Source: a virus
Virus record (IMG/VR): IMGVR_UViG_3300028833_000003
DNA length: 64,000 nt
Strand: one strand, 5' to 3'
This document shows positions 1 through 64,000 of this stretch, piece by piece. Every line of letters starts with the position of its first letter. Positions within the stretch are counted from its first letter, which is position 1. Made by a program: the position numbers and the translations under genes. The notes beneath the pieces were generated by a model that was not told the DNA's origin, did not search any database, and saw only the letters and a program-made list of their open reading frames with translations.

Positions 1-102
1 TTTGATGATTATTATCTCGCAGTTGATTATGTTTCACGCAAAAATGAAAAATTTGCCGAATCATCTTATTATCACAAGCGTTGGATTTATGAGGTCAAAT
101 AA
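1..102 (+). CDS. 3' end of an upstream gene (hypothetical protein, partial)
   Basis: Frame 1 is open from base 1 (FDDYYLAVDYVSRKNEKFAESSYYHKRWIYEVK) and ends at TAA 100-102. It is immediately followed by promoter copy P1. Confidence 0.3.
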   Translation, partial: FDDYYLAVDYVSRKNEKFAESSYYHKRWIYEVK

Positions 103-109
103 AAAATAA

Positions 110-138
110 TTGACTTTATAAAAAATTTTTGATATAAT
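110..138 (+). promoter_or_regulatory. Early promoter copy P1 (TTGACT-17 nt-TATAAT with TG extension)
   Basis: TTGACT lies at 110-115 and TGaTATAAT at 130-138, with an A/T-rich 17-nt spacer. It is one of 7 near-identical copies. Confidence 0.7.
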
Positions 139-171
139 ATATATGAAGATAAGGAAAGGAAGAAAAAAATC

Positions 172-372
172 GTGACTAAGAAACAACGCAAGCGCTTGGC
201 ACAACAGTTGGCTGAACTTGAACATATCATCCAGACTAGTGAAGATCGAAACGCAGTAAGAGATGCGCAAGAGCGTATGATGCAAATGCAAGAGGCCGCA
301 GATATGAATACGGAAGATATGTGCGCGGTTGATGAAATGGTCCAGGATATTTTACAAACCTTGACTTATTAA
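172..372 (+). CDS. Small hypothetical protein (66 aa, helical, K/R-rich N-terminus)
   Basis: GTG start with AAGGAAAGGAAG upstream, TAA stop. It is the first gene behind P1. Confidence 0.45.
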   Translation: MTKKQRKRLAQQLAELEHIIQTSEDRNAVRDAQERMMQMQEAADMNTEDMCAVDEMVQDILQTLTY

Positions 373-389
373 AAAATTTTTGGTATAAT
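361..389 (+). promoter_or_regulatory. Early promoter copy P2
   Basis: TTGACT lies at 361-366, inside the last codons of the upstream gene. TATAAT is at 384-389 with a TG at -14 and 17-nt spacing. Confidence 0.7.
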
Positions 390-494
390 AAATGTAGTTA
401 ATAATTGAGGGGCAAAAAAATCCACCCGTCAGATTATTATAAATACTATAAAAAATAGTGGTAAAACCACAGGAAAAAAAGGAGAAATGTTGTT

Positions 495-773
495 ATGGCT
501 ATGAGTGAGAATTCTAAGAAGGTTATTACGTATCTGCAGGGTCTGGATAAGAACGCTAATGTGACTGCCGGTGATGTGGCAGACGCTCTGGGCCTTGAAA
601 AGCGCAGTGTTGATGGTGTCTTTACTTCCGCTATTCAGCGCAAGCATCTTGGTGAGCGCGTTGAAGCTGAAATTGAATTGGACGATGGCACCCACAAGAA
701 GGTTAAGTTCCTGCACTTGAACGCTGATGGTTATGCGTTTGATCCTAACGCTGAGCCAGTTGCGGCTGAATAA
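495..773 (+). CDS. Small winged-helix (wHTH) DNA-binding-like protein
   Basis: SD AAAGGAG upstream. The sequence KKVITYLQGL..VTAGDVADALGLEKRSVDGV fits an HTH pattern. It is a paralogue of 2176..2529. Confidence 0.5.
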   Translation: MAMSENSKKVITYLQGLDKNANVTAGDVADALGLEKRSVDGVFTSAIQRKHLGERVEAEIELDDGTHKKVKFLHLNADGYAFDPNAEPVAAE

Positions 774-789
774 TTTAGTGTAATTAGTT

Positions 790-826
790 AGGGGAGACGA
801 TACTACATTGTCTCCCCTATTTTACT
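790..826 (+). terminator. Putative intrinsic terminator
   Basis: Stem AGGGGAGAC (790-798) pairs with GTCTCCCCT (810-818) and is followed by ATTTTACT. The U-tract is weak. Confidence 0.45.
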
Positions 827-829
827 CGA

Positions 830-1837
830 ATGGTTTAGATTGTTATATCTGTTATTGCCGCAATTTTAATTCTGGCCGCGATTATAATTGATTCTAAATT
901 ATCTCAATAGCGCAAGGATTTAGTGCAGGAAATCACAGAATTAAAAACGCGCACAGAAGAATTAGTTAAAACTCGTGATGAATTGTAGGATGCAAATGAA
1001 AAATTAATGCACACCCGCAATGAAAATGAGCAATATATCGGATGGCAAGAATCAAAAATTGCATCTACAAAGACATCTATTGAAGTGATGCAATTAGCTG
1101 TAAAAAATGCTGAAAAAGGTGCTAATCTTCGTATCGAGGAATTAAAAAAACAAATAGAAAAAGAATATGATTATGCTAAATTTGAAGCCAAGGAAGATTA
1201 TCTTAAATTACAAGAAACACTAAGTCAAGATACTCAAAAGCAATTAGAAACAGATTTACAAAAATTACAAGAAGTAAATGATAATATAAATACGCAACAA
1301 GCTATTTTAGATGCTTTGCGCTCAAAGGCCATCGCGGCACGTAATATTAACATTGCAAGAGAAAAAGAAAAAGATGGAATTGCATTTTATCAGTTGCAAT
1401 TAACGCCAGAAGCAAAGCATGATAGTGAAGTAATGCGTTCTTTTGAATATCAATTAAGTCGTCCTGATGTAATTAATAAACTTATTTGGAAAGTGTTTTA
1501 TGAAAAACCATATACTAGTTTAGTCGGTCGAGTATTAGGCACTGCTACACATACTGGTGTTTATAAAATTACTGAATTAGAAAGCGGTAAAGTATATGTT
1601 GGTCAAGCAGTCGATGTTGCAGAAAGATGGCGTCAGCATATCAAGCGCGGCTTAGGCGCAGAACCAGTAACACAAAATAAGTTATATCCTGCTATGCACA
1701 AATTAGGTCCAGAGAATTTCACTTTTGAATTAATCGAAGATTGTCCAAGAGAAGAATTAAATGAGCGTGAGCGCTATTGGATTGATTTTTATGGCGGGAA
1801 AGAATTTGGATATAATGTTACCGGAGGCAACAAATGA
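830..1837 (+). CDS. Membrane-anchored coiled-coil protein with C-terminal GIY-YIG nuclease domain (3 in-frame TAG)
   Basis: ATG at 830 with in-frame TAGs at 836, 908 and 986, and no TAA/TGA before 1835.
- N-terminal hydrophobic helix IVISVIAAILILAAIII
- long K/E/Q heptad-rich region
- C-terminal GVYKITELESGKVYVGQA..RWRQH..YWIDFYG..GYN, which matches GIY-YIG
- no SD upstream. Confidence 0.65.
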
Positions 1838-2118
1838 AAAGAATTATTGATACACGCGGCACAGGAAAAACATATAGACTATTGGAACACGCGCAAGCAG
1901 TTGGCGGTATTGTTGTATGTAGTCATCCAGAAGGTATGAAAGTTAAAGCTGAATCATATGGTTTTGATAATATTACTTGTATGAGTTATGGCGAATATGC
2001 CAATGAAAATTTTTTACCTGGTAGCCGTACTCCAATTTTTATTGATGAATTGGAAGCATTTCTTACGTATAATATTAGTAATTATATAGAAGGCTATACT
2101 ATTAGTGTTGATTATTGA
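1834..2118 (+). CDS. Hypothetical protein (94 aa)
   Basis: ATGA start/stop overlap with the upstream gene. It has a weak P-loop-like TRGTGKT. The TGA stop lies inside the -35 of P3. Confidence 0.45.
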   Translation: MKRIIDTRGTGKTYRLLEHAQAVGGIVVCSHPEGMKVKAESYGFDNITCMSYGEYANENFLPGSRTPIFIDELEAFLTYNISNYIEGYTISVDY

Positions 2119-2143
2119 CTTTTTTAAAAAAATTTGGTATAAT
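2115..2143 (+). promoter_or_regulatory. Early promoter copy P3
   Basis: TTGACT at 2115-2120 and TATAAT at 2138-2143, 17-nt spacer, followed by ATATATAGAA. Confidence 0.7.
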
Positions 2144-2175
2144 ATATATAGAAAATGAAGAAAGGGTTTTAAAAA

Positions 2176-2529
2176 ATGTCTAAAAGCGAAGAGTTCTTGA
2201 ATTTCTGGAATTATTTGGTTCATGATGTAGCAGGTGATATTGATGTGCCTGAGAATGTGCAGGCATACATTGATGCACTAAGTGGTAATGAGAAAAAGGA
2301 GAAACCCTTATTTACCGATAATGGTAAAGTAATTTTGCAATGGTTGCAAGGTGCGCCGGACGCTTATTATAAATCAAAAGACATTGCTGAACAAGTTGGT
2401 TTGGCATCGAAGTCTGTGGCTGGCGCAATGAGAAAGTTGATTACAGATGGATTTGTTGAAAAAGTAGGCAAAGATCCAGTACTGTATATGATTACATCAA
2501 AAGGAAAAGAAATTAATATTGAGGAGTAA
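2176..2529 (+). CDS. MarR-like winged-helix protein
   Basis: KVILQWLQG...SKDIAEQVGLASKSVAGAMRKLITDGFVEKVGKDPVLYMITSKG fits a wHTH plus wing pattern. It is the first gene behind P3. Confidence 0.55.
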   Translation: MSKSEEFLNFWNYLVHDVAGDIDVPENVQAYIDALSGNEKKEKPLFTDNGKVILQWLQGAPDAYYKSKDIAEQVGLASKSVAGAMRKLITDGFVEKVGKDPVLYMITSKGKEINIEE

Positions 2530-3485
2530 TGATTATGAAAAAGACAATGAACAATGTGCATCTCGAAGGTTATGTGTATGATATTGACATGAAGGAAGCA
2601 GTTACTGGTGAAAGATCAAAAGTTCCTGGCACTAAGTATCTGCGCGGCACCATTCAGATTTGTACTGATGAAGTTGGCGCGAATGTATGCCCAGTTTATA
2701 TTTCTTATGCTACTCCTGTGACACCGGCTGGTCGTGCAAATGAGACTTATAACATCTTGTCTAAGCTCATGAGTGGGGAATACTCTACTTGGATGAATGG
2801 TGGCAAGGATAATGCCTGCCGTGTTCGTATTGATACTAGCATTGGCGTAAATGATTTTTATGCAACTGATGGAACTCTTGTTTCTCAGGTTCGTAATGAG
2901 AACGGTTTCCTCCATATTATGACCGAGGATTTCAATGAGGATACCAATCAGCGCGCTTCTTTCCAGGTTGATACGGTTATTACGAATGTAATTGAGAAGG
3001 AAGCAGACCCTGAGAGAGAGATGCCTGCACATGCTTTGATTAAGGGTTATACGTTTAATTACAATGGGTCTAAGATTATGCCTGTTGATTTTATGATTAC
3101 TAAGCCCGATGGTATTCGGTTCTTCCTTAGTATCGGTGCTTCTAATGCTAAGCCTTATTTCACGAAGTTGAGTGGTCATCAGACTTCTCGTACTGCTCAA
3201 ATTAAGGTTGAGGAAGAAAGCGCATTTGGTGACCCAATTGTTCGTTTCCGTTCTATTTCTCGGAAGGCATATGTCGTTGATAGTTGCTTGAAGCAGCCTT
3301 ATCTGTGGGATGATGCTGAAACGATTACTGCGGCTGAGTTTAAGAGTAAGTTGGCTGACCGTGATGTTGAGCTTGCTGCTTTAAAGCAGAGTTCAGATGA
3401 GTATCGTAAGAACCGTGCGGCTGGTGGTACTGCAACTGCTACAACCACGGCTGCCGCAAGCACTAATGCACTTTATGATTTTTAA
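2529..3485 (+). CDS. Putative ssDNA-binding (OB-fold-like) protein
   Basis: The N-terminus NNVHLEGYVYD is SSB-like. An Ala/Thr-rich linker precedes a C-terminal ..ALYDF tip that resembles SSB protein-interaction tails. Its position is upstream of the recombinase-like ATPase. The start could be 2529 or 2535. Confidence 0.4.
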   Translation: MIMKKTMNNVHLEGYVYDIDMKEAVTGERSKVPGTKYLRGTIQICTDEVGANVCPVYISYATPVTPAGRANETYNILSKLMSGEYSTWMNGGKDNACRVRIDTSIGVNDFYATDGTLVSQVRNENGFLHIMTEDFNEDTNQRASFQVDTVITNVIEKEADPEREMPAHALIKGYTFNYNGSKIMPVDFMITKPDGIRFFLSIGASNAKPYFTKLSGHQTSRTAQIKVEEESAFGDPIVRFRSISRKAYVVDSCLKQPYLWDDAETITAAEFKSKLADRDVELAALKQSSDEYRKNRAAGGTATATTTAAASTNALYDF

Positions 3486-3502
3486 TTAAGGAGGGCACAT
3501 AA

Positions 3503-4507
3503 ATGGCTAATGCATTGCTCTCTATTAAACCCCACGAAGTGTCTAAGGACCTTCGTGGGTATAGTGTCCTTTTGTACGGCACACCCAAAAGCGGTAAAAC
3601 TTCTACCGCAGTTCAGTTCCCTAAACATTTGCTTCTTGCTTTTGAAAAGGGTTATAGCGCAATTCCCGGCGCGATGGTTCAGCCAATTAACTCTTGGAAT
3701 GAGTTTAAAGCAACTTTGATTGACCTTCGAGACGAGGATGTTAAAAAGACTTATGAAACCATCATTATTGATACAGCGGATATTGCTTATGATTACTGCT
3801 GTGAATATGTTGCTAGCTCTTATGATAAAGCATCTATTAGCGAAATCCCTTACGGTAAGGGATACGAGCTTGTCATGACCGAATTTGATAAAGGTATCCG
3901 TAAAATCCTACAAATGGGTTACGGCCTTGTTCTTATCTCTCACGCTCAGGAACGCACTGATAAAGATGTTGATGGTTCAGATATTGTGCGGTTGATGCCT
4001 ACTCTTGATAAACGTGGGCGCTTGATTTGCGAACGTACTTGTGACATTGTTGGTCTTATTAAGCCTGCTCGTGGAGCAGACGGTATTGTTCGTAGCAGAA
4101 TGTATATGCGCGAAACACCAGAATATCAGGCCGGTTCTCGTTTCAAGTATATGGTCGATAGCATTGACCTTAGTTATGATAATCTTGTAAAAGCCATCTC
4201 AGATGCTATTGAAAAAGAAGAGCAGATGACTGGTGGAAAATATGTAACTGCAACACGTGAGCAAGTTTATACTGAGGCTCCTAAGCCCGATGATGAAGAT
4301 GATTTGCTCGCAGCCCAAGAAGAATTTAAAACTGTTGCTAGTCAGCTATTGACAAAAAATCAGGCTAATCGCACCAAGATTGCCGCAGTAATTCTCCAAT
4401 ATCTCGGCAGAGATGAGAGCGGAGCACCGCGGAAAGTCACTGAAACCGAGGTAAAGGATGTTCCTGCAATTAGACTGATTAATAAAGACCTCGGCAGTTT
4501 GCTATAA
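3503..4507 (+). CDS. RecA-superfamily ATPase, AAA_24 / Sak4-like
   Basis: Walker A YGTPKSGKTS, Walker B IIIDTAD and LVLISHAQ are present. SD is AAGGAGGG. Confidence 0.6.
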   Translation: MANALLSIKPHEVSKDLRGYSVLLYGTPKSGKTSTAVQFPKHLLLAFEKGYSAIPGAMVQPINSWNEFKATLIDLRDEDVKKTYETIIIDTADIAYDYCCEYVASSYDKASISEIPYGKGYELVMTEFDKGIRKILQMGYGLVLISHAQERTDKDVDGSDIVRLMPTLDKRGRLICERTCDIVGLIKPARGADGIVRSRMYMRETPEYQAGSRFKYMVDSIDLSYDNLVKAISDAIEKEEQMTGGKYVTATREQVYTEAPKPDDEDDLLAAQEEFKTVASQLLTKNQANRTKIAAVILQYLGRDESGAPRKVTETEVKDVPAIRLINKDLGSLL

Positions 4508-4520
4508 ACAATATTTCAAA

Positions 4521-4553
4521 TCAACCGAGACAAAAATCTCGGTTGATTTTTTT
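4521..4553 (+). terminator. Intrinsic terminator
   Basis: A 10-bp perfect stem TCAACCGAGA / TCTCGGTTGA with a 6-nt loop is followed by T7. Its descending arm supplies the -35 of P4. Confidence 0.7.
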
Positions 4554-4571
4554 CTAAAATTATGATATAAT
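4543..4571 (+). promoter_or_regulatory. Early promoter copy P4
   Basis: TTGATT at 4543-4548 and TGaTATAAT ending at 4571, 17-nt spacer. Confidence 0.65.
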
Positions 4572-4592
4572 ATATATAAGGAAGGTGAGATA

Positions 4593-5117
4593 GTGGCGCA
4601 TTATGTGCATTGTGTATTTTGTAATGAGCGTTTTGATCGTGATAAAGTGCCATGTGTAGCAATAAGTCAGCGACGCTATGCTCATACGGATTGTGCAACT
4701 GCCGCCGAAGCAGGAAAATCAAAAGAAGAGCATGATTATGATGAATTAGTTGCATATATTAAGAAATTATTTGATATAACACAATTATCACCAAAGATAA
4801 ATAAACAAATTCAAGTATATCATGATGAAAATAATTTTTCTTATAGCGGCATCCATAAATCATTGGTTTATTTTTATGAAGTAAAAGGTAATTCAATAGC
4901 AAAAGCAAATGGCGGTATTGGTATTGTCCCGTATGTATATGATGTGGCAAAACAATATTACACTGCAATTTGGATTGCTAATCAGCAAAATAAAGAAAAA
5001 GCACAAGCAATTTTACCAGAAATGGTACAGACGAAAACAGTAGTAATTACAATTCCTCGTCCAGTACCAAAAAAGAAAGCACCATTTAGTTTTTTGGACG
5101 AGGAGGCAGTTGAATAA
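4593..5117 (+). CDS. Zinc-finger protein, possible replication initiation/helicase-loading factor
   Basis: GTG start after AAGGAAGGTGAG. It has a CxxC...HxxC cluster (HCVFCNERF...YAHTDC). It lies directly upstream of the DnaB-like helicase and is translationally coupled to it. Confidence 0.4.
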   Translation: MAHYVHCVFCNERFDRDKVPCVAISQRRYAHTDCATAAEAGKSKEEHDYDELVAYIKKLFDITQLSPKINKQIQVYHDENNFSYSGIHKSLVYFYEVKGNSIAKANGGIGIVPYVYDVAKQYYTAIWIANQQNKEKAQAILPEMVQTKTVVITIPRPVPKKKAPFSFLDEEAVE

Positions 5118-6658
5118 TGGCATCTAAATATGTAGATACAACTGCAATTATCCAGGTAATTGGTAATATATTTAATAATCCAACATTGTTGGATAATACT
5201 GAACAGGAATACAGTTTATCAGAAGCAGACTTCCCAGAAGACTTCCACAAAGTGTTAATCGGTGCAATTTATAAACTATATACAAGTGGAGTTAATCCTA
5301 TACGATTAACTGATATAGTAGATTATTTGGAAAGTCGGCCCAAAAGTAAAGCAATTTTTGAAGTTAATCATGGTGAAGATTATTTGCATCATATCTCTAA
5401 AAATGCAAATGCTTTAACATTTAACTATTATTATGCAAGATTAAAAAAATTTTCTCTTTTAAGAGCGTATGATGATTTGGGTTTTAAATTAGAAGAATAT
5501 TATGACCCAGACACATTAGATAGTAAGAAAAAAGAAGAACAAGAAGAATGGCTTGATAATACTTCACTTGAAAGAATTGCTGATTGTTTTGAAGCAAAAA
5601 TTGAGTCCATTCGAGAACAATATACTACTGATACATCTTATAATCATTCATATAGCGCTGGCGATGGCATTGTTGAATTGATTAAGAAACTGGAAGAGCA
5701 TCCAGATGTTGGTGTTCCACTGTATGGGCAGTATATATCAACAATAACGAGAGGCGCGCGACTTGGAAAATTATACCTTAGATCCGCTCCAACGGGCGTT
5801 GGTAAAACTCGTAGTATGGTGGCGGATGCTTGTTATATCGGCTGTAATAAGATATATGATAAAGATTTTGGTATGTGGATCAACAACGGACAAGCGCTAC
5901 CAACAGTGTTTATCGCTACTGAACAGGATAAAGAAGAGATACAGACTTTGATGCTGGCTTTCTTATCCAGCGTTGATGAAAGACATATCTTAATGGGACA
6001 GTATGAAAATGATGAGCGTGAGAGAGTTATGGAAGCGGCAAAAATTATTCAAGAGTCACCAATGTGGATTGAAGAGCTACCGCAATTCAATTTGCAAGAC
6101 GTAGAGAATACTGTCAAACGCGCAATTAGAGAACATGATGTAAGATATATCTTTCATGATTACATTCATACCAGTTTAAAGATTTTGGAAGAAATTAGTA
6201 AGCGCGCTGGTAAAATAGCATTACGTGAAGATAATATTTTGTTTATGTTATCAGCCCGCTTAAAAGAAATTTGTGAAAAACATAATGTTTTTATGATGAC
6301 CGCAACACAGTTGAACGGCGATTGGAAAGACAGTAAAACACCTGACCAGAATTTGCTGCGTGGCGCAAAAGCAATAGCAGATAAGATTGACTATGGTAGT
6401 ATTTTATTGCCAGTCACAGATGATGATTTAACTAAAATTCAAAGCATTATTGGCGCGAACCCACGATGGACCGCGCCGAACCTGAAATTGTCTGTTTATA
6501 AAAATAGACGAGGAGAATATAAAAGTGTATTATTGTGGTGTAAAGCTGACTTAGGCACTTGTCATATCGACCCGATGTTTATGACAGATTATTCATTTAA
6601 TTTGATTCCTATTGAAGATTTAAAAATTATGTTTGAAGAAGAGGAGCGTGTATTTTAA
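5117..6658 (+). CDS. dnaB: DnaB-like replicative DNA helicase
   Basis: 513 aa with Walker A APTGVGKT and a RecA-like C-terminal domain (IFHDYIH, MMTATQLN). The N-terminal helical domain is DnaB-like. Confidence 0.7.
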   Translation: MASKYVDTTAIIQVIGNIFNNPTLLDNTEQEYSLSEADFPEDFHKVLIGAIYKLYTSGVNPIRLTDIVDYLESRPKSKAIFEVNHGEDYLHHISKNANALTFNYYYARLKKFSLLRAYDDLGFKLEEYYDPDTLDSKKKEEQEEWLDNTSLERIADCFEAKIESIREQYTTDTSYNHSYSAGDGIVELIKKLEEHPDVGVPLYGQYISTITRGARLGKLYLRSAPTGVGKTRSMVADACYIGCNKIYDKDFGMWINNGQALPTVFIATEQDKEEIQTLMLAFLSSVDERHILMGQYENDERERVMEAAKIIQESPMWIEELPQFNLQDVENTVKRAIREHDVRYIFHDYIHTSLKILEEISKRAGKIALREDNILFMLSARLKEICEKHNVFMMTATQLNGDWKDSKTPDQNLLRGAKAIADKIDYGSILLPVTDDDLTKIQSIIGANPRWTAPNLKLSVYKNRRGEYKSVLLWCKADLGTCHIDPMFMTDYSFNLIPIEDLKIMFEEEERVF

Positions 6659-6660
6659 AA

Positions 6661-6906
6661 ATGGCAACGATTGCGAAAGAATTGGTTTATAGCAAAGGAC
6701 ACAAGAAAGTAATTCGCGGACGTGAATTGCAATATGTGATGCCTCTTGAAGAATATCGTGCTATCGCTGGTCAGGGACCGAAGAATATGAATTCTCCTGA
6801 TTATGTGCTGGATTATCTTAATGAAGCTGGTGGCTTTCTTGGAACTGTCACTAAAATCGTAACAGAAGATACGCCCATCCATATTATTCATAACTTAGAG
6901 GAGTAA
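6661..6906 (+). CDS. Hypothetical protein (81 aa)
   Basis: Intact ORF packed tightly between the helicase and the primase. Confidence 0.4.
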   Translation: MATIAKELVYSKGHKKVIRGRELQYVMPLEEYRAIAGQGPKNMNSPDYVLDYLNEAGGFLGTVTKIVTEDTPIHIIHNLEE

Positions 6907-6908
6907 TT

Positions 6909-8012
6909 ATGTATTATTATGACAAGGACGAAATCAAAAATAAACTCACTACTGATATGATTTTTGAGTGTGTCCAGGATTGTGGCGGTTCTCCTAACCG
7001 CACCCCATTCGGCTTTATATCCGCCACAATCTGTCATAATAAATATGGAGAAGGTTCTCACAAATTGTATTATTATGAGAATACTCGTTTGTTTAGATGT
7101 TATACAGGTTGTGACGCGACATTTGATATTTTTGAATTAATTACTAAAATTCATAAGATTAATCATCCGGAAGATACTGAATGGTCTTTGTATAGCTCAG
7201 TTTGTTGGGTAGCGCAAAAGTTTCATTTTGCTCCTACAAATACAGTAACAAAAGAAGCAGGTAAAGAATTACCAGAGTGGGGATTATTTGAACGGCGCGC
7301 ACAATTTAAATTAACAGAAGAACAACCTCGTATTCAGTTACCAGAATTTCCAAAAACTATTTTATATAATTTGCCACGCCCGATTGTTCCTGACTGGATA
7401 AATGAAGGCATGACGCAAGAAGCAATCAATCATCATATGATTGGTTATTATGCACCAACAGAGCAATTAACTATTCCGCACTTTGATATAGATGATAGAT
7501 TTATAGGATTGCGCGGGCGAGCACTCGGTGAAGATGGTGCGCAATATGGTAAATATCGCCCAATGATGATTAGTGGTAGAATGTATAATCATCCATTGGG
7601 TTTAAATTTATATAATATTAATAATGCTAAAACCGCAATACAAAAGATACGTAAAGCAATTATCTTTGAAGGCGAGAAAAGCGCCATTTTATATGAATCA
7701 TATTTTGGACAAGAAAATGATATTTCTGTTGCGTGTTGCGGTTCTAACATTAGTAGTTATCAAATTAAATTATTATTAGACCTCGGAGTGGAAGAAATTA
7801 TTATCGCGTTTGATAGACAGTTTCAAACGCGAGGGGATGAAGAATTTAAACATCTAACTCGAAATCTAACTTCCATAAACAAAAAATATAGGCCGTATGT
7901 ATTAATCTCTTTTATCTTTGATAAAACGGATTTACTGCCCTATAAAGCATCCCCAATAGATTTAGGTAAAGACGTTTTTTTGAAGATGTTTAAGGAGAGA
8001 ATTATTCTATGA
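6909..8012 (+). CDS. dnaG: DnaG-like DNA primase (zinc finger + TOPRIM)
   Basis: Zn-binding pattern CHNK..(x)..CYTGC is present. TOPRIM-like motifs are IIFEGEKSAI and IIAFDRQ. Confidence 0.65.
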   Translation: MYYYDKDEIKNKLTTDMIFECVQDCGGSPNRTPFGFISATICHNKYGEGSHKLYYYENTRLFRCYTGCDATFDIFELITKIHKINHPEDTEWSLYSSVCWVAQKFHFAPTNTVTKEAGKELPEWGLFERRAQFKLTEEQPRIQLPEFPKTILYNLPRPIVPDWINEGMTQEAINHHMIGYYAPTEQLTIPHFDIDDRFIGLRGRALGEDGAQYGKYRPMMISGRMYNHPLGLNLYNINNAKTAIQKIRKAIIFEGEKSAILYESYFGQENDISVACCGSNISSYQIKLLLDLGVEEIIIAFDRQFQTRGDEEFKHLTRNLTSINKKYRPYVLISFIFDKTDLLPYKASPIDLGKDVFLKMFKERIIL

Positions 8013-9760
8013 AATATAAGTTGATTAATGAACAAACATATAGTGATTGGATAGAACAGGTTTTACACAATCGTGGTTTAACTGATAGAGAGATACATCT
8101 TTATTTAAATCCATATGAGTCATTGGAGCACGATTGGCGTGAATTATCACATATAGGAGATGCGGCGTATCAAGTAGCAATGGCAATCGCGCAGCAAAAG
8201 AAGGTATATGTACAAGTCGATTGCGACTGCGATGGCTATACCTCTGCCGCGGCACTATTAAATTATTTATGGTCATTATTTCCAGCTACTATTGAAAATA
8301 ACTGGACGTGGGGACTTCATGCTAATAAAGAACATGGCATTGAAGTAGAAGCAGTAAAAACATTAATCCCCTCTGGCTTACATATGGTAATTGCGCCTGA
8401 TAGTTCAAGTAATGAGCATGACATACATAAAGAACTATTAAATGATTGGAATATTAAAACAATAGTATTAGACCACCATGAAGCAACACCTGATGCAGAA
8501 GACCCCGCGTATATTGTAAATAATCAAATGTGCAATTATCCAAATAAAACATTAAGTGGCGTTGGCATTGTTTATAAATTCTGTGAAGCATTTGATGAGA
8601 TGTTTGGTTTTAATAATCATACGCAGATTTTAGACTTAGTTGCTCTTGGTATGATTGGTGATATGATGGATATGCGTTCATTAGAAACTCGATATTTAAT
8701 TACTGAAGGTCTAGCATATCCGCAAAATCCATATTTTACTGGAATGTTAATGAAACAGCAATACCAGCTGCAAGATAATTTTACGCCATTTAATATAGCA
8801 TTTTATGTTGTGCCATATATTAATGCAATTACAAGAGTAGGAACACAAGAAGAAAAAGAATTAATCTTTCAAGCATTATTAGATTTTAAAGCGCATAATT
8901 TAATTGTTTCTACAAAACGTGGTGACGCACCTGGGACTATGACTGAACTAGTAACACAAGCTGTGCGGGTGTGCGGCAATGTGAAGGCACGACAGGAACG
9001 AGAAAAGAAAGCAGTAATTGACCAATTAGATGATATGATTGTAAATAATCGTCTTACAGATTATCCAGTGATTATTTGTGAGATGAAAGAACCAATAGAT
9101 GCAAATCTCACTGGCTTAGTTGCTAACTATGTAATGGCTAAATACGGTAAGCCAACACTTATTCTTAATTGGCGCGATGACCATTGGGCTGGTAGCGGTC
9201 GCGCATTTCCAATAGCCGAAGTAGAGAATTGGCGTAATTTTTTTGAGAACGATTGCTCAGTTATATATGCGCAAGGACATGCTAATGCTTTTGGTATCGC
9301 AATGACTGCGGAGCAATTACAAGAATTAAAACAGCAAATGAACACTTGGTCTTTTGTAATTACTCCTATTCATGACGTTGATTTTGTATTTAATGCTAAA
9401 TCTGAATTGTTGGTACATTGTATTAAACGTCTTACTGAACGCGGCGATTTGTGGGGACAAGGAGTAAGCGAACCAGAAATTTGTGTTGAGCATGTAAAAA
9501 TAGATGCGAAACAAATTCATTTATTTTCTCCTGATAAAAAACCTACCATTCGTTTCGATTTGCCGCACAATATCGCAGGAATGATTTTTAATACAACGCA
9601 AACAGTATATGATAAATTAGTCAGTATGATACCTGAGATGGGTGCGATTGAATTAAGGATTATTGGTAAGGCATCATTAAATAATTATAATGGGAATATT
9701 ACACAACAAATCATAATCTCTGACTATGAAGTAACAAATGTGATAGACCTTGACTTTTAA
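8009..9760 (+). CDS. RecJ-like DHH-family ssDNA exonuclease
   Basis: DHH motifs DCDCDGYTSAA, APDSSSNE, VLDHHE and GMIGDMMD are present, plus a DHHA1-like region with GHANAFG. Confidence 0.75.
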   Translation: MKYKLINEQTYSDWIEQVLHNRGLTDREIHLYLNPYESLEHDWRELSHIGDAAYQVAMAIAQQKKVYVQVDCDCDGYTSAAALLNYLWSLFPATIENNWTWGLHANKEHGIEVEAVKTLIPSGLHMVIAPDSSSNEHDIHKELLNDWNIKTIVLDHHEATPDAEDPAYIVNNQMCNYPNKTLSGVGIVYKFCEAFDEMFGFNNHTQILDLVALGMIGDMMDMRSLETRYLITEGLAYPQNPYFTGMLMKQQYQLQDNFTPFNIAFYVVPYINAITRVGTQEEKELIFQALLDFKAHNLIVSTKRGDAPGTMTELVTQAVRVCGNVKARQEREKKAVIDQLDDMIVNNRLTDYPVIICEMKEPIDANLTGLVANYVMAKYGKPTLILNWRDDHWAGSGRAFPIAEVENWRNFFENDCSVIYAQGHANAFGIAMTAEQLQELKQQMNTWSFVITPIHDVDFVFNAKSELLVHCIKRLTERGDLWGQGVSEPEICVEHVKIDAKQIHLFSPDKKPTIRFDLPHNIAGMIFNTTQTVYDKLVSMIPEMGAIELRIIGKASLNNYNGNITQQIIISDYEVTNVIDLDF

Positions 9761-9778
9761 ATAAAAATATGATATAAT
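9750..9778 (+). promoter_or_regulatory. Early promoter copy P5
   Basis: TTGACT at 9750-9755, inside the last codons of the upstream gene, and TATAAT at 9773-9778, 17-nt spacer. Confidence 0.7.
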
Positions 9779-9802
9779 AAATATAGAAAATAGTAGGAGA
9801 TT

Positions 9803-10999
9803 ATGTGTATGATTTTAACTGCTAAACAAGAACAAGGATTGAAAATCGCGGTTGAACGTTATCATAATAATGAACCATATACAGTAATCGCAGGCTATGC
9901 TGGCACTGGTAAATCTACTCTTATTAGATTTATCATTGCCGCATTAGATTTAGATGAACATTTTGTAACCTATGTGGCATATACGGGAAAAGCCGCGCAA
10001 GTGTTGCGGAACAAGGGTTGCCCTAATGCTCGTACAGCACACAAGTTGCTCTATCGTTCAGTTCCTAAAAAGGATGGAACATTTTTTCATCTACCTGTTG
10101 AGTCATTAGCGCCATATCAATTAGTTGTTGTTGATGAAGTTTCTATGCTCCCTAAGAAAATGTGGGAGCAATTATTGTCATATGGTGTTCATGTTATTGC
10201 TTTGGGCGATCCTGGCCAGTTGCCACCTGTTGCGGCAGAAGATAATGGTGTATTGGAGCATCCGCAAATCTTTTTGGACGAAGTAATGCGGCAAGCAGAA
10301 GAAAGCGAAATTATTCGTTTAACTATGGACATTCGAGAAGGGAAGCCTTTACAATACCAACATGGACAAGAAGTGCGTGTTGTAGATCGTAATGAATTTT
10401 TAAAGCCAGGTTTCCTCTTTTGGGCCGACCAAGTATTGGTTGGAAAAAATGCTACCAGACGTTTGCTTAATATGTCAATGCGGCAAGGGCTATGGAAAGA
10501 GCAATATCAAGAGGAACCAATCGTAGGAGATAAATTAATTTGTTTGCGCAACGATTGGGATAGAAGTAATGCTTCTGGTGATGCAATGGTTAATGGTATG
10601 ACTGGGCATTTAAAATATATTAGATATGCTACTGCCAAAACAGAAATTAACCCTTTTATGAAGCGCACACCCATTATTGATTTCCAACCTGACTATGAAG
10701 ATGCTGGGTTATTTGACTCAGTAGAAGTTGATTATAAGTTACTTACTACTGGCGAACCAACAGTGGTAAGAGGATTTAATGGTAATTGGGGAAAAATACC
10801 TAAGTTATATCATCCTCATGAATTTGATTATGGGTATGCGATTACGACGCATAAAAGCCAGGGTAGTGAATTTGACAAAGTAATTGTTTTAGAAGAGTTT
10901 TTGAAAAGTGAAAGTCGTGAAGACCATATTAAATGGTTATATACCGCGGCAACACGTGCGGCAAAGAAGTTGATTATTGTTAAGAATTTTCACCCTTGA
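9803..10999 (+). CDS. RecD/Dda-like SF1 DNA helicase
   Basis: GYAGTGKST (Walker A), VVVDEVSML (Walker B) and the C-terminal ITTHKSQGSEFDKVIV are present. By SD spacing the true start may be the second ATG at 9809. Confidence 0.8.
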   Translation: MCMILTAKQEQGLKIAVERYHNNEPYTVIAGYAGTGKSTLIRFIIAALDLDEHFVTYVAYTGKAAQVLRNKGCPNARTAHKLLYRSVPKKDGTFFHLPVESLAPYQLVVVDEVSMLPKKMWEQLLSYGVHVIALGDPGQLPPVAAEDNGVLEHPQIFLDEVMRQAEESEIIRLTMDIREGKPLQYQHGQEVRVVDRNEFLKPGFLFWADQVLVGKNATRRLLNMSMRQGLWKEQYQEEPIVGDKLICLRNDWDRSNASGDAMVNGMTGHLKYIRYATAKTEINPFMKRTPIIDFQPDYEDAGLFDSVEVDYKLLTTGEPTVVRGFNGNWGKIPKLYHPHEFDYGYAITTHKSQGSEFDKVIVLEEFLKSESREDHIKWLYTAATRAAKKLIIVKNFHP

Positions 11000-11024
11000 T
11001 TTTTTTAAAAAAGTATGATATAAT
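10996..11024 (+). promoter_or_regulatory. Early promoter copy P6
   Basis: TTGATT at 10996-11001 contains the upstream TGA stop. TATAAT is at 11019-11024, 17-nt spacer. Confidence 0.7.
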
Positions 11025-11057
11025 ATATATAGAATAAGGAAGAAAGAGGATTGTTGT

Positions 11058-14000
11058 ATGGCATTTTTTAACGATCATAATCACACGATGTATAGCAATC
11101 TTCGGTTAATTGATAGTATAAATAAACCGAAAGACTTAATTGATTATGCAATTCAATTAGGTCTTTCTGGTATTGCAATTACAGACCATGAAGCATTGTG
11201 TTGTCATATCGAAGTAAATCAGTATGCGCAGAAAATAAAAGAGCAGCATCCTGATTTTAAAATTGCATTAGGAAATGAAATTTATTTAACTGATACAAGA
11301 GAACCTCGGCAGAATTATTATCATTTTATTTTGATTGCAAAAGATGCACTTGGGCATAAGGCATTGCGTATTTTGAGTTCAAAAGCATGGTATAATACGT
11401 ATTATGCAAGTATGGAAAGAGTTCCAACTTTGAAAAGTGAATTGGCCGAAGTAATGCAGGAGTATAAGGGACATGTAATCGCAACAACTGCATGTATTGG
11501 CGGCGAGCTTGGACAAAATTTTTTACATCAACGGATAATGCTGAAAGCCGGTTTAGCAGATACGCAAGCTGAACAAAACATTCGTGAGTATTTGGATTTT
11601 TGCATTAATCTTTTTGGTGACGATTTTTATATTGAAGTTGCACCTGGCGAAAGTGAAGAGCAGATTTATGTAAATAAAAGATTATGGGAAATTGCGCAGG
11701 AATATAATTTAAAGATTGTCCCTGGAACAGATAGTCATTATTTGAAAAAAGAATTGCGGTTTGCGCATAAAGCATATCTTAATTCAAAAGATGGCGAACG
11801 TGAAGTTGATACATTTTATGAATATGCGTATTTAATGAGCGAAGAAGAGTGCCGTCAGCATCTACATGCAAGTTTTGATGATAATACGATTGACTGGATG
11901 TTTGAATGCACTCAAACGATGCAGAATAGCATACAAGATTATTCTTTGGAGCGTCCGCAGCAAATCCCAACAGTTAAGATTGACCCACCTGCTCCATGTG
12001 CATGGTGGGGAGTAAATAATCCATTTGCTGATGATTTTGGTAAAGGCGGATGCTATGAACTAATTGGTTCATTATTCACATCAAAAGAGCCCCAGGAACG
12101 TCAATGGATTAATGATGTGTGGGATGCTTTGGCTGATAAGATTGGTTATTGGGGAGAACATGAAGATTATGTGGCAAGAATTCAAACAGAAGCTGAGGTC
12201 ATCAGATACATTGGAGATCGCCTTGGGACTTGTCTATTTGCTTATTTCAATACCTTTAAGCATTATATTGATTTGTTCTGGGATTGTGGTTCTATCGTTG
12301 GCCCTGGTCGTGGCAGTGCTACGGGATTTTTATCAAATTATCTGCTTGGTATTACGCAACTTGACCCAATGAAATGGGATTTACCTTGGTGGAGATTTTT
12401 GAATAAAGAACGCGCGGAATTGCCTGATATTGATATTGACTTGGCGCCAAGCGTTCGTCCTGAAATTTTTGAGAAGATTAGAGAAGAACGTGGCGAACTT
12501 GGATGTGTTCAGGTTGTTACGTTTGGAACAGAAGGGACAAAAAGTGCAATTCAAACAGCATGCCGTGGATATAGAGCGCAAGATGATTTTGGTAAAGAGT
12601 TATATCCTGATGGTATTGATGTTGATGTGGCAAACTATCTTAGTTCTTTAATTCCACAAGAACGTGGATTTTTGTGGAGTTTGCATGATTGTATTTATGG
12701 AAATGAAGAGTTAAATCGTAAGCCTGTTGGTTTATTGATATTGGAATTAGATAAGTATCCAGGATTGTTGAATATTATTGAAAATATTGAAGGTATTGTT
12801 AAGCAGCGTGGTATTCATGCATCTGGTGTAATTTTATATGATGCAGAACATATTTATGACACCGCCGCGATTATGCGTAGTAAAGAAGGAGATTTAACTA
12901 CTTGTTATGACTTGCATATGTGTGAGGCAGCTGGCGATACTAAATATGACTTCTTGGTAACAGAAGTTTGTGATAAAATTATCAAATGTTATGAACTTTT
13001 GAAAGAACATTATGAAATTCCAAATATCAACTTGCGGTCATTTTATGATCACTATCTTCATCCCGAACATATTGATGTAAATAATCCTATTATTTGGGAT
13101 CATCTTGCAAAAGGTGACGTATTAGATGTGTTCCAATTCAATAGCGGTGTTGGATTAGCGATGGCAAAAGCAATTAAAGCAACTAATCCTTTAGAAATGA
13201 CTGCTGCGAACGCTATGATACGTCTAATGTCAGAACCTGGCGTTGAAAGCCAGCAGGATAGATATATTAGAATTAGAGATGGCGGCATTGGTTTATTTGA
13301 TAAAGAAATGCGTCAAGCACATTTACCAGAGAATATGATTGAAGCAATGCATAAGTATTGTGATACATATTATGGATGTTGTGCAATTCAAGAGCAAATG
13401 ATGCAAATTCTAATGGATGACAATATCGCTCATTTCACATTGAAAGAAGCAAATGATGCACGTAAAATCGTAGCAAAGAAACAAATGAAACGTATCCCAG
13501 AGTTGCGGCAGAAAGTATATAATGCTATTGGAGATACGAAAAAAGCAGACTATATTTGGGAAGTTGCAGTGCGGCCACAGCTGGGATATGCGTTTAGTTT
13601 GAATCATAGTTTGCCTTATAGCTTTGTTGGCATTCAAACCATTATTTTAGCAACTCAGTTTAGTCCAGTATATTGGAATGCAGCATGTTTGATTGTAAAT
13701 AGTGGTGCGGTCGATCCAGAGGAGAAGGGTCAAACTGATTACGCGAAAATTGCGAAAGCAGTTAATGATATTAAAGATCGTGGAATTGTTGTATCACCTA
13801 TTGACATTAATGTATCAGAATATGGTTTCACGCCGAACGCCGCAACTAATTCAATTATGTTCGGTATGAAAGGATTGTTGAATGTAGGTGAAGATGTTAT
13901 CACAACTATCATCAACAATCGTCCGTATGTAAGTTTTGAAGATTTTTACAATAGAGTAAAATTAACAAAACAACCAATGATTGCATTAATTAAATCTGGT

Positions 14001-14936
14001 GCATTTGATAAATTTGAAGATCGAAAGAAATTGATGGCAAAATATTTGTGGTTAGTCTGTGATAAAAAGAAAAAGATTAATTTACAGAATATGGCTGGGT
14101 TAATTAGACGTGATATGTTACCAGACGAATTAAAGAAACAACGAGCAGTATTTGAGTTTAATCGTTATTTAAGAGATAAGTGTGCTAAACAACCAGGAGT
14201 TTATCAATTAGATGATAGAGCATTAGGTTTTCTTGAAAAGTATGATGCAGAGTTCCCATTAACAATTGAAAATAATACATACTTATTAGATGCAAAGTTG
14301 TGGGAGCGCGAGTATAAAGTTCAAATGGACATTGTGCGCGAATGGATGAAAGACAATCAAGAAGATGCACTTTATCGGTTGAATAAAGAAATCTTTTTGG
14401 AAGATTGGAACAAATATGCGAGTGGCAATTATTCATCTTGGGAAATGGAAGTAATGTGTTTCTATGATCATCCTCACGAATTGATAAATGTAAGTAAATA
14501 TAAGTATGGTATTATGAATTACTTTGATTTACCAGAAGAGCCAATCGTAGAAACGTTGTGGCGTGGTCGTATCCCGATTTATAAGTTGTCGCGCATATTT
14601 GGTACAGTTATCGCAAAGAATAAAACAAAATCTCAGGTAACACTTTTGACACCAGAAGGTGTTGTAACAGTTAAATTCACAAAAGAATATTTTGCAATGT
14701 TTGATAGACAAATTAGTCAAAAGAACCTTGATGGAACAAAACATGTCGTTGAAAAATCTTGGTTCAATCGTGGTAGTATGATTATGGTTACTGGAATGCG
14801 GCGCGGTGATGAGTTTGTAGCAAAGAAGTATTCTGCAACACCTGGTCATCAGCTGTATAAAATTATTAAAGTCAATACTGATGGCACAATCGTCCTGCAA
14901 GACCAGCGAGCGCAAGGAGATTTAGAAGATGAATGA
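11058..14936 (+). CDS. dnaE: DNA polymerase III alpha subunit (DnaE-type, PHP domain)
   Basis: 1292 aa. The PHP motifs are HNHTMYS, ITDHEAL and PGTDSHY. The hallmark GPGRGSATGFLSNYLLGITQLDP...FLNKERAELPDIDIDL is present. Confidence 0.9.
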   Translation: MAFFNDHNHTMYSNLRLIDSINKPKDLIDYAIQLGLSGIAITDHEALCCHIEVNQYAQKIKEQHPDFKIALGNEIYLTDTREPRQNYYHFILIAKDALGHKALRILSSKAWYNTYYASMERVPTLKSELAEVMQEYKGHVIATTACIGGELGQNFLHQRIMLKAGLADTQAEQNIREYLDFCINLFGDDFYIEVAPGESEEQIYVNKRLWEIAQEYNLKIVPGTDSHYLKKELRFAHKAYLNSKDGEREVDTFYEYAYLMSEEECRQHLHASFDDNTIDWMFECTQTMQNSIQDYSLERPQQIPTVKIDPPAPCAWWGVNNPFADDFGKGGCYELIGSLFTSKEPQERQWINDVWDALADKIGYWGEHEDYVARIQTEAEVIRYIGDRLGTCLFAYFNTFKHYIDLFWDCGSIVGPGRGSATGFLSNYLLGITQLDPMKWDLPWWRFLNKERAELPDIDIDLAPSVRPEIFEKIREERGELGCVQVVTFGTEGTKSAIQTACRGYRAQDDFGKELYPDGIDVDVANYLSSLIPQERGFLWSLHDCIYGNEELNRKPVGLLILELDKYPGLLNIIENIEGIVKQRGIHASGVILYDAEHIYDTAAIMRSKEGDLTTCYDLHMCEAAGDTKYDFLVTEVCDKIIKCYELLKEHYEIPNINLRSFYDHYLHPEHIDVNNPIIWDHLAKGDVLDVFQFNSGVGLAMAKAIKATNPLEMTAANAMIRLMSEPGVESQQDRYIRIRDGGIGLFDKEMRQAHLPENMIEAMHKYCDTYYGCCAIQEQMMQILMDDNIAHFTLKEANDARKIVAKKQMKRIPELRQKVYNAIGDTKKADYIWEVAVRPQLGYAFSLNHSLPYSFVGIQTIILATQFSPVYWNAACLIVNSGAVDPEEKGQTDYAKIAKAVNDIKDRGIVVSPIDINVSEYGFTPNAATNSIMFGMKGLLNVGEDVITTIINNRPYVSFEDFYNRVKLTKQPMIALIKSGAFDKFEDRKKLMAKYLWLVCDKKKKINLQNMAGLIRRDMLPDELKKQRAVFEFNRYLRDKCAKQPGVYQLDDRALGFLEKYDAEFPLTIENNTYLLDAKLWEREYKVQMDIVREWMKDNQEDALYRLNKEIFLEDWNKYASGNYSSWEMEVMCFYDHPHELINVSKYKYGIMNYFDLPEEPIVETLWRGRIPIYKLSRIFGTVIAKNKTKSQVTLLTPEGVVTVKFTKEYFAMFDRQISQKNLDGTKHVVEKSWFNRGSMIMVTGMRRGDEFVAKKYSATPGHQLYKIIKVNTDGTIVLQDQRAQGDLEDE

Positions 14937-15579
14937 GAATGTAAAAACTATCATTGCTATATGCGGTAAATCTGGGTCTGGTAAAGACTCACTTGAAAAA
15001 TTAATGTGTAAGTTGGTTCCTATCGCGCATCCAATAGTCAGTCATACTACCCGCCCCAAGCGGGAGTATGAAACTGACGGCGTAGATTATCATTATGTTA
15101 CTGATGAACAATTCTTAGATTTGGTCGTTCAAGGACAAATGCTAGAAGCAAGTTATTTCAATCATTGGCATTATGGAACTAGTTTGTCCTCTCTACAAGA
15201 CGGATTAAATGTTGGAGTATTTAATCCAGATGGGCTAGATGCTCTTTTGGAAAGCTCACGAGAGCGTAAAGATTTATTTGTACTATGCTATTATCTGGAT
15301 GTAGATGGCAAAACACGCTTGCTGCGTCAGCTGAACCGAGAAGAGCACCCTGATGTTGATGAAATTATTCGTCGATATAGCACTGATGAAGTTGATTTTG
15401 GTGATATTAATCTATTCCCAATTACTGCACTAATTAATGATACTCCAACTGACTTATATGATAATATTTTAATTATCTTAGATGATATTAAAAATTATAC
15501 TTCTCTTTTTGAAAAAGATGAATATTATGATACAGTAAGAAAGGTCATTCACGCGCGAGACAATGACGGTGCATGGTAA
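14929..15579 (+). CDS. Guanylate kinase-like nucleoside-monophosphate kinase
   Basis: P-loop GKSGSGKDS and SHTTRPKREYETDGVDYHYV, which matches the GK signature. Confidence 0.7.
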   Translation: MNENVKTIIAICGKSGSGKDSLEKLMCKLVPIAHPIVSHTTRPKREYETDGVDYHYVTDEQFLDLVVQGQMLEASYFNHWHYGTSLSSLQDGLNVGVFNPDGLDALLESSRERKDLFVLCYYLDVDGKTRLLRQLNREEHPDVDEIIRRYSTDEVDFGDINLFPITALINDTPTDLYDNILIILDDIKNYTSLFEKDEYYDTVRKVIHARDNDGAW

Positions 15580-15647
15580 GCGCGGCGGACCTATAAAGAT
15601 AATTTATTTATTTAAAATCCCAAAAATCTTATAGGAGGGATTTAAAA

Positions 15648-17885
15648 ATGGGTTTAGAAATTATAAAACGTAATGGTAATTTAGTTCCTTTTGATAAACA
15701 GCGTATTATTGATGCAATTAATAAAGCATTTATTGAAGTCGATGGAAAACTATTTGAAACTGACACTTCACGTAGTATCGCTGATGATGTAGAAAAATAT
15801 GTTGCAATGTAGGGCGAACCAATTCACGTTGAAGCAATTCAAAATATGATTGAGTTCTACCTTATGCAAAGCGAACGTAGAGACGTTGCTAAGGCTTATA
15901 TTCGTTATAGATATAAAAGAGAAATTGCACGTTCATATAACGCAGAGTTTATTGAAGAGATTGGTAAGAAATTACAAGCAAAAAATATTGAAAATCAGAA
16001 CGCGAATGTAGATGAACATTCATTTGGTGGCAGAAAAGGTGAAGCTACAAATTTGTTGATGAAACAGTATGCGCTTGACTTTCTTATTAGTCCTCGTCAC
16101 GCATATAATCACTTGCATAATCGTATCTATATCCACGATTTAGATGCCTATGCAGTTGGTATGCACAACTGTTTATCAATTCCTTTTGATGATTTGCTTG
16201 CGAAAGGCTTTAATACGCGACAAACTGATATTCGTCCTGCAAACAGTATTAATACTGCTTTCCAACTTGTCGCTGTTATATTCCAGTTACAGAGCTTACA
16301 ACAGTTCGGTGGCGTCTCAGCAACTCATTTAGATTGGACAATGGTTCCATATGTTCAAAAGTCATTTGCTAAACATTTTAAAAAGGGCTTGCGCTGGACT
16401 GAAAAAGCGCCTGCCGATTATATTGAAAATGTTCCTGATATGATACCTATTGAGTCACCTATCGCGCAGGACTGGGTTAATGCTTATAAATATGCTATGG
16501 CTATGACAGAGCAAGAATTAAAGCAAGCCGTAGAAGGTATGTATCATAATCTCAATACTTTACAGTCACGCAGTGGCAATCAGTTACCTTTCACTTCTAT
16601 TAATTACGGCACATGCACGCTTCCAGAAGGCCGTTTGGTTATTGAAGCATTATTGAATGGTTCTATTGATGGTGTAGGTAAATTACATCGTACTCCTATT
16701 TTCCCTTGCGGTATTTTCCAAATGATGAAGGGTGTTAATAGAACACCTCGTGACCCAAATTATGATTTATATAGATTAGCATTGCAATCAACAGCAAAAC
16801 GTTTATATCCTAACTATGCTAATGTTGATTGGAGCGGCAATGCCGGTTATGACCCAGCTGATCCAAAAACTTATTTCAGCACTATGGGTTGCCGCACTAG
16901 TAATGGTTTAGATATAAATGCAGAACCTGGTACTAATCCTCAGACCAAAGATGGCCGTGGGAATATCTGCCCAGTAACTATCATTCTCCCTACTATTGCT
17001 ATGGAAGCAAAAGCAGCGTATAAAGATGATAACATTACTAATGATACGATTATTGATTATTTTATGAGATTTTTAGGCAGCGCCATTGAAGATGCAAGAG
17101 ATTGTTTATTAGAACGTTTTGACTATATTTGTTCGCAATCTCCTGAATCTGCCAAATTTATGTATGAAAATGGCACAATGCTCGGGTATCATCCAGAAGA
17201 AGGCATCCGTTCTGCTTTAAAACATGGTACAATTGTTATTGGTCAGCTCGGTTTGGCAGAGTGCTTGGAAATTTTAATTGGTAAAAACCAGACTACCGAT
17301 GAAGGTATGGCTTTGGCCAAACAAATAGAACAATTATTTAAAGAGCGTTGTGCAGAGTATAAGCAACAGTATAAATTAAATTTTGGTGTTTATTATACCC
17401 CTGCTGAGAATCTTTGCTATACTGCTATGAAATATTTCAAACAACAGTATGGTGAAATTAAAAATGTATCTGACCATGAATATTTTACCAATAGCATCCA
17501 TGTACCAGTATGGGAGCATGTTGGTGTGCTTGATAAAATTGAAATTGAAAGTCAATTAACTGGTTATAGTAATGCAGGTTGTATCACTTACGTAGAACTT
17601 GATAGCGGCATTGCTAATAACTTAGACGCTTTGGATTAGATTGTCCAGTTTGCTATGGACAAAGATATTCCATATCTTGCTATTAATGTTCCTAATGACA
17701 CTTGTTTAGAGTGTGGTTATACTGGTGAATTTAATGATAAATGCCCGATGTGTGGCAGCACGCATTTACAGCAATTGCGGCGTGTTACTGGTTATTTAAC
17801 TGGCGATTATAAAACCGCATTTAACTGGGGCAAACAAAAAGAAACAGAAGCAAGAGTAAAACACGTTAATGAATTAAAGGAGTGA
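15648..17885 (+). CDS. nrdD: Anaerobic ribonucleoside-triphosphate reductase (2 in-frame TAG)
   Basis: Three same-frame fragments are joined by TAGs at 15810 and 17637.
- N-terminal ATP-cone (IIKRNGNLVPFDKQRIIDAI...AKAYIRYRYKRE)
- catalytic core
- C-terminal Zn ribbon CLECGY..CPMCGS plus the glycyl-radical motif RRVTGYL
- SD TAGGAGGG. Confidence 0.9.
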
Positions 17886-17889
17886 GAAC

Positions 17890-18372
17890 ATGCGCTACGC
17901 AGGAATTATATATGATGATACCGCCGCAGCGCCGGGTTTAAGTCTCACATTCTTTACCCAAGGTTGTCCTATTCATTGCCCGGGTTGCCATAACCCGGGC
18001 ACTTGGGACCCAGATGGCGGACGTGAATTTACACCAGAAGTATTAAGTAGAGTATTAGATGGACTTACTAAAAATGGTGTAACTCGTAATTTTTGTATTA
18101 TGGGCGGAGAACCGTTAGCTCCATATAATGTTTTTCTTACACATCTATTGGTAAAAACAGTAAGAGAAAAATATCCGCAAATTCAAATTTATTTATGGAC
18201 TGGTTATACATTGGATCAAGTAAAAGAAAATGCAAAGAGCAATCCACATATTGACGCAATTCTATCTAATATAGATTGCATCATTGATGGACCATTCATT
18301 CAATCACAACGTGATATTACATTATTTATGCGCGGTAGTGCCAATCAAAGAATTACATATTTGACGGAATAA
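17890..18372 (+). CDS. nrdG: Anaerobic RNR activating radical-SAM protein
   Basis: The sequence ..PGLSLTFFTQGCPIHCPGCHNP.. is characteristic of NrdG. The gene is adjacent to nrdD. Confidence 0.85.
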   Translation: MRYAGIIYDDTAAAPGLSLTFFTQGCPIHCPGCHNPGTWDPDGGREFTPEVLSRVLDGLTKNGVTRNFCIMGGEPLAPYNVFLTHLLVKTVREKYPQIQIYLWTGYTLDQVKENAKSNPHIDAILSNIDCIIDGPFIQSQRDITLFMRGSANQRITYLTE

Positions 18373-18389
18373 AAAAAATATGATATAAT
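18361..18389 (+). promoter_or_regulatory. Early/middle promoter copy P7
   Basis: TTGACG at 18361-18366 lies inside the last codons of nrdG. TGaTATAAT ends at 18389, 17-nt spacer. Confidence 0.65.
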
Positions 18390-18418
18390 GTACATAGAAA
18401 ATATAAGGAGCTAATAGC

Positions 18419-18898
18419 ATGAAAAAGCATGAAGATGGATACCTCGTAGAGCCAGAAGAATTAGAAGCTCTTGAAAAAGGTGAAAATATTAAATTAGAAG
18501 GCGAAAGCTATCCCATTGATACTGGGTTATCTTTATATTAGGTAAATCAGCAACTCGTTAATCAAATGCCTGTATTATCAAAAGAAATTGCTTATACGAA
18601 ATATTATGATAGTTGGCGCGGTTGGATTAGCGGACATGCTGCTCATTATTATGTTTTTATTTGCCGCGATGGTGGTGAATATACATTCTTTGTAAATCGT
18701 CAAGGTACAGCTAAACCTGGTGTAATTTGGGATAATCTTTGGGATGTTTTTGATCGTATTGGTGATGTCCTTAGTATTGAACCAGCGCCAGAAGGTATGG
18801 ATGATGTTGTAGAAGTATGGATTCGCGCACGCGAAGAAGGTGCGCAGCCACTCGTTTATTATTTCGTAGATTGGGACGAAGGGACGATTGAAGTATGA
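18419..18898 (+). CDS. Hypothetical protein (159 aa, 1 in-frame TAG)
   Basis: ATG at 18419 after AAGGAG. The TAG at 18539 is in frame with the track ORF 18566..18898. Confidence 0.5.
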
Positions 18899-19155
18899 AG
18901 AAATTGCTGTGGGATGTAAATCAATTTACTACTCATTCAACGATATATGATACTGATGGTATTTCTCTACAACTATTTGGTCGAGACACGGCAACTCAGC
19001 TTGCCAGTCTTGCAAACTATATTTCGCTCTTAGATGACGATGTACAAATTTTAGTTAATCGCAAAGGCTATGCTAAATTGACTATGCCGCTTGCGCAAGT
19101 ATTAAATACCAAATATTCTAATCAACATAAGATTGAGATTATTGAGGAGGACTAA
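18895..19155 (+). CDS. Hypothetical protein (86 aa)
   Basis: ATGA overlap with the upstream gene. The ORF is intact. Confidence 0.45.
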   Translation: MKKLLWDVNQFTTHSTIYDTDGISLQLFGRDTATQLASLANYISLLDDDVQILVNRKGYAKLTMPLAQVLNTKYSNQHKIEIIEED

Positions 19156-19414
19156 TATGGCTTATCTTTTGAATACAGTAGAAACGTATCAGGTAGCAAC
19201 TGAGCAAGAAGCACTTAATATGCGTGAAGCGTTTTCTAATCAACCTGAGTATGAATTAGAAAGTTTTAGTTATACTTGTAAATATGATAAAAAGGCTGAT
19301 GAAGACTATGTAGTTGTTAAAGTAAAGAAGTTTGTCAATAAAGAAAAAGATTGCAAACGTGATGTTATAACTAGTATTCTTCCAAGAGCCGGAATAGGAG
19401 ATACCACATGGTAA
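19147..19414 (+). CDS. Hypothetical protein (88 aa)
   Basis: ATG at 19147 lies 6 nt after GAGGAGG. The TAA stop overlaps the dut start. Confidence 0.45.
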
Positions 19415-20010
19415 TTGATGCAGAATTTAAATGTGTAAAACAATATGAAGGTTAGGAAGAGCAACTACTTCCTAGACGCGCAACCGCGGGCTCTGCTGGA
19501 TATGATTTTATTGTAGCAGAAGATACAATAGTCCCAGCAATGGAAAAACAATTTTTTGATTTTGAAAAAAGATACCAAGCCTATGTGAAAGAACGGTATC
19601 AGAGCTTTGAAGACTACGCTAAAACTGAAACAGAAGATGGCGCGCTTTCTTTGGATAGGTTAAAGCAATTCTGTAAGTTATGGAAGATTAAACCCACACT
19701 TGTTCCTACTGGCGTTAAGGCAAGAATGCCAAAAGACTATTATCTGCAATTAAGTGTGCGGTCGAGCCTACCTTTAAATGATTGGCTTATTCTTGCTAAT
19801 GGCGTAGGCATTATAGATAGCGATTACTATGATAATCCCGATAATGAAGGGCATATTTTCTTCCAATTAATCAATCTCCATCCTGCTGACATTATTCTCC
19901 ATAAAGGTGATAGGATTGGACAAGGTGTGTTTCTCCCCTACTACACCGTGCTATCTGAAAACACTGTGGTTGATGAACGTACTGGCGGGTTTGGTTCTAC
20001 AAATGGCTAA
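19408..20010 (+). CDS. dut: dUTPase (trimeric type) with ~48-aa insertion (1 in-frame TAG)
   Basis: Reading TAG at 19453 through restores LPRRATAGSAGYDF (motif I/II). It is followed by LVPTGVKA, VRSSL, GIIDSDYY and ERTGGFGSTNG. Confidence 0.8.
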
Positions 20011-20491
20011 AATTCTCGCATATGACCAGGCTTCGAGAGTATCGGGCTGGTCATTTTTTGTTGATGGGGAGTTAAAAGACTACGGGCACTTTTCCTTTGA
20101 ATTTACAAACTTTGCTCTTCGCTTGCTTAGGATTTGTTAGCAAATGGAGGAGCAAATTAAGAAATACGAGCCAGACGTTATCCTATTAGAAAATATTTCT
20201 CTAGAAGGGAGAGGACCCGTTAATGTATCTACTTTTTAGAAGCTCGCGCAAGTGCAAGGCGCAATGATGATGACTGCGCAAGCGCACGATATTGAAGCAA
20301 AATTAGTTTATCCAAGTGAGTGGAGAGCGAAATGTAATTTCCTTAAAGGTGAAGATAAGCACCGAGATAATTAGAAACGTATCGCTCAATAGTGGGTTCT
20401 ATCAACATTTAATAAAAAATGCACACAAGATGAGGCGGATGCAATATGTATAGGATATAGCGAAACAGCTAATGAAATGATGACGTGGTAA
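20003..20491 (+). CDS. ruvC: RuvC-like Holliday junction resolvase (4 in-frame TAG)
   Basis: ILAYDQASRVSGWSFF (catalytic Asp), VILLENIS (Glu) and DEADAICIG (Asp-Asp) are present. TAGs are at 20138, 20237, 20372 and 20390. The stop is TAA at 20489. Confidence 0.7.
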
Positions 20492-20561
20492 TTAAATGGG
20501 TAGGTCTAGTTGGAAGACATACCCTATTTTTTATATTCAACGAGAGGAGGGTGCTGCCAAT

Positions 20562-21038
20562 ATGGAACAGTATGATTTGCTGGAATACTTTCTAAAATGG
20601 TTTATTCCCTTCGCTTGTGCTGGATTGTTTGCGGTGTGTGTCAAACCACTAATTGATGCTATTAAACGCGGCAAACGCAGTGCGCGCGATGAGGAATTTA
20701 AACGTGCTTTTGAGCATGAAATTGCTCCTGTATAGGAATAGTTACAAACTATTGCTACCAAGAGTGAAAGAGAGGATAGTCGTTTAGAGGGGAAAATTGA
20801 CGGGCTGTCCAAAGAAATTCAGCAGGCCACCGCCGGTTTGCGCGAAGCCATTTTGGTTACTCACTTACGAGATTTAATCGCAGACAGCAAGCGCTATATA
20901 AATCAAGGTTGGTTATCAGCCGATGAGTGGGAAGATTATGATAACAGATATAACGTATATAAAATGCTCGGCGGAAATGGACATATGGATGCTTGGTACC
21001 CCAAAGTAAAAAATTTACCGCAACATCCAGTTATATAA
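20562..21038 (+). CDS. Membrane protein with N-terminal TM helix and coiled coil (2 in-frame TAG)
   Basis: ATG at 20562 after GAGGAGG. The TM segment is FLKWFIPFACAGLFAVCV. TAG GAA TAG lies at 20733-20741. It is the last gene of the + arm and faces the lysis cassette. Confidence 0.5.
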
Positions 21039-21089
21039 AAAAAAATAAAGGGACGTAGATAAAAAATCTACGTCCCTTTATTTTTTTTT
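21038..21089. terminator. Bidirectional intrinsic terminator between convergent arms
   Basis: A 13-bp perfect stem AAAGGGACGTAGA / TCTACGTCCCTTT is flanked by an A-run on the left and a T-run on the right. Confidence 0.75.
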
Positions 21090-21492
21090 ACCCTACAACA
21101 GGTGTTTTCTTTTCATTAACCAATGATTCAATATATGCCTTAGTGAATAGATCAAAATCACCTACGACCGCGGTTAGATACTGCTTAGCATCTTCACTTA
21201 ATACTGTAATTACGCTATTGTAAGTTAATTGAAATGCTTCTTTCTGTGCTTCCGCAGTGAAAGCATTTTTATTCTTTAAAGCATTAACATAAGTTTGGTT
21301 CGTCATTTCTACGCAACGAGCAACTGTATCTTCAAACATACTTAAATACTTGTAATATACAGTATCCTCTTGACCAGCTTTATAATTGTCGATCTTTGCG
21401 CGAACCCACTTAACAAAATAAGTAGTCAATATCCCCAAAAAAGGAATGATAACTAACTTAAAAATCTCATTTAAAATTTCAGCCCAATTCAT
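21088..21492 (-). CDS. Holin, LL-H-like family
   Basis: The start is chosen at MNWAEILNEIFKLVIIPFLGILTTYFV, 9 nt after GGAGG. One N-terminal TM helix is followed by a helical ..NQTYVNALK..FTAEAQKEAF.. tail typical of LL-H holins. TAA stop. Confidence 0.55.
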   Translation of the reverse strand: MNWAEILNEIFKLVIIPFLGILTTYFVKWVRAKIDNYKAGQEDTVYYKYLSMFEDTVARCVEMTNQTYVNALKNKNAFTAEAQKEAFQLTYNSVITVLSEDAKQYLTAVVGDFDLFTKAYIESLVNEKKTPVVG

Positions 21493-21712
21493 TGTCATAA
21501 TCCTCCGAATTATCTTCTTCGTTATTATCACTAATTGCTGCTGCATCTTGTATTTCTTTGTATGTTTCACTTATCTTTTTATAATTCTCAATACCTGCTT
21601 TTGCAGTATAACCCAAACGTAAGGAAACATATACTGTTGTTACACCAGCCAAGGCGCTTGAACCAAAAGATGCTAATCCTTGATTAATAACAACAATAGC
21701 AAGAATTGCCAA
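21479..21712 (-). CDS. Small membrane protein (second holin/antiholin candidate), start unresolved
   Basis: The track ORF starts at a TTG, but the hydrophobic helix (IIDIVVYAVSLLAILAIVVI) extends upstream to about 21750 with no ATG/GTG/TTG. It has a second TM (FGSSALAGVTTVYVSL), an acidic tail and a TGA stop. Confidence 0.4.
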   Translation of the reverse strand: MAILAIVVINQGLASFGSSALAGVTTVYVSLRLGYTAKAGIENYKKISETYKEIQDAAAISDNNEEDNSEDYDNELG

Positions 21713-21764
21713 GAGTGATACAGCATATACGACAATATCTATAATAGTAAGTCGCTTACTCCAT

Positions 21765-23183
21765 TCAAGCGGTCGCTGTTGTCGCTTTCGCTAATTTTTG
21801 GAGCGCTGCTACTAATTCTTTTGCTTCTATCTCACTTGAACACGCCACCTTTACATACCAAGATTTTGGTGTATCAGGTGTGGTAGGTTCAACAGGCACA
21901 GATACAGGAATTAAAAATTCATTCATCATATATCCGGTCTGTCCGTTATACATAATGCGGTCCCATTCAGTGCCATGATCAATAATATCAACAATAGTCC
22001 CAGTTGATATTTTTGCTATTACACCAAAATTAGTGCCCGCGCCAGAACGCATACGCACTGTCGTGCCGCTTTTTGATTTTACTGTTGCCTAGTATAACAC
22101 TGATAAAACCTCCCCTTCTGATGTACCAGCATTTGCTAGTTCTTCTGGTGTATATAAACCCGCGGGGATTGCATAGTGCGTCCAGCCATATGTACCTAAT
22201 TCTTGACGTTTAACGCCAGACTTGCTACCAGCTGCATGCATAAAAGTGCCATCGCCCAGATAAACACCAGTATGTGACATTGGATTAGATGTTGGTGATT
22301 CATGATATAAAGCACAAATCTTATCTTTTGGCATCTAATCAATTGGTCCTTTTCGCACCCAGATACTTGATTTCCATTGTGAAGATGCGCCAGATACTAA
22401 GGAAATACCAATTTGCGCGAAGCATAACTTCGTAAATCCTTGGCAATCATAAACCTACTTACCGAGCCACTTCTTTACAATGTTATAATCAACTTTGTCT
22501 GGATATTGAGCAATACGCGCACGAATAAATTGTTCGGTTGCAATTTGTCCTTGAGCACCATAGATATAACCACAACCTTCTTTACTTAACGCATACTCTC
22601 TGATTACTTTCTCTTTCTCCTATGAGGTCATTACTTCAAATACCTCCTTTACTACTGCACCAGGATAATAAAATTGTAAAATATCCTAATATGTAAAGCC
22701 CATATTTGCCATCTTCTTTGCGCCAACTTGGCTCATACCAACACAATGTCCATTGCGCGCAGTAGTTGTATAGGGGTCATCTTTACTAACTAGCCAAGCG
22801 CGTTCTCCACCCCAGACTTCTTTAGAGCTTTTTATATGTCCGCCATTGCTAGAAGAGAAAGGCACTGGGCTACATAAAGTGTTTTTATATGTTAAAACTA
22901 ATGCATTAGTTGCTTCAACACAACGATAAGTAGCAGCATAAGCATTATCAATTGATCTCGAATATCGATATGCCTAATGCTTAGCGCTATTATCTGTCAT
23001 ATTTTTAATAGTATAAGCATTAGTTCGTGCGGCAATTGCTTGGGCTTTTACAGCTTCATCCGGCCCATTCATTTCACTAGGAACACAACCTAGCAAATAT
23101 GTTTCTGGATGAATATTGATCGTGTCATTAACATTAACGCCCCAAGCTTCCGCATTACTTTCTCTTGTTAAAGTTAATCTCAT
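21765..23183 (-). CDS. Multidomain lysin: SpoIID-like + NlpC/P60 + SH3 (6 in-frame TAG)
   Basis: It is one open frame with no TAA/TGA, checked codon by codon. TAGs appear as cta at 22974, 22686, 22620, 22455, 22335 and 22086.
- SpoIID motif: HCVGMSQVGAKKMANMGFTY.DILQFYYPG
- NlpC/P60 motifs: VYDCQGF and HTGVYLGDGTFMHA
- SH3: VRMRSGAGTNFGVIAKI..
- an internal AAGGAGG-ATG at 22631 precedes the P60 part. Confidence 0.8.
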
Positions 23184-24343
23184 TATAATTTCTCCAATAA
23201 AAGCGCCCATTGCGCATGTGTTATGGGGGTTTCAACTTCATCTATATTATCTGGGATTTCATAATTTTCATTACGCCCTTGCAATTGATGCATTAATATA
23301 TCGTAATGGTTCTACGTAATTGGAATGTCATAATCCCAATCCAAAGTGTTAATAGCTGGCATAATGGCTGCCATTTGCGCACTTTCTTGTGTTAATCTAT
23401 TAACATGGCCGATAAACTAACGACATAATGTATATGCAGTCATTAAGTCATCAATCTAAAACATAGTTTCATTCTCATCTTCTAATGTATCAATAAAAAC
23501 AAAAGAAGCGCTTCGATAGAATTCATTTGATGTATCTAATGAACAACCTGCTGAACCAACTATTTTAGAGTCTAAAACTGCACATACTTTAACATATAAT
23601 GAAGGTGTTGTGTTAATTTCATTATAGTTTTTTGTACCAAGAAACGATGTTAAAGGAACAATCATAGATGTCTAATTTGTACGTTCCGTATCAATCCAAC
23701 CTAAAGAAACTAATTCTCCACTGTTTGGAGTTAATAATGTTTTATCATTAGGCCCAGCAAATACACCCACAGAATAATGATCAATTGTACCAGTAAAATT
23801 TTCTGGTGGAGACCAGCGCACCGCTACACGATTATAATACTAAGGCCATACTTCTATTTCTACTGGCGCTGGAATAGAAGTATCAATAGTTAAACTACGA
23901 TAGTAAATACGTACATCTACATAACTAATAATAATCGTTCCATTAATTGCGTAAGGCCAAAATGTAATCTAAAAAGTTTGGCTTGTCTTATTAGTCAAAC
24001 CTGTTATTTCATATTCATAACTGCCAAACGTTGAACCATTAATATTGCGAACTGGAAACTCTGAACTTTCTAAATAGTTAGTCCCGAAACCAACTCGTCC
24101 TTTACAATTCATTTCATAGTTAAAATCAATAACAGCTTTTGTAATTTCAACTCCGCCAGGAGGAGGATTACGTAATGTACAATTAATAGAAATAGTAGTG
24201 CCGCAGAATTGTAATTCTTCAACTGCTGCGGCCTGTGGAACATGTATATAAGTCGCCGGAGTTTCGGCGCACTATGAACTACTTTTAATTGGTTGCCCAG
24301 ATGCTATGGGATAATATGTATATTTACAATTTACATTCGCCAT
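23183..24343 (-). CDS. Cys-rich / FN3-like structural or accessory protein (7 in-frame TAG)
   Basis: ATG at 24343, bounded upstream by an in-frame TGA. TAGs are at 24272, 23969, 23840, 23672, 23456, 23417 and 23312.
- FN3-like VAVRWSPPENFTGTIDHYSV
- C-terminal part ..VNRLTQESAQM..WDYDIPITQNHYD.., reminiscent of fibre-tip NRIE-type segments
- TAA stop overlaps the lysin ATG. Confidence 0.55.
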
Positions 24344-24366
24344 AGTGCGCCATCACTCCTTATAAA

Positions 24367-24705
24367 TTATTCACCATCATCTGCGTCTAAATCTTCACTA
24401 GAAGAAAAATTAACATACATTTCAAAATTGTCTCCACCATTGTATGTTTCTTGAATAGATGTAATTCTACCTTGAACATCATTTAAATCATAAATATTAT
24501 TACCACTATCACCTTTAATAGTAATACGAGAAACAGTCTGTGGCATTAAAGTATTCAAGAAAGTGGCGGTACTTGCACCAGGAACCAAACTAATATAAGC
24601 ATTGCTTACTAAATCATTCTGTTCCTTGTCATATGTAGTAGTACGACTATAATTTACGAGTTGAATAGCATGAGCTGCGTCACTATTAAAAATAATTGTT
24701 GCCAT
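24367..24705 (-). CDS. Hypothetical protein (112 aa, acidic C-terminus, no TAG)
   Basis: MATIIFNSD.. follows AAGGAGGTCATTTTA. TAA stop. Confidence 0.5.
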   Translation of the reverse strand: MATIIFNSDAAHAIQLVNYSRTTTYDKEQNDLVSNAYISLVPGASTATFLNTLMPQTVSRITIKGDSGNNIYDLNDVQGRITSIQETYNGGDNFEMYVNFSSSEDLDADDGE

Positions 24706-24718
24706 TAAAATGACCTCC

Positions 24719-25702
24719 TTATAAATTACCAAATAATAGTATATAACTATCATCTATTGTATTTATATCAGTAGCGCTCGCCCAGCACCATACTGACATA
24801 ATCGCATTAAATAACATATCTTTATTTGTCTATGTTATCTAATTATCTTTAAGTAATTGGCCTACTCTTTTATCAAAATTTGACCGTAAAATTTTTTCAT
24901 CATAACCATCTTTATTTTTTCGCATCTAACAATCCCATAATTTTCCATCACAATCAATAGTGAATGAATCAATGCCTGCCATACAATGCGGAGTTTGTTT
25001 AGGTACTTCTATGGTTCCAAACCATTTATAATAATTCTCTGCATCATAACCGAAATAACGACCAGGCACTTCAATGGTCGGCTTTGCACCGATATCATCA
25101 ATATTAATATATGGTCTTTTTTCTACTAAAGGTATCATTTTATCATGTAATTCCTACGCCCATGCATACCAAACTGTAGAGTCGGTGCGCAAATTAATTT
25201 TAGTTAATGTCGATTTAGTAGATATTTTTAACTAAAAATTATTGGTCGGCATTTTCGTTGGGCAAGAATAAATTAAATGCTCTAGCGCGCGGATTGAATT
25301 TTTATACGCACCTTTCTAACGATTAAAATCATTCATATCTTCTGGACCATCAATATTAAATTGGATATGTAATGTTACATCATATGATAATAATGGCATG
25401 ACGAAATAACGGTATAATTCTGATGTACCGTTTGTAGAAAACATAATATTTTTGATTTGCGGCCATCGCTTTAAAATTGCAGTAATCATTGCTGAAAAAT
25501 ATGGTCCATTAAGTGATGGCTCCATTCCCCATAATCCAATACTGGTAGTTTCTGGGGTGATAGTTTCAAGAATGGTTTTTGTAAATGAACCATTCTTGAA
25601 ACACTCCTAAATGCGTTTATTATCATGCTCTTGATATTGCATACAACAATAAGCACATTTTAAATTACATGCATCGGAAAAATAAATGTTAAGATTTTTC
25701 AT
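24719..25702 (-). CDS. Radical SAM enzyme with C-terminal SPASM/twitch-like Cys motif (7 in-frame TAG)
   Basis: 327 codons in one frame, checked codon by codon, with TAGs at 25607, 25316, 25232, 25154, 24926, 24839 and 24830.
- CNLKCAYC (CX3CX2C)
- GMEPSLN (GGE-like SAM motif)
- STNGT
- IDGPEDMNDFNR.KGAY, which is anSME/SPASM-family-like
- HCMAGIDSFTIDCDGKLWDC, a SPASM-type C-terminal motif. Confidence 0.8.
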
Positions 25703-25793
25703 CTTTTATTTGCACTCCACATAAAGCATTACATAAAACATTACAAAACGAAGTTTCTGTAATATTTTGATTATTATCTTCTTGCCAACGCAT
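25689..25793 (-). CDS. 34-aa Cys-rich peptide, candidate RiPP precursor
   Basis: MRWQEDNNQNITETSFCNVLCNALCGVQIKDEKS. The SD AAGGTGA lies 7 nt upstream. The ORF fills the only gap between fibre gene 1 and the rSAM gene and overlaps the rSAM start by 14 nt. It has no TAG. Confidence 0.45.
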   Translation of the reverse strand: MRWQEDNNQNITETSFCNVLCNALCGVQIKDEKS

Positions 25794-25795
25794 TT

Positions 25796-28700
25796 TTATT
25801 TCACCTTAATCCATATTCTATTATTTACAGGAACTGCCTTTTCACCCCAAATTGTGTATTCAGGTACTTCACTAACATAGCCTATAATACAATCAGGATA
25901 CTAAACAATCTCTTCTCTTGTCATAATATCTATCGTACCATTAGGAGCAGCACATACTGCCATACCAGCGTGATAATTTGTTCTATCTTGATATGTATAT
26001 ACTAGAACACGACCAGCAACAGCCACTGGTGTTTTAGCCGTTTCAGTTTCACCTTGCGCAAAACCATAGGTATCAGATACAATAGAAGCGCCTGGTATTA
26101 GACGTTCTTCTGTACGAGTCATAATACCATTGTCATTTTCTTGTACGCAACGTCCAGCTTCTAATTCTGTCGTGCAACGATATTCCGCATAGTCATTCCA
26201 AGCAGCGCCCATTAAAACGCCAGCAGATAAATCAGAATAAATTGCACTACTGCCCAAATATAAACATGCTTTACTACTAGCATTAGCACGCCAAATTATA
26301 GCATCTGTAGTTGGATTTGCAGAAGGACCTGTAAAAACTAATTGTTTTCCTCTTCCAACTGTTATATTTTCAGTTGATGTAATACCAGCTGCCGTTAAAG
26401 CACCTGCAGATGATATATATGCACCTGCTGAAGCACATGGTACAATATTAGTTTGCTCTGCACTACCGCTTGGTGTGGTAGGCGTACCCAATAAATACGC
26501 TGTCCAAGTTGGTGATGTGGCAACTTTAACATTAACAAATTTATCAGTAGTAGTTATCTATGCCCATGTTGGCTCACCACTACCATTTGATTTTAAATAA
26601 TAGTTCTTAGTACCAGCACTAGTAGGAGCGTAGAAACTAGCTGATGTAGTTGCTGTACCATTTAATGTGACAGTACTTCCATCGCCCCATTCAGGCACAC
26701 TAGCACCCATTTTTAAGAATTTACCAGCCGCACCTTTACCTAAACGTGTTGGTGTATTAGCAGCAGACCAATAAATTATATCACCTGCGTGAGTACCAAT
26801 AGATTTAGGAATTGCATAGTCAGAAAAATTTAACTAATCTAATACATTAACCCAACCGCCATTAGTAGTGCTATTTTGAAGAGCACCACCTGCTACGCGT
26901 TTATAATAAATACCATTTGCATTAAATGGAATTGCGAGGTCAGTATAATAACCAGAATTATTTGCATGATTACATCTAATAATATGAGTCCAAGTAGCAC
27001 TAGAAAATGGAGTATCATTTACTTTAACTGCTCCCTATCTAGCAGCACTAATATTGAAATATTGTAAGCCATTCCAACCATAGTCCATACGTGTATTGCT
27101 ACTTAATTGCGTTGATGTAGTTGCAGTTGTAGCATTACCAGACAAAGTACCAGTAATTGTGTATCCACCAGTAATTGTTTTAGCATATGGATCAATAACT
27201 AATGCAGTACCGACACCAGTTTTTGTCGTTCCATCAGCAGATGCAATACCAAAAATACGGAAATTACTATTTAAATTATCTAAAACAATACCCGCTTTTG
27301 TTGTTGCATTTGCGGCAGCACATAAATGAAGTTCTCCACCTTCGCCAGAGCCATCTGGTTTAATATCTATAGTACCATTGAAATAGCTTGGTCCAGCAAC
27401 AGTTAAGTTATATGATGAATTAAAGTTACTATTAACAGCCAATCGAGAAGTAGCTTTAATACCATTGGTTCTAAAAGCGGCGCCTCTACTTTCAGATGTT
27501 ATAAGTCCAATAGTAAAATCAAATAATGAATCTGCTGAAGTATTATATCTGTCACCAATAAAATATGCTTTTTGGCTACCATCATTAAAAATTAATTTTG
27601 GGCCACCTAATGATTCATTATAAGCCGCTGTTGCACCTGTATCTGATCCAGAGACAGTTCCAGTTATCATAACATTGCCATTAAATGTAGTACCAAGTGT
27701 ATTATAGTCTATTGATATTGCATTTTTTGAATATGTAGTTTGCGCAGATGTAGTATAATTAGTATTAAACTATAATAAACCAGATGTATTCAAAATCTAC
27801 CAAGACGCACTAGAATTACGATAAAACTCAAGACCTACGGCAGCTGTTCCAGCACCTTTTAAAACTAATTTACCAGTTTGCGTAGTAGTAGATGAATTAT
27901 CTGCACCATCAATTAATAAACCAGTGGTTGTTGCAGTAATGCGCGCGCTATAATCAGCAGTGCTAGTATTTGTTGCGTGGAAATCAATATATTTACCAAT
28001 TTCCATTACACCATCAGAGCCAATTAATGGCGTACCTCTAAAATAAGCACCAGCTGCTGGGGCTAAATTAGATCTATAATTACTTAAACCAAGAATGGTC
28101 GCTCCGTTGGTTTCATCTAAAATGCGGCGCCAAGATTGCCAAGTGCCATTATTTTTACCGCGCACACTTAACTGTCCAGTTCGATAATCCTAAAAAATTT
28201 CTGTTATCCAAGAATTATTATACCACTGTGAAATTAATGCACCATCTGTCTATTGATAATTCCAAGCAGCTTTAGTCAAGCCAGATACATAGCCTAGTGC
28301 ATTAGTGCCAGGGCCATTACCATCAATACCAAGATTTGTGCTTGTGGTAACTTTAAAATTAGTTAAATTAGATGCGGTGGTAGAAGTATCAGAACTATTA
28401 GCATGATTAACTGTGCCACCATCTACTGCAACAGTTACATCATCATATGCAATCGCTCCAATACTTGTAGTAACATCAGGATAAACTTCAATAGATGTTT
28501 TTTTATCATCCGCTGTTGTATTATTTACTTCCGTACTTGCAAGCAATGTCCATGCATAATTAGCACCTTCTAATAAGTATGCATATGCACGCATATAAGT
28601 ACCACATTTTACATACACATCACATTGCGCAGATTGACCAGAAGCACCTTTACGAGCAATTCTAACATCACCAACTGCAAAACCATAACGCACTATCCAA

Positions 28701-31700
28701 GTAGCGCTTACTGAAGTTGCTGCTGGCGGGTCTGCACTAGCATTATTAGCACGAGCAGAAATTTTAATAACGCCGTATTTACCACCAGAGTATCGAGAAT
28801 GTATAAATAAAATTGCATCTCTATCAACATATGAACCAGTTCCTAAATTAGTAGTAGCTACACGATGCCAAGGATAATGATTAGTATTACCAGAATTAAC
28901 AGTAACATAATTATGATACCAAGTTAATGCTGTTGGAGTACCATTATTAAGATAAATACCTCTACACTCACTGCCAACTGTTGTTGTACCTAATTTAGAT
29001 GCTGCACCAGTCAAATTACCAACAAAACCATTAGTTGCAGTTACGCTGCCTGGGAAAGTGCTATTACCACTAGTATCAAATAATTTAATTTCTTTAGCAA
29101 CTATATTAGAAGTATTGTAACGTCTAACTACAATCTATTCGTTATTACCATCATCGCCAACAGCAATTTCTAATAAACCAGCATTCGCGGTTTCTTCTAA
29201 ATGACGAATCCAACCAGCATCATTATTTCCATTACCATTTAATGGGTCAGCAAATGCAATAGCGTTACTATAAATAAATACACCACGCTTATTACTATTA
29301 TAAGGTAGTTTATCTGGCATACCAGATGTAAGAGCCATACGAATATGGTTTCCTCCCGCTGCGGAACCACCTTGTACCCACAACCCACCTGTCTAAATCG
29401 TTGTTGCACCATTGATAAATAAAACACTACCATCTGTTTGTTCTGCGTGCTAACCAATTGTTAATTTAGGTACTGATATACGCACACCAGTTGCAAGCGT
29501 AGTTCCAGTTGGAGCATGCAAACGTATATTACCTTCTGAATTATAAGACTTAGCATTGTCAGTAACACCAATGTAACAATAGCTTAAACTATTTGCAGAA
29601 CCAAAATTACCAAAATTACTTAAAATAGATGTTTTATCATTTTTATAAGCATCAAATACTGTCCAAGCCCAACCGCCACCGCCATCTTTAACACGAGAAC
29701 TAAAAAATTGACTAGTATTTTCTGAGCCATAAAACTAAGATGTACCTAAAGTTTTATAAGTTTCGCTTAAATCCCCAACATATGATGCGGCAATAGCAGA
29801 ACCGTGCCAAGTACCAGCAGTAATAGTACCAACTTTTGTAATTTCAGTTAAATTTTTTTCTGTTATAATTCTATAATTCTTATTAGCAGTCAAACCAGTA
29901 GCAACTGTTGGTAAATAATATGTTTCATAATAACCGGTAGTAGTAGTCGTAGCAGGATTATTAGGACTATATTGACGCCAATTCCATATGCCTGTTGTTA
30001 CATTAGTTGCATCACCTACATCATACCAGGTTTCAGCTACTCTATTAAGAGCATTATTTCGTAATACTATATCTTTGATATAACGAGAAGTCGAACCCCA
30101 ATAACCATATCCACGTACATCTAGTACATAGTTACCAACTAACGGTGCCATAGTAGTAATAGCATTATCTTGATTAATTGTAAATAAAGCATTTGATTTA
30201 GTTGAGCCATGATTATGCAACCAAATGCCTCGATTACCAGTATCTGTCCCAGCACTATATAAATAAATGTCACCAGCATTGCTTTGTGCTTTTACATTAA
30301 TTTCTTTGCCTGATGTTGTTCTACCAGCAACAATATGAGAATTAGTATGTATTTGTTTTGTTACGCCTAAACCGCCACCAATACGAACTGCCCCGTTATT
30401 ATAGTCAGTAGCATCTTGAGTATATTGTATATTGACTATATTACCCGCTGTGGCATCACCATAGCCCATAATAATCGGGCCACCGTTTATATTTAAATAT
30501 AGTCCTTGTTCTGATTCATTAACTTCAGTTCCACGATTACCATCTGAATCACAACCAGAAATTCCACGGACAATTAAAGCATTTGAACCAGCAGAACCAA
30601 TAATATGCACACTGCCAGTTAAATACGATGCCGCGCCAGTGGCAATACCACCACCAACTACTAATGCGCCAGTTGTAGAAGAAGTTGATGCCGTAGTGGC
30701 TTTAATTTTTACTGTACCCGCTTTATTAATTGTTAATAATCCATTATTACCATAAAGCCCTAATCCAACTGCATTTTCTGCATTGTTAGAACCATAATAA
30801 TGGAACTCAAGTACTGCCTAATTATTAGAACCATTACTCACACCTGTCATTAAGCATGTGTTACCACCGCTAGCTAAATTAGGAACTAAATGATTAATAC
30901 CCCAAGAATAAGTACCACTTTTCACCACAGTTGCTGGCGCGTTTGAGGTTAAATTAATCATACCTTTTGCGGCACTATCTGTGGCATTTGGATTATATTC
31001 TACTGTAGTTTGACCAGTGAATAACGCTCCGCCATTTTCATAAAAACGAATTTGTGCATCTGTTCTTGCAGTTGTACCATTATAAGTTGTATCTTTAACA
31101 TAACTAAATAATAAATCATCTGTATATGAAGAATCTGTATAGGAACCAATTTCCCAAGATCCATTACTAGTTTTTGTTGATACTACTGGTGAATAACCAG
31201 GAATTGAAGTTATTGCAATCAAAGCATTATCTCTGCCTTTATGCCAAGAAGATGCAATACCAGCTCTTGTAATAATATGACTTGTAATAAATTTAGAACC
31301 ATCCCAAGTTAAAGAACCACCTGATAACTTATTCGTTTGATTATAGGTAGTAAATAGTAATCGAGTATTACCATTTAAACCCTAAATTGCTAATGTCCCC
31401 GCGCTATTGACGTCACCCATTTGGGCATCATCACCGACTTTATTCCATGTGTTATTAGCGAAATTCAATGCGCCGGTCATAGTCCCGCCAGCCAATGGTA
31501 AATATTTATTAACTCCTAATGCGGTAATCATATTGGCCTTACTAACCCAGTAAGTTTTGCCACCATTTGCAAATGAATCAATCGCAAGAAAAAATTCTGC
31601 GGCGCTACCTTTTTCTGGTAATGCTACATTATCTTTCCAGCTTAATGGCGCGGTCATCTAACCGCCTTCTATAATTTGCGGTTTAAGAGTAGTAGTATAG

Positions 31701-31756
31701 AGCGTATCAGTTACTCTGGCGCTCCCTTGTATCAATGTATCTTTTAATTGTGCCAA
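25796..31756 (-). CDS. Giant tail fibre protein 1 (1986 aa, 15 in-frame TAG)
   Basis: TTG start 7 nt after AAGGAGG, bounded by an in-frame TAA at 31769. All 8 track fragments plus the gaps share one frame with no TAA/TGA, checked by hand.
- N-terminus AQLKDTLIQGSARVTDTLYT is fibre-like
- the body is G/T/S/N-rich
- the C-terminus ..AWNDYAEYR...GRVLVY..IIGYVSEVP..RIWIKVK resembles an autoproteolytic intramolecular-chaperone domain (tentative). Confidence 0.75.
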
Positions 31757-31768
31757 TGTAATTCCTCC

Positions 31769-34114
31769 TTAACGCTCTATAAATTGTGTAGCATTAACAC
31801 TAAACATTTTTTTACTTATTTGCGCAGGTTTATTTAAATCTTCTTCTGTTTCAGTAAAATGAGAAGCTTCAAATATACCTGTTCTTTTTATTTGTGGTTT
31901 AAACTCATTGTCAGCAATATACCACTATAAATGCCGTACTTTCCATGTAACTGGATTAGACTATCCGTTGGTTACTAGCCCTAAACTTGAATAGTCTCTG
32001 ATTGGTAAATGATTAGTATTGCCATTGTTAGTGTTTGAAGCACCACGATAAATTCTAGTCCATTTATTTGCAGGAATTGCTATAATTGAAGCCAAGCGTG
32101 TGCCTGTTGCATCATTATCATTTCCTGCCCAATTTACATCAGTACCACCAGCAGTATTATTATAGTCTGTATTTATATTTAATGCAATCGGTGTCCATAC
32201 CTCAGCAGTCCAGCGGTAGGTCGCGCCATATGGTACCATTAATGCTGGCGTATCTGCTAAACGAACTCCATAGCCCCATGAAGAAGTACCAACAGGAGAT
32301 ACAATCGTATATGTGTCTGTTTTTTCATCATAAGATACAGAAGTCGCACTGTTATTTACAAGTTTCGCATTGATCATCATATCATTATTTTCCTATACTT
32401 CATATGGATGCATATTACCAAATTTATCTATCTTTATACCAACATTATACAACTATTTTATTTCCGTGTCAAGTAACGCAGTACAATAGATACGAAAATC
32501 ACTATAACTACCTAATGTTTTTCTCCATACACCACCAGCCTTTGAAAAACCAATATATAATTGACTAAACGAAGCTAACGTTTTTCCTGCTCCAATAGTT
32601 ACATTACTTTTTTCGATACCATCCTAATATGTGCGCGCAGTTGTTCCATCATAAGTAACAGCATAATGATGCCATTCATTTTTTATATATGAAAAATTTA
32701 AACGCTTTACACCAGAGCCATCACTTGGGTAAATATCAAAACCACTATCACGATGATGGAATGCAGTTAAATTATAATCGGTTGGCGCGGTTTCATTATT
32801 TGATGTACAAAAAACCGCATGACTTGTACTATTACCATAACCACTTTCTGGTTTTCCCCACCACGTGACAGTCATTTGAGAAGGAGTTGTTAAAGTTAAT
32901 GGTGTTTGGATATAACATAATCCAGTATTATTATTGGTCGTTGGCTCTGAACTATTCCATTTTGTTGCAACAGTATATCTTTTAGTATCTGTTGTAGATA
33001 TTAAATTACCAATAATAGTACCATTATGATTATATCCACTACTATCTTCAATAATATTATTATTATATGTCTAACACCATGGAGTAGCTTTATTACCCCA
33101 TTCTAATTTCATACATTTCCACTATTCAGTAGTAGTAGTAGTTATTGAAGTATTATGATTCGTAATTAATAGTTGTAATGTTGTATAATCTGTATTTAAA
33201 GCAAAAGTTACAGATGAACGTCCTGATGAAGAGGCAGCAATGACTTCCGTAGATAATACTGTTGGCCTATCACTACTACTTTTATATTGCTAAACACGAG
33301 CTTTTAATGGTTTCTGACCTGATATAGCATTGATGTCTATACTAAAAGTAAACTAATCACCATTTTTTGCCCCTGTGGCTTCAACAAAACTAGTAATTGG
33401 CATTTCCCAAATAGTTGTATAATATTGACCAATAGAGAAATTAGTCCAAGTATTAACATTATTATTGGTTAAATTTATAGAATTATCTAACTTATAATGT
33501 AATATTAATCCTCGCGCAATTTCTGACACTTCTGCAGATGATAAACAATGATCATACAGTCTGACATCATTCATCCACCCATTTAATGGATTGCCAGTAC
33601 CTGTCTATGTAGTACCAATATAAGTAGCAGTTGCAGTTGCTTTTGTTGGCGCAGTCCCTGCGGTTCCCGCAGTTCGCAAACCATTTATATATACTGCTTT
33701 TGTATTTTTACTTTTACTATAAGTAAAACAAATATGATACCACTAATTTGCTACAAATGATAATCCAGCGCTAAGATTAATAGTCCAACGTTCGCCAGTA
33801 TCAAAATATAATTGACTAGCATTCATTATCCATGCCGCAAATCCAGTTGAAGCAGTTTCACTACGATTACAAAATAAAGTTGCGGCAGAAAAAGAAGCCA
33901 TTTTAATCCAACAGCAAAAACTCATTTCATCAGTATTATTATCCCATAAAGCCGGTGTCAATGTGATATTACTATTGTTACTAGAAGTAAATCTATAACA
34001 CTAACCAATTTTTCCATTTGTATCAACAGTAAGACTATTACTATTAACAGTAGTATCACTAATACCTTGATTATGTAAATCCCCAGTAAGGGGGAGCCAT
34101 ACTCGCAAACTCAT
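31769..34114 (-). CDS. LamG/concanavalin-like lectin-domain fibre protein (781 aa, 12 in-frame TAG)
   Basis: ATG at 34114 after AAGGAGGG. The N-terminus MSLRVWLPLTGDLHNQG...FCCWIK...WYHICFTY...VYINGL...GWMNDVRLYDHCLSSAEVSEI matches the LamG_3 pattern, and a second similar module lies downstream. One frame was verified. Confidence 0.7.
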
Positions 34115-34126
34115 ATAACTCCCTCC

Positions 34127-37100
34127 TTACACAAAGATGAAATCAATACATTCATCGCCGTCATTCCATGCGCTGTATGCATATTCAGTGGTGCCATAAT
34201 GCCATGAATAACGATAAGCACTTAATTCACCAGGAGTGGTTGTTAAATATACGCCACTATCTCCAGTAAGTGATACGTTTGCGGCAGTCGCAGCTAATGC
34301 TGATGTTGTGCCAAGCAAATAAGTTTTGGTTGTCTAATTTAATGCCGCAGAAATTTTAGATGCAGTTGCTGCATTTCCAGTATATTGAGTAGCGCTTACA
34401 TATGAAGTTGTGCTACTGCCTAAATATACTGTACTAGCCTATAAGCTAGCCGTGCCAGTGGAACTGCCAAAAATAAATTTAGTTGGTATCGCACGGCTAT
34501 CTTTCGCGCGATAGCCAAAAAATATTGTTGTACTAGTATTTGTACCGCCAAAATTTATTTCATTATTGTTTTCTGGATATAACCAAAGTCCAGTAACACC
34601 AGATTTGGTTGCTGTTGCGGCATTAGTTACTGTTTCATCACGATACCAAGGCCTATAAGCATCTCGAGTAGCTTGTACAGTGCCCGTAGAAGTAGCTTCC
34701 TAAACAATTTCAAAAGCATCATATAAATTAATTTGCGTATAACCGTTAGTAACATTAAATACATCAATACCAGTATAACTTTTTATAGGTATTGAAACCC
34801 AAAGAGTGCGATAATTAGAAACAGCATCATTATCATAACCAAAACTAACTGTTAATTTATCTGTAGACGTTCCACCAATAATAACTGCTTTTGGCTCATA
34901 CCATAAACTATTCCCATAATTATATCCACTAATACCTATATCAGTATAATCATAAGATTGATAAACACGAATGGTAAATGCTAGCATCCAATTAGTTTTA
35001 GTTTTAATTTTTACTTTTAAAACGCCATTTAAGGAACCCGAAGTTGTAGACCAATGTGCCGCAGAAGTATGTTTAGCAGTACCCCATAATGTATTTGCAT
35101 AAATATTATTCCAGCGTAAAGAAGAAGTACCTAAATCTTTAGTTGCTGTAACTAATGGATATAAATTACCAGACAAACCAACATCGTATGTATTCATACC
35201 AATACGAACAGTATTATTCCATGTTGTAGCACTAGTACTACTTGTTCCGCTTTGAATTGCAAAATAATTTGTATCAGCCGTTCCGGAGCCTAAAGAACCA
35301 ATACGCCAAGATGCTCCAGCTGTTTTATTACTATTATACCAAAAATTAACAAATTTATCTGTGTCACCAGTAATAATATTAACATCCGCCGTCATGTTGT
35401 TAGTACCATCTAATTTTAAATAAACGGTATTATGATTATGACCAGCAAGAGCAAAGTATGAATCAGGATGATAAGCTGATGCACCAATTGTAGTGCCAGC
35501 AATTACTTTACCACTTGAATCAATATAAATTGGCTAAGTAGCAGTACCAACAGCCGCACGCGAATCAGTATATAATGCTTTTACCCAAGGCTACCAGCTC
35601 ATTGTATTAACATTATCTACCTTCACTGTTTTTCCAAAACGATGATGAATTTGATAACTGCTATCATCAATAAAAATTTGATGTCCATAAGTAGAATGCC
35701 ATGGAATATCAATAATCATACCGTCATTTGAATTCCAGGTATCATTGTCATTCATTGCAATAGATGATACTTTCGCAGCTTGAATACCAATACCATTGGT
35801 ATGGAATGCATCAACTGCTTCTTTAGTAGTTAATTGTGCATGATATTTTAAAATACTAGCAGTATCAGCATTGCCAGTAACATTACCATTAAAAATCCAT
35901 TTATTATCTGCACCTGCATAAATAATCCATTGACTAGCTTTATCATCATATAAACCATGATTAACATTTCCAGTTCCAACACCCCACCAATAGCTAATCG
36001 TTGAACTATACTACACTTTTATTTCTGCCTAACCGCCTGCAGCGTGTGTTGCAAGTACATGACCATTTACAATGCCTGCATATAAATTCTTCCAAGCAAA
36101 ACTTGCAGTACCTAAATTAAATTCATTGTTCTTACCTGGCCGTAATGCGGTTTTACCATCAAATAATGCAATAGTATTATCATAACCAGTAGCAAAACCA
36201 ATAGCTAAAGAGCCAGTTTCTGGATAACAGATATAACTTGGACCACTATTATCTGCGGTTCTTGTAAATTCAATATGTTTAATCGCGGTTTTGTCACTGA
36301 ATATTAATCGTTTTACTTCTGCACTATTTAGAATTTTTGTATCTGTCTATACTGTATATAAATGGTCAGTATATTGATATACTGGATGAGTAGCATAAAG
36401 CATAATACAATATGTATTATAAGCACGACCCAACAAAATATAGCAATTACCATCATTAGAAGAAGGTAATGCCTATACAATTGGACTTGCTGATGCAATT
36501 TTACATTTTCTTCCTGTTGTTGGTGTAACTTTCAAATAAACATTCTTATGTGCCGTTAAAGTTGTACCAGTATTAAACGTATAACGTAAATCTACAGGAT
36601 AAGAATAATATAATGCGCCAGCACTAATTGCCGCATCTGCATTAACTGTTGTGGTTGTACCATAATAATAGATTAAACCATCGAGTAAGAATTCTTGGCT
36701 GGTAAGCATTGTCTTACTAGTGCCAGTTGAATTGCTTGTACTAGTAAGCGCGCATAAATGGTCTTCATCAACCTAAAATAATAACTAATATCTATAAATA
36801 ACATTTGCAGCAATATGATTGCCATTTGCAATATATAAGTTAGAAATGGTTGTACTATTACTGTCATAGTAATTTAATACTCTAAACGCACCGCCAGTTA
36901 CAGTTGTCGCATTAACAGAATCAGCACCATCTATAGGAGTCATACTCGCTGCTGAGCCAGCAGCTTCAAACGTTACCCATAAATAATTATTAACAGGATA
37001 ATGTGTAGTTAATCTACCAGTTCCATTTAAAACAACTGGATAGTAATTAGTACCATTATTCATGGAAATATAAACGCCCCAAGTGTGACCGGCGACAGGA

Positions 37101-40100
37101 ATTTTAATTAAGAAAGTATCACCATCAGCAACATTTCTACCAATATTATAAGTCCATTTAACTGGAAAATAACGCGGTGAAACACCAGAACCTTTATCTT
37201 GTTGTGCAGTACCAGTACCAGTAATTAAATTATTAAATACTTTACTATGTACTGTATCACTAAATGTGCCATTAGTGCTATATACACCATTAAATTCATG
37301 TGATGCATCACCCAAGGAATGGGTTTTAGTTGCATATGAATAAATAGAACCCTAAGTAATATACAATGATTTAGATGCTGTATCCATCGCTGAACCAGTA
37401 CCAGGACGAAGAAGAATAGCATTAAGCGCATTAATTGCAACATTGCCATTACTTGCTGCGGCCATATATGCTTGTTCTGTCTTAATTGTACCATTAGAAT
37501 TAAGAGTGTACCAAGAAATCCTATTATTTGCAGCATTACTAATAGCATCATTAGCAGCAGTAAATTGAACATTGCCTCTAAATAATCCGCCTAAATCATC
37601 TATAATACGTATCCAACGAGTACCAACAACAGCGCCTGCATTTAAACGCTTATAATATAAATGATTTGTGCTACCAAAAGGTACTGCTAAATCAGTATAA
37701 TACCCATTGCTATTGCTATGATGCATTCTTAAAATATGCCACCAGGCTGTAGTTGGTGTATCATTTACTTGCGCGGCATGTCCCGCCGTACCATTAATAT
37801 CAAACCAACGCAAACCAATTAAATTATAATCAGTACCATCATTACGTACTAAACATTTAGCGCCTGTCGCAGTTCCATCTAAATCACCATGGAACTTATA
37901 AGCATATACAGTTTTCCATTGATGCGAAGTATCGCCTAAATCTTGAGCATTATCCGCGCCTGGACGCACAAGTCCAGTCTTATAAATAACCAACTGTTGA
38001 TTTGCACTATCTCCTGTGCCAAAGCCAACAGCCAATACAGATGCGGCATTATCAGGATAAGTAACATAATTCCAACTACTACGGCTAAATTTAATATGTG
38101 ATTCCGCAGCAGTACTTGCAATGGTTACTGTTTTTGTATTAGTTTCACCATTAATAGTTACTTTACCTTTAGCAAAATTAGCAACTTGCGTACCAGTAGT
38201 TGCGCGAATAGTATCCCAAGATCCAGATAATGCGGCTTCATAGACTTGAACATCTACCTAATTAGCAAACAATCTTATTCTATCAGGACCACTAGTATTA
38301 TTTACATCATTACCTTTAAATAATAATAATTCACTTTTTTCATTAGCTGTATCTTTTGGTCCATAAATAGATTCACCAATATAAGTATGATTAAAACCAG
38401 CAGGACCATCACCATATACACCATAAAATGCAATATAGTTATTGCTACCAGAGTCGGCACTAGCATAACCGTTTTGCCCGCTCCCAGTACCTGCGGTATC
38501 ACTACTACCAATTAATAATGGTCCTTGTAACCAAGATTTACCACCAGCGACTTTTAACGCATAATTTACATCTGGAGCAATATTAATACCTAAATGAGGT
38601 CTAATACTCCAACCAGTTGCCGCATGTCCTTGAATACGACTTGCTGCACTATTAGAACCATTATAGCTAATATAAAAATTAGAATCAGTAATATCTGCTG
38701 CCGCAGCTGTTGCATTTGCTGGCGTTGAATATGCTCCAACTAGCCAAACACCATTACCAGTACCATTAAGAGTGCCTTGCGTACCACCAAGAGTTACAAC
38801 AGACCAACCGTTTGAAGATCTATTAATTCTAATTCCTTCTGAGTATGAATTAGAAGTATTATAAGAACCATTAATAACAATATGGCCATTAACAGTAATA
38901 AGATTGGCACCATTAGATACTGCTGTTCCACTATCACCAAATTTAATACCTGAACTATTGATTTGTGCATATTGACCATTAGGCCCAACTTGGAACGTGC
39001 CGTCTGTGCGGAAAGTGCCGCTATCTTGATAAACATTCTTTGAACCGACGGTACGTATCCAAGTCTCATCAGTCATCTTCCAGCCGCCACCATTTGCAAA
39101 TATTAAAGTATTATTTGTTAATGCAGTATTAGTATTATAAACTTTAAAACCATTAACTGCGCTAATTTGATGATCGAAATAGTATGATTTATCTTGACCA
39201 TTTGTAAAATGTATCCAAGAGCCATTTTGCGCGCCAATTTCTACAGTAATACTATGATTACTTATTTTTAATGTACCACCACTAATAGTGTCAGACCAAG
39301 TATTATCACCGCGCCAAAATTTAGCTGTCGTGCCGCCTGATGTAGAAATAGTTGCGGCACTACCGGTAATGCTAATAGGCCACGTACCACTTGCGCCAGT
39401 ACCAGTTAAAGTAGGTGTGTATAAATTATAATTTTTATCATCTAAAATAGTTGCCCAAGATTTCCAAGGATTTGTACCATCAACTACATTCCAACCTGAA
39501 CGATAACGAATACCATATGCTTTACCTTGAGCAGCGCTAGCATTATGACTAATATAAAACTAAACAGCCCCACCATTACCAGCACGTATTACATATAACG
39601 CGCCATAGGCATATGGGGCATTTTGATTAGTCCCTGGATTATTAGTACCAGTAAAACCATTACTAGAAGCAACATAATACGCACCTGTCGTAGTAATATC
39701 CCAAGAGCTATCAACACCAATATTGGTAGGTGCTTTGATAATATCATCTAAAGTACCAGTACCGCCTAAGCTGATAGTTTTGTTGCCAATAGTAATGGAT
39801 GAATTTTCTAACTTACTATTAGCAATAGAACCAGCTAACATAGCATTAGTTACTTTTCCTGCCCCAATAGTAGTGGCAACACTCCATCCCTTTGTGCTAC
39901 TGCTTGACTCACCAGTTACGTCACCAGTTAATTTAACTGTTGTCCCAGAGGTAAAAGCCGCTGCGCTACCAGCCTTAGCAGTATAATCTTTATAGCTAAC
40001 AGTTACTCGATGCTCTGTTGGTATAATAGAAGCATCATCTGCCGTATTATCAATGACTGACCAGTCTTGTGAATAATCTCTTGTTAAATTGCTTGGCCAA

Positions 40101-41965
40101 TATTCAAACATATCAATATTAAAATGAATATAATATGCTTCTGGTAATACCGCAGTACCAATTAAACCCAGACCAATAGCAACATATTCTTGTCCATTTT
40201 CAGTATATGAAGATAAAGTAATTACTGGTCTATGTTCAGTGTTAGATGTTGCACTATAATTACAAAATTCACCGTTATAAATATAAAAAACCAAACCTAA
40301 TTCAGTTGGTAGTCCAGGATTATAATTATCCATATGGAAAATCAATTTTGGCATTACGTTTCCACTAGTATATGGAATTCTTGTTTTAATTAAAATTTCT
40401 TTTGGAGTACCAGATGTACCATAATCAATTACATTATGGAAATATCTACCAGTCTATGTTTTACCTGGCATAATTCCATCGGTACGGAAATGATAATTTG
40501 TACCATCATAATATACAATATAATTGCCGCCAGGCAATGTATAGTTTGAAGAAGAAGATGGCTTGCCGTTAATCCAAACCGGCTTATCTCCTGTTCCGCC
40601 AATATTTAATGTAAATGCGCCTTGATAAGTATTATCATAATAATGAGTATAAGGGAACTATTTACCTGCTGTTAATTGAAATTTCCAACCGCCAATCGCG
40701 ATTTTAGCTTGTTTAGCTGCGCCGCTAGTTGAAGTATTCTCATATGGGAACATATAAGAATATGTATTATTATAATCAGCATTAGATAAAATCCAATAAG
40801 TACCATTATATACAAAAAGTGCGATTGCATCAGCACGCAATTCATTAGTTGATGTTAAATTAGCAATATTCGCATTATATAATTTTTTAATATTTTTGGC
40901 GCCTTTACCATTAACATTTAAAGTTAAATTAGCAACTGCAGCAGTATTAGTATTACTAAATGAAACAACTAATATGTCACCAGTCTATAGCTAATTATAA
41001 TCTGCACACGTAACTACCTTTGCGGCAGTACCTGCAGCGGTCGCGCACGTACCATAAAAGATACGTCCATTACCGGAAGCTAAATTTAAATCACTTAAAC
41101 TATAACTATTGCCTAATTGTAATGTTTTATTATTTAAAATAAGATAACGACGTTCATCTTCTGGGGCAGGCGTCCAATATGTAGCTACAGGTCCGCGTTC
41201 CAATTTAATATTATTTAATTGTAAAAAATCACCTGCGGCATACTGATTAGTTGTTGTATTAGTACAATATAATCTAAAATACAACATTGTAATATTCGTT
41301 GGCAATACAAATGTAAATTCAACTCTTGTCCCAGTAACTGTTATTCCTTTTCTGGCAGATGTAATTTCTGCAACACGTTTGCTTTGCAAAGCAGTTGTAT
41401 CAAAAGTGCCAGCTGTCGTTTTATCTACATATAAATCTAAATTAATATAATAAGTAGTGCTATTAGTTGCACCTGATAATAATTTATAATCTAAATCAAA
41501 AGCAAGTGTGTATTCTGTATTAACAGCCAATGCGTCAAGATTATTAATTTTAATTTGATTAGCATTAGCAGTATTACTACTACTGCCTAAATATAAAGCT
41601 GCCTAACAAGCTGCGGTTTCTTTCAAAATTAAACCATGCGCATCGCTCGCTGTTAAAGTACAATTACTTGCTGGCGTAAAATGATATACACCATTTAAAT
41701 TTGGTAAATTATTATTATCTTTAAATAAAGTATTTTGTATTAAGTTTCTACCAGCAACATCTGTGCCGACTAAATAATCTGCCGCGCGTGCATTCAGTGG
41801 GATACGATTGACACCCACTTGTGCCTAGTTCGCATCAGCAATATCAATATAAAACTTGCCATCATCTTGCGTAAAATAGGCATACCCTTCCGTAGCCTTA
41901 TAAGTAGAGTTACCTGTTTTACCTAGTGCTGATGATGAGCCTTTTAAAATTTTAAAGAGTGCCAA
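34127..41965 (-). CDS. Giant tail fibre protein 2 (2612 aa, 20 in-frame TAG)
   Basis: TTG start after AGGAGGGG, bounded by an in-frame TGA at 41969. Ten track fragments plus all gaps are in one frame with no TAA/TGA, checked by hand. The N-terminus ALFKILKGSSSAL..EGYAYFTQDDGKFYIDI is a fibre N-terminal motif. Fibre motifs W..ILD..N and GTGASGTW.ISITG are present. Confidence 0.75.
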
Positions 41966-41990
41966 TCTTCAGCCCCTCCTATCTCATCAA

Positions 41991-42012
41991 ACTCTATATA
42001 GTATTATAAAAC
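41991..42012 (-). promoter_or_regulatory. Late promoter-like element L1 (TTTTATAATACTATATAGAG, no -35)
   Basis: It lies downstream of the 42039..42079 terminator and about 25 nt upstream of the fibre-2 SD. It shares TTTT-N8-9-TATATAGA with L2 and L3. Confidence 0.35.
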
Positions 42013-42038
42013 TAATTAGATAATTTATTAAAAATAGT

Positions 42039-42079
42039 CCAAAAAAAAATAAGGGTTAAGTGAATACTCACTTAACCCT
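42039..42079 (-). terminator. Intrinsic terminator (leftward transcription)
   Basis: On the - strand AGGGTTAAGTGA-GTAT-TCACTTAACCCT is followed by TATTTTTTTTT. Confidence 0.7.
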
Positions 42080-42084
42080 ATATA

Positions 42085-42792
42085 TTAAGATATTTCAGTT
42101 ACATCATTCCAATAGCGACTTTCCATTAATTCTTTAAACTAACGAGTTAATTCGTTATAGTTCTGTAACATAATTAAATACTAACCATCTTCATAAATGG
42201 TTTCTTCTTCTGGAGTTGGTTGTAAAGCATCTAACCCATACAAAATTTTTGTATGTACTGCTTGTGTGCGCAAATTATATATGTAATGATAATTACTTGG
42301 ATCATCTTCATCTTCGGCTAAGCGATAAAATCTTAAACCAAATTGAAGAGGTCCAGCAACTTTTGTAGCAGCACCTTGAATTATCCAACCAAGTACCATA
42401 TAGCCAGGATAACTCGTTAAATCTTTAAATAAAATTGGCGAAACATGACTTTCACCGGCCGCATTTACATATTCAATAACTGCGGTTGTACGATTTAAAT
42501 CCATATCGTCAAAATAACGAGGTACTTTAAAGAAAATCGTTTCTGCTAAATGGTCTTTTTCTACACTTAAAAATTCTTTATAAGCAGGTTGATTTTCGAT
42601 AAGAATTGTTCGGGAATTTAAATCTACGTCAATTAAAGGAGTAGTAGTAGGACATACCCCGAACAACATCTTATCTTGATAATTCTACTCTATTGTATAA
42701 AGAAGGGCTTTTAATACATTTGCGGCACGATTAGTAATCTCAGGATTTGCTACAACTCCTACTCCAGTAGCAATTTCTTGTTGAGTTGCCAC
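42085..42792 (-). CDS. Virion protein, paralogous domain with 42810..44795 (235 aa, 3 in-frame TAG)
   Basis: GTG start after AAGGAGGG. TAGs are at 42685, 42181 and 42139. It carries the shared motif DHLAETIFFKVPRYFDDMDL. Confidence 0.55.
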
Positions 42793-42809
42793 AATAATCC
42801 CTCCTTATA

Positions 42810-44795
42810 TTAAGTAATGTTAGGTGGATCTTGTGTAAGTTTATTAACTGCAGCATTGCATCTAATTTGAATAGTGCCTGCTTTAGAATAATCAGAGAAA
42901 ATCTCTTTATCAAACAATTGAGTGCGACCCTTAAATGTAAGCATATAGAAGCCTCTGCTACTATCGCGCTGGAAAGCAGGATGGTCTTGCAAGAATTTTA
43001 AGAAATCAACAGAAACCACACCAACGTTACTTGTCTGTGCGTTAAGTGCTTCAAATGAAGTAACATATTCGTCTTCGATAGTAATGTTGAAGGCTAACTC
43101 ACCAGCATCATTGGATACAAACTGCGCGGTAACGCCAACACTAGCTTTATAGTCATCTTTATTTGGTGCAGTTGCTTCATATGTGTCATCACCGATTTCC
43201 GCAGAAGCACGGAAATTCATAATCTTACATTCAACCTGAGTACCAGCGGCGTTCAAGTCAATGTCAAATGCAGGAGCAACTGGATACAATTGAGCATTTA
43301 CAGATACGCCTGCGCCCTTCGTTAATGAACTATTCTGATAGGTATTAGTAACATTAACTGTATATAAACCAGCTTCAGTTGGAGTATATTCTGCGGCAAT
43401 AGCACCATCAATAGCATTGTTATCTTTATACCATTGATAACTAATTTCGCCATTCTCATGGTCTTTCTTAGTTGCGCTAACACTAATGCTTTCTTTATCA
43501 CCAGTACGATTAATAACTAACTCAGTTGGCAATTCTTGTACTACATCAAAATCAGAAGCAGCAAGAATACTGGTCATATCACTATCAATCCAACGAGTTT
43601 CATACTTCCCAGCAGTTTTTTCAACCTTATTACCAATCTTGACATAATAGTCGCCGGGTACCTTGGTCTTTAATACGCTGTCCCAAATATTAGTAATAGT
43701 AGTAGTTGGTTCATCGCCCTCATTCTCTGCAGGAACAGTTTCAACACGTCTATTGATTGTATGATTGACAAGATTAGATTCATTAACTAAATCCCACTCT
43801 GGCCAACGCTCTAAGAAACGTGCTTTCATTTCTGAATCAGAAATATCATCAGCGATTGCAGCACCATTATAATAAAGTTTATAAACAACTTGTGCATCAA
43901 CAAATTGTCCTTTATTAGCTGCTGCGGCAGCATCTAATTCTGCAACAGTATTATCTTCACTTGGAGTAAGTACAACTTCATAATTTTGTACAATATTCTT
44001 TTCTCCGAAGCTCTGTACGCCAGCGCCCTTTGGATAATAATTCAAATGAACAATAGGTGCAGGCATCTGTAACAAACTTGCAGTTCCACTATAGCTTGGA
44101 CGATTATCTACAATACTAGACCAATCAGTTACATCTTCGGTAAAATCACCAGAAATAGTATTCTTTACAGCAACCTTTGCGGCCAATGTGTGCTTTTCAG
44201 CAACAACTACTTCATCAATGTTCTTTAAAATAAATGTAACAGCAAAATCAACTGTACCAGCTACTGAGGCAGGGCCTGACTCATCACCAGAAATGGCCCA
44301 ACCAAACCACATATGTTCATCATCATAGTCGATATAAAGCGCCTTATCAGTGCCAGATAATGTGCCGTTATGCCATTGAATTAAAACTGAACCATGTACG
44401 CCGGTATTTTCATCTAAACCAACACAAGCAGCCAAGTCCATTGTATCAAAGTAACGAGGTACTTCAAAGAATACAACTTCTGCGAGGTGGTCGCCAACAA
44501 CTGCAATACCATTCTTTTGGAAATCAGCTGGGACAGTAATAACACCGCTATTTGTATTAATAACAAAATACTGTTCATCAAATGGAACTCTCACATACAA
44601 AGGTAAGCGAGTCTAATCTATATTAGGCTTATTACGAATAATATCTAATGCTTCGTAATATTGAGACAAAGTTTCTACTTGTTGTAACCCAGAGTCAGCA
44701 GCCAATTGTTTTCCAATAGTCATTGGCTCTGCATTTTCATTCTCAAATAGAACTCTGTTTAAACCCCTAGTTAAGGATTCTTGAGTTACTAGCAT
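42810..44795 (-). CDS. Virion protein with Ig-like domain (661 aa, 1 in-frame TAG)
   Basis: ATG at 44795 after AAAGGAG, with a TAG at 44613. It has DHLAEVVFFEVPRYFDTMDL and an Ig-like segment ISYQWYKDNNAIDGAIAAEYTPTEAGLYTVNVTN. Confidence 0.6.
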
Positions 44796-44820
44796 AGCTC
44801 CACTACTCCTTTCTCATAAT

Positions 44821-44860
44821 TCGAGGAGTGCATTAAGATGCACTCCTCGATATCTATATA
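44821..44860 (-). promoter_or_regulatory. Late element L2: TATATAGA + 13-bp perfect hairpin in the 5' leader
   Basis: The - strand reads TATATAGA-TA-TCGAGGAGTGCAT-CTTA-ATGCACTCCTCGA. No U-tract follows, and the SD begins 12 nt downstream. Confidence 0.45.
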
Positions 44861-44884
44861 CTTATCAAAAAATTATTAAATATA

Positions 44885-45100
44885 TTATACTACTTCGTCC
44901 CGCATACTAATTTCATACCAATTAGTTGCCTCATCTTCTGGCACGGTCACTGTAACCATTTTGCGCGTACCATCTGTTAATAACTTCCCAGCATCTGCGC
45001 GCAATCTAATCAAACGTACATAATATACATCTTCTAAGTGGATAGGAGTTTCTAACACCCCATTAGTTCCAAGATAGCGATAAATAACTTGACGTGTCAT
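44885..45100 (-). CDS. Small hypothetical virion-module protein (71 aa)
   Basis: SD AAAGGAG, TAA stop, no TAG. Confidence 0.5.
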   Translation of the reverse strand: MTRQVIYRYLGTNGVLETPIHLEDVYYVRLIRLRADAGKLLTDGTRKMVTVTVPEDEATNWYEISMRDEVV

Positions 45101-45118
45101 TTGAGTATCTCCTTTCCA

Positions 45119-48100
45119 TTAAATATCTCCATTAGGAGTATAAATAATAAAGTCTGGCGCATCGACGCGAGTACCATAGGTAGGATTGCTGCTTGGAGAA
45201 GTGTCTCTTAAAGAACCCCACAACTAGCTACCATAAGAACCAGTCTGTTCATCAATTCCACCGATAATATCATTTCTACTATATTCTGATAAATCTAAGT
45301 ATAACATAATTGTTTTAGTTCTAACATCATTAGCAAACCAAGCAACCTGGCCATTATTATCTACAGGTGGATTAACAAAATTCTCACGACCTGCTTCACC
45401 AGTAAAGTCACGTCTAAATGGTGCTTGACTGCCATCTCCACCTTGACCATAACTTACTAATGCTGATGTATTAACTGGATTATCTACTGTACCAAATTCA
45501 ATAGTTTCGTAGCCAATATTTTCAAATGCTCTTAATCCAATCTATGAAATATTAACATTGGCAGTTAATACAAGACGTGTATTAGCAATATATCTTGCTC
45601 CGCCTTCTTTATTAGCAGCATCGTCTCTATTACGTAACAAACCAACTGAGTTCATTTGGATAAATGCTCTTGTGCCAATAACCGATGCATTAATTGGATC
45701 ATGCAATACTAGGCGTGTAGCATAAGCAACTGCGCCAGGTCCAATTACATTTAATGACTGTGGTATATCAAGATGACGTAAGTTAGGCATATAAGCAAAC
45801 GCACATGTACCAAATTCTGTAATCCGACAAGGATTTTGTTCATCATTCATACCTTCAAAGAAGATGTGAGTAATTTGCGCATTATGTGTCTGGCCATTCT
45901 CTACTGTTGCTGTTGGTACATTATCTTGGATAATACCATTGGCTGCCATCTTTGTAACAGTATAATTAACTGTTTCACCACCGCCAACATCAACAGTAAT
46001 TGTTCTTGGGATACAAATCTTACCGTAAGCTAATGGGCATCCCTTTTTAATACTAATAGAAACTTCAGTACCTTGAGCATTATTAGTAGCGATATTAAAG
46101 TTTTCTGTTGTACCAGGGATAGGATAATCATATACGCTTACTGTTTTGAATTGTGCGAAGAACGTAATTGGCTTATCTGTTGTTGGAGTACGAGTTGAAT
46201 TATAAGTATAATATACATCATTAGCTTCTGGTACTTCTTTTGTGGTCCATCCTAAGAAATGATAAGTCTGTGCCAATGGCAACATTGAATCATCCTTATA
46301 TGGATTAACTCTTGAGAATTGAATTGGCTCGCCTGCATAAGCAGTACCAGTTAATACATTCCCATCAAAATCAGTAGCAGGAGTAGTCGCATTAAACATA
46401 TACGTAATTAAATATGGTGTTTTAGAATAAACTGCAACTAATGTATAATTAACTAAATTGCCGCCTGTTGGTTGCAAAGATAAAGAAGACAAATTAACTT
46501 CACCCATGCTATTTGCAGGAAGGATAGTACCAGCATCAATTAAATTTAATGCCTCGGTTTTATCTAATTGAGATGCCTTGGCACGCCATTGCTCAACGGT
46601 ATATTGATTTTCGCCATCACCAGCAATAGCCCAACCCATAAAGTCATAATGCAAACGACGTGGTTTTTCAAAATTCTCTGAATAAGATACCTGTGCATTA
46701 CCAAATCCATTTGCATACTTTTGAGTGCCAAACTCATGCATGCTCTTACCTTCATCATCTAAGAATTCAATAAAGCGCGCACGATTAGCTTCTGTTACGT
46801 AATTTGCGGTAATATCAAGTTTATTGAAATTACCAGTAGCCTGATAGTAAGCAAAAATTTCTGCTTCATTTACTGGCGTACTTGAAGTATTATTGATATG
46901 TACTTTACCAGTAATAGTAGGAATTAATTTTTCATTCTTATTTGTAACACTATCTAGCAATGGACGGAAATGATAATTTTCAATGCTGCCTTGACTAATA
47001 CGGTCTTGGATGAAATTATTAAACAATGATAAATTAGTGATTGGGCTTTCACCTTTTTCAGTATCATATAGATATAATAAACCATCACGTTTATCTTGTT
47101 CAAATTGTGTAATATTAACACTAGGATTAATATTACCAGCACCAAAATAACGCACATATTTAATTTGATCTCTATAGTAATAATTTGCTTGCTGTGATTC
47201 ATCATAGCTTTCATCAACAGCTACTTGATGATAAGGTGTCCAATCAGCATTTAAAACTTGGATACGCAAATCTGCAGAAGTACCAGTGTGTGCCGTCGTT
47301 GGATTAGCAATACGTTCTCTCTTTAATTTTACCAAATAAGCTAGCATCTTATAAGTATCATAGCCTAATAAAGTATCATCCATTTGATAATATTGAATAA
47401 TAGAATTGTATTCATCTGGAATTGCAGAAGTAGTTAATGCATAATCTAACTTATCAGTTAAATCTTCTATATATAAACCTTCTTGATTATTTCCAGCACT
47501 TGTCTATGATTTGCTCGTTAAAATTCTAGTTAATTTCAATGGTGAAATCAAAGACAAATTACCAATAGTCTTTGGCAAATAAACTGTAGTTAATACATTA
47601 CCTGCAGGCATTGGCGCCTGTGCAATTTCAGTACCTAATAGTTTTAAAACTTCTAACTTCGGACAATCTTTAATATCTGGATCACCAGTTAATTGTTTTA
47701 AATTACTTAAATCAACTAAGCGTAATAATCCACGTGGTCCAATAGCAAAGCTGGTTAAATTATTGTTGTAATAACCTTCCCTATCATCACCAACTTTTAG
47801 CTCACGAATTCTGTCTGCAGAACCAAGCACAAATTCATTCAAATATTTAGGAGCTAAATCGCCTAAACTTGAAACATATTGTGGGCCTCTTACATAAGCT
47901 AATTGCTGCGTTAAAGCAACACCCAAAGATGCACGCTTACCAATTGAACTTGGTGGCTCAATAGTAACGTTTTCAGCAGTGCCGCCTAATTTAAATTTAA
48001 CACTTGGTGCAGCAGTTTGGTCATATAAGACTGTAACATACTGTGATAAATATGGTGTAATTGTAAATGTTGCGTTAGAATCAAATTGTTCATGGCCAAC

Positions 48101-51100
48101 CATATTGTCATCAGATGTTCTATCCTTATCATTTAAATTATAACGCATTTTAATTTGAGCACTTGTATTAATTGGGTCATATGCCGCAGCACTCCAGTGA
48201 GAATCAAGATAATTAAATCTATTACGAATTAAAGACTAACGTTGTAATGAACGGTCACCTTGTAAGCAATAGAAATAATCAGATGTGATAACTGTTGAAT
48301 GGTCAGGAGCAACATATCCTAAACCATTAATAGCTGGAGCAATATATTTATAAAATGCATCGTAGTTCTTCATAGATTCAGACCATCTGTTACTACTTGC
48401 AGTTTCATAATATTGCGTAATCGCTTCTTGTGTTAAAGATTCACGAATTGCTTTATACAAGTTAGCAATTTCACGAGAGAAACACAACTGAACGTTATTC
48501 CATAAAACCGAACCATTACCAGAGAAAATAGAGTCTGTAGTTCCACTGGCAGAATAAACCTCAATATTAGCGACACCATTGTCGTCAAATACGGTTCTTG
48601 TTGTTAAAGGAGGAGTTGCATCAACATCATAATCCCAATAAACCTGACCAGAGTTATTAATACCTAACTGCGTATCTAAGTCATAGAAAATAGGATACCA
48701 GATATAATCTCCGCCCTCACGTTCAGGACCCCAAGAAGCAAGCATCATATTCTTTTGACGAGAGTCATATAGTAAGAAGAATTCAGTGAATACAAAATAG
48801 AAAAGTACATAAGCCAAATTTAAATGTTCGCTAAATTCATTGCGGAACTTAGCTAAGCGGTATCTGTCATTATCAATAGTAAATTTCTCATATAATACGC
48901 TAGCATCAAAACCATCAATATCAATACTTAAATTTAATGTTATATATTTGACCCAATAAGTTGAATCACTATTATTAACATTAACAAAGGTAATACCTAA
49001 GTCATTTGCTAAATCAACGACATGAGAACCATAATGCCAACGCCAATTTGGTTCTTCATTAGTACCATCGTTACTATAAATAAAGCCTTGCTCACCAACA
49101 TATTCTTCATTAGTATGTTCTTTATCATCGGTTTCTAAAGATTTTAAGAAACTCCAAATCTTACTTGAATCAGTAATTTCAAAAGTAATGTCTGCAGAAT
49201 CTTTTAGGTTACTATTTTTAATTTCACCAGTTTTTGGATCAAGAGTTAAATGGTCTGTTAAATACGCACCCTTTTTAGTTACATGATTTGCAACTGTAAT
49301 GGTAGCAGGAGTGTATTCATTTGTATCACTATCATAATGATAATATTCTACACCTGGTTCATACTCAGTAGATAATGTACGATAATATTTTGTACCAATA
49401 TCACGTACTGGCTGAGAAGCTTTTCTGCCAATATAAGAAGTAACGTCAGTCTAACGAATCCAATCCCAAAGTCTATGCAAGTTTTCAGTACGATTTACCC
49501 ATTCAAAGGCATTACCATCGCCATCTTTACCAGAAACAACACCTGTACCTACCATTTCTGGATAACGCTGTTCAAAATGTTCAGAAATTTCATAATATTG
49601 AACTTCTTGTCCATTAATAGTAGTTGTACTTGTTGCTAACCAGTTATCTGCCACAGAGTCATCTTGGAACTTACCATGACCAGCTTGATTTTGACGGAAT
49701 TCCCAACATTCACAAACATCAGCATATGTAGGATTGGTAATTGTTTTCAATGTACCAGTCTTCATATTTTCTTTATAGTTAGGATCATCTTCATCATCAT
49801 TGACTTTAGTTACTTGCAATGTGTGCAAATATTTATGAGTTGCTGGAATTACAGAAGGATTATCATCAGATTCTTCTTGTGTAGGATCAAAATCTGGATT
49901 AGCCTTTTCCTCATAAGTAAAACCAAAAGTGTTTTCACATTCTTTATGAGTATTAATATTGTAACGTCCAACAAACTTAATGTCGCCTGCGCCATTTTCC
50001 CAGAATAATAAGATTGGGAAACCAAAAACAGTAGTACGATAATTTTCAGTAGCACCTTCTGGATCTAATCTCTTTAATGGGTGCCGCAAATCATAACCAG
50101 CACCTGAATAATTACCTGCCAAATAAGCAACTAAATTTGCGCCGGGAGTATTATGAGAAGAAGCACTATCCATATAATCAGCTTTTAATACTAATGACTT
50201 ATTTTGCATACTGAATGCGAAATCTTGTCCATTAATTTTAGTACCAATAACTATTGTACCTTTATTCTTATTTGGGTCAGTAGCATTAGGTTTAAACTTG
50301 ATATATTTATTTTTTACTTTTAAATCCGCTTCGGTAATTGCAATATTGGCTTCATCACCATCCCACCAACAAATTTGGAATGGATTTGGTTCTGCTACTT
50401 TATCTTTATCATTCCAGTCTGCTGAACCTTGCTTTAATTTAAGCTAGAAATTACGACGTGGATAACCTTGTGAAGAAGTACCTTGTACGTCAATAGTAAC
50501 ATTTGTAGCTTTCCAACAACGTTCTGGATCAAATGGATCATAATAACGAATATTACATCCGTACTTATCGCCCTTTTTATATGGCAATTCATCCATTAAT
50601 TTTTTAACGCCGTCAATTTTATCAGTTTTAATTACCATAATAGGAATTAATTTTTTTGCTTTAGCGTTAGCGTATTCGATAAAGTTTTGCTTAGGATCTA
50701 AAATACCCTGGTTTTTATCATAACGCTCTTTTTTAATTCTCAATGTTGGGCCATCTGCGGTCCAGTTTTGAGTAATACTACTGAAAGGCAAGTCATTCTC
50801 ATAAATACGAATATTATAAAGGTCAATATCGCAATAATCAGAATAAATATATAAACCTTCACGACGTGTATTTGGATCCAAATTCTGCGCAAATGATTGC
50901 GTAAATGAAGAGTCTGCTGGGAAGGTTAAAATATTTGTAATAACGCCATTAATATAAGCAAAAATTACAGGCTTACCTAATGTTTTTGTTGAACCATCTT
51001 CCATCTTAAATGCTGGATTTTGAGAAACAACAAAAGAAACTTTAACACGAACATCATCTGTATAGCGTGCATTAACCAACAAAGATTTAGATAATGCCAA

Positions 51101-53164
51101 GAATGCTTCTTGAGTACCTAAGATTAAACCTTTATCAGAAGCATAATACTGTAAGAACGTGCCGCGGCCGTTAGTAGTAACTGTACGAGCAAGAACTTCA
51201 CCACCAGTAAGCGGATTTTCTTGAGGTACTAAATTACCATCTTGATCAACAGCAAGACCTTTCTCATTAGCATGGTATTTACTCTCATCATAAGCAAATG
51301 CTTCTTGCAAATCGGAATCATAATATTTATATTTTCTTTCGCCATTCTCATCTACTTCAGTTAATTGCTCATAAGTTAAATAAACTGTTCTTGTTTCAAT
51401 TAATCGTGAATAGTCTGTTGCATTATGAATAGCAAATTCAAATTCATAAGTTTGGTTACCGCCAGCACTAAAAACTGAGCAAGGAATAAATACAGATGCG
51501 CCATTAGATACTCTTAAACAAGTATTACCATCATCATCTTTCAACCAACCATTATTGTACCAGTTAAAATTATTTAATTCAATTGGTGCATTTTCATATG
51601 ATTGAGTTGTAAGATTATATGTCTTTAATATATTGTTGCTTGCTTTCTTTGCTGTATTATTCCATTGAGCACGCTTAATTTTTGATTCATTATTAGAACG
51701 TCCAGTAGCAGATAATTCTAATACAGCATCTTTTTCAGGTTCAAGAGTGTATTGTGAATTACGTGTTATTGTTACTTCAGTCGTCCAAGAAGTTTGACCA
51801 GCAACAATAGTAAATACGTTTTGTCCTAATTGATAATTACCAACTTCCCAATAGTTATAATCATTAGGATTATATGCTACATCTAAAGAACTAACTTCTT
51901 CACCATTAACATAGAAGAAGACTTCTGTAGAAGCATTATTAGAAGGATCAACTACCATATAAGGAATGGTAATTAAAGTATAGTTTTCAAAAGTCGCTTC
52001 ATGTTGGAAAGGAGACCAAATAATTGGTGTTAAATTACCAGTAACGAACCAACCGATTTCATAATGTAAGCCACTTGTAATAGGAATGGTTACACCATTT
52101 AATGTCATTGTCGCTTCGATGTCTAATGAATGATTACCGTGTGCGGCGTCAATAAACAAATCTGCCAAAGGAACCGCACCACTGGCTGAAGTAACGTCTC
52201 TTGTAATAGTGCGTTCTGTCGTAAGTCCGCGATCAATGGTGGCTGATATTTTCATATTTGACGTATCAATTAAAGCATTAAAATCAGTTTGACTCATAGA
52301 AGTATCATAGGTTACAGTATATGCATAATCAAAGTCATCTAAGGATTCTGCATTTTTTAACTCACGAGGCTTCCAGAAAATTTCATTTGCAACCAAATGA
52401 ATATCAATAACTTGAACATTTTCCCAACTCTTAGGAGATTTACGTCCATTAACAGTTGCATATAGTTTTAAAATATTAGTACCTACACGCAAATAGTTAT
52501 AAGGAATTTCAACCGTAGTTTCACCAGCATTAACATCGCAACGACCAATCATCATGGTTTCACGGAATGGTGCTACTGCTTCTTCGCTAGCATAGAACTC
52601 TACATATAAAGTACCATTATGACCTTCACGTGTTAAGCTATCTAAGATACGAGCTTTCAAAGTAATGCTTGTACCAGAAACAACCATTGCTAATGGACTT
52701 TCAGTAACTAATACGGTAACACCAGAAGATTGCTCGCCTTCTCCACCACCGCCACCAGTACCAGCAACTAAAATTTTTGTAACATAGCAATTTTCATCAT
52801 CAATATCTATAATACGATATAATGAACCATCTTTGTTTAAAATAATATCATTCGCTCCATAGGTCTCCTATTTAACTCCCATTTCTTCATATGCTTCAGC
52901 AATACTTGAGCGAGGGAAGATATTTGATGCTGCACCGTGACCACTTGGAGCAGGCAATAAACTTTCTACTTGTGAGCCATAGACAAATTTTATCCCAGAT
53001 GCGCCAACAGAGTGTCTTAATCCGTCAGCATCATCAAAATAAAGACGCTCTGTGTCTGTAGTAAAATATACAGCGCCAGGAGTAGTTGGTAATCCATCAA
53101 TCGCATGTTCAGTACCGCGATAAACAGAAAACGCATCTTGGGAAACAGAAGCTTTACTTGCCAT
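45119..53164 (-). CDS. Giant multidomain virion protein (2681 aa): fibre N-motif, Gly linker, CotH-like domain, LRR regions (7 in-frame TAG)
   Basis: One frame from ATG 53164 to TAA 45119, with all gaps checked. TAGs are at 52868, 50444, 49451, 48236, 47504, 45542 and 45224.
- fibre N-motif: GAVYFTTDTERLYFDD
- Gly linker: GTGGGGGEGE
- CotH-like: DVQGTSSQGYPRRNF.., LKADYMDSASS.., YIWYPIFYDLDTQLG
- LRR-like: NLKQLTGDPDIKDCPKLEVLKLLGT, and the BspA-type ITEFGTCAFAYMPNLRHLDIPQSL. Confidence 0.7.
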
Positions 53165-53187
53165 ACTTGTACTCCTTTCCTCTAAAT

Positions 53188-53233
53188 ATCATAGCCATAA
53201 GAATGAATTCTTATGGCTATGATAATCTATATA
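53188..53233 (-). promoter_or_regulatory. Late element L3: TATATAGA + 17-bp perfect hairpin in the 5' leader
   Basis: The - strand reads TATATAGA-TT-ATCATAGCCATAAGAAT-TC-ATTCTTATGGCTATGAT. The SD AAAGGAG follows 11 nt downstream. Confidence 0.45.
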
Positions 53234-53238
53234 ATTAA

Positions 53239-54966
53239 TTAAAATGAACCCCAAACTAAATTAATAGCAACACCATTACTATTTGTGCCTGCACTTAATG
53301 CCAATGAAGAAGATTCAATATAATGTGATGTCTTCTTATTGTTAGAACCATCGGCCAAAGTAAAGGTACTAATTAATTCAGCAGAATTTACATCAAGATC
53401 AACACTGTTGGCAATGTTAGTGATACCGCTACGAGTATCAGTAATAGTCATTGTCTCAGTTGTTAAACCATTAATATGACCAGAAGAATCATAAGTAACT
53501 CCAGTAACAAATGTTTTTTGCATTTGTACAACGCCATTAGTAGCTGTTGCGCCTACCATGGTTGAAGTAGAAGTAACTGGAGTAAATGTACTAGCAGCAT
53601 GTCCAACACTTACAACTCTACCGGCACCAGAGCCAGTTGAAGATACAGTAAATTTATTATCAAAATTAATAGTACCATAAGTATTATTATTACGAATTAA
53701 TGTAATTTGGTTAGAATCGCTATCTGCATTGAACATATAAGTTGCAGTAACGTCTTCACCTGATCTTACATGAGTCCATTCAATACCATTCGCTGGTAAA
53801 TAACCAGTAGTAGCATTTTCTGAATATCCATCTTTCGCACTCGCAATAACAATATCACCTGGTAAATATTGGTCTGCGCCAATAGTGAAACCTGACTAGA
53901 CAGCATAAGTATCGCCAATTGAAATATTAGATGTCGGTAAAGCCGTAGTTGTAGAAGTCAATCCACCTTTAAACGTCATCGCATTAACTGCGCCTAATAA
54001 AGAATCAACTTGGCTTGTACTATAAACATCTAAATCCCATGTTAAAGTAGTAACACGAGACGTGCCATTACCAGTAGAATTTTCAGTTGCTTTAACAGTC
54101 GTTTTACTACCAGCTTGACCATACGAAATTTTTGGTGCCAATTTTGCACCAGACATATAAACAGTGCCTTGAGGAGTACCACTAGAAGGTAAAGAAGCAT
54201 ACCATTTACCTTGTAAAATACCCTCTTCACCATCATAAGTTAAATACTCATCTTTACCAGTGGTAATAGTAACTGTACCTTTGGTATTTGTTGCATTAGA
54301 CTCACTTAAACTAACGGCTGCACCGCCAGCACCTTTAATAGTAATATTACCAAGATTATCTCCACTACGGGTATTAGCTTGACCATTGCCAATTTTATAC
54401 TCGGTTCCGATACTCAATAAAGTACCACCAGTTACCGCGGTAGCAGTTAATTTTGCAGTATCTACTTCTGATTCTGCCGTAATTGCAGGAGAAGCAGTAG
54501 TGCTACTACTGTCCTAGGTAAATTTAACAGTACTGCTATCAACTAATCTATAATTAGTGCTTCTTAAAACATCATTACCATTCTTTAATGCTTGAGTAAT
54601 AGTAATTTGCCCACCATCGGTATCTAAAGATGTTATAAAAGCACTGACATATTCAGTAAATTCTTTTTGAGCATTAATCTGCTTCCATCTGGTTCCATCC
54701 CAAGCGCACAAAATATTTTCTGCTGCGATATAATAAATTGCATCTTTAGCTTTTGTATTACCTTGTGTATCAGCTTGGAATGTAGCCCATGACTATGTTA
54801 CTCTGACAGTATCGCCCAAACGAATACGTTGGAGACCTTTTGTGCCGCCAAAGTCATGGTCTAAATATATGGCTTGTTCATCAGTAGTAATTAAAATCTA
54901 ACCATCTACTAGAGCAGCGCTGCTTAGATTATCTAACAAGCCTTTTTTAAAGACTACATTACTCAT
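53239..54966 (-). CDS. Fibre-like virion protein (575 aa, 4 in-frame TAG)
   Basis: ATG at 54966 after AAAGGAG. The N-terminus is MSNVVFKKGLLDNLSSAALVDGQILITTDEQAIYLD. TAGs are at 54898, 54793, 54514 and 53896. Confidence 0.6.
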
Positions 54967-54983
54967 GTACCATTCATCTCCTT

Positions 54984-56237
54984 TTAATTATTAATCGCTT
55001 CCCAGCGAAGCACAACCGCATCAACAGCAGTCTATACATATTCTTCTACAGTATTATATTGAATATTGTTAATAGTTAAATCTCCAATACGAGAATCCAT
55101 ACCACCAGCACCGCCAGCAGTAACCCATTCGCCTAAAGCATTTAATACTAAAGAAGATTTATTGCCATTGCCACTATACACCGGAACAAGACCACTAGCT
55201 ACGCCATTAAACGTTGGTAAAGTAACTGTATTATTAGTTTTAATTAAATTAATGTTTCCGACTTTAACATTTGAAATATAATCTGCAAATAATCCTGTCG
55301 CAGGTTTCATCTCACCAGAAACACTATCTAATTCAGCAGGCTTACCAACTAATGATTCTAAAGTTGTAATTTTAGAATCTACTGCCGCAACCTCGCGGTC
55401 AGTTGCATAGCCAGATAATACATCAGCAGTTTCAATCCACTCAGTGCCATTCCAAACATAGTTTTTATTATCAACAGTATAAACATCGCCATTAACAGGA
55501 GATAATTCATTTAATTCTTCTGCTTCTCCACGATATGTAAAAATTGAACCAACTGTTGATTCTAACGCAGAAATGCGCTGAGTATTACTAGCATTTAGAA
55601 CTTGTAAATCTGCAACCTCTCTCGCAAGGGCCGAAACATCTTCCGCAACTACCCATCCAAAAATTAAATTATTGTTATAGGTAATAATACGAGGAACAAG
55701 CCCATCGCGCCAAGGATGAGTGGCATCTACTGTAACCTTAACGTATTGTTGAGTTGAAGTATTATAAGTATAATACTCAACTTCAAATCCTTTAAGACTT
55801 AAAGCATTGTTATGATTGACAATAGTTTCATCATCAACGGCACCCAAAGCACTTTCAGAAAGGGCAGTTTCCAGATTTTTACCATTAGAAAGAATAACAT
55901 TCTAAGCAGCAATTCGCTCATTTAAAATAACCCAAGTAGTACCAGTCCATAAACCAGTCATAATTGTATTATTTTTTCGCCATAAAACAATATCACCAAC
56001 TACTTTTTCTGCATCCGCGCCAGCTGCTAAAATAAATACATCCGCTGCCGTTGCTGTGCTAGGTACAATCGCAGTATAATTAAATACACGCTATTTCGTT
56101 GAAATAAGCGTAGTACCCTTATATAATTCACCAGTGTCAGTAATAAAATATAAAATATTATTTAACTTTTCTTCTAATGCATTATAATCCGCTTTTGTAC
56201 CAACCCGAAATAGAACACGCTCTTCGTTGTCAGGCAT
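54984..56237 (-). CDS. Fibre-like virion protein with coiled-coil segments (417 aa, 3 in-frame TAG)
   Basis: The N-terminus is MPDNEERVLFRVGTKADYNALEEKLNNILYFITDTGELYKG. TAGs are at 56091, 55902 and 55032. TAA stop at 54984. Confidence 0.6.
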
Positions 56238-56308
56238 AACATTTTTCACTCCCTTTCTATATGGCTTGGTCTTTCTATTATATTCAAAATCACATAAGAC
56301 AGATTAGT

Positions 56309-58057
56309 TTATCTCGCCCACATTGCTCCACGTACTTTATTATTTTCATCCATAGCCACAAACGTATTCCCAACAACAACAGGATAAGCAGTTGCCAATA
56401 CTCCATTCTCACCAAGAACCCAATAAGAACTTACTTCTTCTTGCCAGTCTTCTAGCGCTGCCAATCTGTTTAAAATTGTGTCTTCATCTGCGTGTTTTTC
56501 TCCACGACCTAATAAAGCAATAACAGATGTTAAATCAATGCCTGATAAACTATTATAAATACCCCAAATAGTTGGTTCAGCATTTTCATTCATAGTATCT
56601 TGCGGCGTGCCAATTTGTGCCTATACATCAGCGATATCCTATGATAAAACATTCAACATACCATAAATTGTAGCGGTATCTACATTTTCACTATCATTTT
56701 CACCAAGTAATCCTTCAATAATTTCTAAATCTTCATTGGCTTTAATTAATGTAGCATCTAAATGATCTAATTGATCAGAAACTTCCATACCTTTTGCTAA
56801 TAAGCCACGAACAGTTGTTAAATCATATACTGGTGTCCATCCCTCAGGAGGTATTTGGTCTTTAGGAATGTATTGATCTGCATTATCTAAATCTTTATAA
56901 TGCCATTCTCCGCGACCATTTTCTTCACGTTCGTGTCCCTCATAGCCAATTAATTCTAACATAGTATTCGCAATACCACGTAAAGTATAAGTATCTTTAC
57001 CACCTGGGTCATTATGCGCAACCTCATAAGTTGAATTAATAGTAGTATCTCTTGGCGTTCTTCTTGTAACAAATTGACCTGAAGTTGTCTCGGTTGCAAC
57101 ACCCACTCCACTTCCATATACTACGTCCCATACCTAAGCAATAGTATTACCTATCTCAGCAAAATTAATATGTATGTCATATACATCTGGTAATGCCCCT
57201 GTTGCCGATGGGGAAGCAGAGCCTGAAGCAGCATTTATGTCGCGTGCATTATAAGGATATGATTTATAATGAGTAGGTTGATAAGTAAGCCCAACATTTA
57301 AAAAAGAATTTTCTATTAAATTCTTATCACAATGCTCAAAAGGAGAAAATCCTTCCGTATTATATTCTTTAATACTACCAATACGATACAATGGAGTTTG
57401 TGACATATGTAATTCATATGTCAAACCACTTTTAAGTAAATAAGGCGCACGAAGACGCTCATTATTCATATTAACATTAACATAGCCACCAGTGAATGGA
57501 GCATCAATAATACATTCTACTTGTGGTAAATATTCATTCAAACTAGCGATTTCTCTATAATAATATCCCTAATCTTTAGAATATAATTTAATAAATACTG
57601 AGTTATGCGCAGGTTCTAAACTATGTGTAATATCTTGAAATATATTATCAAAATATGTATATAAAGGATCAGCTTCATCAATTTCGGCTAAATTAAATTC
57701 TGCTCCCTCTTCCATACTACACATATGATAGCCACTATTTGTATAATAATAATATCTTGTTCTCCAAGAACCAGCCAATAAATTTTCATATACAACACCT
57801 GGTTTTGGATCAATTACATTATCAAATTGCGGACTTACTTGTGTATTCTGTGTATATGTATGATAAAATGTTTTATTGTTATTATTATAATAACCTAAAA
57901 CAGTTTCTGCTGCACCATAAGTCACTAAGGCATAACGACCTACTAATACTCCATCATCTTGATGCTGCATCAATTCCCACCGTGATGTATAAACCTTATC
58001 AAATACAAAAGTAGGTTGCTAAGGAGTTGTTAAATTACCATAAAAATTTTCAGGCAT
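56309..58057 (-). CDS. Virion structural protein (582 aa, 5 in-frame TAG)
   Basis: ATG at 58057 after GGGGGAGGG. TAGs are at 58019, 57569, 57134, 56639 and 56621. Four track fragments lie in one frame. Confidence 0.55.
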
Positions 58058-58058
58058 A

Positions 58059-58406
58059 TTATGATATTCCCTCCCCCGCATACATCATATCAATTATAAT
58101 TGAAGGCACTGATTGCGCGGTTATATTTAAGTCAATACTACTATTATCAAATTGTAATAAACGAATTAATGCTCCCGCACTTGCATCAATTTCCCAAATG
58201 CCAGATGGACCAATCATAATTGGATAGACATCATTATTAACAAAAAAACGTGTGCCTGGCGCAGCCTAAATGCCTAAACGAGTAATTGGATAAAATGGTT
58301 CAAATGCGGTGCCATTAACCAACTGCTCTCTTGTAATACCTGCAGGAACATTAATTAAATTAGAATCTCCACCCCAGGTAATCTGATAAAAATTAATTGC
58401 ATCCAT
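58059..58406 (-). CDS. Small virion-module protein (115 aa, 1 in-frame TAG)
   Basis: ATG at 58406 after AAAGGAG, with a TAG at 58266. The TAA stop abuts the next ATG. Confidence 0.5.
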
Positions 58407-58424
58407 AAATTTTAAACTCCTTTA

Positions 58425-60809
58425 TCACAAAATATCATCAGTTACTCGTGTAGCCTAAATCGACATTAAACCATCATGAGTAAAACTATAATTAAATGAT
58501 TTAATTAAATATTCACCATAAATTTTAGTTTTTTCATCTTTCACAATTATTTTTGTATTAGGCTCTAAATAATATACTGGTACACACTATAAATTGATTG
58601 TTTCTTGATAAAAAGTATGTTGATATAATAATCCTTCTAATGTATCAACACAACTCTTCCCTCTTGTGCTAGTACGTAGTAAATTTTTAGCCCAATCTGG
58701 AATACGCAAAATGACATAATTAATAGTATCGTCAGTAGTGGTATAATTCTATATTAAATCTTCTGTATCAGTATCTTTAATATCTTCAAAAATAACATTT
58801 GGTACAGAATGATATGAAATTGCACGTACCTTATCATCGGTCAGCATTTGCTAACGATGACCAATAACAGAACATTTAAATTTCTACATATCAGGATTGT
58901 CTTCCATAAAATCAAACCAAAATAATAAATTCTATGGATTAACTAATTTAACATATTCTTTACCATTAACTTGACCATACGTAAAAGCATTCGGATTCCA
59001 TTTACCATTATTTATCCAGTTATTATATTCTGCCTAAGCATTTTCATATGCACTATAAGCGTTTTGATATTTTTTATCACTAGGATTTGGTGGCAATATA
59101 TCTACATTATGTACTAAAGGCCAAAAAGCCAATACATCAGCATAATAGTCTTTATAACCAGTAGTATCTGTTGCTTCCCATCTTTCAACTTCTTTTCTAC
59201 CAATAGACCATAATGCAGAACCAGCATTATTATTTGCCAATTTAGTAATTGTTGATTCTTTAACATGACTATCTTTCTATTGACGATCATAAGCCATAAA
59301 ATAAATTAAATCACGCCAATCATAAGGCGTCTATACAACCTATTCTGTAATAGGTATCGCGCAAGGATCATGTGGGTCCGCAGCAATACGATCAAAATAT
59401 TCCTAAGTACAATACCATTTTAAGTCTTCAATAATACCTGCTGTCGTGGGTTTTACTAAACGAAAATATTTTAATGGCTTATCATCAATAGCATAACGCA
59501 TATGAATTTTTCTTGTGCTATAAGAAGTAGTCTATTCTCCCCAAATAGAAAAATCATTTTTAATATTATCTAACTTAGGTGTATTCTAAAAACTACTAAT
59601 TAAATTTGCAGAAGTAAATTGATAAGAATACTTACTTACATCCGCTGCGCTAGCATAATAACGCTCTTTCCGCGCTTCACCTGTATTAGTAACTACTTCA
59701 TTAGTAAAAGCAATATTACTATATACTAATTTGCGGCGAAACCGAAAACGACCATATACATCATAAAAATATTCAAACTCACCGAGCATTTTTACAATCA
59801 TATCTAGTGCTTTTGTTACTGGGTCACCAACAGATAAAGTTAAATCACCAGCATATGTTAAATCTGTCGGACGATAACCAATGGTTTCACCATATTCAGC
59901 ACCAACTTCAAAATGATAACCAATATGATTATGAATAAAATTACCAGTTAAACTTTCATGATATTTCATCCAAACTAATTTTTCTTCTAGCTTTTGACAT
60001 TGCGTAAATGGAATTGTTTTTGCATACGCATATTTTTCATCATCAATCAACATCATTTGTGTTGTTTCACTTGATAAATCAAACATATTGTTGCCGTCTA
60101 ATAACTCACCATACTCAACCGTTGAAGTAGTATTTAAAGTATAAATATTAAATACATAAACATTCACATTTTTTGAGTTATTATCTAATAATTCAACAGC
60201 TACATCATCTACGTCTTCAATGATTATGTTACTATAAGGCTCACCTGCATAATCATGTGCAATACCTTTAACGATAGTACGTATATCTTCTTTTTCTTCT
60301 CCTTTATACATACCACCTTCATAGATATAAGTAGTGCCAAAATCATGTGCAGCAAAAACTTTCCCGCCAACAGTTCCATCTAATAAACACATTTTATCTT
60401 TGCCAGTAATATTAATCGTATATGTTTTATCATTTAATGTATGAGCAAAATTGGTAATTACAAATGTGCCTTGCGGGAACCAAATAATATCAGGATATTT
60501 ATCGTTAATAAAATTCTATAGTCCTATATAACATTTAAATTTTGTTTGTAATGTCCAATCAATTTCAGTGAAATTAATTTTATCATATTCACAAGTTAAT
60601 TGAATTTGACAAGTGCGTCGCATTGCACTTTCACCTGTGACGTTAATAGAACCGCTAACTACCTATCCTTCTAAAATACCTTTCGCTCGTTCATCAAAAG
60701 TTAATGCAATTAATCGACAATAAATAACTCGTACTGGATATTCGTCTAACTATTTCAAAAACGTTTTATCCAATAGATACATAGAAGGATCATTTAATGC
60801 TGCTGTCAT
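58425..60809 (-). CDS. Large tail/baseplate-like structural protein (794 aa, 16 in-frame TAG)
   Basis: ATG at 60809 after TAGGAGG, in an ATGA overlap with the upstream gene, and TGA stop at 58425. Reminiscent of tail-tip/baseplate proteins are ..SGSINVTGESAMRRTCQIQL.. and ..VTKALDMIVKMLGEFEYFYDVYGRFRFRRK... The family is not identified. Confidence 0.6.
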
Positions 60810-63616
60810 AATGAGGTTCCTCCTATATTTTTACGTGTCGGTTTTTTCCCGCTATCTGCATAAGTTACACCAGTTGTATAAGCATGATTATTTAATATCA
60901 AAGTTTCATCTGCTAAAGAATTGTCTTTATACGCATCAATATTATAAATATCAATATCTGATAAAGCAGATGTTATATTGCCCCAAATTGCTTTCAAGGC
61001 TTTAGAATAATCATATAAAGCACGATTATATGTAATAATTAATTCATTGTAGTGCGTAACCCACTGATACTGTAAAGCATGCAAACTTTCATCGGTATTC
61101 TCCCAACTTTGTGGAGAATGAATAAAAGTTTGTAATTCTCGTTTTGCGCGAATATAATTATCATAGTAATGTTGAGTATCATCTCTATGAGTTTGGTAAA
61201 TTGCTTCTTGTGTTTGACAAGAAATTTCTACCAAAACACCATTACCAGCAGTAATTTTCGTTGGAATTGATTTAAACTATGTAAATAACTAAGTCCCTCT
61301 TAAAGAATCTAAATTTAAATTAATTACACTGCCATCTTCAAACTAAAGCTAAGCGGTATAATCAATATGGGAACCTGCGCCATATCCATAATAATAATAC
61401 GTATTTTCATTTTCTTTATCTGGACCTTTTGTCACAAAAATGTGTGGATCCATTGTGGTTCCTACACTATCTAATACAAAATAAGGTATTAATATATCGC
61501 CTCGATAATATACTCCATCATGATACTATAATGTAGTATTATCTTTAATATATTCAGTTGCCTAAACTGACTAACCTGTAAAACGTGAAAATTTTAATTT
61601 ATATAAACGTGAAATTGGCAACATGCAATCCAATAAATTGACTTGTGGCCCTAAGCCCCAACGTTGAATACAAAGTTCTTCTACTGGGTTACAATAATTT
61701 ACGGTATTAAAATCAGATTTTGTAATTGCGCCTACCGTTACTACTCCATTATATAAAGTATCGTAAATGGAAGCTGGCTCCTAAACACGTCCAATAGTAA
61801 TCTCTTTAATTAAAGACCCTGTTGGTAATGTTAAAGCATAATACCCAGTTGCGCCAATAGTAATATGTCGATAATCAGTAGTTATACCATCTACCCCAAC
61901 GATACGTAAATTAAACATAGTGCCAGGAACACAATTTTCAATTTTTAAAGAGCCAACACCCTCATATACATTTAAACTTGGTGTTTCTACATTTTGATTT
62001 TTAAATACGTCAGTTAATGAAATAGTATAATATGTAAATGTTTGATGTACCGCGGCACTAGTAGAAGTACCATCATAAGGTGCTTTATATAACCCAAATT
62101 TAATTAAATCATTTAAATCATCAGCATTACCGCATTCACTAGCTTGTGACTAAAACGTATGTAGCATACGTGAAACACTATCATTAGGTGTTAATGAACT
62201 ATTCATTAGATATACAATATAATTGCCTTCACCTGGGCTTTTTAATAATTTTGGTTTGCCATTACTTAACCACTATAAAGCTGTCATATTAAAGCGTCGT
62301 TCAAGTGTAAGATTTTCATCTGTAATATCTGTTTCATCTTCATGATTACCATAGCCTAGTTCTTCTCTTGAATAAAAATAGCCATCTCTATCCATGAGAT
62401 AACTTAATAAACCAGATAGCTAAAATTCTTTATAATCTACAACGCCATTTCTAAAATATTTTGGATATTTAGAACCTATTGTATTTTTTTTCGATTCATT
62501 CAAAGTGCGTTTAAATGCAGTAACTTTAGGATTAAAACGTATATCTAATTGACGTTCTCCATCCCATAAAAATAAATCTTCAAAATATGCAGTTACATCA
62601 TTTGAAATAGTACGACGTGAGTAAAGACCACGACTATTATACTGTCGCACTGAATAACGATATGTTACACCATGTTCTACCATAAAATCAGTATAAAAAT
62701 ACTAACCAGTAACCATATCTTCTGTTAAAGAAAAATTAAATAATTTGGTCCAACTACCAAAATTATCTTTTGAACTAGAACGTGAAAATTCATATCGTCC
62801 AGCATTTGTGTCAAAAATAGCATTATATTTAATTTTGATAAGACCATTGTCATAATCTAAAACTGCTTTTAAAGGTGCGCGAGTATCACTTGGCAATCCT
62901 GTCCCGGCAATAATAGTATACCAAGGAGAAGATATTTCCTAGAATGAATTAGTCTATACTACATAACGTAAAAGATAGTATTCATCAACAATTAAAATTT
63001 TACCAAGAGACCAATGATCTTCACTACGCCCAGCTTCTGTATCGCCATATTCAGCATGAGGCTACCATCCACTAGATTCTATTAATTCATATGATGATGA
63101 ATATAAATCAAATTTATATTGATAAACAACTTCCGTGGTATCACTATTTAAATATTCACCAGTAAATTCTTGGAAGTCATAATTATTACCAAAAGAATCT
63201 AAACCAACTATATTGACAGTAATATCATTTGTACATTTAACAATAGCAACAGTCGAATAATATCCACAAGCGTTATCTTTATCTATAAAAGCAATTTGTA
63301 TTTTATATGATTGGCCTATTGATAATCTCTGTCGCCAAGGTAATAAAGAAAATACTGCAACTAATGAATCTTCCGCGGTACTTGTACTAGTAATTGGATA
63401 TATGTTTGGCGCTTCAGTATTAACATTTAAATCTACTTCACATAAAATGGTATCAGTATTTGTTGTACGTAATCTCATACGCAAACCTGTTACTTGTGAT
63501 GCCGCAACCGCACGATTCATTGAAAAAGGGACCCTTAATAAGGGTCCCTTTGAATAAATCATTGAAGGTAAAGTACCAGCTATAACAGGCGGATAAAGCT
63601 TTGTTGTAGCCGGCAT
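60806..63616 (-). CDS. Large tail structural protein (936 aa, 15 in-frame TAG)
   Basis: ATG at 63616 after GAGGAGG. One frame runs through fragments 63062.., 62702.., 62420.. and 60806.. with the gaps checked. TGA stop. Confidence 0.6.
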
Positions 63617-63619
63617 CGC

Positions 63620-63985
63620 TTACTCCTCCTCATCAATTATCAATTCTAAACCTGCAACCTGTTTAGGTGTAAATTCAAATTTTTCAAAGTCCTCAGCTTT
63701 AAGTTTCTTCAAATCTACATCTACTGTAAAATCATTTAAAGCTTTTCTGGCTTCTTGACATTCTTCAATCATGTCCTCTTTAATTTTGAAAACTCCAGGC
63801 GCAGATTCAACAAATTGCTGCGTCTCAGGATCAATCTCTAAATACTTCATTGCAAATTCACGTTCTTGTTCAGTGAAAAATTCATTTTCCTTTTCTAATA
63901 GTTTAATATTCTTAGCAAATACTAAACTAATCTTAAAAGGTAATTTCATCTCTTGCAATTCACGTAAAGTATTAAGTAAATCCAT
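63620..63985 (-). CDS. Small acidic helical protein (121 aa), possible tail assembly chaperone
   Basis: Intact ORF with no TAG, highly E/K-rich, placed immediately upstream of the large tail proteins. The function is inferred from position only. Confidence 0.4.
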   Translation of the reverse strand: MDLLNTLRELQEMKLPFKISLVFAKNIKLLEKENEFFTEQEREFAMKYLEIDPETQQFVESAPGVFKIKEDMIEECQEARKALNDFTVDVDLKKLKAEDFEKFEFTPKQVAGLELIIDEEE

Positions 63986-64000
63986 TGTTTGAATACTATT

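What the first reader, a model, noticed from the sequence alone, without database searches (positions are those of the whole stretch)
830..63616. TAG is a sense codon genome-wide: about 135 in-frame TAGs and no TAG terminator
Every break between same-frame fragments in the ORF track is a TAG (cta on the + strand for leftward genes). I walked each gap codon by codon and found no in-frame TAA/TGA until the gene ends listed in the features.

Reading TAG through rebuilds complete, recognisable proteins:
- NrdD, with ATP-cone, core and the Zn-ribbon/glycyl-radical RVTGYL tail
- dUTPase, which regains its AGYDF motif
- RuvC, from 5 pieces
- the SpoIID/NlpC-P60/SH3 lysin, from 7 pieces

About 45 fragments also collapse into three ORFs of 2-2.7 thousand codons each. 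All ~52 CDS end in TAA or TGA.

TAGs often occur in tight pairs:
- TAG GAA TAG at 20733-20741
- Q-L-Q at 40985-40993 and at 61343-61351
- Q-x-x-Q at 24830-24841, 59331-59342 and 61562-61573

Gln is the precedent for TAG recoding in gut phages, but the decoded residue cannot be fixed from this window. The aligned SpoIID position is variable (K/R/Q-type).
Basis: partly seen in the sequence, partly recalled or inferred. Interest (0 to 1): 0.7.

Follow-up and report, generated by a model that had tools for sequence, protein, structure and literature searches.

The report
Phage that reads TAG as glutamine
This 64-kb stretch belongs to a roughly 169-kb bacteriophage that reads the stop codon TAG as glutamine in its structural and lysis genes, keeps TAG out of its DNA-replication genes, and carries its own amber-suppressor tRNA: a known kind of phage code switch, though the tRNA has an unusual extra arm.

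Summary
With only TAA and TGA as stops, the window resolves into 42-45 genes covering 96% of the DNA, with 130-139 in-frame TAGs and no TAG terminator. Under the standard code, coverage is 74% and the late region breaks into 55 fragments.

TAG is not used evenly. The replication block has 2 TAGs in 4,908 codons, against 121 in 13,550 codons of tail, baseplate, giant-ORF and lysis genes.

The decoded residue can be fixed as glutamine. Among strain variants 89-98% identical to the window, 26 of 32 codon exchanges at TAG sites are with CAG or CAA.

The source contig is 168,974 bp. It carries a tRNA with a CUA anticodon 23 kb outside the window.

This is genetic code 15 recoding, as already described for gut phages. 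The phage is a distant relative of phAss-1 and of SPbeta-like phages, so it is a new member of a known kind.

One thing may be new. The suppressor tRNA has an extra arm whose 7-nt loop copies the tRNA-Gln anticodon loop. Long opal-suppressor tRNAs in other phage contigs carry a tRNA-Trp anticodon loop at the same place. This suggests a built-in identity mimic for the aminoacyl-tRNA synthetase.

The parts
830..63616 (.). Span containing all 130-139 in-frame TAG codons. No gene ends in TAG.
1834..15579 (+). TAG-free replication block. It holds YorF-like, AAA_24, DnaB helicase, Toprim primase, DHH/RecJ-like, RecD-like helicase, DnaE-type polymerase (11058-14936) and guanylate kinase genes. No TAG appears either in frame or as a stop, so the block is readable under both codes. 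It continues about 19 kb further left on the source contig.
830..1837 (+). GIY-YIG endonuclease gene. Its 3 TAGs all lie in the first 53 codons, and whether that N-terminal extension is real is uncertain.
15648..17885 (+). NrdD anaerobic ribonucleotide reductase with 2 in-frame TAGs (codons 55 and 664). Homology runs through both TAGs to the glycyl-radical tail.
19408..20010 (+). dUTPase with 1 TAG at codon 16, upstream of the AGYDF motif.
20003..20491 (+). RuvC-like resolvase with 4 TAGs. The start at 20003 is inferred from the KILAYDQAS motif.
21765..23183 (-). Lysin (SpoIID + NlpC/P60 + SH3) with 6 TAGs.
23183..24343 (-). Late protein of 386 aa with 7 TAGs and no family match.
24719..25702 (-). 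Radical-SAM / 4Fe-4S protein with 7 TAGs.
25796..31657 (-). Giant ORF of 1953 aa with 14 TAGs.
31769..34114 (-). Laminin_G_3 (concanavalin-like) tail-fibre-type protein of 781 aa with 12 TAGs.
34127..41287 (-). Giant ORF of 2386 aa with 18 TAGs. The open frame continues to 41968.
45119..53164 (-). Giant ORF of 2681 aa with 7 TAGs.
53239..58057 (-). Three tail-type proteins of 575, 417 (Phage_tail_C hit) and 582 aa, with 4, 3 and 5 TAGs.
58425..60809 (-). Baseplate-type protein of 794 aa (DUF5048 family) with 16 TAGs. More than 3000 homologues were found, many of them full length.
60806..63616 (-). Late protein of 936 aa with 15 TAGs.

Best explanation
The window is part of a tailed phage of about 169 kb. 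The phage is distantly related to SPbeta-like phages, Enterococcus EF1-like phages and phAss-1, and it uses genetic code 15, in which UAG is read as glutamine.

What is shown:
- TAG occurs about once per 110 codons inside late genes (tail, baseplate, giant ORFs, lysin, radical SAM) and in some middle genes (NrdD, dUTPase, RuvC).
- TAG never ends a gene.
- TAG is exchanged with CAG or CAA between strains, as a synonymous codon would be.
- The same genome carries a tRNA with a CUA anticodon, 23 kb to the left of the window.
- About 33 kb of replication genes contain essentially no TAG, so they can be translated under the host's standard code.

What is inferred:
- The host reads UAG as stop.
- After infection, the replication genes are translated at once.
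- Late genes give full-length products only once the phage suppressor tRNA, charged with Gln, outcompetes release factor 1. The code change would then work as a timing gate on virion and lysis proteins.
- Every phage stop is TAA or TGA, and RF2 reads both. Termination of phage genes would therefore survive a complete loss of RF1 activity.
For: Coding density and gene integrity:
- Coverage is 96% under table 15 against 74% under table 11, and all of the gain is in the late region.
- There are 130-139 in-frame TAGs, no internal TAA or TGA, and all stops are TAA or TGA.
- Domains and homology continue across TAGs in NrdD, the lysin, the dUTPase and RuvC, and the 794-aa protein. In that protein, invariant columns lie on both sides of the TAGs and after the last one.

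Glutamine:
- Strain variants 89-98% identical to the window show 32 exchanges at TAG sites: 15 with CAG, 11 with CAA and 6 with other codons.
- That is 81% Gln. The synonymous share for comparable codons is 89% for AAG, 83% for GAG and 68% for TAT.
- In deeper homologues, Gln is the best-scoring residue for the 16 TAG columns. Controls recover the right residue in at least 93% of trials.
- CAG is depleted in late genes: 3.8 per 1000 codons against 15.1 in early genes, while TAG is 8.9 per 1000.

Suppressor tRNA:
- It lies at L022 1921-2013 of the same 168,974-bp contig. ARAGORN gives the anticodon as CTA, and Rfam scores it as a tRNA at 55.8 bits.
- It is 91% identical over 70 nt to an annotated tRNA-Sup-CTA of phAss-1.

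Uneven use of TAG:
- The replication block has 2 TAGs in 4,908 codons against 121 in 13,550 late codons, P about 1e-16.
- The stretch of source contig to the left of the window (L021) is also almost TAG-free. Beyond the window's right end, late genes carry 40, 27 and 36 TAGs.

Not an assembly artefact: independent assemblies from ENA, Logan and JGI give the identical sequence.

Precedent: PMC10607447 describes TAG->Gln recoding, tRNA-Sup-CTA genes and recoded late genes in phAss-1. PMC10879173 and PMC11210395 treat code 15 in gut phages as established.
Against: - There is no protein-level evidence.
- About 63 kb of the genome (record 1-62,803) could not be read. Whether the phage has RF2, GlnRS or further suppressor tRNAs is therefore unknown. 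None appears in the Pfam lists for the 106 kb examined.
- The host is unknown, and a scan of GTDB genomes found no relative. That the host uses the standard code is inferred only from the avoidance of TAG in replication genes.
- Six of the 32 exchanges are not with Gln codons.
- The deep-homologue inference depends on Q residues in database proteins. Some of these may themselves be code-15 translations of TAG. With Q ignored, the signal is uninformative.
- Genes next to the tRNA cluster contain TAGs (14 in 2,483 codons). Early expression of the tRNA is therefore not established.
- The suppressor's body is not clearly Gln-like. Relatives resemble tRNA-Trp or tRNA-Gln.
Confidence: 0.93

Rival explanations
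1. TAG is reassigned, but to an amino acid other than glutamine. One candidate is Trp, because relatives of the suppressor have tRNA-Trp-like bodies. Ser, Leu or Tyr are candidates because the tRNA has a long extra arm like class II tRNAs. Pyrrolysine is a candidate because ARAGORN labels any CUA anticodon as Pyl.
For: - The tRNA(CUA) is 93 nt long with a 20-nt insertion in the variable region.
- Bodies of related suppressors score closest to tRNA-Trp.
- PMC10879173 reports Trp, Ile and Tyr isotype predictions for a minority of phage tRNA-Sup genes.
Against: - Exchanges at TAG sites are 26 with Gln codons, against 2 with TCA, 1 with TAT and none with TGG in the refined gene set.
- The 11 TAG<->CAA exchanges each need two substitutions. 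That many would not be expected unless the two codons were synonymous.
- The discriminator base is G73, not the A73 recalled for bacterial tRNA-Leu and tRNA-Tyr (own knowledge).
- No pyl genes appear in the Pfam lists for the 106 kb examined.
- The extra arm carries a Gln anticodon loop rather than a Ser- or Leu-type arm.
Confidence: 0.04
2. TAG is a genuine stop. On this reading the late genes are fragmented pseudogenes of a decaying element, or they are expressed only by rare leaky readthrough.
For: Under table 11 every fragment is formally an ORF. JGI gene calls on the same DNA list such fragments (loci L017 and L020).
Against: - About 130 nonsense codons of one type only, with no TAA or TGA in 20,000 codons, cannot arise by decay.
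- TAG positions are conserved across strains. For example, 43 and 34 are shared with L008 and L009.
- Elsewhere in these genes, exchanges between strains are mostly synonymous: 1609 synonymous against 669 non-synonymous. The genes are therefore under purifying selection as whole reading frames.
- Homology and invariant residues continue past the TAGs.
- A cognate suppressor tRNA is encoded on the same contig.
Confidence: 0.01
3. The host itself reads UAG as Gln. There is then no code switch, and the phage simply mirrors the code of its host.
For: The host is unidentified, so its code could not be checked.
Against: - A 33-kb block of replication genes avoids TAG altogether, while TAG is as frequent out of frame there as it is elsewhere (15-17 per 1000). 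This selective avoidance makes sense only if TAG is unreadable when those genes are translated.
- The phage carries its own tRNA(CUA).
- No bacterium with UAG->Gln is known to me (own knowledge). The cited papers state that hosts of such phages use the standard code.
Confidence: 0.03

Closest known systems
Stop-codon-recoded gut phages using code 15 (TAG->Gln). The primary papers are Ivanova 2014, Borges 2022 and Peters 2022, recalled from my own knowledge. The phenomenon is also stated in PMC10879173, PMC11210395 and PMC10607447.
   Same: - In-frame TAG is concentrated in structural and lysis genes.
- Early and replication genes are compatible with the standard code.
- The phage encodes a tRNA(CUA).
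- Gln is the decoded residue.
- Stops are TAA and TGA only.
   Different: This genome is not close to any deposited recoded phage. Megablast finds nothing apart from a 700-nt stretch of NrdD. No RF2 or GlnRS was seen in the 106 kb examined.
phAss-1 / proposed Phassvirus (OQ749652, 'Caudoviricetes code 15 clade'; Babkin et al. 2023, PMC10607447)
   Same: - TAG->Gln recoding affects late genes and also NrdD and dUTPase-type genes.
- The polymerase is a DnaE-type (YorL-like) enzyme.
- A long-arm tRNA-Sup-CTA in phAss-1 is 91% identical to the one here over 70 nt.
- The predicted host is a Firmicute.
   Different: - The polymerase is only 37% identical at the amino-acid level, which is as far as SPbeta.
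- The 794-aa protein is 31% identical over 41% of its length.
- The genome is 169 kb against 136 kb.
- This is not the same genus or a near relative.
SPbeta-like Bacillus phages and Enterococcus EF1/VRE9-type phages, which use the standard code
   Same: The replication module is shared: YorF, YorH, a YorL-type DnaE polymerase, AAA_24 and DnaB.
   Different: According to PMC10607447, those phages show no stop-codon recoding. Amino-acid identity is about 37%.
E. coli amber suppressors supE (tRNA-Gln CUA) and su7 (tRNA-Trp CUA, charged with Gln). Recalled from my own knowledge and not tested here.
   Same: - A CUA anticodon on a Gln- or Trp-type body leads to insertion of Gln.
- The 1:72 pair is weak or mismatched, and the discriminator base is G73.
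   Different: - The phage tRNA has an added 20-nt arm that carries a second, Gln-type anticodon loop.
- It serves wholesale decoding of more than 100 codons rather than weak suppression.

Membership tests
Code-15 (TAG->Gln) recoded phage | In-frame TAG inside conserved genes, with homology continuing on both sides. | tested here: met
   - NrdD aligns to 8p23 across both TAGs.
- The three lysin domains span 6 TAGs.
- The 794-aa protein has invariant columns before and after its 16 TAGs.
Code-15 (TAG->Gln) recoded phage | TAG is never used as a terminator, and genes end in TAA or TGA. | tested here: met
   All 42-45 window genes and all called genes on the flanking loci end in TAA or TGA. The last TAG lies at least 9 codons before the stop.
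Code-15 (TAG->Gln) recoded phage | Coding density rises under table 15 but not under other reassignments. | tested here: met
   Coverage is 74.2% under table 11, 96.4% under table 15 and 75.2% under table 4.
Code-15 (TAG->Gln) recoded phage | The residue at TAG positions is glutamine. | tested here: met
   26 of 32 strain-level exchanges are with CAG or CAA. Gln scores highest in deep homologue columns, with the caveat that some database Q residues may derive from TAG.
Code-15 (TAG->Gln) recoded phage | A suppressor tRNA with a CUA anticodon is encoded by the phage. | tested here: met
   It lies at L022 1921-2013 on the same contig, 23.2 kb left of window base 1. Rfam scores it as a tRNA at 55.8 bits. 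No tRNA is found inside the window.
Code-15 (TAG->Gln) recoded phage | TAG is enriched in late (structural and lysis) genes and avoided in early genes. | tested here: met
   TAG occurs 0.4 times per 1000 codons in the replication block against 8.9 per 1000 in the late block. The flanks agree.
Code-15 (TAG->Gln) recoded phage | Phage-encoded RF2 or GlnRS. This is an accessory feature seen in some members. | tested here: inconclusive
   Neither appears in the Pfam lists of the 106 kb read. About 63 kb of the genome could not be fetched.
Code-15 (TAG->Gln) recoded phage | Peptides showing Gln at TAG positions. | not testable with these tools
   This needs proteomics.
Phassvirus (phAss-1 genus) | Genome-wide nucleotide similarity at genus level and shared synteny. 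| tested here: not met
   There is no megablast match to OQ749652. The polymerase is 37% identical at the amino-acid level, and the 794-aa protein is 31% identical over 41% of its length.
Pyrrolysine decoding of UAG | A tRNA-Pyl with its atypical structure, together with pylS and pylBCD. UAG would be rare and confined to a few genes. | tested here: not met
   - There are more than 230 TAGs in the 106 kb.
- The exchange pattern points to Gln.
- The tRNA fits the general tRNA model with a normal D arm.
- No pyl domains appear in the Pfam lists.
Class II tRNA (Ser, Leu, Tyr type) as the origin of the long arm | A long variable arm with a 3-5-nt loop and, for Leu and Tyr, the discriminator A73 (own knowledge). 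| tested here: not met
   The extra arm has a conserved 7-nt loop, Y-U-[C/U]UG-A-R, and the discriminator is G73. Only 4 of 30 long variable regions in the sample lack this loop, and two of those have Ser/Leu-like D arms.

The most novel reading that the evidence does not exclude
The phage's amber-suppressor tRNA, and a family of about 90-nt tRNA(CUA) genes in many large phage contigs including phAss-1, carry a second arm that looks like an anticodon arm. It sits between the anticodon arm and the T arm.

For the amber suppressors:
- The stem of the extra arm covaries.
- Its 7-nt loop is Y-U-CUG-A-R (or UUG), which is the anticodon loop of tRNA-Gln.

For long opal suppressors, tRNA(UCA), in other phage contigs:
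- About half carry a 4-7-bp stem at the same place.
- The loop there is N-U-CCA-A-A, which is the anticodon loop of tRNA-Trp.
- tRNA-Sec-like genes in the same sample lack this loop.

Proposed reading: the extra arm is a built-in mimic of the cognate sense anticodon arm. It would restore recognition by the aminoacylation enzyme (GlnRS, or GluRS/GatCAB, or TrpRS). These enzymes normally read the anticodon, and a stop-reading anticodon would otherwise lose that contact. The two arms may alternate in the anticodon-arm position.

The sequence pattern is observed. Its function is conjecture. I found no description of it in five literature searches, but it may exist in papers I could not search.
Probability: 0.4. 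Interest if true: 0.85.

Novelty: new member of a known kind. Interest (0 to 1): 0.42.

Why it matters
For annotation: standard-code gene calling turns two thirds of this phage into fragments. JGI calls on the same DNA show exactly that, so the tail, baseplate, lysin and four ORFs of more than 1,900 codons are invisible unless table 15 is used.

For biology: the phage adds a large (169 kb), Firmicute-type lineage with an SPbeta-like replication module to the recoded phages. It shows a very clean split. About 33 kb of replication genes contain no TAG at all, which fits the idea that the code change times late-gene expression.

The possibly new element is the suppressor tRNA's extra arm, which copies the Gln anticodon loop, together with its Trp counterpart in opal suppressors. 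If it is an identity mimic, it would explain how phages get stop-reading tRNAs charged correctly by host enzymes that depend on the anticodon. It would also offer a natural design principle for engineered suppressor tRNAs.

Tried and rejected
- Near-identity DNA search of the phage collection: only a 75%-identical NrdD stretch in Thomasclavelia phages.
- The window's right-end 51-mer in IMG/VR: no hit.
- Exact look-up of a standard-code fragment (63062-63616): not on record.
- Reaching the remaining 63 kb through the tape-measure protein: the homologue search with its C-terminal 1199 aa did not return the protein itself. That part of the genome stays unread.
- P0122 (the JGI copy of GyrB): not on record.
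- GTDB scan with the polymerase, for a host or prophage: no relative.
- PDB alignments of NrdD to read the residue at TAG: both positions are variable (R and S/A), so they are uninformative.
- Clustering of TAGs into pairs: rejected as chance.
- Reading the extra tRNA arm as a plain class II variable arm, or as carrying a Shine-Dalgarno-like GGAGG: dropped once relatives showed that the loop, not that motif, is conserved.
- A maximal-stem hairpin search gave inconsistent registers. It was replaced by the 7-nt-loop register, which the covariation supports.
Full report
**1. Observation**

The window has 35.4% G+C.

Treating only TAA and TGA as stops, a greedy non-overlapping ORF set gives 45 ORFs that cover 96.0% of the window and hold 139 in-frame TAGs. 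The window is 100% identical to parts of a 168,974-bp ENA contig (ERZ27257202 k141_292341), as shown by loci L010, L014 and L001. The collection holds code-15 gene calls for that contig.

I mapped those calls onto the window and added my own ORFs for 4566-14936. This gives:
- 42 genes covering 95.6% of the window;
- 130 in-frame TAGs, or 131 with a full-length RuvC;
- no internal TAA or TGA;
- TAA or TGA at every gene end.

With the same greedy procedure, table 11 covers 74.2% of the window. It breaks the late region (21765-63616) into 55 ORFs with a median of 135 aa that cover 65.6%. Table 15 covers 96.4% overall and 98.9% of the late region, with 17 genes. Making TGA a sense codon instead gives no gain, at 75.2%.

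No gene has its last TAG closer than 9 codons to its stop. In that closest case, homologues keep invariant residues beyond the TAG.

The six 'tight pairs' are at the stated coordinates. Pairs within 3 codons are no more common than random placement predicts: 6 against 4.2, P = 0.25.

**2. What the genes are**

The + strand block from about 1.8 to 18.4 kb is a replication and nucleotide-metabolism module. It contains:
- a YorF-like protein, AAA_24 and a DnaB helicase;
- a Toprim primase, a DHH/RecJ-like protein and a RecD-like helicase;
- a 1292-aa DnaE-type polymerase and a guanylate kinase;
- NrdD and NrdG.

The polymerase's best phage matches are all at about 37% amino-acid identity. They are Enterococcus VRE9/EF1-type phages, phAss-1 and SPbeta-like Bacillus phages.

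The - strand block from 21.8 to 63.6 kb holds:
- the SpoIID + NlpC/P60 + SH3 lysin;
- a radical-SAM protein and a Laminin_G_3 protein;
- tail and baseplate-type proteins;
- three ORFs of 1953, 2386 and 2681 aa.

Reading through TAG restores known architectures:
- NrdD aligns with solved NrdD 8p23 over residues 5-741, across both TAGs and to the RVTGYL tail.
- The lysin's three domains are spread over six TAGs.
- The dUTPase TAG lies upstream of AGYDF, and RuvC needs four TAGs read.

**3. TAG is not used evenly**

- The replication block has 2 in-frame TAGs in 4,908 codons, both in NrdD.
- The late block has 121 in 13,550 codons, or 8.9 per 1000 (Poisson P about 1e-16).
- Out-of-frame TAG is equally common in both blocks, at 15-22 per 1000, so the depletion is specific to the reading frame.
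- Table 11 and table 15 give the same genes in the replication block.

The pattern continues on the source contig:
- To the left of the window, 27 further called genes have 1 TAG in total. The last of the 28 rows in that call is the window's own GIY-YIG gene, with 3.
- The genes around the tRNA cluster again have TAGs, 14 in 2,483 codons.
- To the right of the window, the tape-measure C-terminus, a 1089-aa protein and a 2216-aa protein have 40, 27 and 36 TAGs.

About 33 kb of replication genes is therefore neutral between the two codes, and it is flanked by genes that need TAG read as sense. The + strand genes from NrdD to 21.0 kb, including the dUTPase and RuvC, already use TAG at the late density of 9.1 per 1000.

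**4. Which amino acid**

The strongest evidence comes from strain variants fetched from other assemblies (L008, L009, L013, L015, L016 and L018, 89-98% identical to the window). In the refined gene set, 32 codon exchanges involve an in-frame TAG:
- 15 with CAG;
- 11 with CAA;
- 2 with TCA;
- 1 each with AAA, GCT, TAT and GAT.

That is 81% Gln codons. The synonymous share for ordinary codons in the same comparison is 89% for AAG, 83% for GAG, 68% for TAT and 92% for TTG. The TAG<->CAA exchanges each need two substitutions. Treated as a Gln codon, TAG brings CAG's synonymous share to 44 of 50.

Two weaker lines agree:
- In 38 homologues of the 794-aa protein (36-60% identical), Gln is the top-scoring residue for the 16 TAG columns. 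The same test recovers the true residue in at least 93% of control samples. However, some Q residues in database proteins may themselves be code-15 translations of TAG.
- CAG falls from 15.1 per 1000 codons in early genes to 3.8 in late genes, more than other NNG codons fall, while TAG rises to 8.9.

PDB alignments of NrdD were uninformative because both positions are variable.

**5. The suppressor tRNA**

There is no tRNA in the window. I walked the source contig using exact protein look-ups. This reached a cluster of nine tRNA genes at L022 6-3836, on the same strand as the replication genes. One of them, at L022 1921-2013, has a CUA anticodon and lies 23.2 kb to the left of window base 1.

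Rfam's tRNA model scores it at 55.8 bits. The model aligns the CUA arm as the anticodon arm and treats 20 nt as an insertion in the variable region. ARAGORN's 'Pyl' label reflects only the anticodon.

The tRNA has an A1.C72 mismatch and G73. It is 91% identical over 70 nt to an annotated 88-nt tRNA-Sup-CTA of phAss-1, which sits next to a 72-nt tRNA-Sup-CTA. According to Babkin et al., tRNAscan-SE assigns the phAss-1 suppressor to Gln.

In the Pfam lists of the 106 kb read, I saw no RF2, GlnRS or pyl genes. About 63 kb could not be fetched.

**6. Mechanism, comparison and novelty**

This is the code-15 recoding already described for gut phages:
- TAG stands for Gln.
- The phage carries a suppressor tRNA.
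- Recoded codons are concentrated in late genes.
- The hosts use the standard code, and the proposed role is timing of late and lytic functions (PMC10607447; PMC10879173; PMC11210395; Ivanova 2014, Borges 2022 and Peters 2022 from my own knowledge).

NCBI taxonomy already has a 'Caudoviricetes code 15 clade'.

This phage is not a Phassvirus. There is no nucleotide match, and the proteins are 31-37% identical. It is therefore a new, fairly distant member of a known kind.

Inferred rather than shown:
- The host reads UAG as stop.
- Late proteins appear only once charged suppressor tRNA accumulates.
- RF2 alone could terminate every phage gene, because all stops are TAA or TGA.

**7. A side result that may be new**

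An exact 30-mer of the tRNA occurs in six IMG/VR contigs of 23-193 kb.

A scan for the CUA anticodon stem-loop, with a free gap before the T loop, returned 134 tRNA(CUA) genes. Of these, 95 are of normal length and 39 are 85-95 nt.

In 26 of 30 distinct long variable regions, the extra sequence forms a hairpin. Its 7-nt loop is Y-U-[C/U]UG-A-R, which is the anticodon loop of tRNA-Gln with CUG or UUG in the anticodon position.

On a 26-sequence alignment, the three closing pairs covary:
- 50:60 is CG in 14, GC in 8 and UA in 2, with none unpaired.
- 51:59 is CG in 25 and AU in 1.
- 49:61 shows five pair types.
- The U and G of the triplet are invariant.

The 1:72 pair is mismatched in 11 of the 26 sequences and is U-A in 10. 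The bodies are mixed: some are closest to tRNA-Trp and some to tRNA-Gln. The Gln loop is therefore not simply a relic of the tRNA's own anticodon arm.

As an independent test, I scanned for long tRNAs with a UCA anticodon. Among 37 unique genes, about 20 have a 4-7-bp stem with the loop N-U-CCA-A-A at the same position. This is the tRNA-Trp anticodon loop, for example CACAG[GUCCAAA]CUGUG. Many of these genes have AGGGGC acceptor ends. Most of the GGAAG- and GGGAG-type genes, which look like tRNA-Sec, lack the loop: 15 of 19.

Long forms are rare among ordinary class I tRNAs in the same loci, at about 5%, against 29% of the tRNA(CUA) genes.

In short, amber suppressors carry a Gln anticodon loop in the extra arm and opal suppressors carry a Trp anticodon loop. 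I propose, as conjecture, that the extra arm mimics the cognate anticodon arm. Synthetases that read the anticodon would then still recognise a tRNA whose real anticodon reads a stop.

Five literature searches found no description of this. The papers on phage suppressor tRNAs that I opened do not mention it. I cannot exclude prior description elsewhere.

**8. Verdict**

The finding is real and correctly interpreted, and the decoded residue is now fixed as Gln. It is a new member of a known phenomenon, so its interest as given is moderate to low. The suppressor tRNA's second anticodon-like arm is the part worth following up.

Noticed in passing
L022 1921-2013 (same contig, 23.2 kb left of window base 1); relatives in L025-L030, L031 5988-6075 and many IMG/VR loci: The amber-suppressor tRNA has a 20-nt extra arm. 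The stem of the arm covaries, and its 7-nt loop copies the tRNA-Gln anticodon loop (CUG or UUG). Long tRNA(UCA) genes in other phage contigs carry a tRNA-Trp anticodon loop (CCA) at the same place.
   Followed up: yes
L022 2032-2138 and L022 8193-9725: A weak Y RNA-like (YrlA) match lies 19 nt downstream of the tRNA(CUA). It scores 32 bits against a gathering score of 69 and has T-arm-like and D-arm-like modules. A 510-aa DUF2828 + DUF7788 protein lies 6 kb further on. This could be a phage Ro/Y-RNA-type pair, or it could be chance.
   Followed up: partly
L022 2086-2224: A tRNA-like sequence has good acceptor, D and T arms but about 66 nt inserted in the anticodon region. Rfam scores it as a tRNA at 18.9 bits, below threshold. 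It may be an intron-containing or degenerate tRNA.
   Followed up: no
window 830-1837: The GIY-YIG endonuclease gene sits inside the otherwise TAG-free block. Its three TAGs all lie in the first 53 codons, which encode a predicted membrane helix and a coiled coil. A standard-code caller starts the gene at 1007. It may be a mobile homing endonuclease whose N-terminal extension is optional.
   Followed up: partly
window 41288-42084: A 797-nt stretch has no called gene. The open frame of the 2386-aa ORF continues to 41968 with two more TAGs, and strain variants are called at 2455-2458 aa. The true start may therefore lie further upstream, or use a non-ATG codon.
   Followed up: no
window 24719-25702: A radical-SAM / 4Fe-4S protein with 7 TAGs sits among tail and lysis genes, which is an unusual place for such an enzyme. 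Its function is unknown.
   Followed up: no
window 25796-53164; L024 1-16651: There is an exceptional run of very large late ORFs: 1953, 2386 and 2681 aa in the window. Just outside it lie ORFs of 2216 and 1089 aa and a 4508-aa tape-measure protein. None of the three in the window was searched against Pfam here.
   Followed up: no
window late genes versus early genes: Late genes use far fewer G-ending codons in general. AAG is 9.2 against 20.0 per 1000 codons, GAG 7.5 against 19.6 and TTG 10.7 against 24.7. The two modules therefore differ in codon usage beyond TAG.
   Followed up: partly
an IMG/VR locus among L032-L269 (96-nt tRNA-Ile(UAU)): One long tRNA with a UAU anticodon has an extra arm whose loop contains GAU, the standard Ile anticodon. 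This hints that the 'second anticodon loop' pattern may extend beyond stop-codon suppressors. It is a single case.
   Followed up: no

What the first reader, a model, noticed from the sequence alone, without database searches (positions are those of the whole stretch)
2176..23183. Recoding is partitioned: the replication core has no TAG, and TAG use starts at nrdD and peaks in RuvC, lysis, accessory and baseplate genes
All counts here are by hand.

The 13 genes from 2176 to 15579 (about 4,450 codons, running from a wHTH protein through Pol III alpha to the kinase) contain no TAG in frame. The leftward arm has about 122 TAGs in about 14,100 codons (about 0.9%), so about 38 would be expected in the core at that rate.

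On the + strand TAG first appears in nrdD, which is promoter-distal in the P6 operon. It then occurs in 4 of the 7 genes of the last operon (P7), where RuvC has 4 in 162 codons.

Within the late arm the density varies more than 10-fold:
- 1/661 and 7/2681 in the two genes that follow the hairpin leaders
- 16/794, 15/936, 7/327 (rSAM) and 6/472 (lysin) elsewhere

This fits a model in which early replication genes are translatable under the host code. Nucleotide-metabolism, resolvase, lysis and virion genes would then be gated by a phage suppressor.
Basis: partly seen in the sequence, partly recalled or inferred. Interest (0 to 1): 0.65.

Follow-up and report, generated by a model that had tools for sequence, protein, structure and literature searches.

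The report
TAG-free early genes in recoded phage
This sheep-gut phage reads the stop codon TAG as glutamine but keeps about 33 kb of replication genes free of TAG. That is a clean, conserved example of an already published idea: such phages use the codon to delay late, lysis and DNA-cutting proteins until their own suppressor tRNA is available.

Summary
From 2176 to 15579 there are 11 genes (not 13) and 4,393 codons, with no in-frame TAG. The leftward arm has 121 TAGs in 13,895 codons, so about 38-44 would be expected in the core (p about 1e-15 or less).

The pattern is conserved. In 15 related phage contigs the core orthologues carry 7 TAGs in 51,238 aligned codons. RuvC carries 4-8 TAGs in each of the 12 relatives that hold it (43% of its Gln codons).

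TAG sits at conserved Gln columns and replaces CAG, so this is genetic code 15.

The window is part of a 168,974-bp sheep-gut phage genome. That genome encodes a tRNA(CUA) about 23 kb upstream of the window, on the early strand.

Corrections to the finding:
- NrdD, NrdG and dUTPase have no TAG in any relative, so the conserved exceptions in the early arm are two nucleases, RuvC and a GIY-YIG endonuclease.
- The holin is always TAG-free, although the neighbouring endolysin is recoded.
- The TAG-free block extends about 17 kb beyond the window's left end.

The model is the one published by Borges et al. (2021 preprint; 2022), so this is a new member of a known kind. Timing of expression was not tested.

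The parts
830..1837 (+). GIY-YIG homing-endonuclease-like gene (335 aa) with 3 in-frame TAGs. It is a TAG island inside the otherwise TAG-free early arm.
   Evidence: Pfam GIY-YIG 4e-9. PHROG homing endonuclease 5e-21. Orthologues carry 5 TAGs in L006 (one at the conserved YVGQAVD) and 5 in L034 over a full-length alignment. The source assembly calls it as 335 aa.
2176..15579 (+). TAG-free replication core, SPbeta yorF-yorL-like module. Genes: wHTH 2176-2529; YorF-like 2529-3485; Sak4/AAA_24 3503-4507; YorH-like 4593-5117; DnaB 5117-6658; small ORF 6661-6906; primase 6909-8012; RecJ 8009-9760; Dda-like helicase 9803-10999; Pol III alpha 11058-14936; guanylate-kinase-like 14929-15579.
   Evidence: 0 TAG in 4,393 codons. 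Domain hits; Pfam YorF and YorH names. Orthologues carry 7 TAGs in 51,238 codons.
15648..17885 (+). NrdD (anaerobic ribonucleotide reductase) with 2 TAGs, at codons 55 and 664. These are specific to this lineage.
   Evidence: Pfam NRDD 1e-142. PDB 8p23 7e-118. 0 TAG in 14 relatives.
17890..18372 (+). NrdG activase, no TAG.
   Evidence: Pfam Fer4_12 and Radical_SAM. 0 TAG in 12 relatives.
18361..18389 (+). Sigma-70-like promoter match with extended -10 (TTGACG-17-TG-TATAAT), upstream of the last + operon.
   Evidence: 11 of 12 matches. This is a consensus match only.
19408..20010 (+). dUTPase with 1 TAG. It overlaps the RuvC start by 8 nt.
   Evidence: Pfam dUTPase 3e-15. 0 TAG in 12 relatives.
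20003..20491 (+). RuvC-like Holliday-junction resolvase with 4 TAGs in 162 codons. It is the conserved TAG hot spot of the early strand.
   Evidence: Pfam RuvC. PHROG resolvase 8.5e-13. Each of 12 relatives has 4-8 TAGs: 73 TAG against 98 CAA/CAG. TAG sits at the conserved columns ALD#AT and TF#KL. Its general codon usage is core-like.
20496..21038 (+). Unknown 180-aa gene, the last of the + arm, with 2 TAGs.
   Evidence: Relatives carry 11 TAGs in 1,548 codons.
21040..21086 (.). 20-bp hairpin with U tracts on both sides, between the two convergent arms. It looks like a bidirectional terminator.
21088..21546 (-). Holin, TAG-free.
   Evidence: PHROG 13712 holin 2e-25. 0 TAG among 67 Gln codons in 10 relatives, against 23 TAG and 85 CAA/CAG in the lysin; Fisher p = 1e-5.
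21765..23210 (-). Endolysin (SpoIID + NlpC/P60 + SH3) with 6 TAGs.
   Evidence: Relatives carry 2-9 TAGs.
23183..25702 (-). Accessory late genes: fn3-like 23183-24343 (7 TAG); small ORF 24367-24753 (0 TAG); radical-SAM 24719-25702 (7 TAG).
25796..41965 (-). Three giant fibre-like virion genes of 1,953, 781 and 2,612 aa, with 14, 12 and 20 TAGs.
   Evidence: PHROG virion structural protein for the 781-aa gene.
42810..53164 (-). The TAG-poor late genes: 42810-44795 (661 aa, 1 TAG), the small ORF 44885-45100 (71 aa, 0 TAG) and 45119-53164 (2,681 aa, 7 TAG).
   Evidence: The two large genes have 8 TAGs among 124 Gln codons, against 113 of 334 in the rest of the arm; p = 2e-10. Their CAG share and GC3 are intermediate. 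Only weak PHROG hits and no Pfam hits.
53239..63616 (-). Baseplate or tail genes with 4, 3, 5, 1, 16 and 15 TAGs. This includes the two densest genes: 58425-60809 (16/794) and 60806-63616 (15/936).
   Evidence: Orthologues in L020 are also recoded.

Best explanation
The window is 64 kb of a roughly 169-kb phage genome from the sheep gut. The phage probably infects a Bacillota host and uses genetic code 15, in which TAG is read as glutamine.

The phage carries its own amber-suppressor tRNA (anticodon CUA). It lies in a tRNA array at the head of the early strand.

I infer the following from the evidence:
- About 10,000 codons of replication and DNA-metabolism genes, from about 17 kb left of the window to position 15579, are kept free of TAG by purifying selection. 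They must be translated by the unmodified host apparatus, where TAG still terminates.
- Genes needed late have let about a third of their Gln codons drift from CAG to TAG. These are virion parts, the endolysin and, conspicuously, two DNA-cutting enzymes (RuvC resolvase and a GIY-YIG endonuclease) that sit inside early-strand operons.
- Such genes can be completed only once the suppressor tRNA has accumulated.
- Several TAGs in one gene would multiply the block, so the number of TAGs could set the threshold.

Shown here: the partition, its conservation, Gln-like decoding, and the presence of the tRNA.

Inferred, not shown: the host's code, the timing of expression, and that TAG actually gates translation.
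For: 1. The core has 0 TAG in 4,393 codons against 121 in 13,895 in the late arm.
2. In the phage's own genome the TAG-poor block runs for 10,460 codons with 4 TAGs, 3 of them in GIY-YIG.
3. Orthologues in 15 IMG/VR relatives:
   - core: 7 TAGs in 51,238 codons, about 0.4% of Gln codons
   - RuvC: 73 TAGs against 98 CAA/CAG (43%)
   - lysin: 21%
4. Gyrase, ligase and RNase H orthologues are TAG-free.
5. TAG alternates with CAA/CAG at conserved Gln columns of RuvC, RecJ and GIY-YIG. Aligned partners are most enriched for Gln. A BLOSUM partner test ranks Q and E top and S, L and Y low.
6. (TAG+CAG)/all Gln is about constant: 0.37 in the core, 0.28 in the two TAG-poor late genes, 0.41 in the other late genes. 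So TAG replaces CAG.
7. RuvC has core-like general codon usage (GC3 0.32), so its TAG load is not a by-product of late-gene composition.
8. tRNA(CUA) at L047:2196-2288 in the same genome:
   - ARAGORN at default settings; Rfam tRNA 55.8 bits
   - orthologues in 5 further phage contigs, with three compensatory stem changes
   - it directly follows a TAG-free gene, with a sigma-70-like match upstream
9. RNA contigs from sheep-gut metatranscriptomes match the DNA over TAG-bearing genes, so there is no sign of editing.
10. The same model is published for other recoded phages.
Against: - No expression timing was measured. 'Early' and 'late' rest on gene function and strand only.
- The suppressor tRNA sits on the early strand near a host-type promoter match. 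The switch would therefore depend on accumulation, not on late transcription.
- The TAG-free state is not absolute in relatives. RecJ has a TAG at a conserved Gln in 4 contigs.
- In this genome NrdD carries a TAG at codon 55.
- The holin, a classic late and lethal gene, is TAG-free.
- Two large late genes are TAG-poor.
- Genes next to the tRNA array on the early strand do carry TAGs.
- The tRNA has a long variable arm and a conserved A1-C72 mismatch, which is not a Gln-tRNA shape. Which enzyme charges it, and with what, is unknown. Glu cannot be excluded from the alignments alone.
Confidence: 0.72

Rival explanations
1. The driver is efficiency, not timing. Suppression competes with release factor 1, so each TAG costs yield. 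TAG is then purged from genes whose full-length yield matters most and tolerated elsewhere, with no temporal switch.
For: - The suppressor tRNA lies on the early strand and may be present from early on.
- The holin and two giant late genes are TAG-poor.
- A few TAGs are tolerated in RecJ and NrdD.
Against: - Virion genes needed in large amounts, and genes of 2,000-2,600 codons, carry 14-36 TAGs.
- RuvC keeps 4-8 TAGs in every relative, including one conserved in 11 of 13 sequences. That looks maintained rather than merely tolerated.
Confidence: 0.13
2. The pattern reflects mosaic origin. The replication module, and perhaps the two TAG-poor late genes, were acquired recently from a standard-code SPbeta-like phage or from bacteria and have not yet accumulated TAGs.
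For: - The module is SPbeta yorF-yorL-like, and its Pol III alpha is 37% identical to the polymerases of standard-code Bacillus and Enterococcus phages.
- Core genes have a higher GC3 and CAG share than late genes.
Against: - The TAG-free state persists in relatives whose core proteins have diverged to 38-71% identity. That is ample time for CAG-to-TAG transitions.
- Such transitions did occur (7 cases) but stay rare.
- RuvC and GIY-YIG sit in the same operons with similar codon usage, yet are TAG-rich.
Confidence: 0.05
3. TAG acts as a containment device rather than a timer. In-frame TAGs keep nucleases, lysin and virion genes silent wherever the phage's own tRNA is missing, for example in abortive or partial infections, after transfer to other genomes, or when another phage tries to use them.
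For: - The most consistent TAG islands in the early arm are two nucleases, one of them a mobile-element-type endonuclease.
- Borges et al. discuss related ideas.
Against: It does not by itself explain why replication genes must avoid TAG. It overlaps with the timing model and is hard to separate from it with sequence data.
Confidence: 0.07
4. The host itself decodes TAG as an amino acid, and the phage simply mirrors it.
For: None found here. The host was not identified.
Against: - Under that reading there would be no reason for a conserved TAG-free block of 10,000 codons, nor for the phage to carry its own tRNA(CUA).
- From my own knowledge, no Bacillota lineage with TAG read as Gln is known.
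Confidence: 0.02

Closest known systems
Stop-codon-recoded gut phages using code 15 (TAG read as Gln), as described by Borges et al. (bioRxiv 10.1101/2021.08.26.457843; also crAss-like and Lak phages)
   Same: - In-frame TAG is concentrated in structural and lysis genes.
- The replication machinery is in standard code.
- The phage encodes a suppressor tRNA.
- The host is predicted to use the standard code.
- A homing endonuclease inside an early gene region is preferentially recoded (Agate phages).
- The proposed role is a translational delay of late genes.
   Different: - This lineage comes from ruminant guts and has an SPbeta-like Pol III alpha replication module.
- I could not test whether it belongs to one of their named clades.
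- The conserved hot spot in the early arm is a RuvC resolvase, which that paper does not mention (0 hits for 'resolvase').
- The holin is TAG-free, whereas their most biased families were lysis proteins.
- The suppressor tRNA has a long variable arm and is split by a group I intron in half of the orthologues.
Phage Phass-1 (OQ749652; Babkin et al. 2023, PMC10607447)
   Same: It is a TAG-recoded phage of about 136 kb, associated with Clostridia hosts, with tRNA-Sup(CTA) genes. Its Pol III alpha-type polymerase is 37% identical to the window's.
   Different: It is only a distant relative, with no nucleotide similarity. It comes from the human gut and has three suppressor tRNA genes. Nothing I read of that paper (abstract and the passages holding my search terms) analyses an early/late partition; 'early' occurs nowhere in its main text.
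SPbeta-family replication module (yorF-yorL) of Bacillus phages
   Same: The gene order is the same: YorF, AAA_24, YorH, DnaB-like helicase, primase, RecJ-like exonuclease, Pol III alpha (YorL). Support comes from Pfam YorF/YorH hits and a 37% tblastn identity to SPbeta yorL.
   Different: SPbeta phages use the standard code. The virion and lysis modules here are unrelated to theirs as far as tested.
Delayed translation of phage T4 endonuclease VII (gene 49). Recalled from memory, not checked here.
   Same: A junction-resolving nuclease is transcribed with earlier genes but is kept from being translated efficiently until late.
   Different: In T4 the block is an mRNA hairpin over the start site. 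Here the inferred block is a run of in-frame TAG codons.

Membership tests
Code-15 (TAG read as Gln) recoded phage | In-frame TAGs interrupt otherwise intact, conserved genes, and reading through them restores full-length proteins. | tested here: met
   ORF coverage rises from 0.83 to 1.17 when TAG is read as sense. NrdD, RuvC, lysin, rSAM and dUTPase give full-length domain hits when TAG is read as Q.
Code-15 (TAG read as Gln) recoded phage | TAG corresponds to glutamine in homologues. | tested here: met
   TAG alternates with CAA/CAG at conserved columns of RuvC, RecJ and GIY-YIG. Gln is the most enriched partner. The BLOSUM test ranks Q and E top. Glu is not strictly excluded, and no peptide evidence exists.
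Code-15 (TAG read as Gln) recoded phage | The phage encodes a suppressor tRNA with anticodon CUA. | tested here: met
   L047:2196-2288 in the window's own genome, about 23.2 kb left of window position 1. There is no tRNA inside the window itself.
Code-15 (TAG read as Gln) recoded phage | The host uses the standard code. | not testable with these tools
   The host was not identified. Bacillota is inferred from the lysin domains and from polymerase and NrdD relatives.
Recoding partitioned by infection stage (Borges model) | Replication (early) genes are compatible with the standard code, while structural and lysis genes are recoded. | tested here: met
   Exceptions: the holin is TAG-free, and two nucleases in the early arm are recoded.
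Recoding partitioned by infection stage (Borges model) | TAG-bearing genes are translated later than TAG-free genes, and this depends on the suppressor. | not testable with these tools
   Only bulk metatranscriptome contigs are available. They show transcription of both arms but no timing and no translation.
Named clades of Borges et al. (Garnet, Amethyst, Topaz, Agate) | Placement in the terminase phylogeny. | not tested
   The terminase lies outside the 99 kb of this genome that I could read, and no reference sequences of those clades were on hand.
SPbeta-like replication module | yorF-yorL gene set in conserved order. | tested here: met
   Pfam YorF (PF27337) and YorH (PF26927) on the source contigs, AAA_24, DnaB, primase, RecJ and Pol III alpha, and tblastn to SPbeta yorL.

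The most novel reading that the evidence does not exclude
The number of TAGs in a gene may act as a graded translational timer. This phage lineage would use it specifically to hold back DNA-cutting enzymes (RuvC resolvase, GIY-YIG endonuclease) that are co-transcribed with early genes. The timer would be driven by an atypical suppressor tRNA(CUA) with a long variable arm and a conserved A1-C72 mismatch. In about half of the relatives this tRNA must first remove a self-splicing group I intron from its anticodon, which would make the code switch depend on splicing. Intron-split suppressors of this kind would also help explain why Borges et al. found a suppressor tRNA in only about 40% of TAG-recoded phage genomes.
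Probability: 0.3. Interest if true: 0.7.

Novelty: new member of a known kind. Interest (0 to 1): 0.42.

Why it matters
This lineage gives a clean comparative test of the stage-specific genetic code idea. Replication genes stay TAG-free over deep divergence, while a resolvase in the same operons keeps 4-8 TAGs.

- It points to nucleases, and not only lysis proteins, as targets of this control.
- It shows that the holin escapes the control.
- It supplies a defined tRNA(CUA), with and without an intron, that could be tested directly.

It also has a practical side. Standard gene callers fragment these genomes: the JGI calls of the same genome break the 936-aa protein into pieces of 87 and 184 aa. 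Default tRNA scans miss the intron-split suppressors.

Tried and rejected
- Megablast of 22 kb against GenBank phages found only a 75% NrdD match to Thomasclavelia phages, so there is no annotated close relative.
- NrdD aligned to solved structures: the two TAG positions fall in variable columns, so this does not identify the amino acid.
- tRNA scans of the window and of 23 related loci around Pol III and the left flank found no suppressor. Relaxed ARAGORN runs gave mostly false positives.
- Some relatives have no tRNA array at the syntenic place.
The route that worked was to get protein ids from the listing of cluster members and then use the look-up of encoding contigs.
- A search for relatives of the TAG-poor 661-aa gene hit only an Ig-like domain in unrelated phages. 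Pfam gave nothing for that gene or for the 2,681-aa gene. Whether their low TAG density is conserved therefore stays open.
- A strand-bias explanation is rejected: RuvC, g22 and GIY-YIG on the + strand are TAG-rich, and the holin on the - strand is TAG-free.
- RNA editing of TAG is rejected at the consensus level.
- Ser, Leu or Tyr decoding, which the tRNA's long variable arm might suggest, is rejected by the aligned-residue spectrum.

Full report
**What the window is**

The window is AT-rich (35% G+C) and encodes no tRNA. Reading TAG as sense joins fragmented ORFs into a compact two-armed gene map.
- A rightward arm, 495-21038, carries DNA replication and nucleotide-metabolism genes.
- A leftward arm, 63985-21088, carries holin, endolysin, accessory genes and very large tail, fibre and baseplate genes.
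- The arms meet at a 20-bp hairpin flanked by U tracts at 21040-21086.

They add two: a holin (21088-21546) and a GIY-YIG endonuclease (830-1837).

The replication module has the gene order of the SPbeta yorF-yorL operon. Its polymerase is 37% identical to those of SPbeta-type Bacillus phages, Enterococcus phages and the TAG-recoded phage Phass-1.

**The observation**

The leftward arm has 121 TAGs in 13,895 codons.
- At that rate 38 TAGs are expected in the core by codon count, or 44 by Gln sites. Fisher p = 5e-15 and 5e-19.
- Off-frame TAG trinucleotides are about as frequent in the core as elsewhere, so only the reading frame avoids TAG.
- The 10-fold spread within the late arm is significant. 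The two TAG-poor genes against the rest give p = 2e-10.

The fraction (TAG+CAG)/all Gln is 0.37 in the core, 0.28 in the two TAG-poor late genes and 0.41 in the other late genes. CAG itself falls from 37% of CAA+CAG in the core to 11% in the TAG-rich genes. The same inverse relation holds in relatives.

**Conservation**

A scan of IMG/VR with Pol III alpha returned 15 related contigs (63-79% identity; contigs up to 193 kb). I read their ORFs with TAG as sense, aligned them to the window's proteins and counted TAGs inside the aligned parts.

| Orthologue set | TAGs | Aligned codons or Gln codons |
|---|---|---|
| Core | 7 | 51,238 codons (about 0.4% of Gln codons) |
| NrdD, NrdG, g17, g19, dUTPase | 0 | 15,655 codons |
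| RuvC | 73 | against 98 CAA/CAG; 4-8 per gene in every relative |
| g22 | 11 | 1,548 codons |
| Endolysin | 23 | against 85 CAA/CAG |
| Holin | 0 | 67 Gln codons (Fisher p = 1e-5 against the lysin) |

The model passes that test. The conserved exceptions in the early arm are RuvC and the GIY-YIG gene, which has 3 TAGs here and 5 in each of two relatives.

RuvC overlaps the end of the TAG-poor dUTPase gene by 8 nt, and its general codon usage is core-like. Its TAG load is therefore specific to the gene and not a regional property.

**What TAG means**

In the RuvC alignment TAG alternates with CAA/CAG in conserved columns (ALD#AT, TF#KL, IAQ#W). One TAG column is kept in 11 of 13 sequences.
- The rare TAGs in RecJ of relatives fall on conserved Gln residues (AQGH, YVQVD). 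One GIY-YIG TAG falls on YVGQAVD.
- Over all aligned positions Gln is the most enriched partner. A BLOSUM score ranks Q and E top and S, L and Y low.
- Metatranscriptome contigs from sheep gut match the DNA across TAG-bearing genes, so nothing suggests editing.

This is genetic code 15 as described for other gut phages. Glu is not formally excluded.

**The rest of the genome and the suppressor tRNA**

The window is 100% identical to part of an ENA sheep-gut contig of 168,974 bp. A JGI assembly of 168,960 bp also exists, which suggests a complete genome. I read a further 25 kb to the left and 9.6 kb to the right.

To the left, the + strand continues with ligase, gyrase A and B, RNase H, a deoxyribosyltransferase, kinases and unknown genes.
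- From about 17.0 kb left of the window to position 15579 there are 10,460 codons with 4 TAGs, 3 of them in GIY-YIG.
- Orthologues of these genes in relatives are TAG-free too.
- Further left lies an array of 11 tRNA genes interspersed with small genes, some of which do carry TAGs.

One of the 11 tRNAs, at L047:2196-2288, has anticodon CUA.
- It is 93 nt long, with a long variable arm, an A1-C72 mismatch, G73 and an encoded CCA.
- ARAGORN calls it at default settings, and Rfam scores it at 55.8 bits.
- It lies about 23.2 kb upstream of window position 1, on the same strand as the replication genes.
- It directly follows a TAG-free gene and is preceded by a sigma-70-like match with an extended -10.

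Orthologues occur in five more phage contigs, with three compensatory stem changes. This supports a functional tRNA.
- Two of the five are uninterrupted, like the copy in the window's own genome.
- Three carry a 173-176-nt insert between U35 and A36. The one I tested, in L024/L052, matches the group I intron model (40.7 bits, full model length), with the 5' exon ending in U and the insert ending in G.

To the right of the window, the next large virion gene has 36 TAGs in 2,216 codons.

**How it most likely works**

The data fit the published model (Borges et al., bioRxiv 10.1101/2021.08.26.457843, section 8 and discussion).
- Genes that must work before the code switch are kept in standard code.
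- The phage supplies a suppressor tRNA.
- Genes with in-frame TAGs are completed only afterwards.

What is shown here is the partition, its maintenance over deep divergence, Gln-like decoding and the presence of the tRNA. What is inferred is the standard-code host, the timing, and that TAG limits translation.

Because the tRNA sits on the early strand near a host-type promoter match, the delay would come from accumulation of the tRNA against release factor 1. Several TAGs per gene would multiply the block, which would suit RuvC with its 4-8 TAGs.

A resolvase or homing-type endonuclease made too early could plausibly cut replication intermediates. Borges et al. noted a recoded intron endonuclease in an early gene of Agate phages. 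A recoded resolvase is not mentioned there, and I did not find one in my searches.

**Points that do not fit neatly**

- The holin is never recoded.
- Two large late genes are TAG-poor, for reasons I could not resolve. Their CAG share and GC3 are intermediate, and no orthologues could be retrieved.
- RecJ in four relatives and NrdD here tolerate TAG.
- The suppressor tRNA does not look like a tRNA-Gln.

**Rivals**

- An efficiency-only account (TAG costs yield) is weakened by the heavy TAG load of abundant and very long virion genes, and by TAG columns conserved in RuvC.
- Recent acquisition of the replication module is weakened by the persistence of the pattern at 38-71% protein identity, and by TAG-rich genes embedded in the same operons.
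- A TAG-decoding host is contradicted by the partition itself and by the phage's own tRNA.
- A containment role, keeping dangerous genes silent without the phage's tRNA, overlaps with the timing model and cannot be separated from it here.

**Verdict**

This is a new, well-behaved member of a known kind. It has three details worth following: the nuclease islands, the TAG-free holin, and an atypical, sometimes intron-split suppressor tRNA.

Noticed in passing
Outside the window: L047:2196-2288 (own genome, about 23.2 kb left of window position 1). Orthologues at L050:5321-5410, L053:2450-2539, L049 about 7560-7830, L051 about 5540-5810, and L024:4832-5097 (= L052).: The amber-suppressor tRNA(CUA) has a long variable arm and a conserved A1-C72 mismatch. 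In 3 of 6 orthologues it is split between U35 and A36 by a 173-176-nt insert; the L024/L052 copy, the only one tested, matches the group I intron model. Default tRNA scans miss the split copies.
   Followed up: partly
window 21088-21546 (-): The holin is TAG-free here and in all 10 relatives that have it, while the adjacent endolysin is recoded.
   Followed up: yes
L049:7110-7174, L050:5788-5855, L053:2912-2981: The orphan Rfam motif cow-rumen-4 RNA (55.8-73 bits, above its gathering score) lies about 370-400 nt upstream of the suppressor tRNA in three relatives. I did not find it in the window's own genome. cow-rumen-3 RNA is also present: above its gathering score at L050:1062-1157, and as a weak hit at L024:8035-8166.
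   Followed up: no
L024:1752-2104: A relative carries a full-length tmRNA gene (95 bits) inside its tRNA array. It also carries a second group I intron (L024:7488-7673, 65.5 bits) and a tRNA with a 55-nt insertion (L024:5277-5407).
   Followed up: no
L047:2307-2413 and L047:8468-10000 (own genome, left of the window): A weak Y-RNA-like (YrlA) hit (32 bits, below threshold) lies directly after the suppressor tRNA. A similar weak hit is at L050:4002-4101. A DUF2828/DUF7788 protein is encoded 6 kb downstream. This may be a Ro/Y-RNA-type pair, but I did not test that.
   Followed up: no
window 9774-11010: Contigs from one DNA run and one RNA run join 9774/9790 to 11003/11010. This skips the Dda-like helicase gene (9803-10999) and suggests a population variant that lacks it.
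   Followed up: no
window 42085-42792 and 42810-44795 (-): The two adjacent genes share an N-terminal region (HLAE..FF.VPRYFD.MDL) and look like paralogues, but they differ in TAG use: 3 TAGs in 235 codons against 1 in 661.
   Followed up: no
window 4593, 41965, 42792: Three genes appear to start with GTG or TTG (YorH-like with GTG, the 2,612-aa fibre gene with TTG, the 235-aa gene with GTG). Their exact starts are uncertain.
   Followed up: no
window 14543-14609: A 65-nt skip inside the end of the Pol III alpha gene appears in contigs of all three runs laid on the window. The shorter side of the joint is only 21 nt, so it is probably an assembly-graph artefact. I did not examine it.
   Followed up: no
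L047:477-8365 (own genome, left of the window): The + strand genes around the tRNA array carry TAGs: a PG_binding protein 3, a 380-aa protein 5, a xanthine/uracil permease 2. The early strand is therefore not uniformly TAG-free. The four genes nearest the suppressor tRNA have none.
   Followed up: partly

Follow-up and report, generated by a model that had tools for sequence, protein, structure and literature searches.

A cysteine-bearing micro-gene beside a twitch-like radical-SAM enzyme in the late operon of TAG-recoded phages: a possible phage-borne peptide-modifying cassette

In the thioether-forming radical-SAM (rSAM) RiPP systems (PapB/PapA, NxxcB/NxxcA, CteB, SkfB and thuricin CD), a small Cys-bearing peptide gene adjoins the gene of an rSAM enzyme of the SPASM/twitch group. 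The same arrangement was recognized in a 64,000-nt stretch of viral DNA (IMG/VR record IMGVR_UViG_3300028833_000003; hereafter, the window), in which a 34-codon micro-ORF (25689..25793, minus strand) precedes the gene of a 327-aa rSAM enzyme (24719..25702, minus strand). The likeness extends to the best NCBIfam match of the enzyme, which is PapB, to its closest folds, which include CteB, and to the peptides, which show regular CXXX spacing and, in seven of the 11 micro-ORFs collected here, N-x-x-C (L, P or T is substituted in loci L003, L007, L017 and L008); the window peptide has N-x-x-C twice. The first-pass annotation of the window had named N-x-x-C as a substrate motif of streptococcal β-thioether-forming enzymes, and this precedent proved correct, as NxxcB forms a Cys-to-Asn β-thioether (PMC9389541). 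However, the phage enzyme has one three-Cys site and not a seven-Cys SPASM domain, the cassette is devoid of an RRE, a leader peptide, a protease and a transporter, the phage peptide is typically 21–24 aa long with an N-terminal Cys pair and an acidic, aromatic C-terminal tail, and the pair is located in the late structural/lysis operon of a lytic, TAG-recoded phage. The ranthipeptide PapA carries CX3D repeats, whereas the phage peptide has CxxxC. NxxcB is a SPASM enzyme with an RRE, encoded in a streptococcal operon regulated by quorum sensing, whereas the phage enzyme has neither domain and belongs to a late operon; no NxxcB-specific model was among the HMM matches listed for the enzyme. The "CXXX-repeat target" maturase family TIGR04115 occurs in related phages.

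The twitch rSAM enzymes BtrN, MoaA, SkfB and TqqB resemble the phage enzyme in a shortened SPASM-like extension that opens with a C-X12-G-X4-C β-hairpin and appears to hold a single auxiliary cluster (as defined in PMC10114670). The phage enzyme differs from them in having no significant family membership, only three conserved Cys and a helical region of its own (residues 260–327). Its best PDB match is anSME, which, like QhpD and the phage enzyme, has no RRE. The thioethers that QhpD introduces into a small protein subunit link Cys to Asp/Glu, and the phage peptide likewise combines Cys with an acidic run, but a second auxiliary cluster, as in anSME and QhpD, is lacking in the phage enzyme. 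In PqqA/PqqE and MftA/MftC, a peptide gene of 20–30 codons also lies beside an rSAM gene and encodes an acidic peptide in which an aromatic residue is conserved; in contrast, the phage has neither the PqqD/MftB chaperones nor other genes of these pathways, and its Cys pair has no counterpart there.

The micro-ORF of the window encodes the peptide MRWQEDNNQNITETSFCNVLCNALCGVQIKDEKS, as based on direct reading and on homologues in relatives that share its position and the CNALC motif. Its ATG is at 25793 and its stop codon at 25689–25691, so that its end overlaps the rSAM ATG (25702) by 14 nt; upstream, the TAA stop of a giant fibre-like gene occupies 25796–25798, and the micro-ORF takes up the 93-nt gap between this gene and the rSAM gene. 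It is preceded by a Shine-Dalgarno (SD) sequence, AAGGTGA (25801..25807, minus strand), formed by the final codons of the giant gene. Both the coordinates and the sequence given for this SD-preceded ORF in the first-pass annotation were thus reproduced. Three 12-nt tandem units, TTTTGTAATGTT / TTATGTAATGCT / TTATGTGGAGTG (25713..25748, minus strand), encode CNVL, CNAL and CGV, and the SD of the rSAM gene (GGAG) lies within the third unit. The four-residue Cys units noticed before derive from this tandem DNA repeat, and the ORF is in part a hairpin: 14–16 bp with a 6-nt loop (25733..25771, minus strand; z = -2.3), located inside the N-terminal extension of the micro-ORF. This hairpin is retained in the relative L001 with a change of U.G to U-A and is absent from the other loci, and an Rfam search of the 93-nt gap gave no match. 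As a recurrent regulatory motif, the 12-nt repeat was rejected, since the window contains six matches against 6.0 expected. With TAG as a sense codon, 7% of random gaps of the same composition are filled by an ATG ORF by chance, and 0.3% by one that also contains CxxxC. Taken alone, the window micro-ORF is weak evidence; its homologues in relatives rescue the reading as a gene.

An SD-preceded micro-ORF of 21–34 codons is found in the same operon in 11 of the 14 loci with an intact rSAM homologue (33–95% identity). Its usual form is M-C-x-x-[LM]-C, followed by a hydrophobic stretch, an acidic run and W-[FY], as in MCNALCISLWINFEEDEDWFND; the Cys pair stands at the extreme N-terminus, and the acidic, aromatic tail of the typical peptide is conserved. 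The SD of every micro-ORF in the relatives (GAGGTGA, AAGGAGG or similar) lies 5–10 nt upstream, and the strict motif matches once per locus, at the right place, with one stray match in the six-frame translation of the 64-kb window. Between pairs of micro-ORFs the synonymous sites are saturated, with pN of 0.10–0.38 and dN/dS of 0.07–0.7, values which indicate that the peptide family is under purifying selection. These sequence comparisons support a conserved, translated-looking micro-gene family tied to the rSAM family. Tail types follow the enzyme clades, EWYED being the form of the L008/L017 clade. In these two loci the micro-ORF and rSAM gene stand together and the conserved domain F of the giant protein (see below) is not directly upstream, and in L004 and L011 other genes are inserted between micro-ORF and rSAM gene. 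The micro-ORF is absent from both lineages that have lost the CX3CX2C motif of the enzyme (P0013 of L009 and P0017 of L014), an association between motif loss and peptide loss that comprises two lineages only (p about 0.08). It is also absent from L002, L005 and L006 despite an intact rSAM gene and the same synteny; L002 and L006 are short contigs, and the L005 locus is flanked by 10 kb on either side. The gap of L002, which among full-length relatives with readable DNA is the closest non-trivial one, holds a perfect sigma-70 promoter and no ORF. A read-through that fuses micro-ORF and giant gene was rejected, as the two are in frame in L003 only.

Aligned with this family, the window micro-ORF is a divergent, N-terminally extended member, and its peptide is a derived variant in which 15 residues are inserted after Met, one CXXX unit is added, and the tail is shortened and lacks W-[FY]. 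The regular CxxxCxxxC register emphasized in the first-pass annotation is peculiar to the window; one CxxxC is all that is kept across the family. The SD, the position of the ATG and the Cys core FCN[VI]LCNALCGVQI are identical in the window and L001. However, the two copies are separated by seven non-synonymous and three synonymous changes, with dN/dS of 0.47 against 0.07 for the enzyme (weaker constraint, Fisher p = 0.005) and 0.01–0.10 for the neighbour genes. The window copy is thus an atypical, weakly constrained version of the family. Of the observations that the first-pass annotation named as speaking against it, a small ORF missing from relatives with the rSAM gene was made in part, in L002, L005 and L006. 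A protein fragment 68% identical to the enzyme, P0012, contains an N-terminal read-through; by this protein-only inference, the micro-ORF frame is stop-free and probably still reads C-x-x-x-C-N-x-L-C in a third member of the clade.

With TAG as a sense codon, the rSAM gene is a single frame of 327 aa with seven in-frame TAG codons, and in-frame TAGs exist in the rSAM gene of every relative. Where TAG stands in the family alignment, the relatives have mostly Q (14%, as compared with 4.5% in the background). The motifs reported for the N-terminal core are all in place: CX3CX2C (C12, C16 and C19; 25646..25669, minus strand), the predicted site of the radical-SAM [4Fe-4S] cluster; WGMEP, a GGE-like SAM-binding motif; and an IDGP...R..G block that aligns to anSME. 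The C-terminal SPASM motif reported with them is not: there is no Pfam SPASM match and no CX2CX5CX3C in the enzyme, which falls short of the seven Cys of the SPASM models (PF13186/TIGR04085). In the C-terminal region (24785..24985, minus strand) only C240 (24983–24985), C258 (24929–24931) and C306 (24785–24787) are invariant, and C251 of "DCDG" is variable. C240 and C258 flank a β-hairpin in a CX12GX4C arrangement; the hairpin (residues 247–256) is modelled at low pLDDT and aligns to that of anSME, and residues 260–327 form a helical region specific to the family. Based on sequence and model, the C-terminus appears to be twitch-like, with three invariant Cys and a putative single auxiliary cluster. 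No RRE domain was found in the enzyme, and there is no room for one because CX3CX2C begins at residue 12 (median residue 16 in the wider family). The idea of a split SPASM domain, in which the peptide supplies missing Cys in trans, is unsupported, as none of 153 homologues has a fused version.

[quoted passage not shown] The best HMM matches are peptide and protein maturases (PapB, GggB, CcpM, HxsC and anSME), but all are confined to the N-terminal core and none reaches its family cut-off. PapB is the top NCBIfam match (3e-13), with 49.7 bits over residues 3–143 only; the enzyme lies outside the PapB family (NF047865) both by this score, which is under 340 bits, and by its peptide, which has CxxxC and not CX3D repeats. 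It likewise scored 30.5 bits against a cut-off of 349 for anSME (TIGR03942), and N_Twi_rSAM matched weakly (2e-6), far under its 170-bit cut-off; quino_hemo_SAM (9.5e-5) and mycofactocin rSAM (1e-5) also matched. The closest folds to the enzyme model are EpeE, anSMEcpe and CteB, and the best PDB sequence match, anSME (3e-6), covers the DGP...R block and the hairpin. Viperin-like or defence roles were rejected: pVip (2.7e-7) and viperin_w_prok (3.4e-6) match the core only, and viperins are not known for invariant C-terminal Cys like the three found here. These matches and the predicted fold place the enzyme in the SPASM/twitch group, in which peptide and protein modifiers dominate. No match to the cassette was found in GenBank phages by DNA and protein searches. 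IMG/VR was scanned with the protein, the alignment, P0019, P0012 and the strict micro-ORF DNA pattern, and contained neither a relative of the 330-aa subfamily nor a micro-ORF, the sole find being L028, a member of the larger rSAM family. The 330-aa subfamily comprises about 14 clusters and the larger family about 400. Among GTDB genomes, which yielded no prophage or cellular home of the cassette, there are only distant rSAM proteins (21–29% identity). One of these, from Waltera hominis, belongs to an ordinary bacterial Cys-rich RiPP cluster.

The giant fibre-like gene upstream (25796-31657, minus strand; 1953 aa) is so named from its size, composition and position; the "tail fibre" label given to it before has no HMM support. 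It ends in the conserved C-terminal domain F (25796..26242, minus strand; about 148 aa; A.WNDYAE...GRIWI.V[RK]), which is 50–70% identical across loci. Domain F has no Pfam, PHROG or PDB match and recurs in more than 400 database clusters, none of them named; a suspected identity as a Peptidase_G2 or S74 intramolecular chaperone found no support in the same three databases. Downstream of the rSAM gene are the D protein (24367..24705, minus strand; 112 aa), which is Cys-free and predicted to be all-β (AF2 model of low confidence, pLDDT 48) and stands directly downstream in 10 loci; a 386-aa protein with a weak fn3 match (23183..24343, minus strand), common to L001 and L002; an endolysin with SpoIID, NlpC/P60 and SH3 domains (21765..23210, minus strand); and a holin (phrog_13712; 21088..21546, minus strand), after which comes a strong terminator at 21040-21086. 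The cassette had been described as lying just upstream of the lysis genes; it does share their operon, but the 112-aa and 386-aa genes intervene. No exporter or leader protease exists near the cassette, as noted before, and no sulfatase or C/S-x-P-x-R target is apparent in the neighbouring sequences, which were read by eye. In L028, the rSAM gene of the larger family lies after the genes of two Tyr-rich repeat proteins, a position that hints at protein substrates for the wider rSAM family. The phage also encodes NrdD and NrdG, which points to replication in an anaerobic host, where an rSAM enzyme can work.

We consider it quite possible, if short of an even chance, that the cassette is a phage-borne peptide-modifying module of the RiPP type. 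The recurrence of the micro-ORF and rSAM pair in distant relatives makes a modified peptide its probable product; as in RiPP clusters in general, a candidate precursor gene is genetically linked to the enzyme, here in 11 of 14 loci, under purifying selection and with SDs. That the micro-peptide is the rSAM substrate, its chemistry and the fate of the product are what we infer. Transcription of the operon, from the giant fibre-like gene through the lysis genes, would occur late in infection; the micro-ORF would be translated from the SD within the final codons of the giant gene, and rSAM translation would be coupled to it. The enzyme would bind SAM at its CX3CX2C cluster and hold a second [4Fe-4S] cluster by C240, C258 and C306, leaving one free iron, to which a Cys of the CxxxC core of the peptide would be ligated. 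For NxxcB and the sactisynthases, the working model has a substrate Cys chelated to an auxiliary cluster (PMC9389541), and SkfB and TqqB are known twitch-type peptide maturases (PMC10114670). The 5'-deoxyadenosyl radical would then take hydrogen from an acceptor residue of the peptide, and a thioether would be made by a reaction of the sactipeptide, ranthipeptide, NxxcB or QhpD kind. The acceptor might be the Asn of N-x-x-C or lie in the acidic run; alternatively, a cyclophane might form at W-[FY]-[NDE]. The acidic W-[FY] tail, which the window copy lacks, could serve as a follower sequence. Since there is neither protease nor exporter, the product would be freed at lysis or kept on the virion or fibre. 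The picture in full, which we put forward as tentative and in its entirety doubtful, is a minimal RiPP pathway, encoded in the fibre/lysis operon by TAG-recoded phages whose hosts are Gram-positive anaerobes. A peptide of about 22 aa that has no leader, but a CxxxC core and an acidic W-[FY] follower, would be crosslinked by an rSAM enzyme that has a three-Cys twitch domain and no RRE, and the product would be built into the adsorption apparatus or set free by lysis as a toxin or signal.

It is rather unlikely, in our estimate, that the enzyme instead acts on one of the larger fibre-module proteins (the giant protein or its domain F, the D protein or, in larger relatives, Tyr-rich repeat proteins) by a crosslink or maturation step, as anSME and QhpD do on proteins, with the micro-peptide being an accessory (small subunit, docking factor or chaperone) or unrelated. 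Such a substrate would suit the synteny of F and D, which is at least as consistent as that of the micro-ORF, the three loci with an intact rSAM gene and no micro-ORF, the lack of an RRE and a leader, the action of anSME, the closest solved sequence relative, on proteins, and the Tyr-rich neighbours in L028; moreover, factors for fibre assembly are usually encoded directly after the fibre gene. However, D is missing from L003, L008 and L009 and has neither Cys nor an obvious target motif, F is not adjacent in L005, L008 and L014, and the abundance of F (more than 400 clusters in a 90%-identity database) is out of proportion to the four relatives of the 330-aa rSAM subfamily found by a similar search. 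A CxxxC peptide that is under purifying selection and co-occurs with the intact enzyme would also be left unexplained.

Decay of the window ORF, which would make it a non-functional remnant over a structured intercistronic region while the enzyme works without it, we regard as unlikely, although several features fit: the dN/dS of 0.47 against L001 (0.01–0.10 for the neighbours), the loss of the conserved acidic W-[FY] tail, the promoter in place of an ORF in L002, its nearest full-length clade member with readable DNA, the hairpin shared with L001, and the 7% of random gaps that are filled by an ORF by chance. The unchanged SD, ATG position and Cys core between window and L001 argue against decay, as do the rarity of CxxxC within a chance ORF (0.3%) and the stop-free frame suggested, from protein only, by P0012. 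A purely regulatory role, in which the micro-ORF is a uORF for translational coupling or an arrest leader of the downstream gene and its peptide is no substrate, is very unlikely. The micro-ORF always abuts or overlaps the next gene start, even where that gene is not rSAM (L004 and L011), its peptide is short enough to fit wholly within the ribosome exit tunnel, and its conserved C-terminal W-F-[ND]-[DN]-stop is loosely like the W-F-N-I-D segment of TnaC. Tight packing and overlapping starts, however, are normal for all genes of these operons, the N-terminal CxxxC is conserved as much as the tail, the micro-ORF was lost along with the rSAM catalytic motif in L009 and L014, and the window copy has kept its Cys core without the putative arrest motif.

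We found no description of an rSAM-peptide pair from a phage tail module in open-access papers, and, to our knowledge, no viral structural module has been reported to encode a peptide natural product of radical-SAM chemistry. Standard gene callers overlook the micro-gene, as it has fewer than 30 codons and TAG breaks up the genes around it, which may explain its lack of annotation. Should the peptide be the substrate, the cassette would be a compact, self-contained rSAM peptide pathway of lytic phages, co-expressed with the genes for adsorption and lysis. It would carry RiPP-type chemistry into a virion or lysis context and represent a new minimal maturase architecture, RRE-less and with one auxiliary cluster on three Cys; substrates of 21–24 aa are also attractive for enzymology, as they are short enough for chemical synthesis. 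If, instead, the enzyme modifies proteins of the fibre module, phage structural proteins would undergo a radical-based post-translational maturation of a new kind. In short, the module offers a concrete, testable function in the stop-codon-recoded phages of gut and rumen, which are largely unannotated.

Between the giant fibre-like gene and the rSAM (radical-SAM) gene, the small ORF, its 14-nt overlap and the 327-aa enzyme frame with TAG as a sense codon were all found as the first-pass annotation had placed them. On the minus strand, the giant gene (1953 aa, 25796–31657) ends in ...AAG GTG AAA TAA, and two bases past this stop begins the 34-codon small ORF, MRWQEDNNQNITETSFCNVLCNALCGVQIKDEKS (ATG at 25793), whose own stop (25689–25691) lies 14 nt within the rSAM gene (24719–25702). 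An ATG ORF fills 7% of random 93-nt gaps of matching base composition when TAG is read as sense, and one that also contains CxxxC fills 0.3%; taken alone, the small ORF of the window is hardly beyond chance. A 12-nt tandem DNA repeat, which shows no enrichment in the rest of the window, is the source of its CNVL/CNAL/CGV periodicity. Its N-terminal part contains a hairpin of 14–16 bp (AAAAUAUUACAGAA / UUUUGUAAUGUUUU; 25733–25771, minus strand; z = -2.3) that is retained in the 93%-identical relative L001, with one substitution strengthening a pair, and is missing from the other loci.

The micro-ORF is nevertheless a family. Protein searches of a 90%-identity database gave four rSAM homologues, and an exhaustive profile search added up to about 14 clusters near 330 aa in length, plus some 400 of a larger form (430–470 aa); 16 loci of the 330-aa subfamily with DNA formed our sample. 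Of the 14 loci with CX3CX2C in their rSAM, 11 have an SD-preceded micro-ORF. The peptides are MCLGLCIQLWINFDEDAEWFNA (L003), MCNALCISLWINFEEDEDWFND (L010), MCNALCISLWIPFEEDEAWFDEEE (L004), MCNTLCLSLWLELEDDEEWFNEVE (L011), MCNLMCLTLYLYIEEDDEWFDN (L012), MEQNTCNLMCLALWYEEEDDDWFDQEP (L016), MCPLLCALLFYQLEDDDWFDD (L007), MCPLLCPFLMKFDDDLEWYED (L017) and MSCTLMCLLLVNINEEQAYEWYED (L008), with a longer variant in the window and L001. A strict motif search gave a single match per locus, at the expected site, and one stray match in the six frames of the window. Because synonymous sites are saturated between pairs (pS 0.4–1.0) and pN is low (0.10–0.38), the family is protein-coding under purifying selection.

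The window's peptide matches those of L010 and L004 in SD position, ATG position and CNALC motif. It departs from the others in three respects: 15 residues are inserted after its Met (four in L016), it contains one additional CXXX unit, and its tail is cut to KDEKS, lacking the acidic W-[FY] motif. Between the window and L001 the small ORF shows seven non-synonymous and three synonymous changes (dN/dS 0.47), against dN/dS values of 0.07 for the rSAM gene (Fisher p = 0.005 for the difference in constraint), 0.01 for the F domain (the C-terminal part of the giant protein) and 0.10 for D, the small protein encoded downstream; the Cys core FCN[VI]LCNALCGVQI is identical in both. The window's peptide is an atypical, weakly constrained variant, and it could be a decaying remnant. 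Against this, P0012, a protein fragment sharing 68% identity with the enzyme, reads through at its N-terminus; judged from the protein, this implies that a third clade member has a stop-free micro-ORF frame, one that probably still reads C-x-x-x-C-N-x-L-C.

The enzyme (327 aa, minus strand, seven in-frame TAGs) matched Fer4_12 (1.3e-5) and Radical_SAM (3.8e-5) in Pfam, and the PHROG 'radical SAM' family phrog_1802. The SPASM/twitch assignment of the first-pass annotation held in part: C240, C258 and C306 are invariant in 14 homologues, and C240-X12-G-X4-C258 follows the pattern of the first hairpin in SPASM/twitch domains, with which the anSME hairpin can be aligned, but Pfam gave no SPASM match and C251 is variable. 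The NCBIfam matches (PapB 3e-13, then GggB, AF0577, CcpM, HxsC, anSME and others) are limited to residues 3–170 and all fall far below the family cut-offs. C12, C16 and C19 are present in all but two of the 14 homologues; CX3CX2C starts at residue 12 (median 16 in the wider family), leaving no space for an RRE (peptide-recognition) domain. The closest folds to an AF2 model (pLDDT 75) are EpeE, DesII, anSMEcpe, CteB, viperin and MoaA; the TM-scores are modest (0.38–0.47). Based on these family matches, Cys positions, hairpin and folds, we regard it as an rSAM enzyme bearing a putative twitch-like, three-Cys auxiliary site; it belongs to none of the named SPASM maturase families. GTDB genomes, GenBank phages and IMG/VR yielded no close relatives, and, as judged by these searches, the family is specific to TAG-recoded phages.

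In nine loci the micro-ORF runs into the start codon of the rSAM gene; in L004 and L011 it lies one or two genes 5' of the enzyme. It is absent from L002 and L006, where a consensus sigma-70 promoter occupies the gap, and from L005 despite 10 kb of flank per side, although all three have an intact rSAM; the peptide–enzyme link is not obligate. It is also absent from both lineages whose homologues lack CX3CX2C (L009, 4372–5593; L014, 4488–5729, with L015, 88–1329); its association with an intact CX3CX2C is suggestive (11/14 versus 0/2; p about 0.08, not significant). In these homologues GxEP is retained, as are the three C-terminal Cys; they are followed by a gene of 71–76 aa with a weak Rubrerythrin match, and may be non-catalytic derivatives still binding an Fe-S cluster. 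Two further parts of the operon are conserved. D (about 105 aa) follows rSAM in 10 loci. The F domain (about 148 aa; 25796–26242, minus strand; A.WNDYAE...AVC.APNGT...GRIWI.V[RK]) is 50–70% identical between loci and occurs in more than 400 database clusters, none named, with no Pfam, PHROG or PDB match; most entries are fragments of 140–240 aa that probably derive from genes interrupted by TAG.

The minus strand carries the genes of the window from about 21 kb on; in-frame TAGs are numerous there, and reading them as sense gives long, tightly packed ORFs. Since every rSAM family member compared has in-frame TAGs, and TAG aligned most often with Q (14%, background 4.5%; 15 members), reading TAG as Q is reasonable. 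ARAGORN found no tRNA gene in the 64-kb window, which thus has no suppressor tRNA; TAG is read through in essentially all of its late genes, and the suppressor must be supplied otherwise or be located elsewhere in the phage. A terminator with a strong 20-bp stem (21040–21086) follows the holin gene; it marks the convergence of the plus- and minus-strand gene blocks, where cumulative GC skew is maximal. A perfect sigma-70 consensus (TTGACA, 17 nt, TATAAT; 32444–32472, minus strand) lies inside the 781-aa gene at 31769–34114; the promoters that stand in for the micro-ORF in L002 and L006 are similar and equally perfect. NrdD (PF13597, 1e-142) and its rSAM activase NrdG (15648–18372, plus strand), an anaerobic ribonucleotide reductase, imply an anaerobic host; together with the endolysin domains (SpoIID, NlpC/P60 and SH3) and the strong SD sites used, they point to an anaerobic Gram-positive. 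NrdG is a second rSAM enzyme of the phage.

Two other readings concern what the micro-ORF and the enzyme do. One would make the micro-ORF a regulatory upstream ORF. In the other, the substrate of the rSAM may be a larger protein encoded in the module, in keeping with the three intact-enzyme loci that have no peptide gene. The TAG-recoded IMG/VR contig L028 (165.7 kb) also favors this: between an F-domain fibre gene and an endolysin (3013–7759), two paralogous Tyr-rich proteins (364 and 286 aa; S/T-Y-K/N/H-S/G repeats) precede a 460-aa rSAM of the wider three-Cys family and a 462-aa full-SPASM rSAM, and this may be a protein-substrate form of the module. L004 (15627–16937) and L005 (15936–17237) encode a second rSAM (436 and 433 aa) matching TIGR04115, the 'CXXX-repeat target' peptide maturase (6.7e-99; 331.8 bits, cut-off 350), which has no counterpart in the window; a 92-aa Cys-free gene overlaps its start. 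An ordinary bacterial RiPP cluster (Waltera hominis, L018 3348–5164) encodes a 478-aa rSAM-SPASM maturase with an N-terminal extension and only 21% identity to the phage enzyme; upstream of the maturase lies the gene of a 77-aa, Cys-rich precursor (...CSSACTCLTITCTCSS...).

In peptide-acting twitch and SPASM enzymes the auxiliary cluster binds or oxidises the substrate, and PapB and QhpD form Cys-Asp/Glu links. The conserved acidic run of the micro-ORF peptides would be a candidate acceptor for links of that kind, and a cyclophane at W-[FY]-[NDE] an alternative product. SkfB and TqqB are twitch-type peptide maturases (PMC10114670), and in the working model for NxxcB and the sactisynthases a substrate Cys chelates the auxiliary cluster ahead of C-S bond formation (PMC9389541); the three-Cys site and the conserved peptide Cys pair would fit this model. 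NxxC, named in the first-pass annotation as a thioether substrate motif, is correct as chemistry (PMC9389541), but the motif is not invariant (7 of 11 peptides); its Asn would be another candidate acceptor.

Searches of the open-access literature gave no precedent for a rSAM–peptide pair in a phage tail module. The interpretation first proposed is borne out in part, and a peptide-modification cassette remains the best single explanation, at somewhat less than even confidence. In short, recoded phages carry in their late operon a real, conserved and hitherto unannotated micro-gene, paired with a predicted twitch-type rSAM enzyme.
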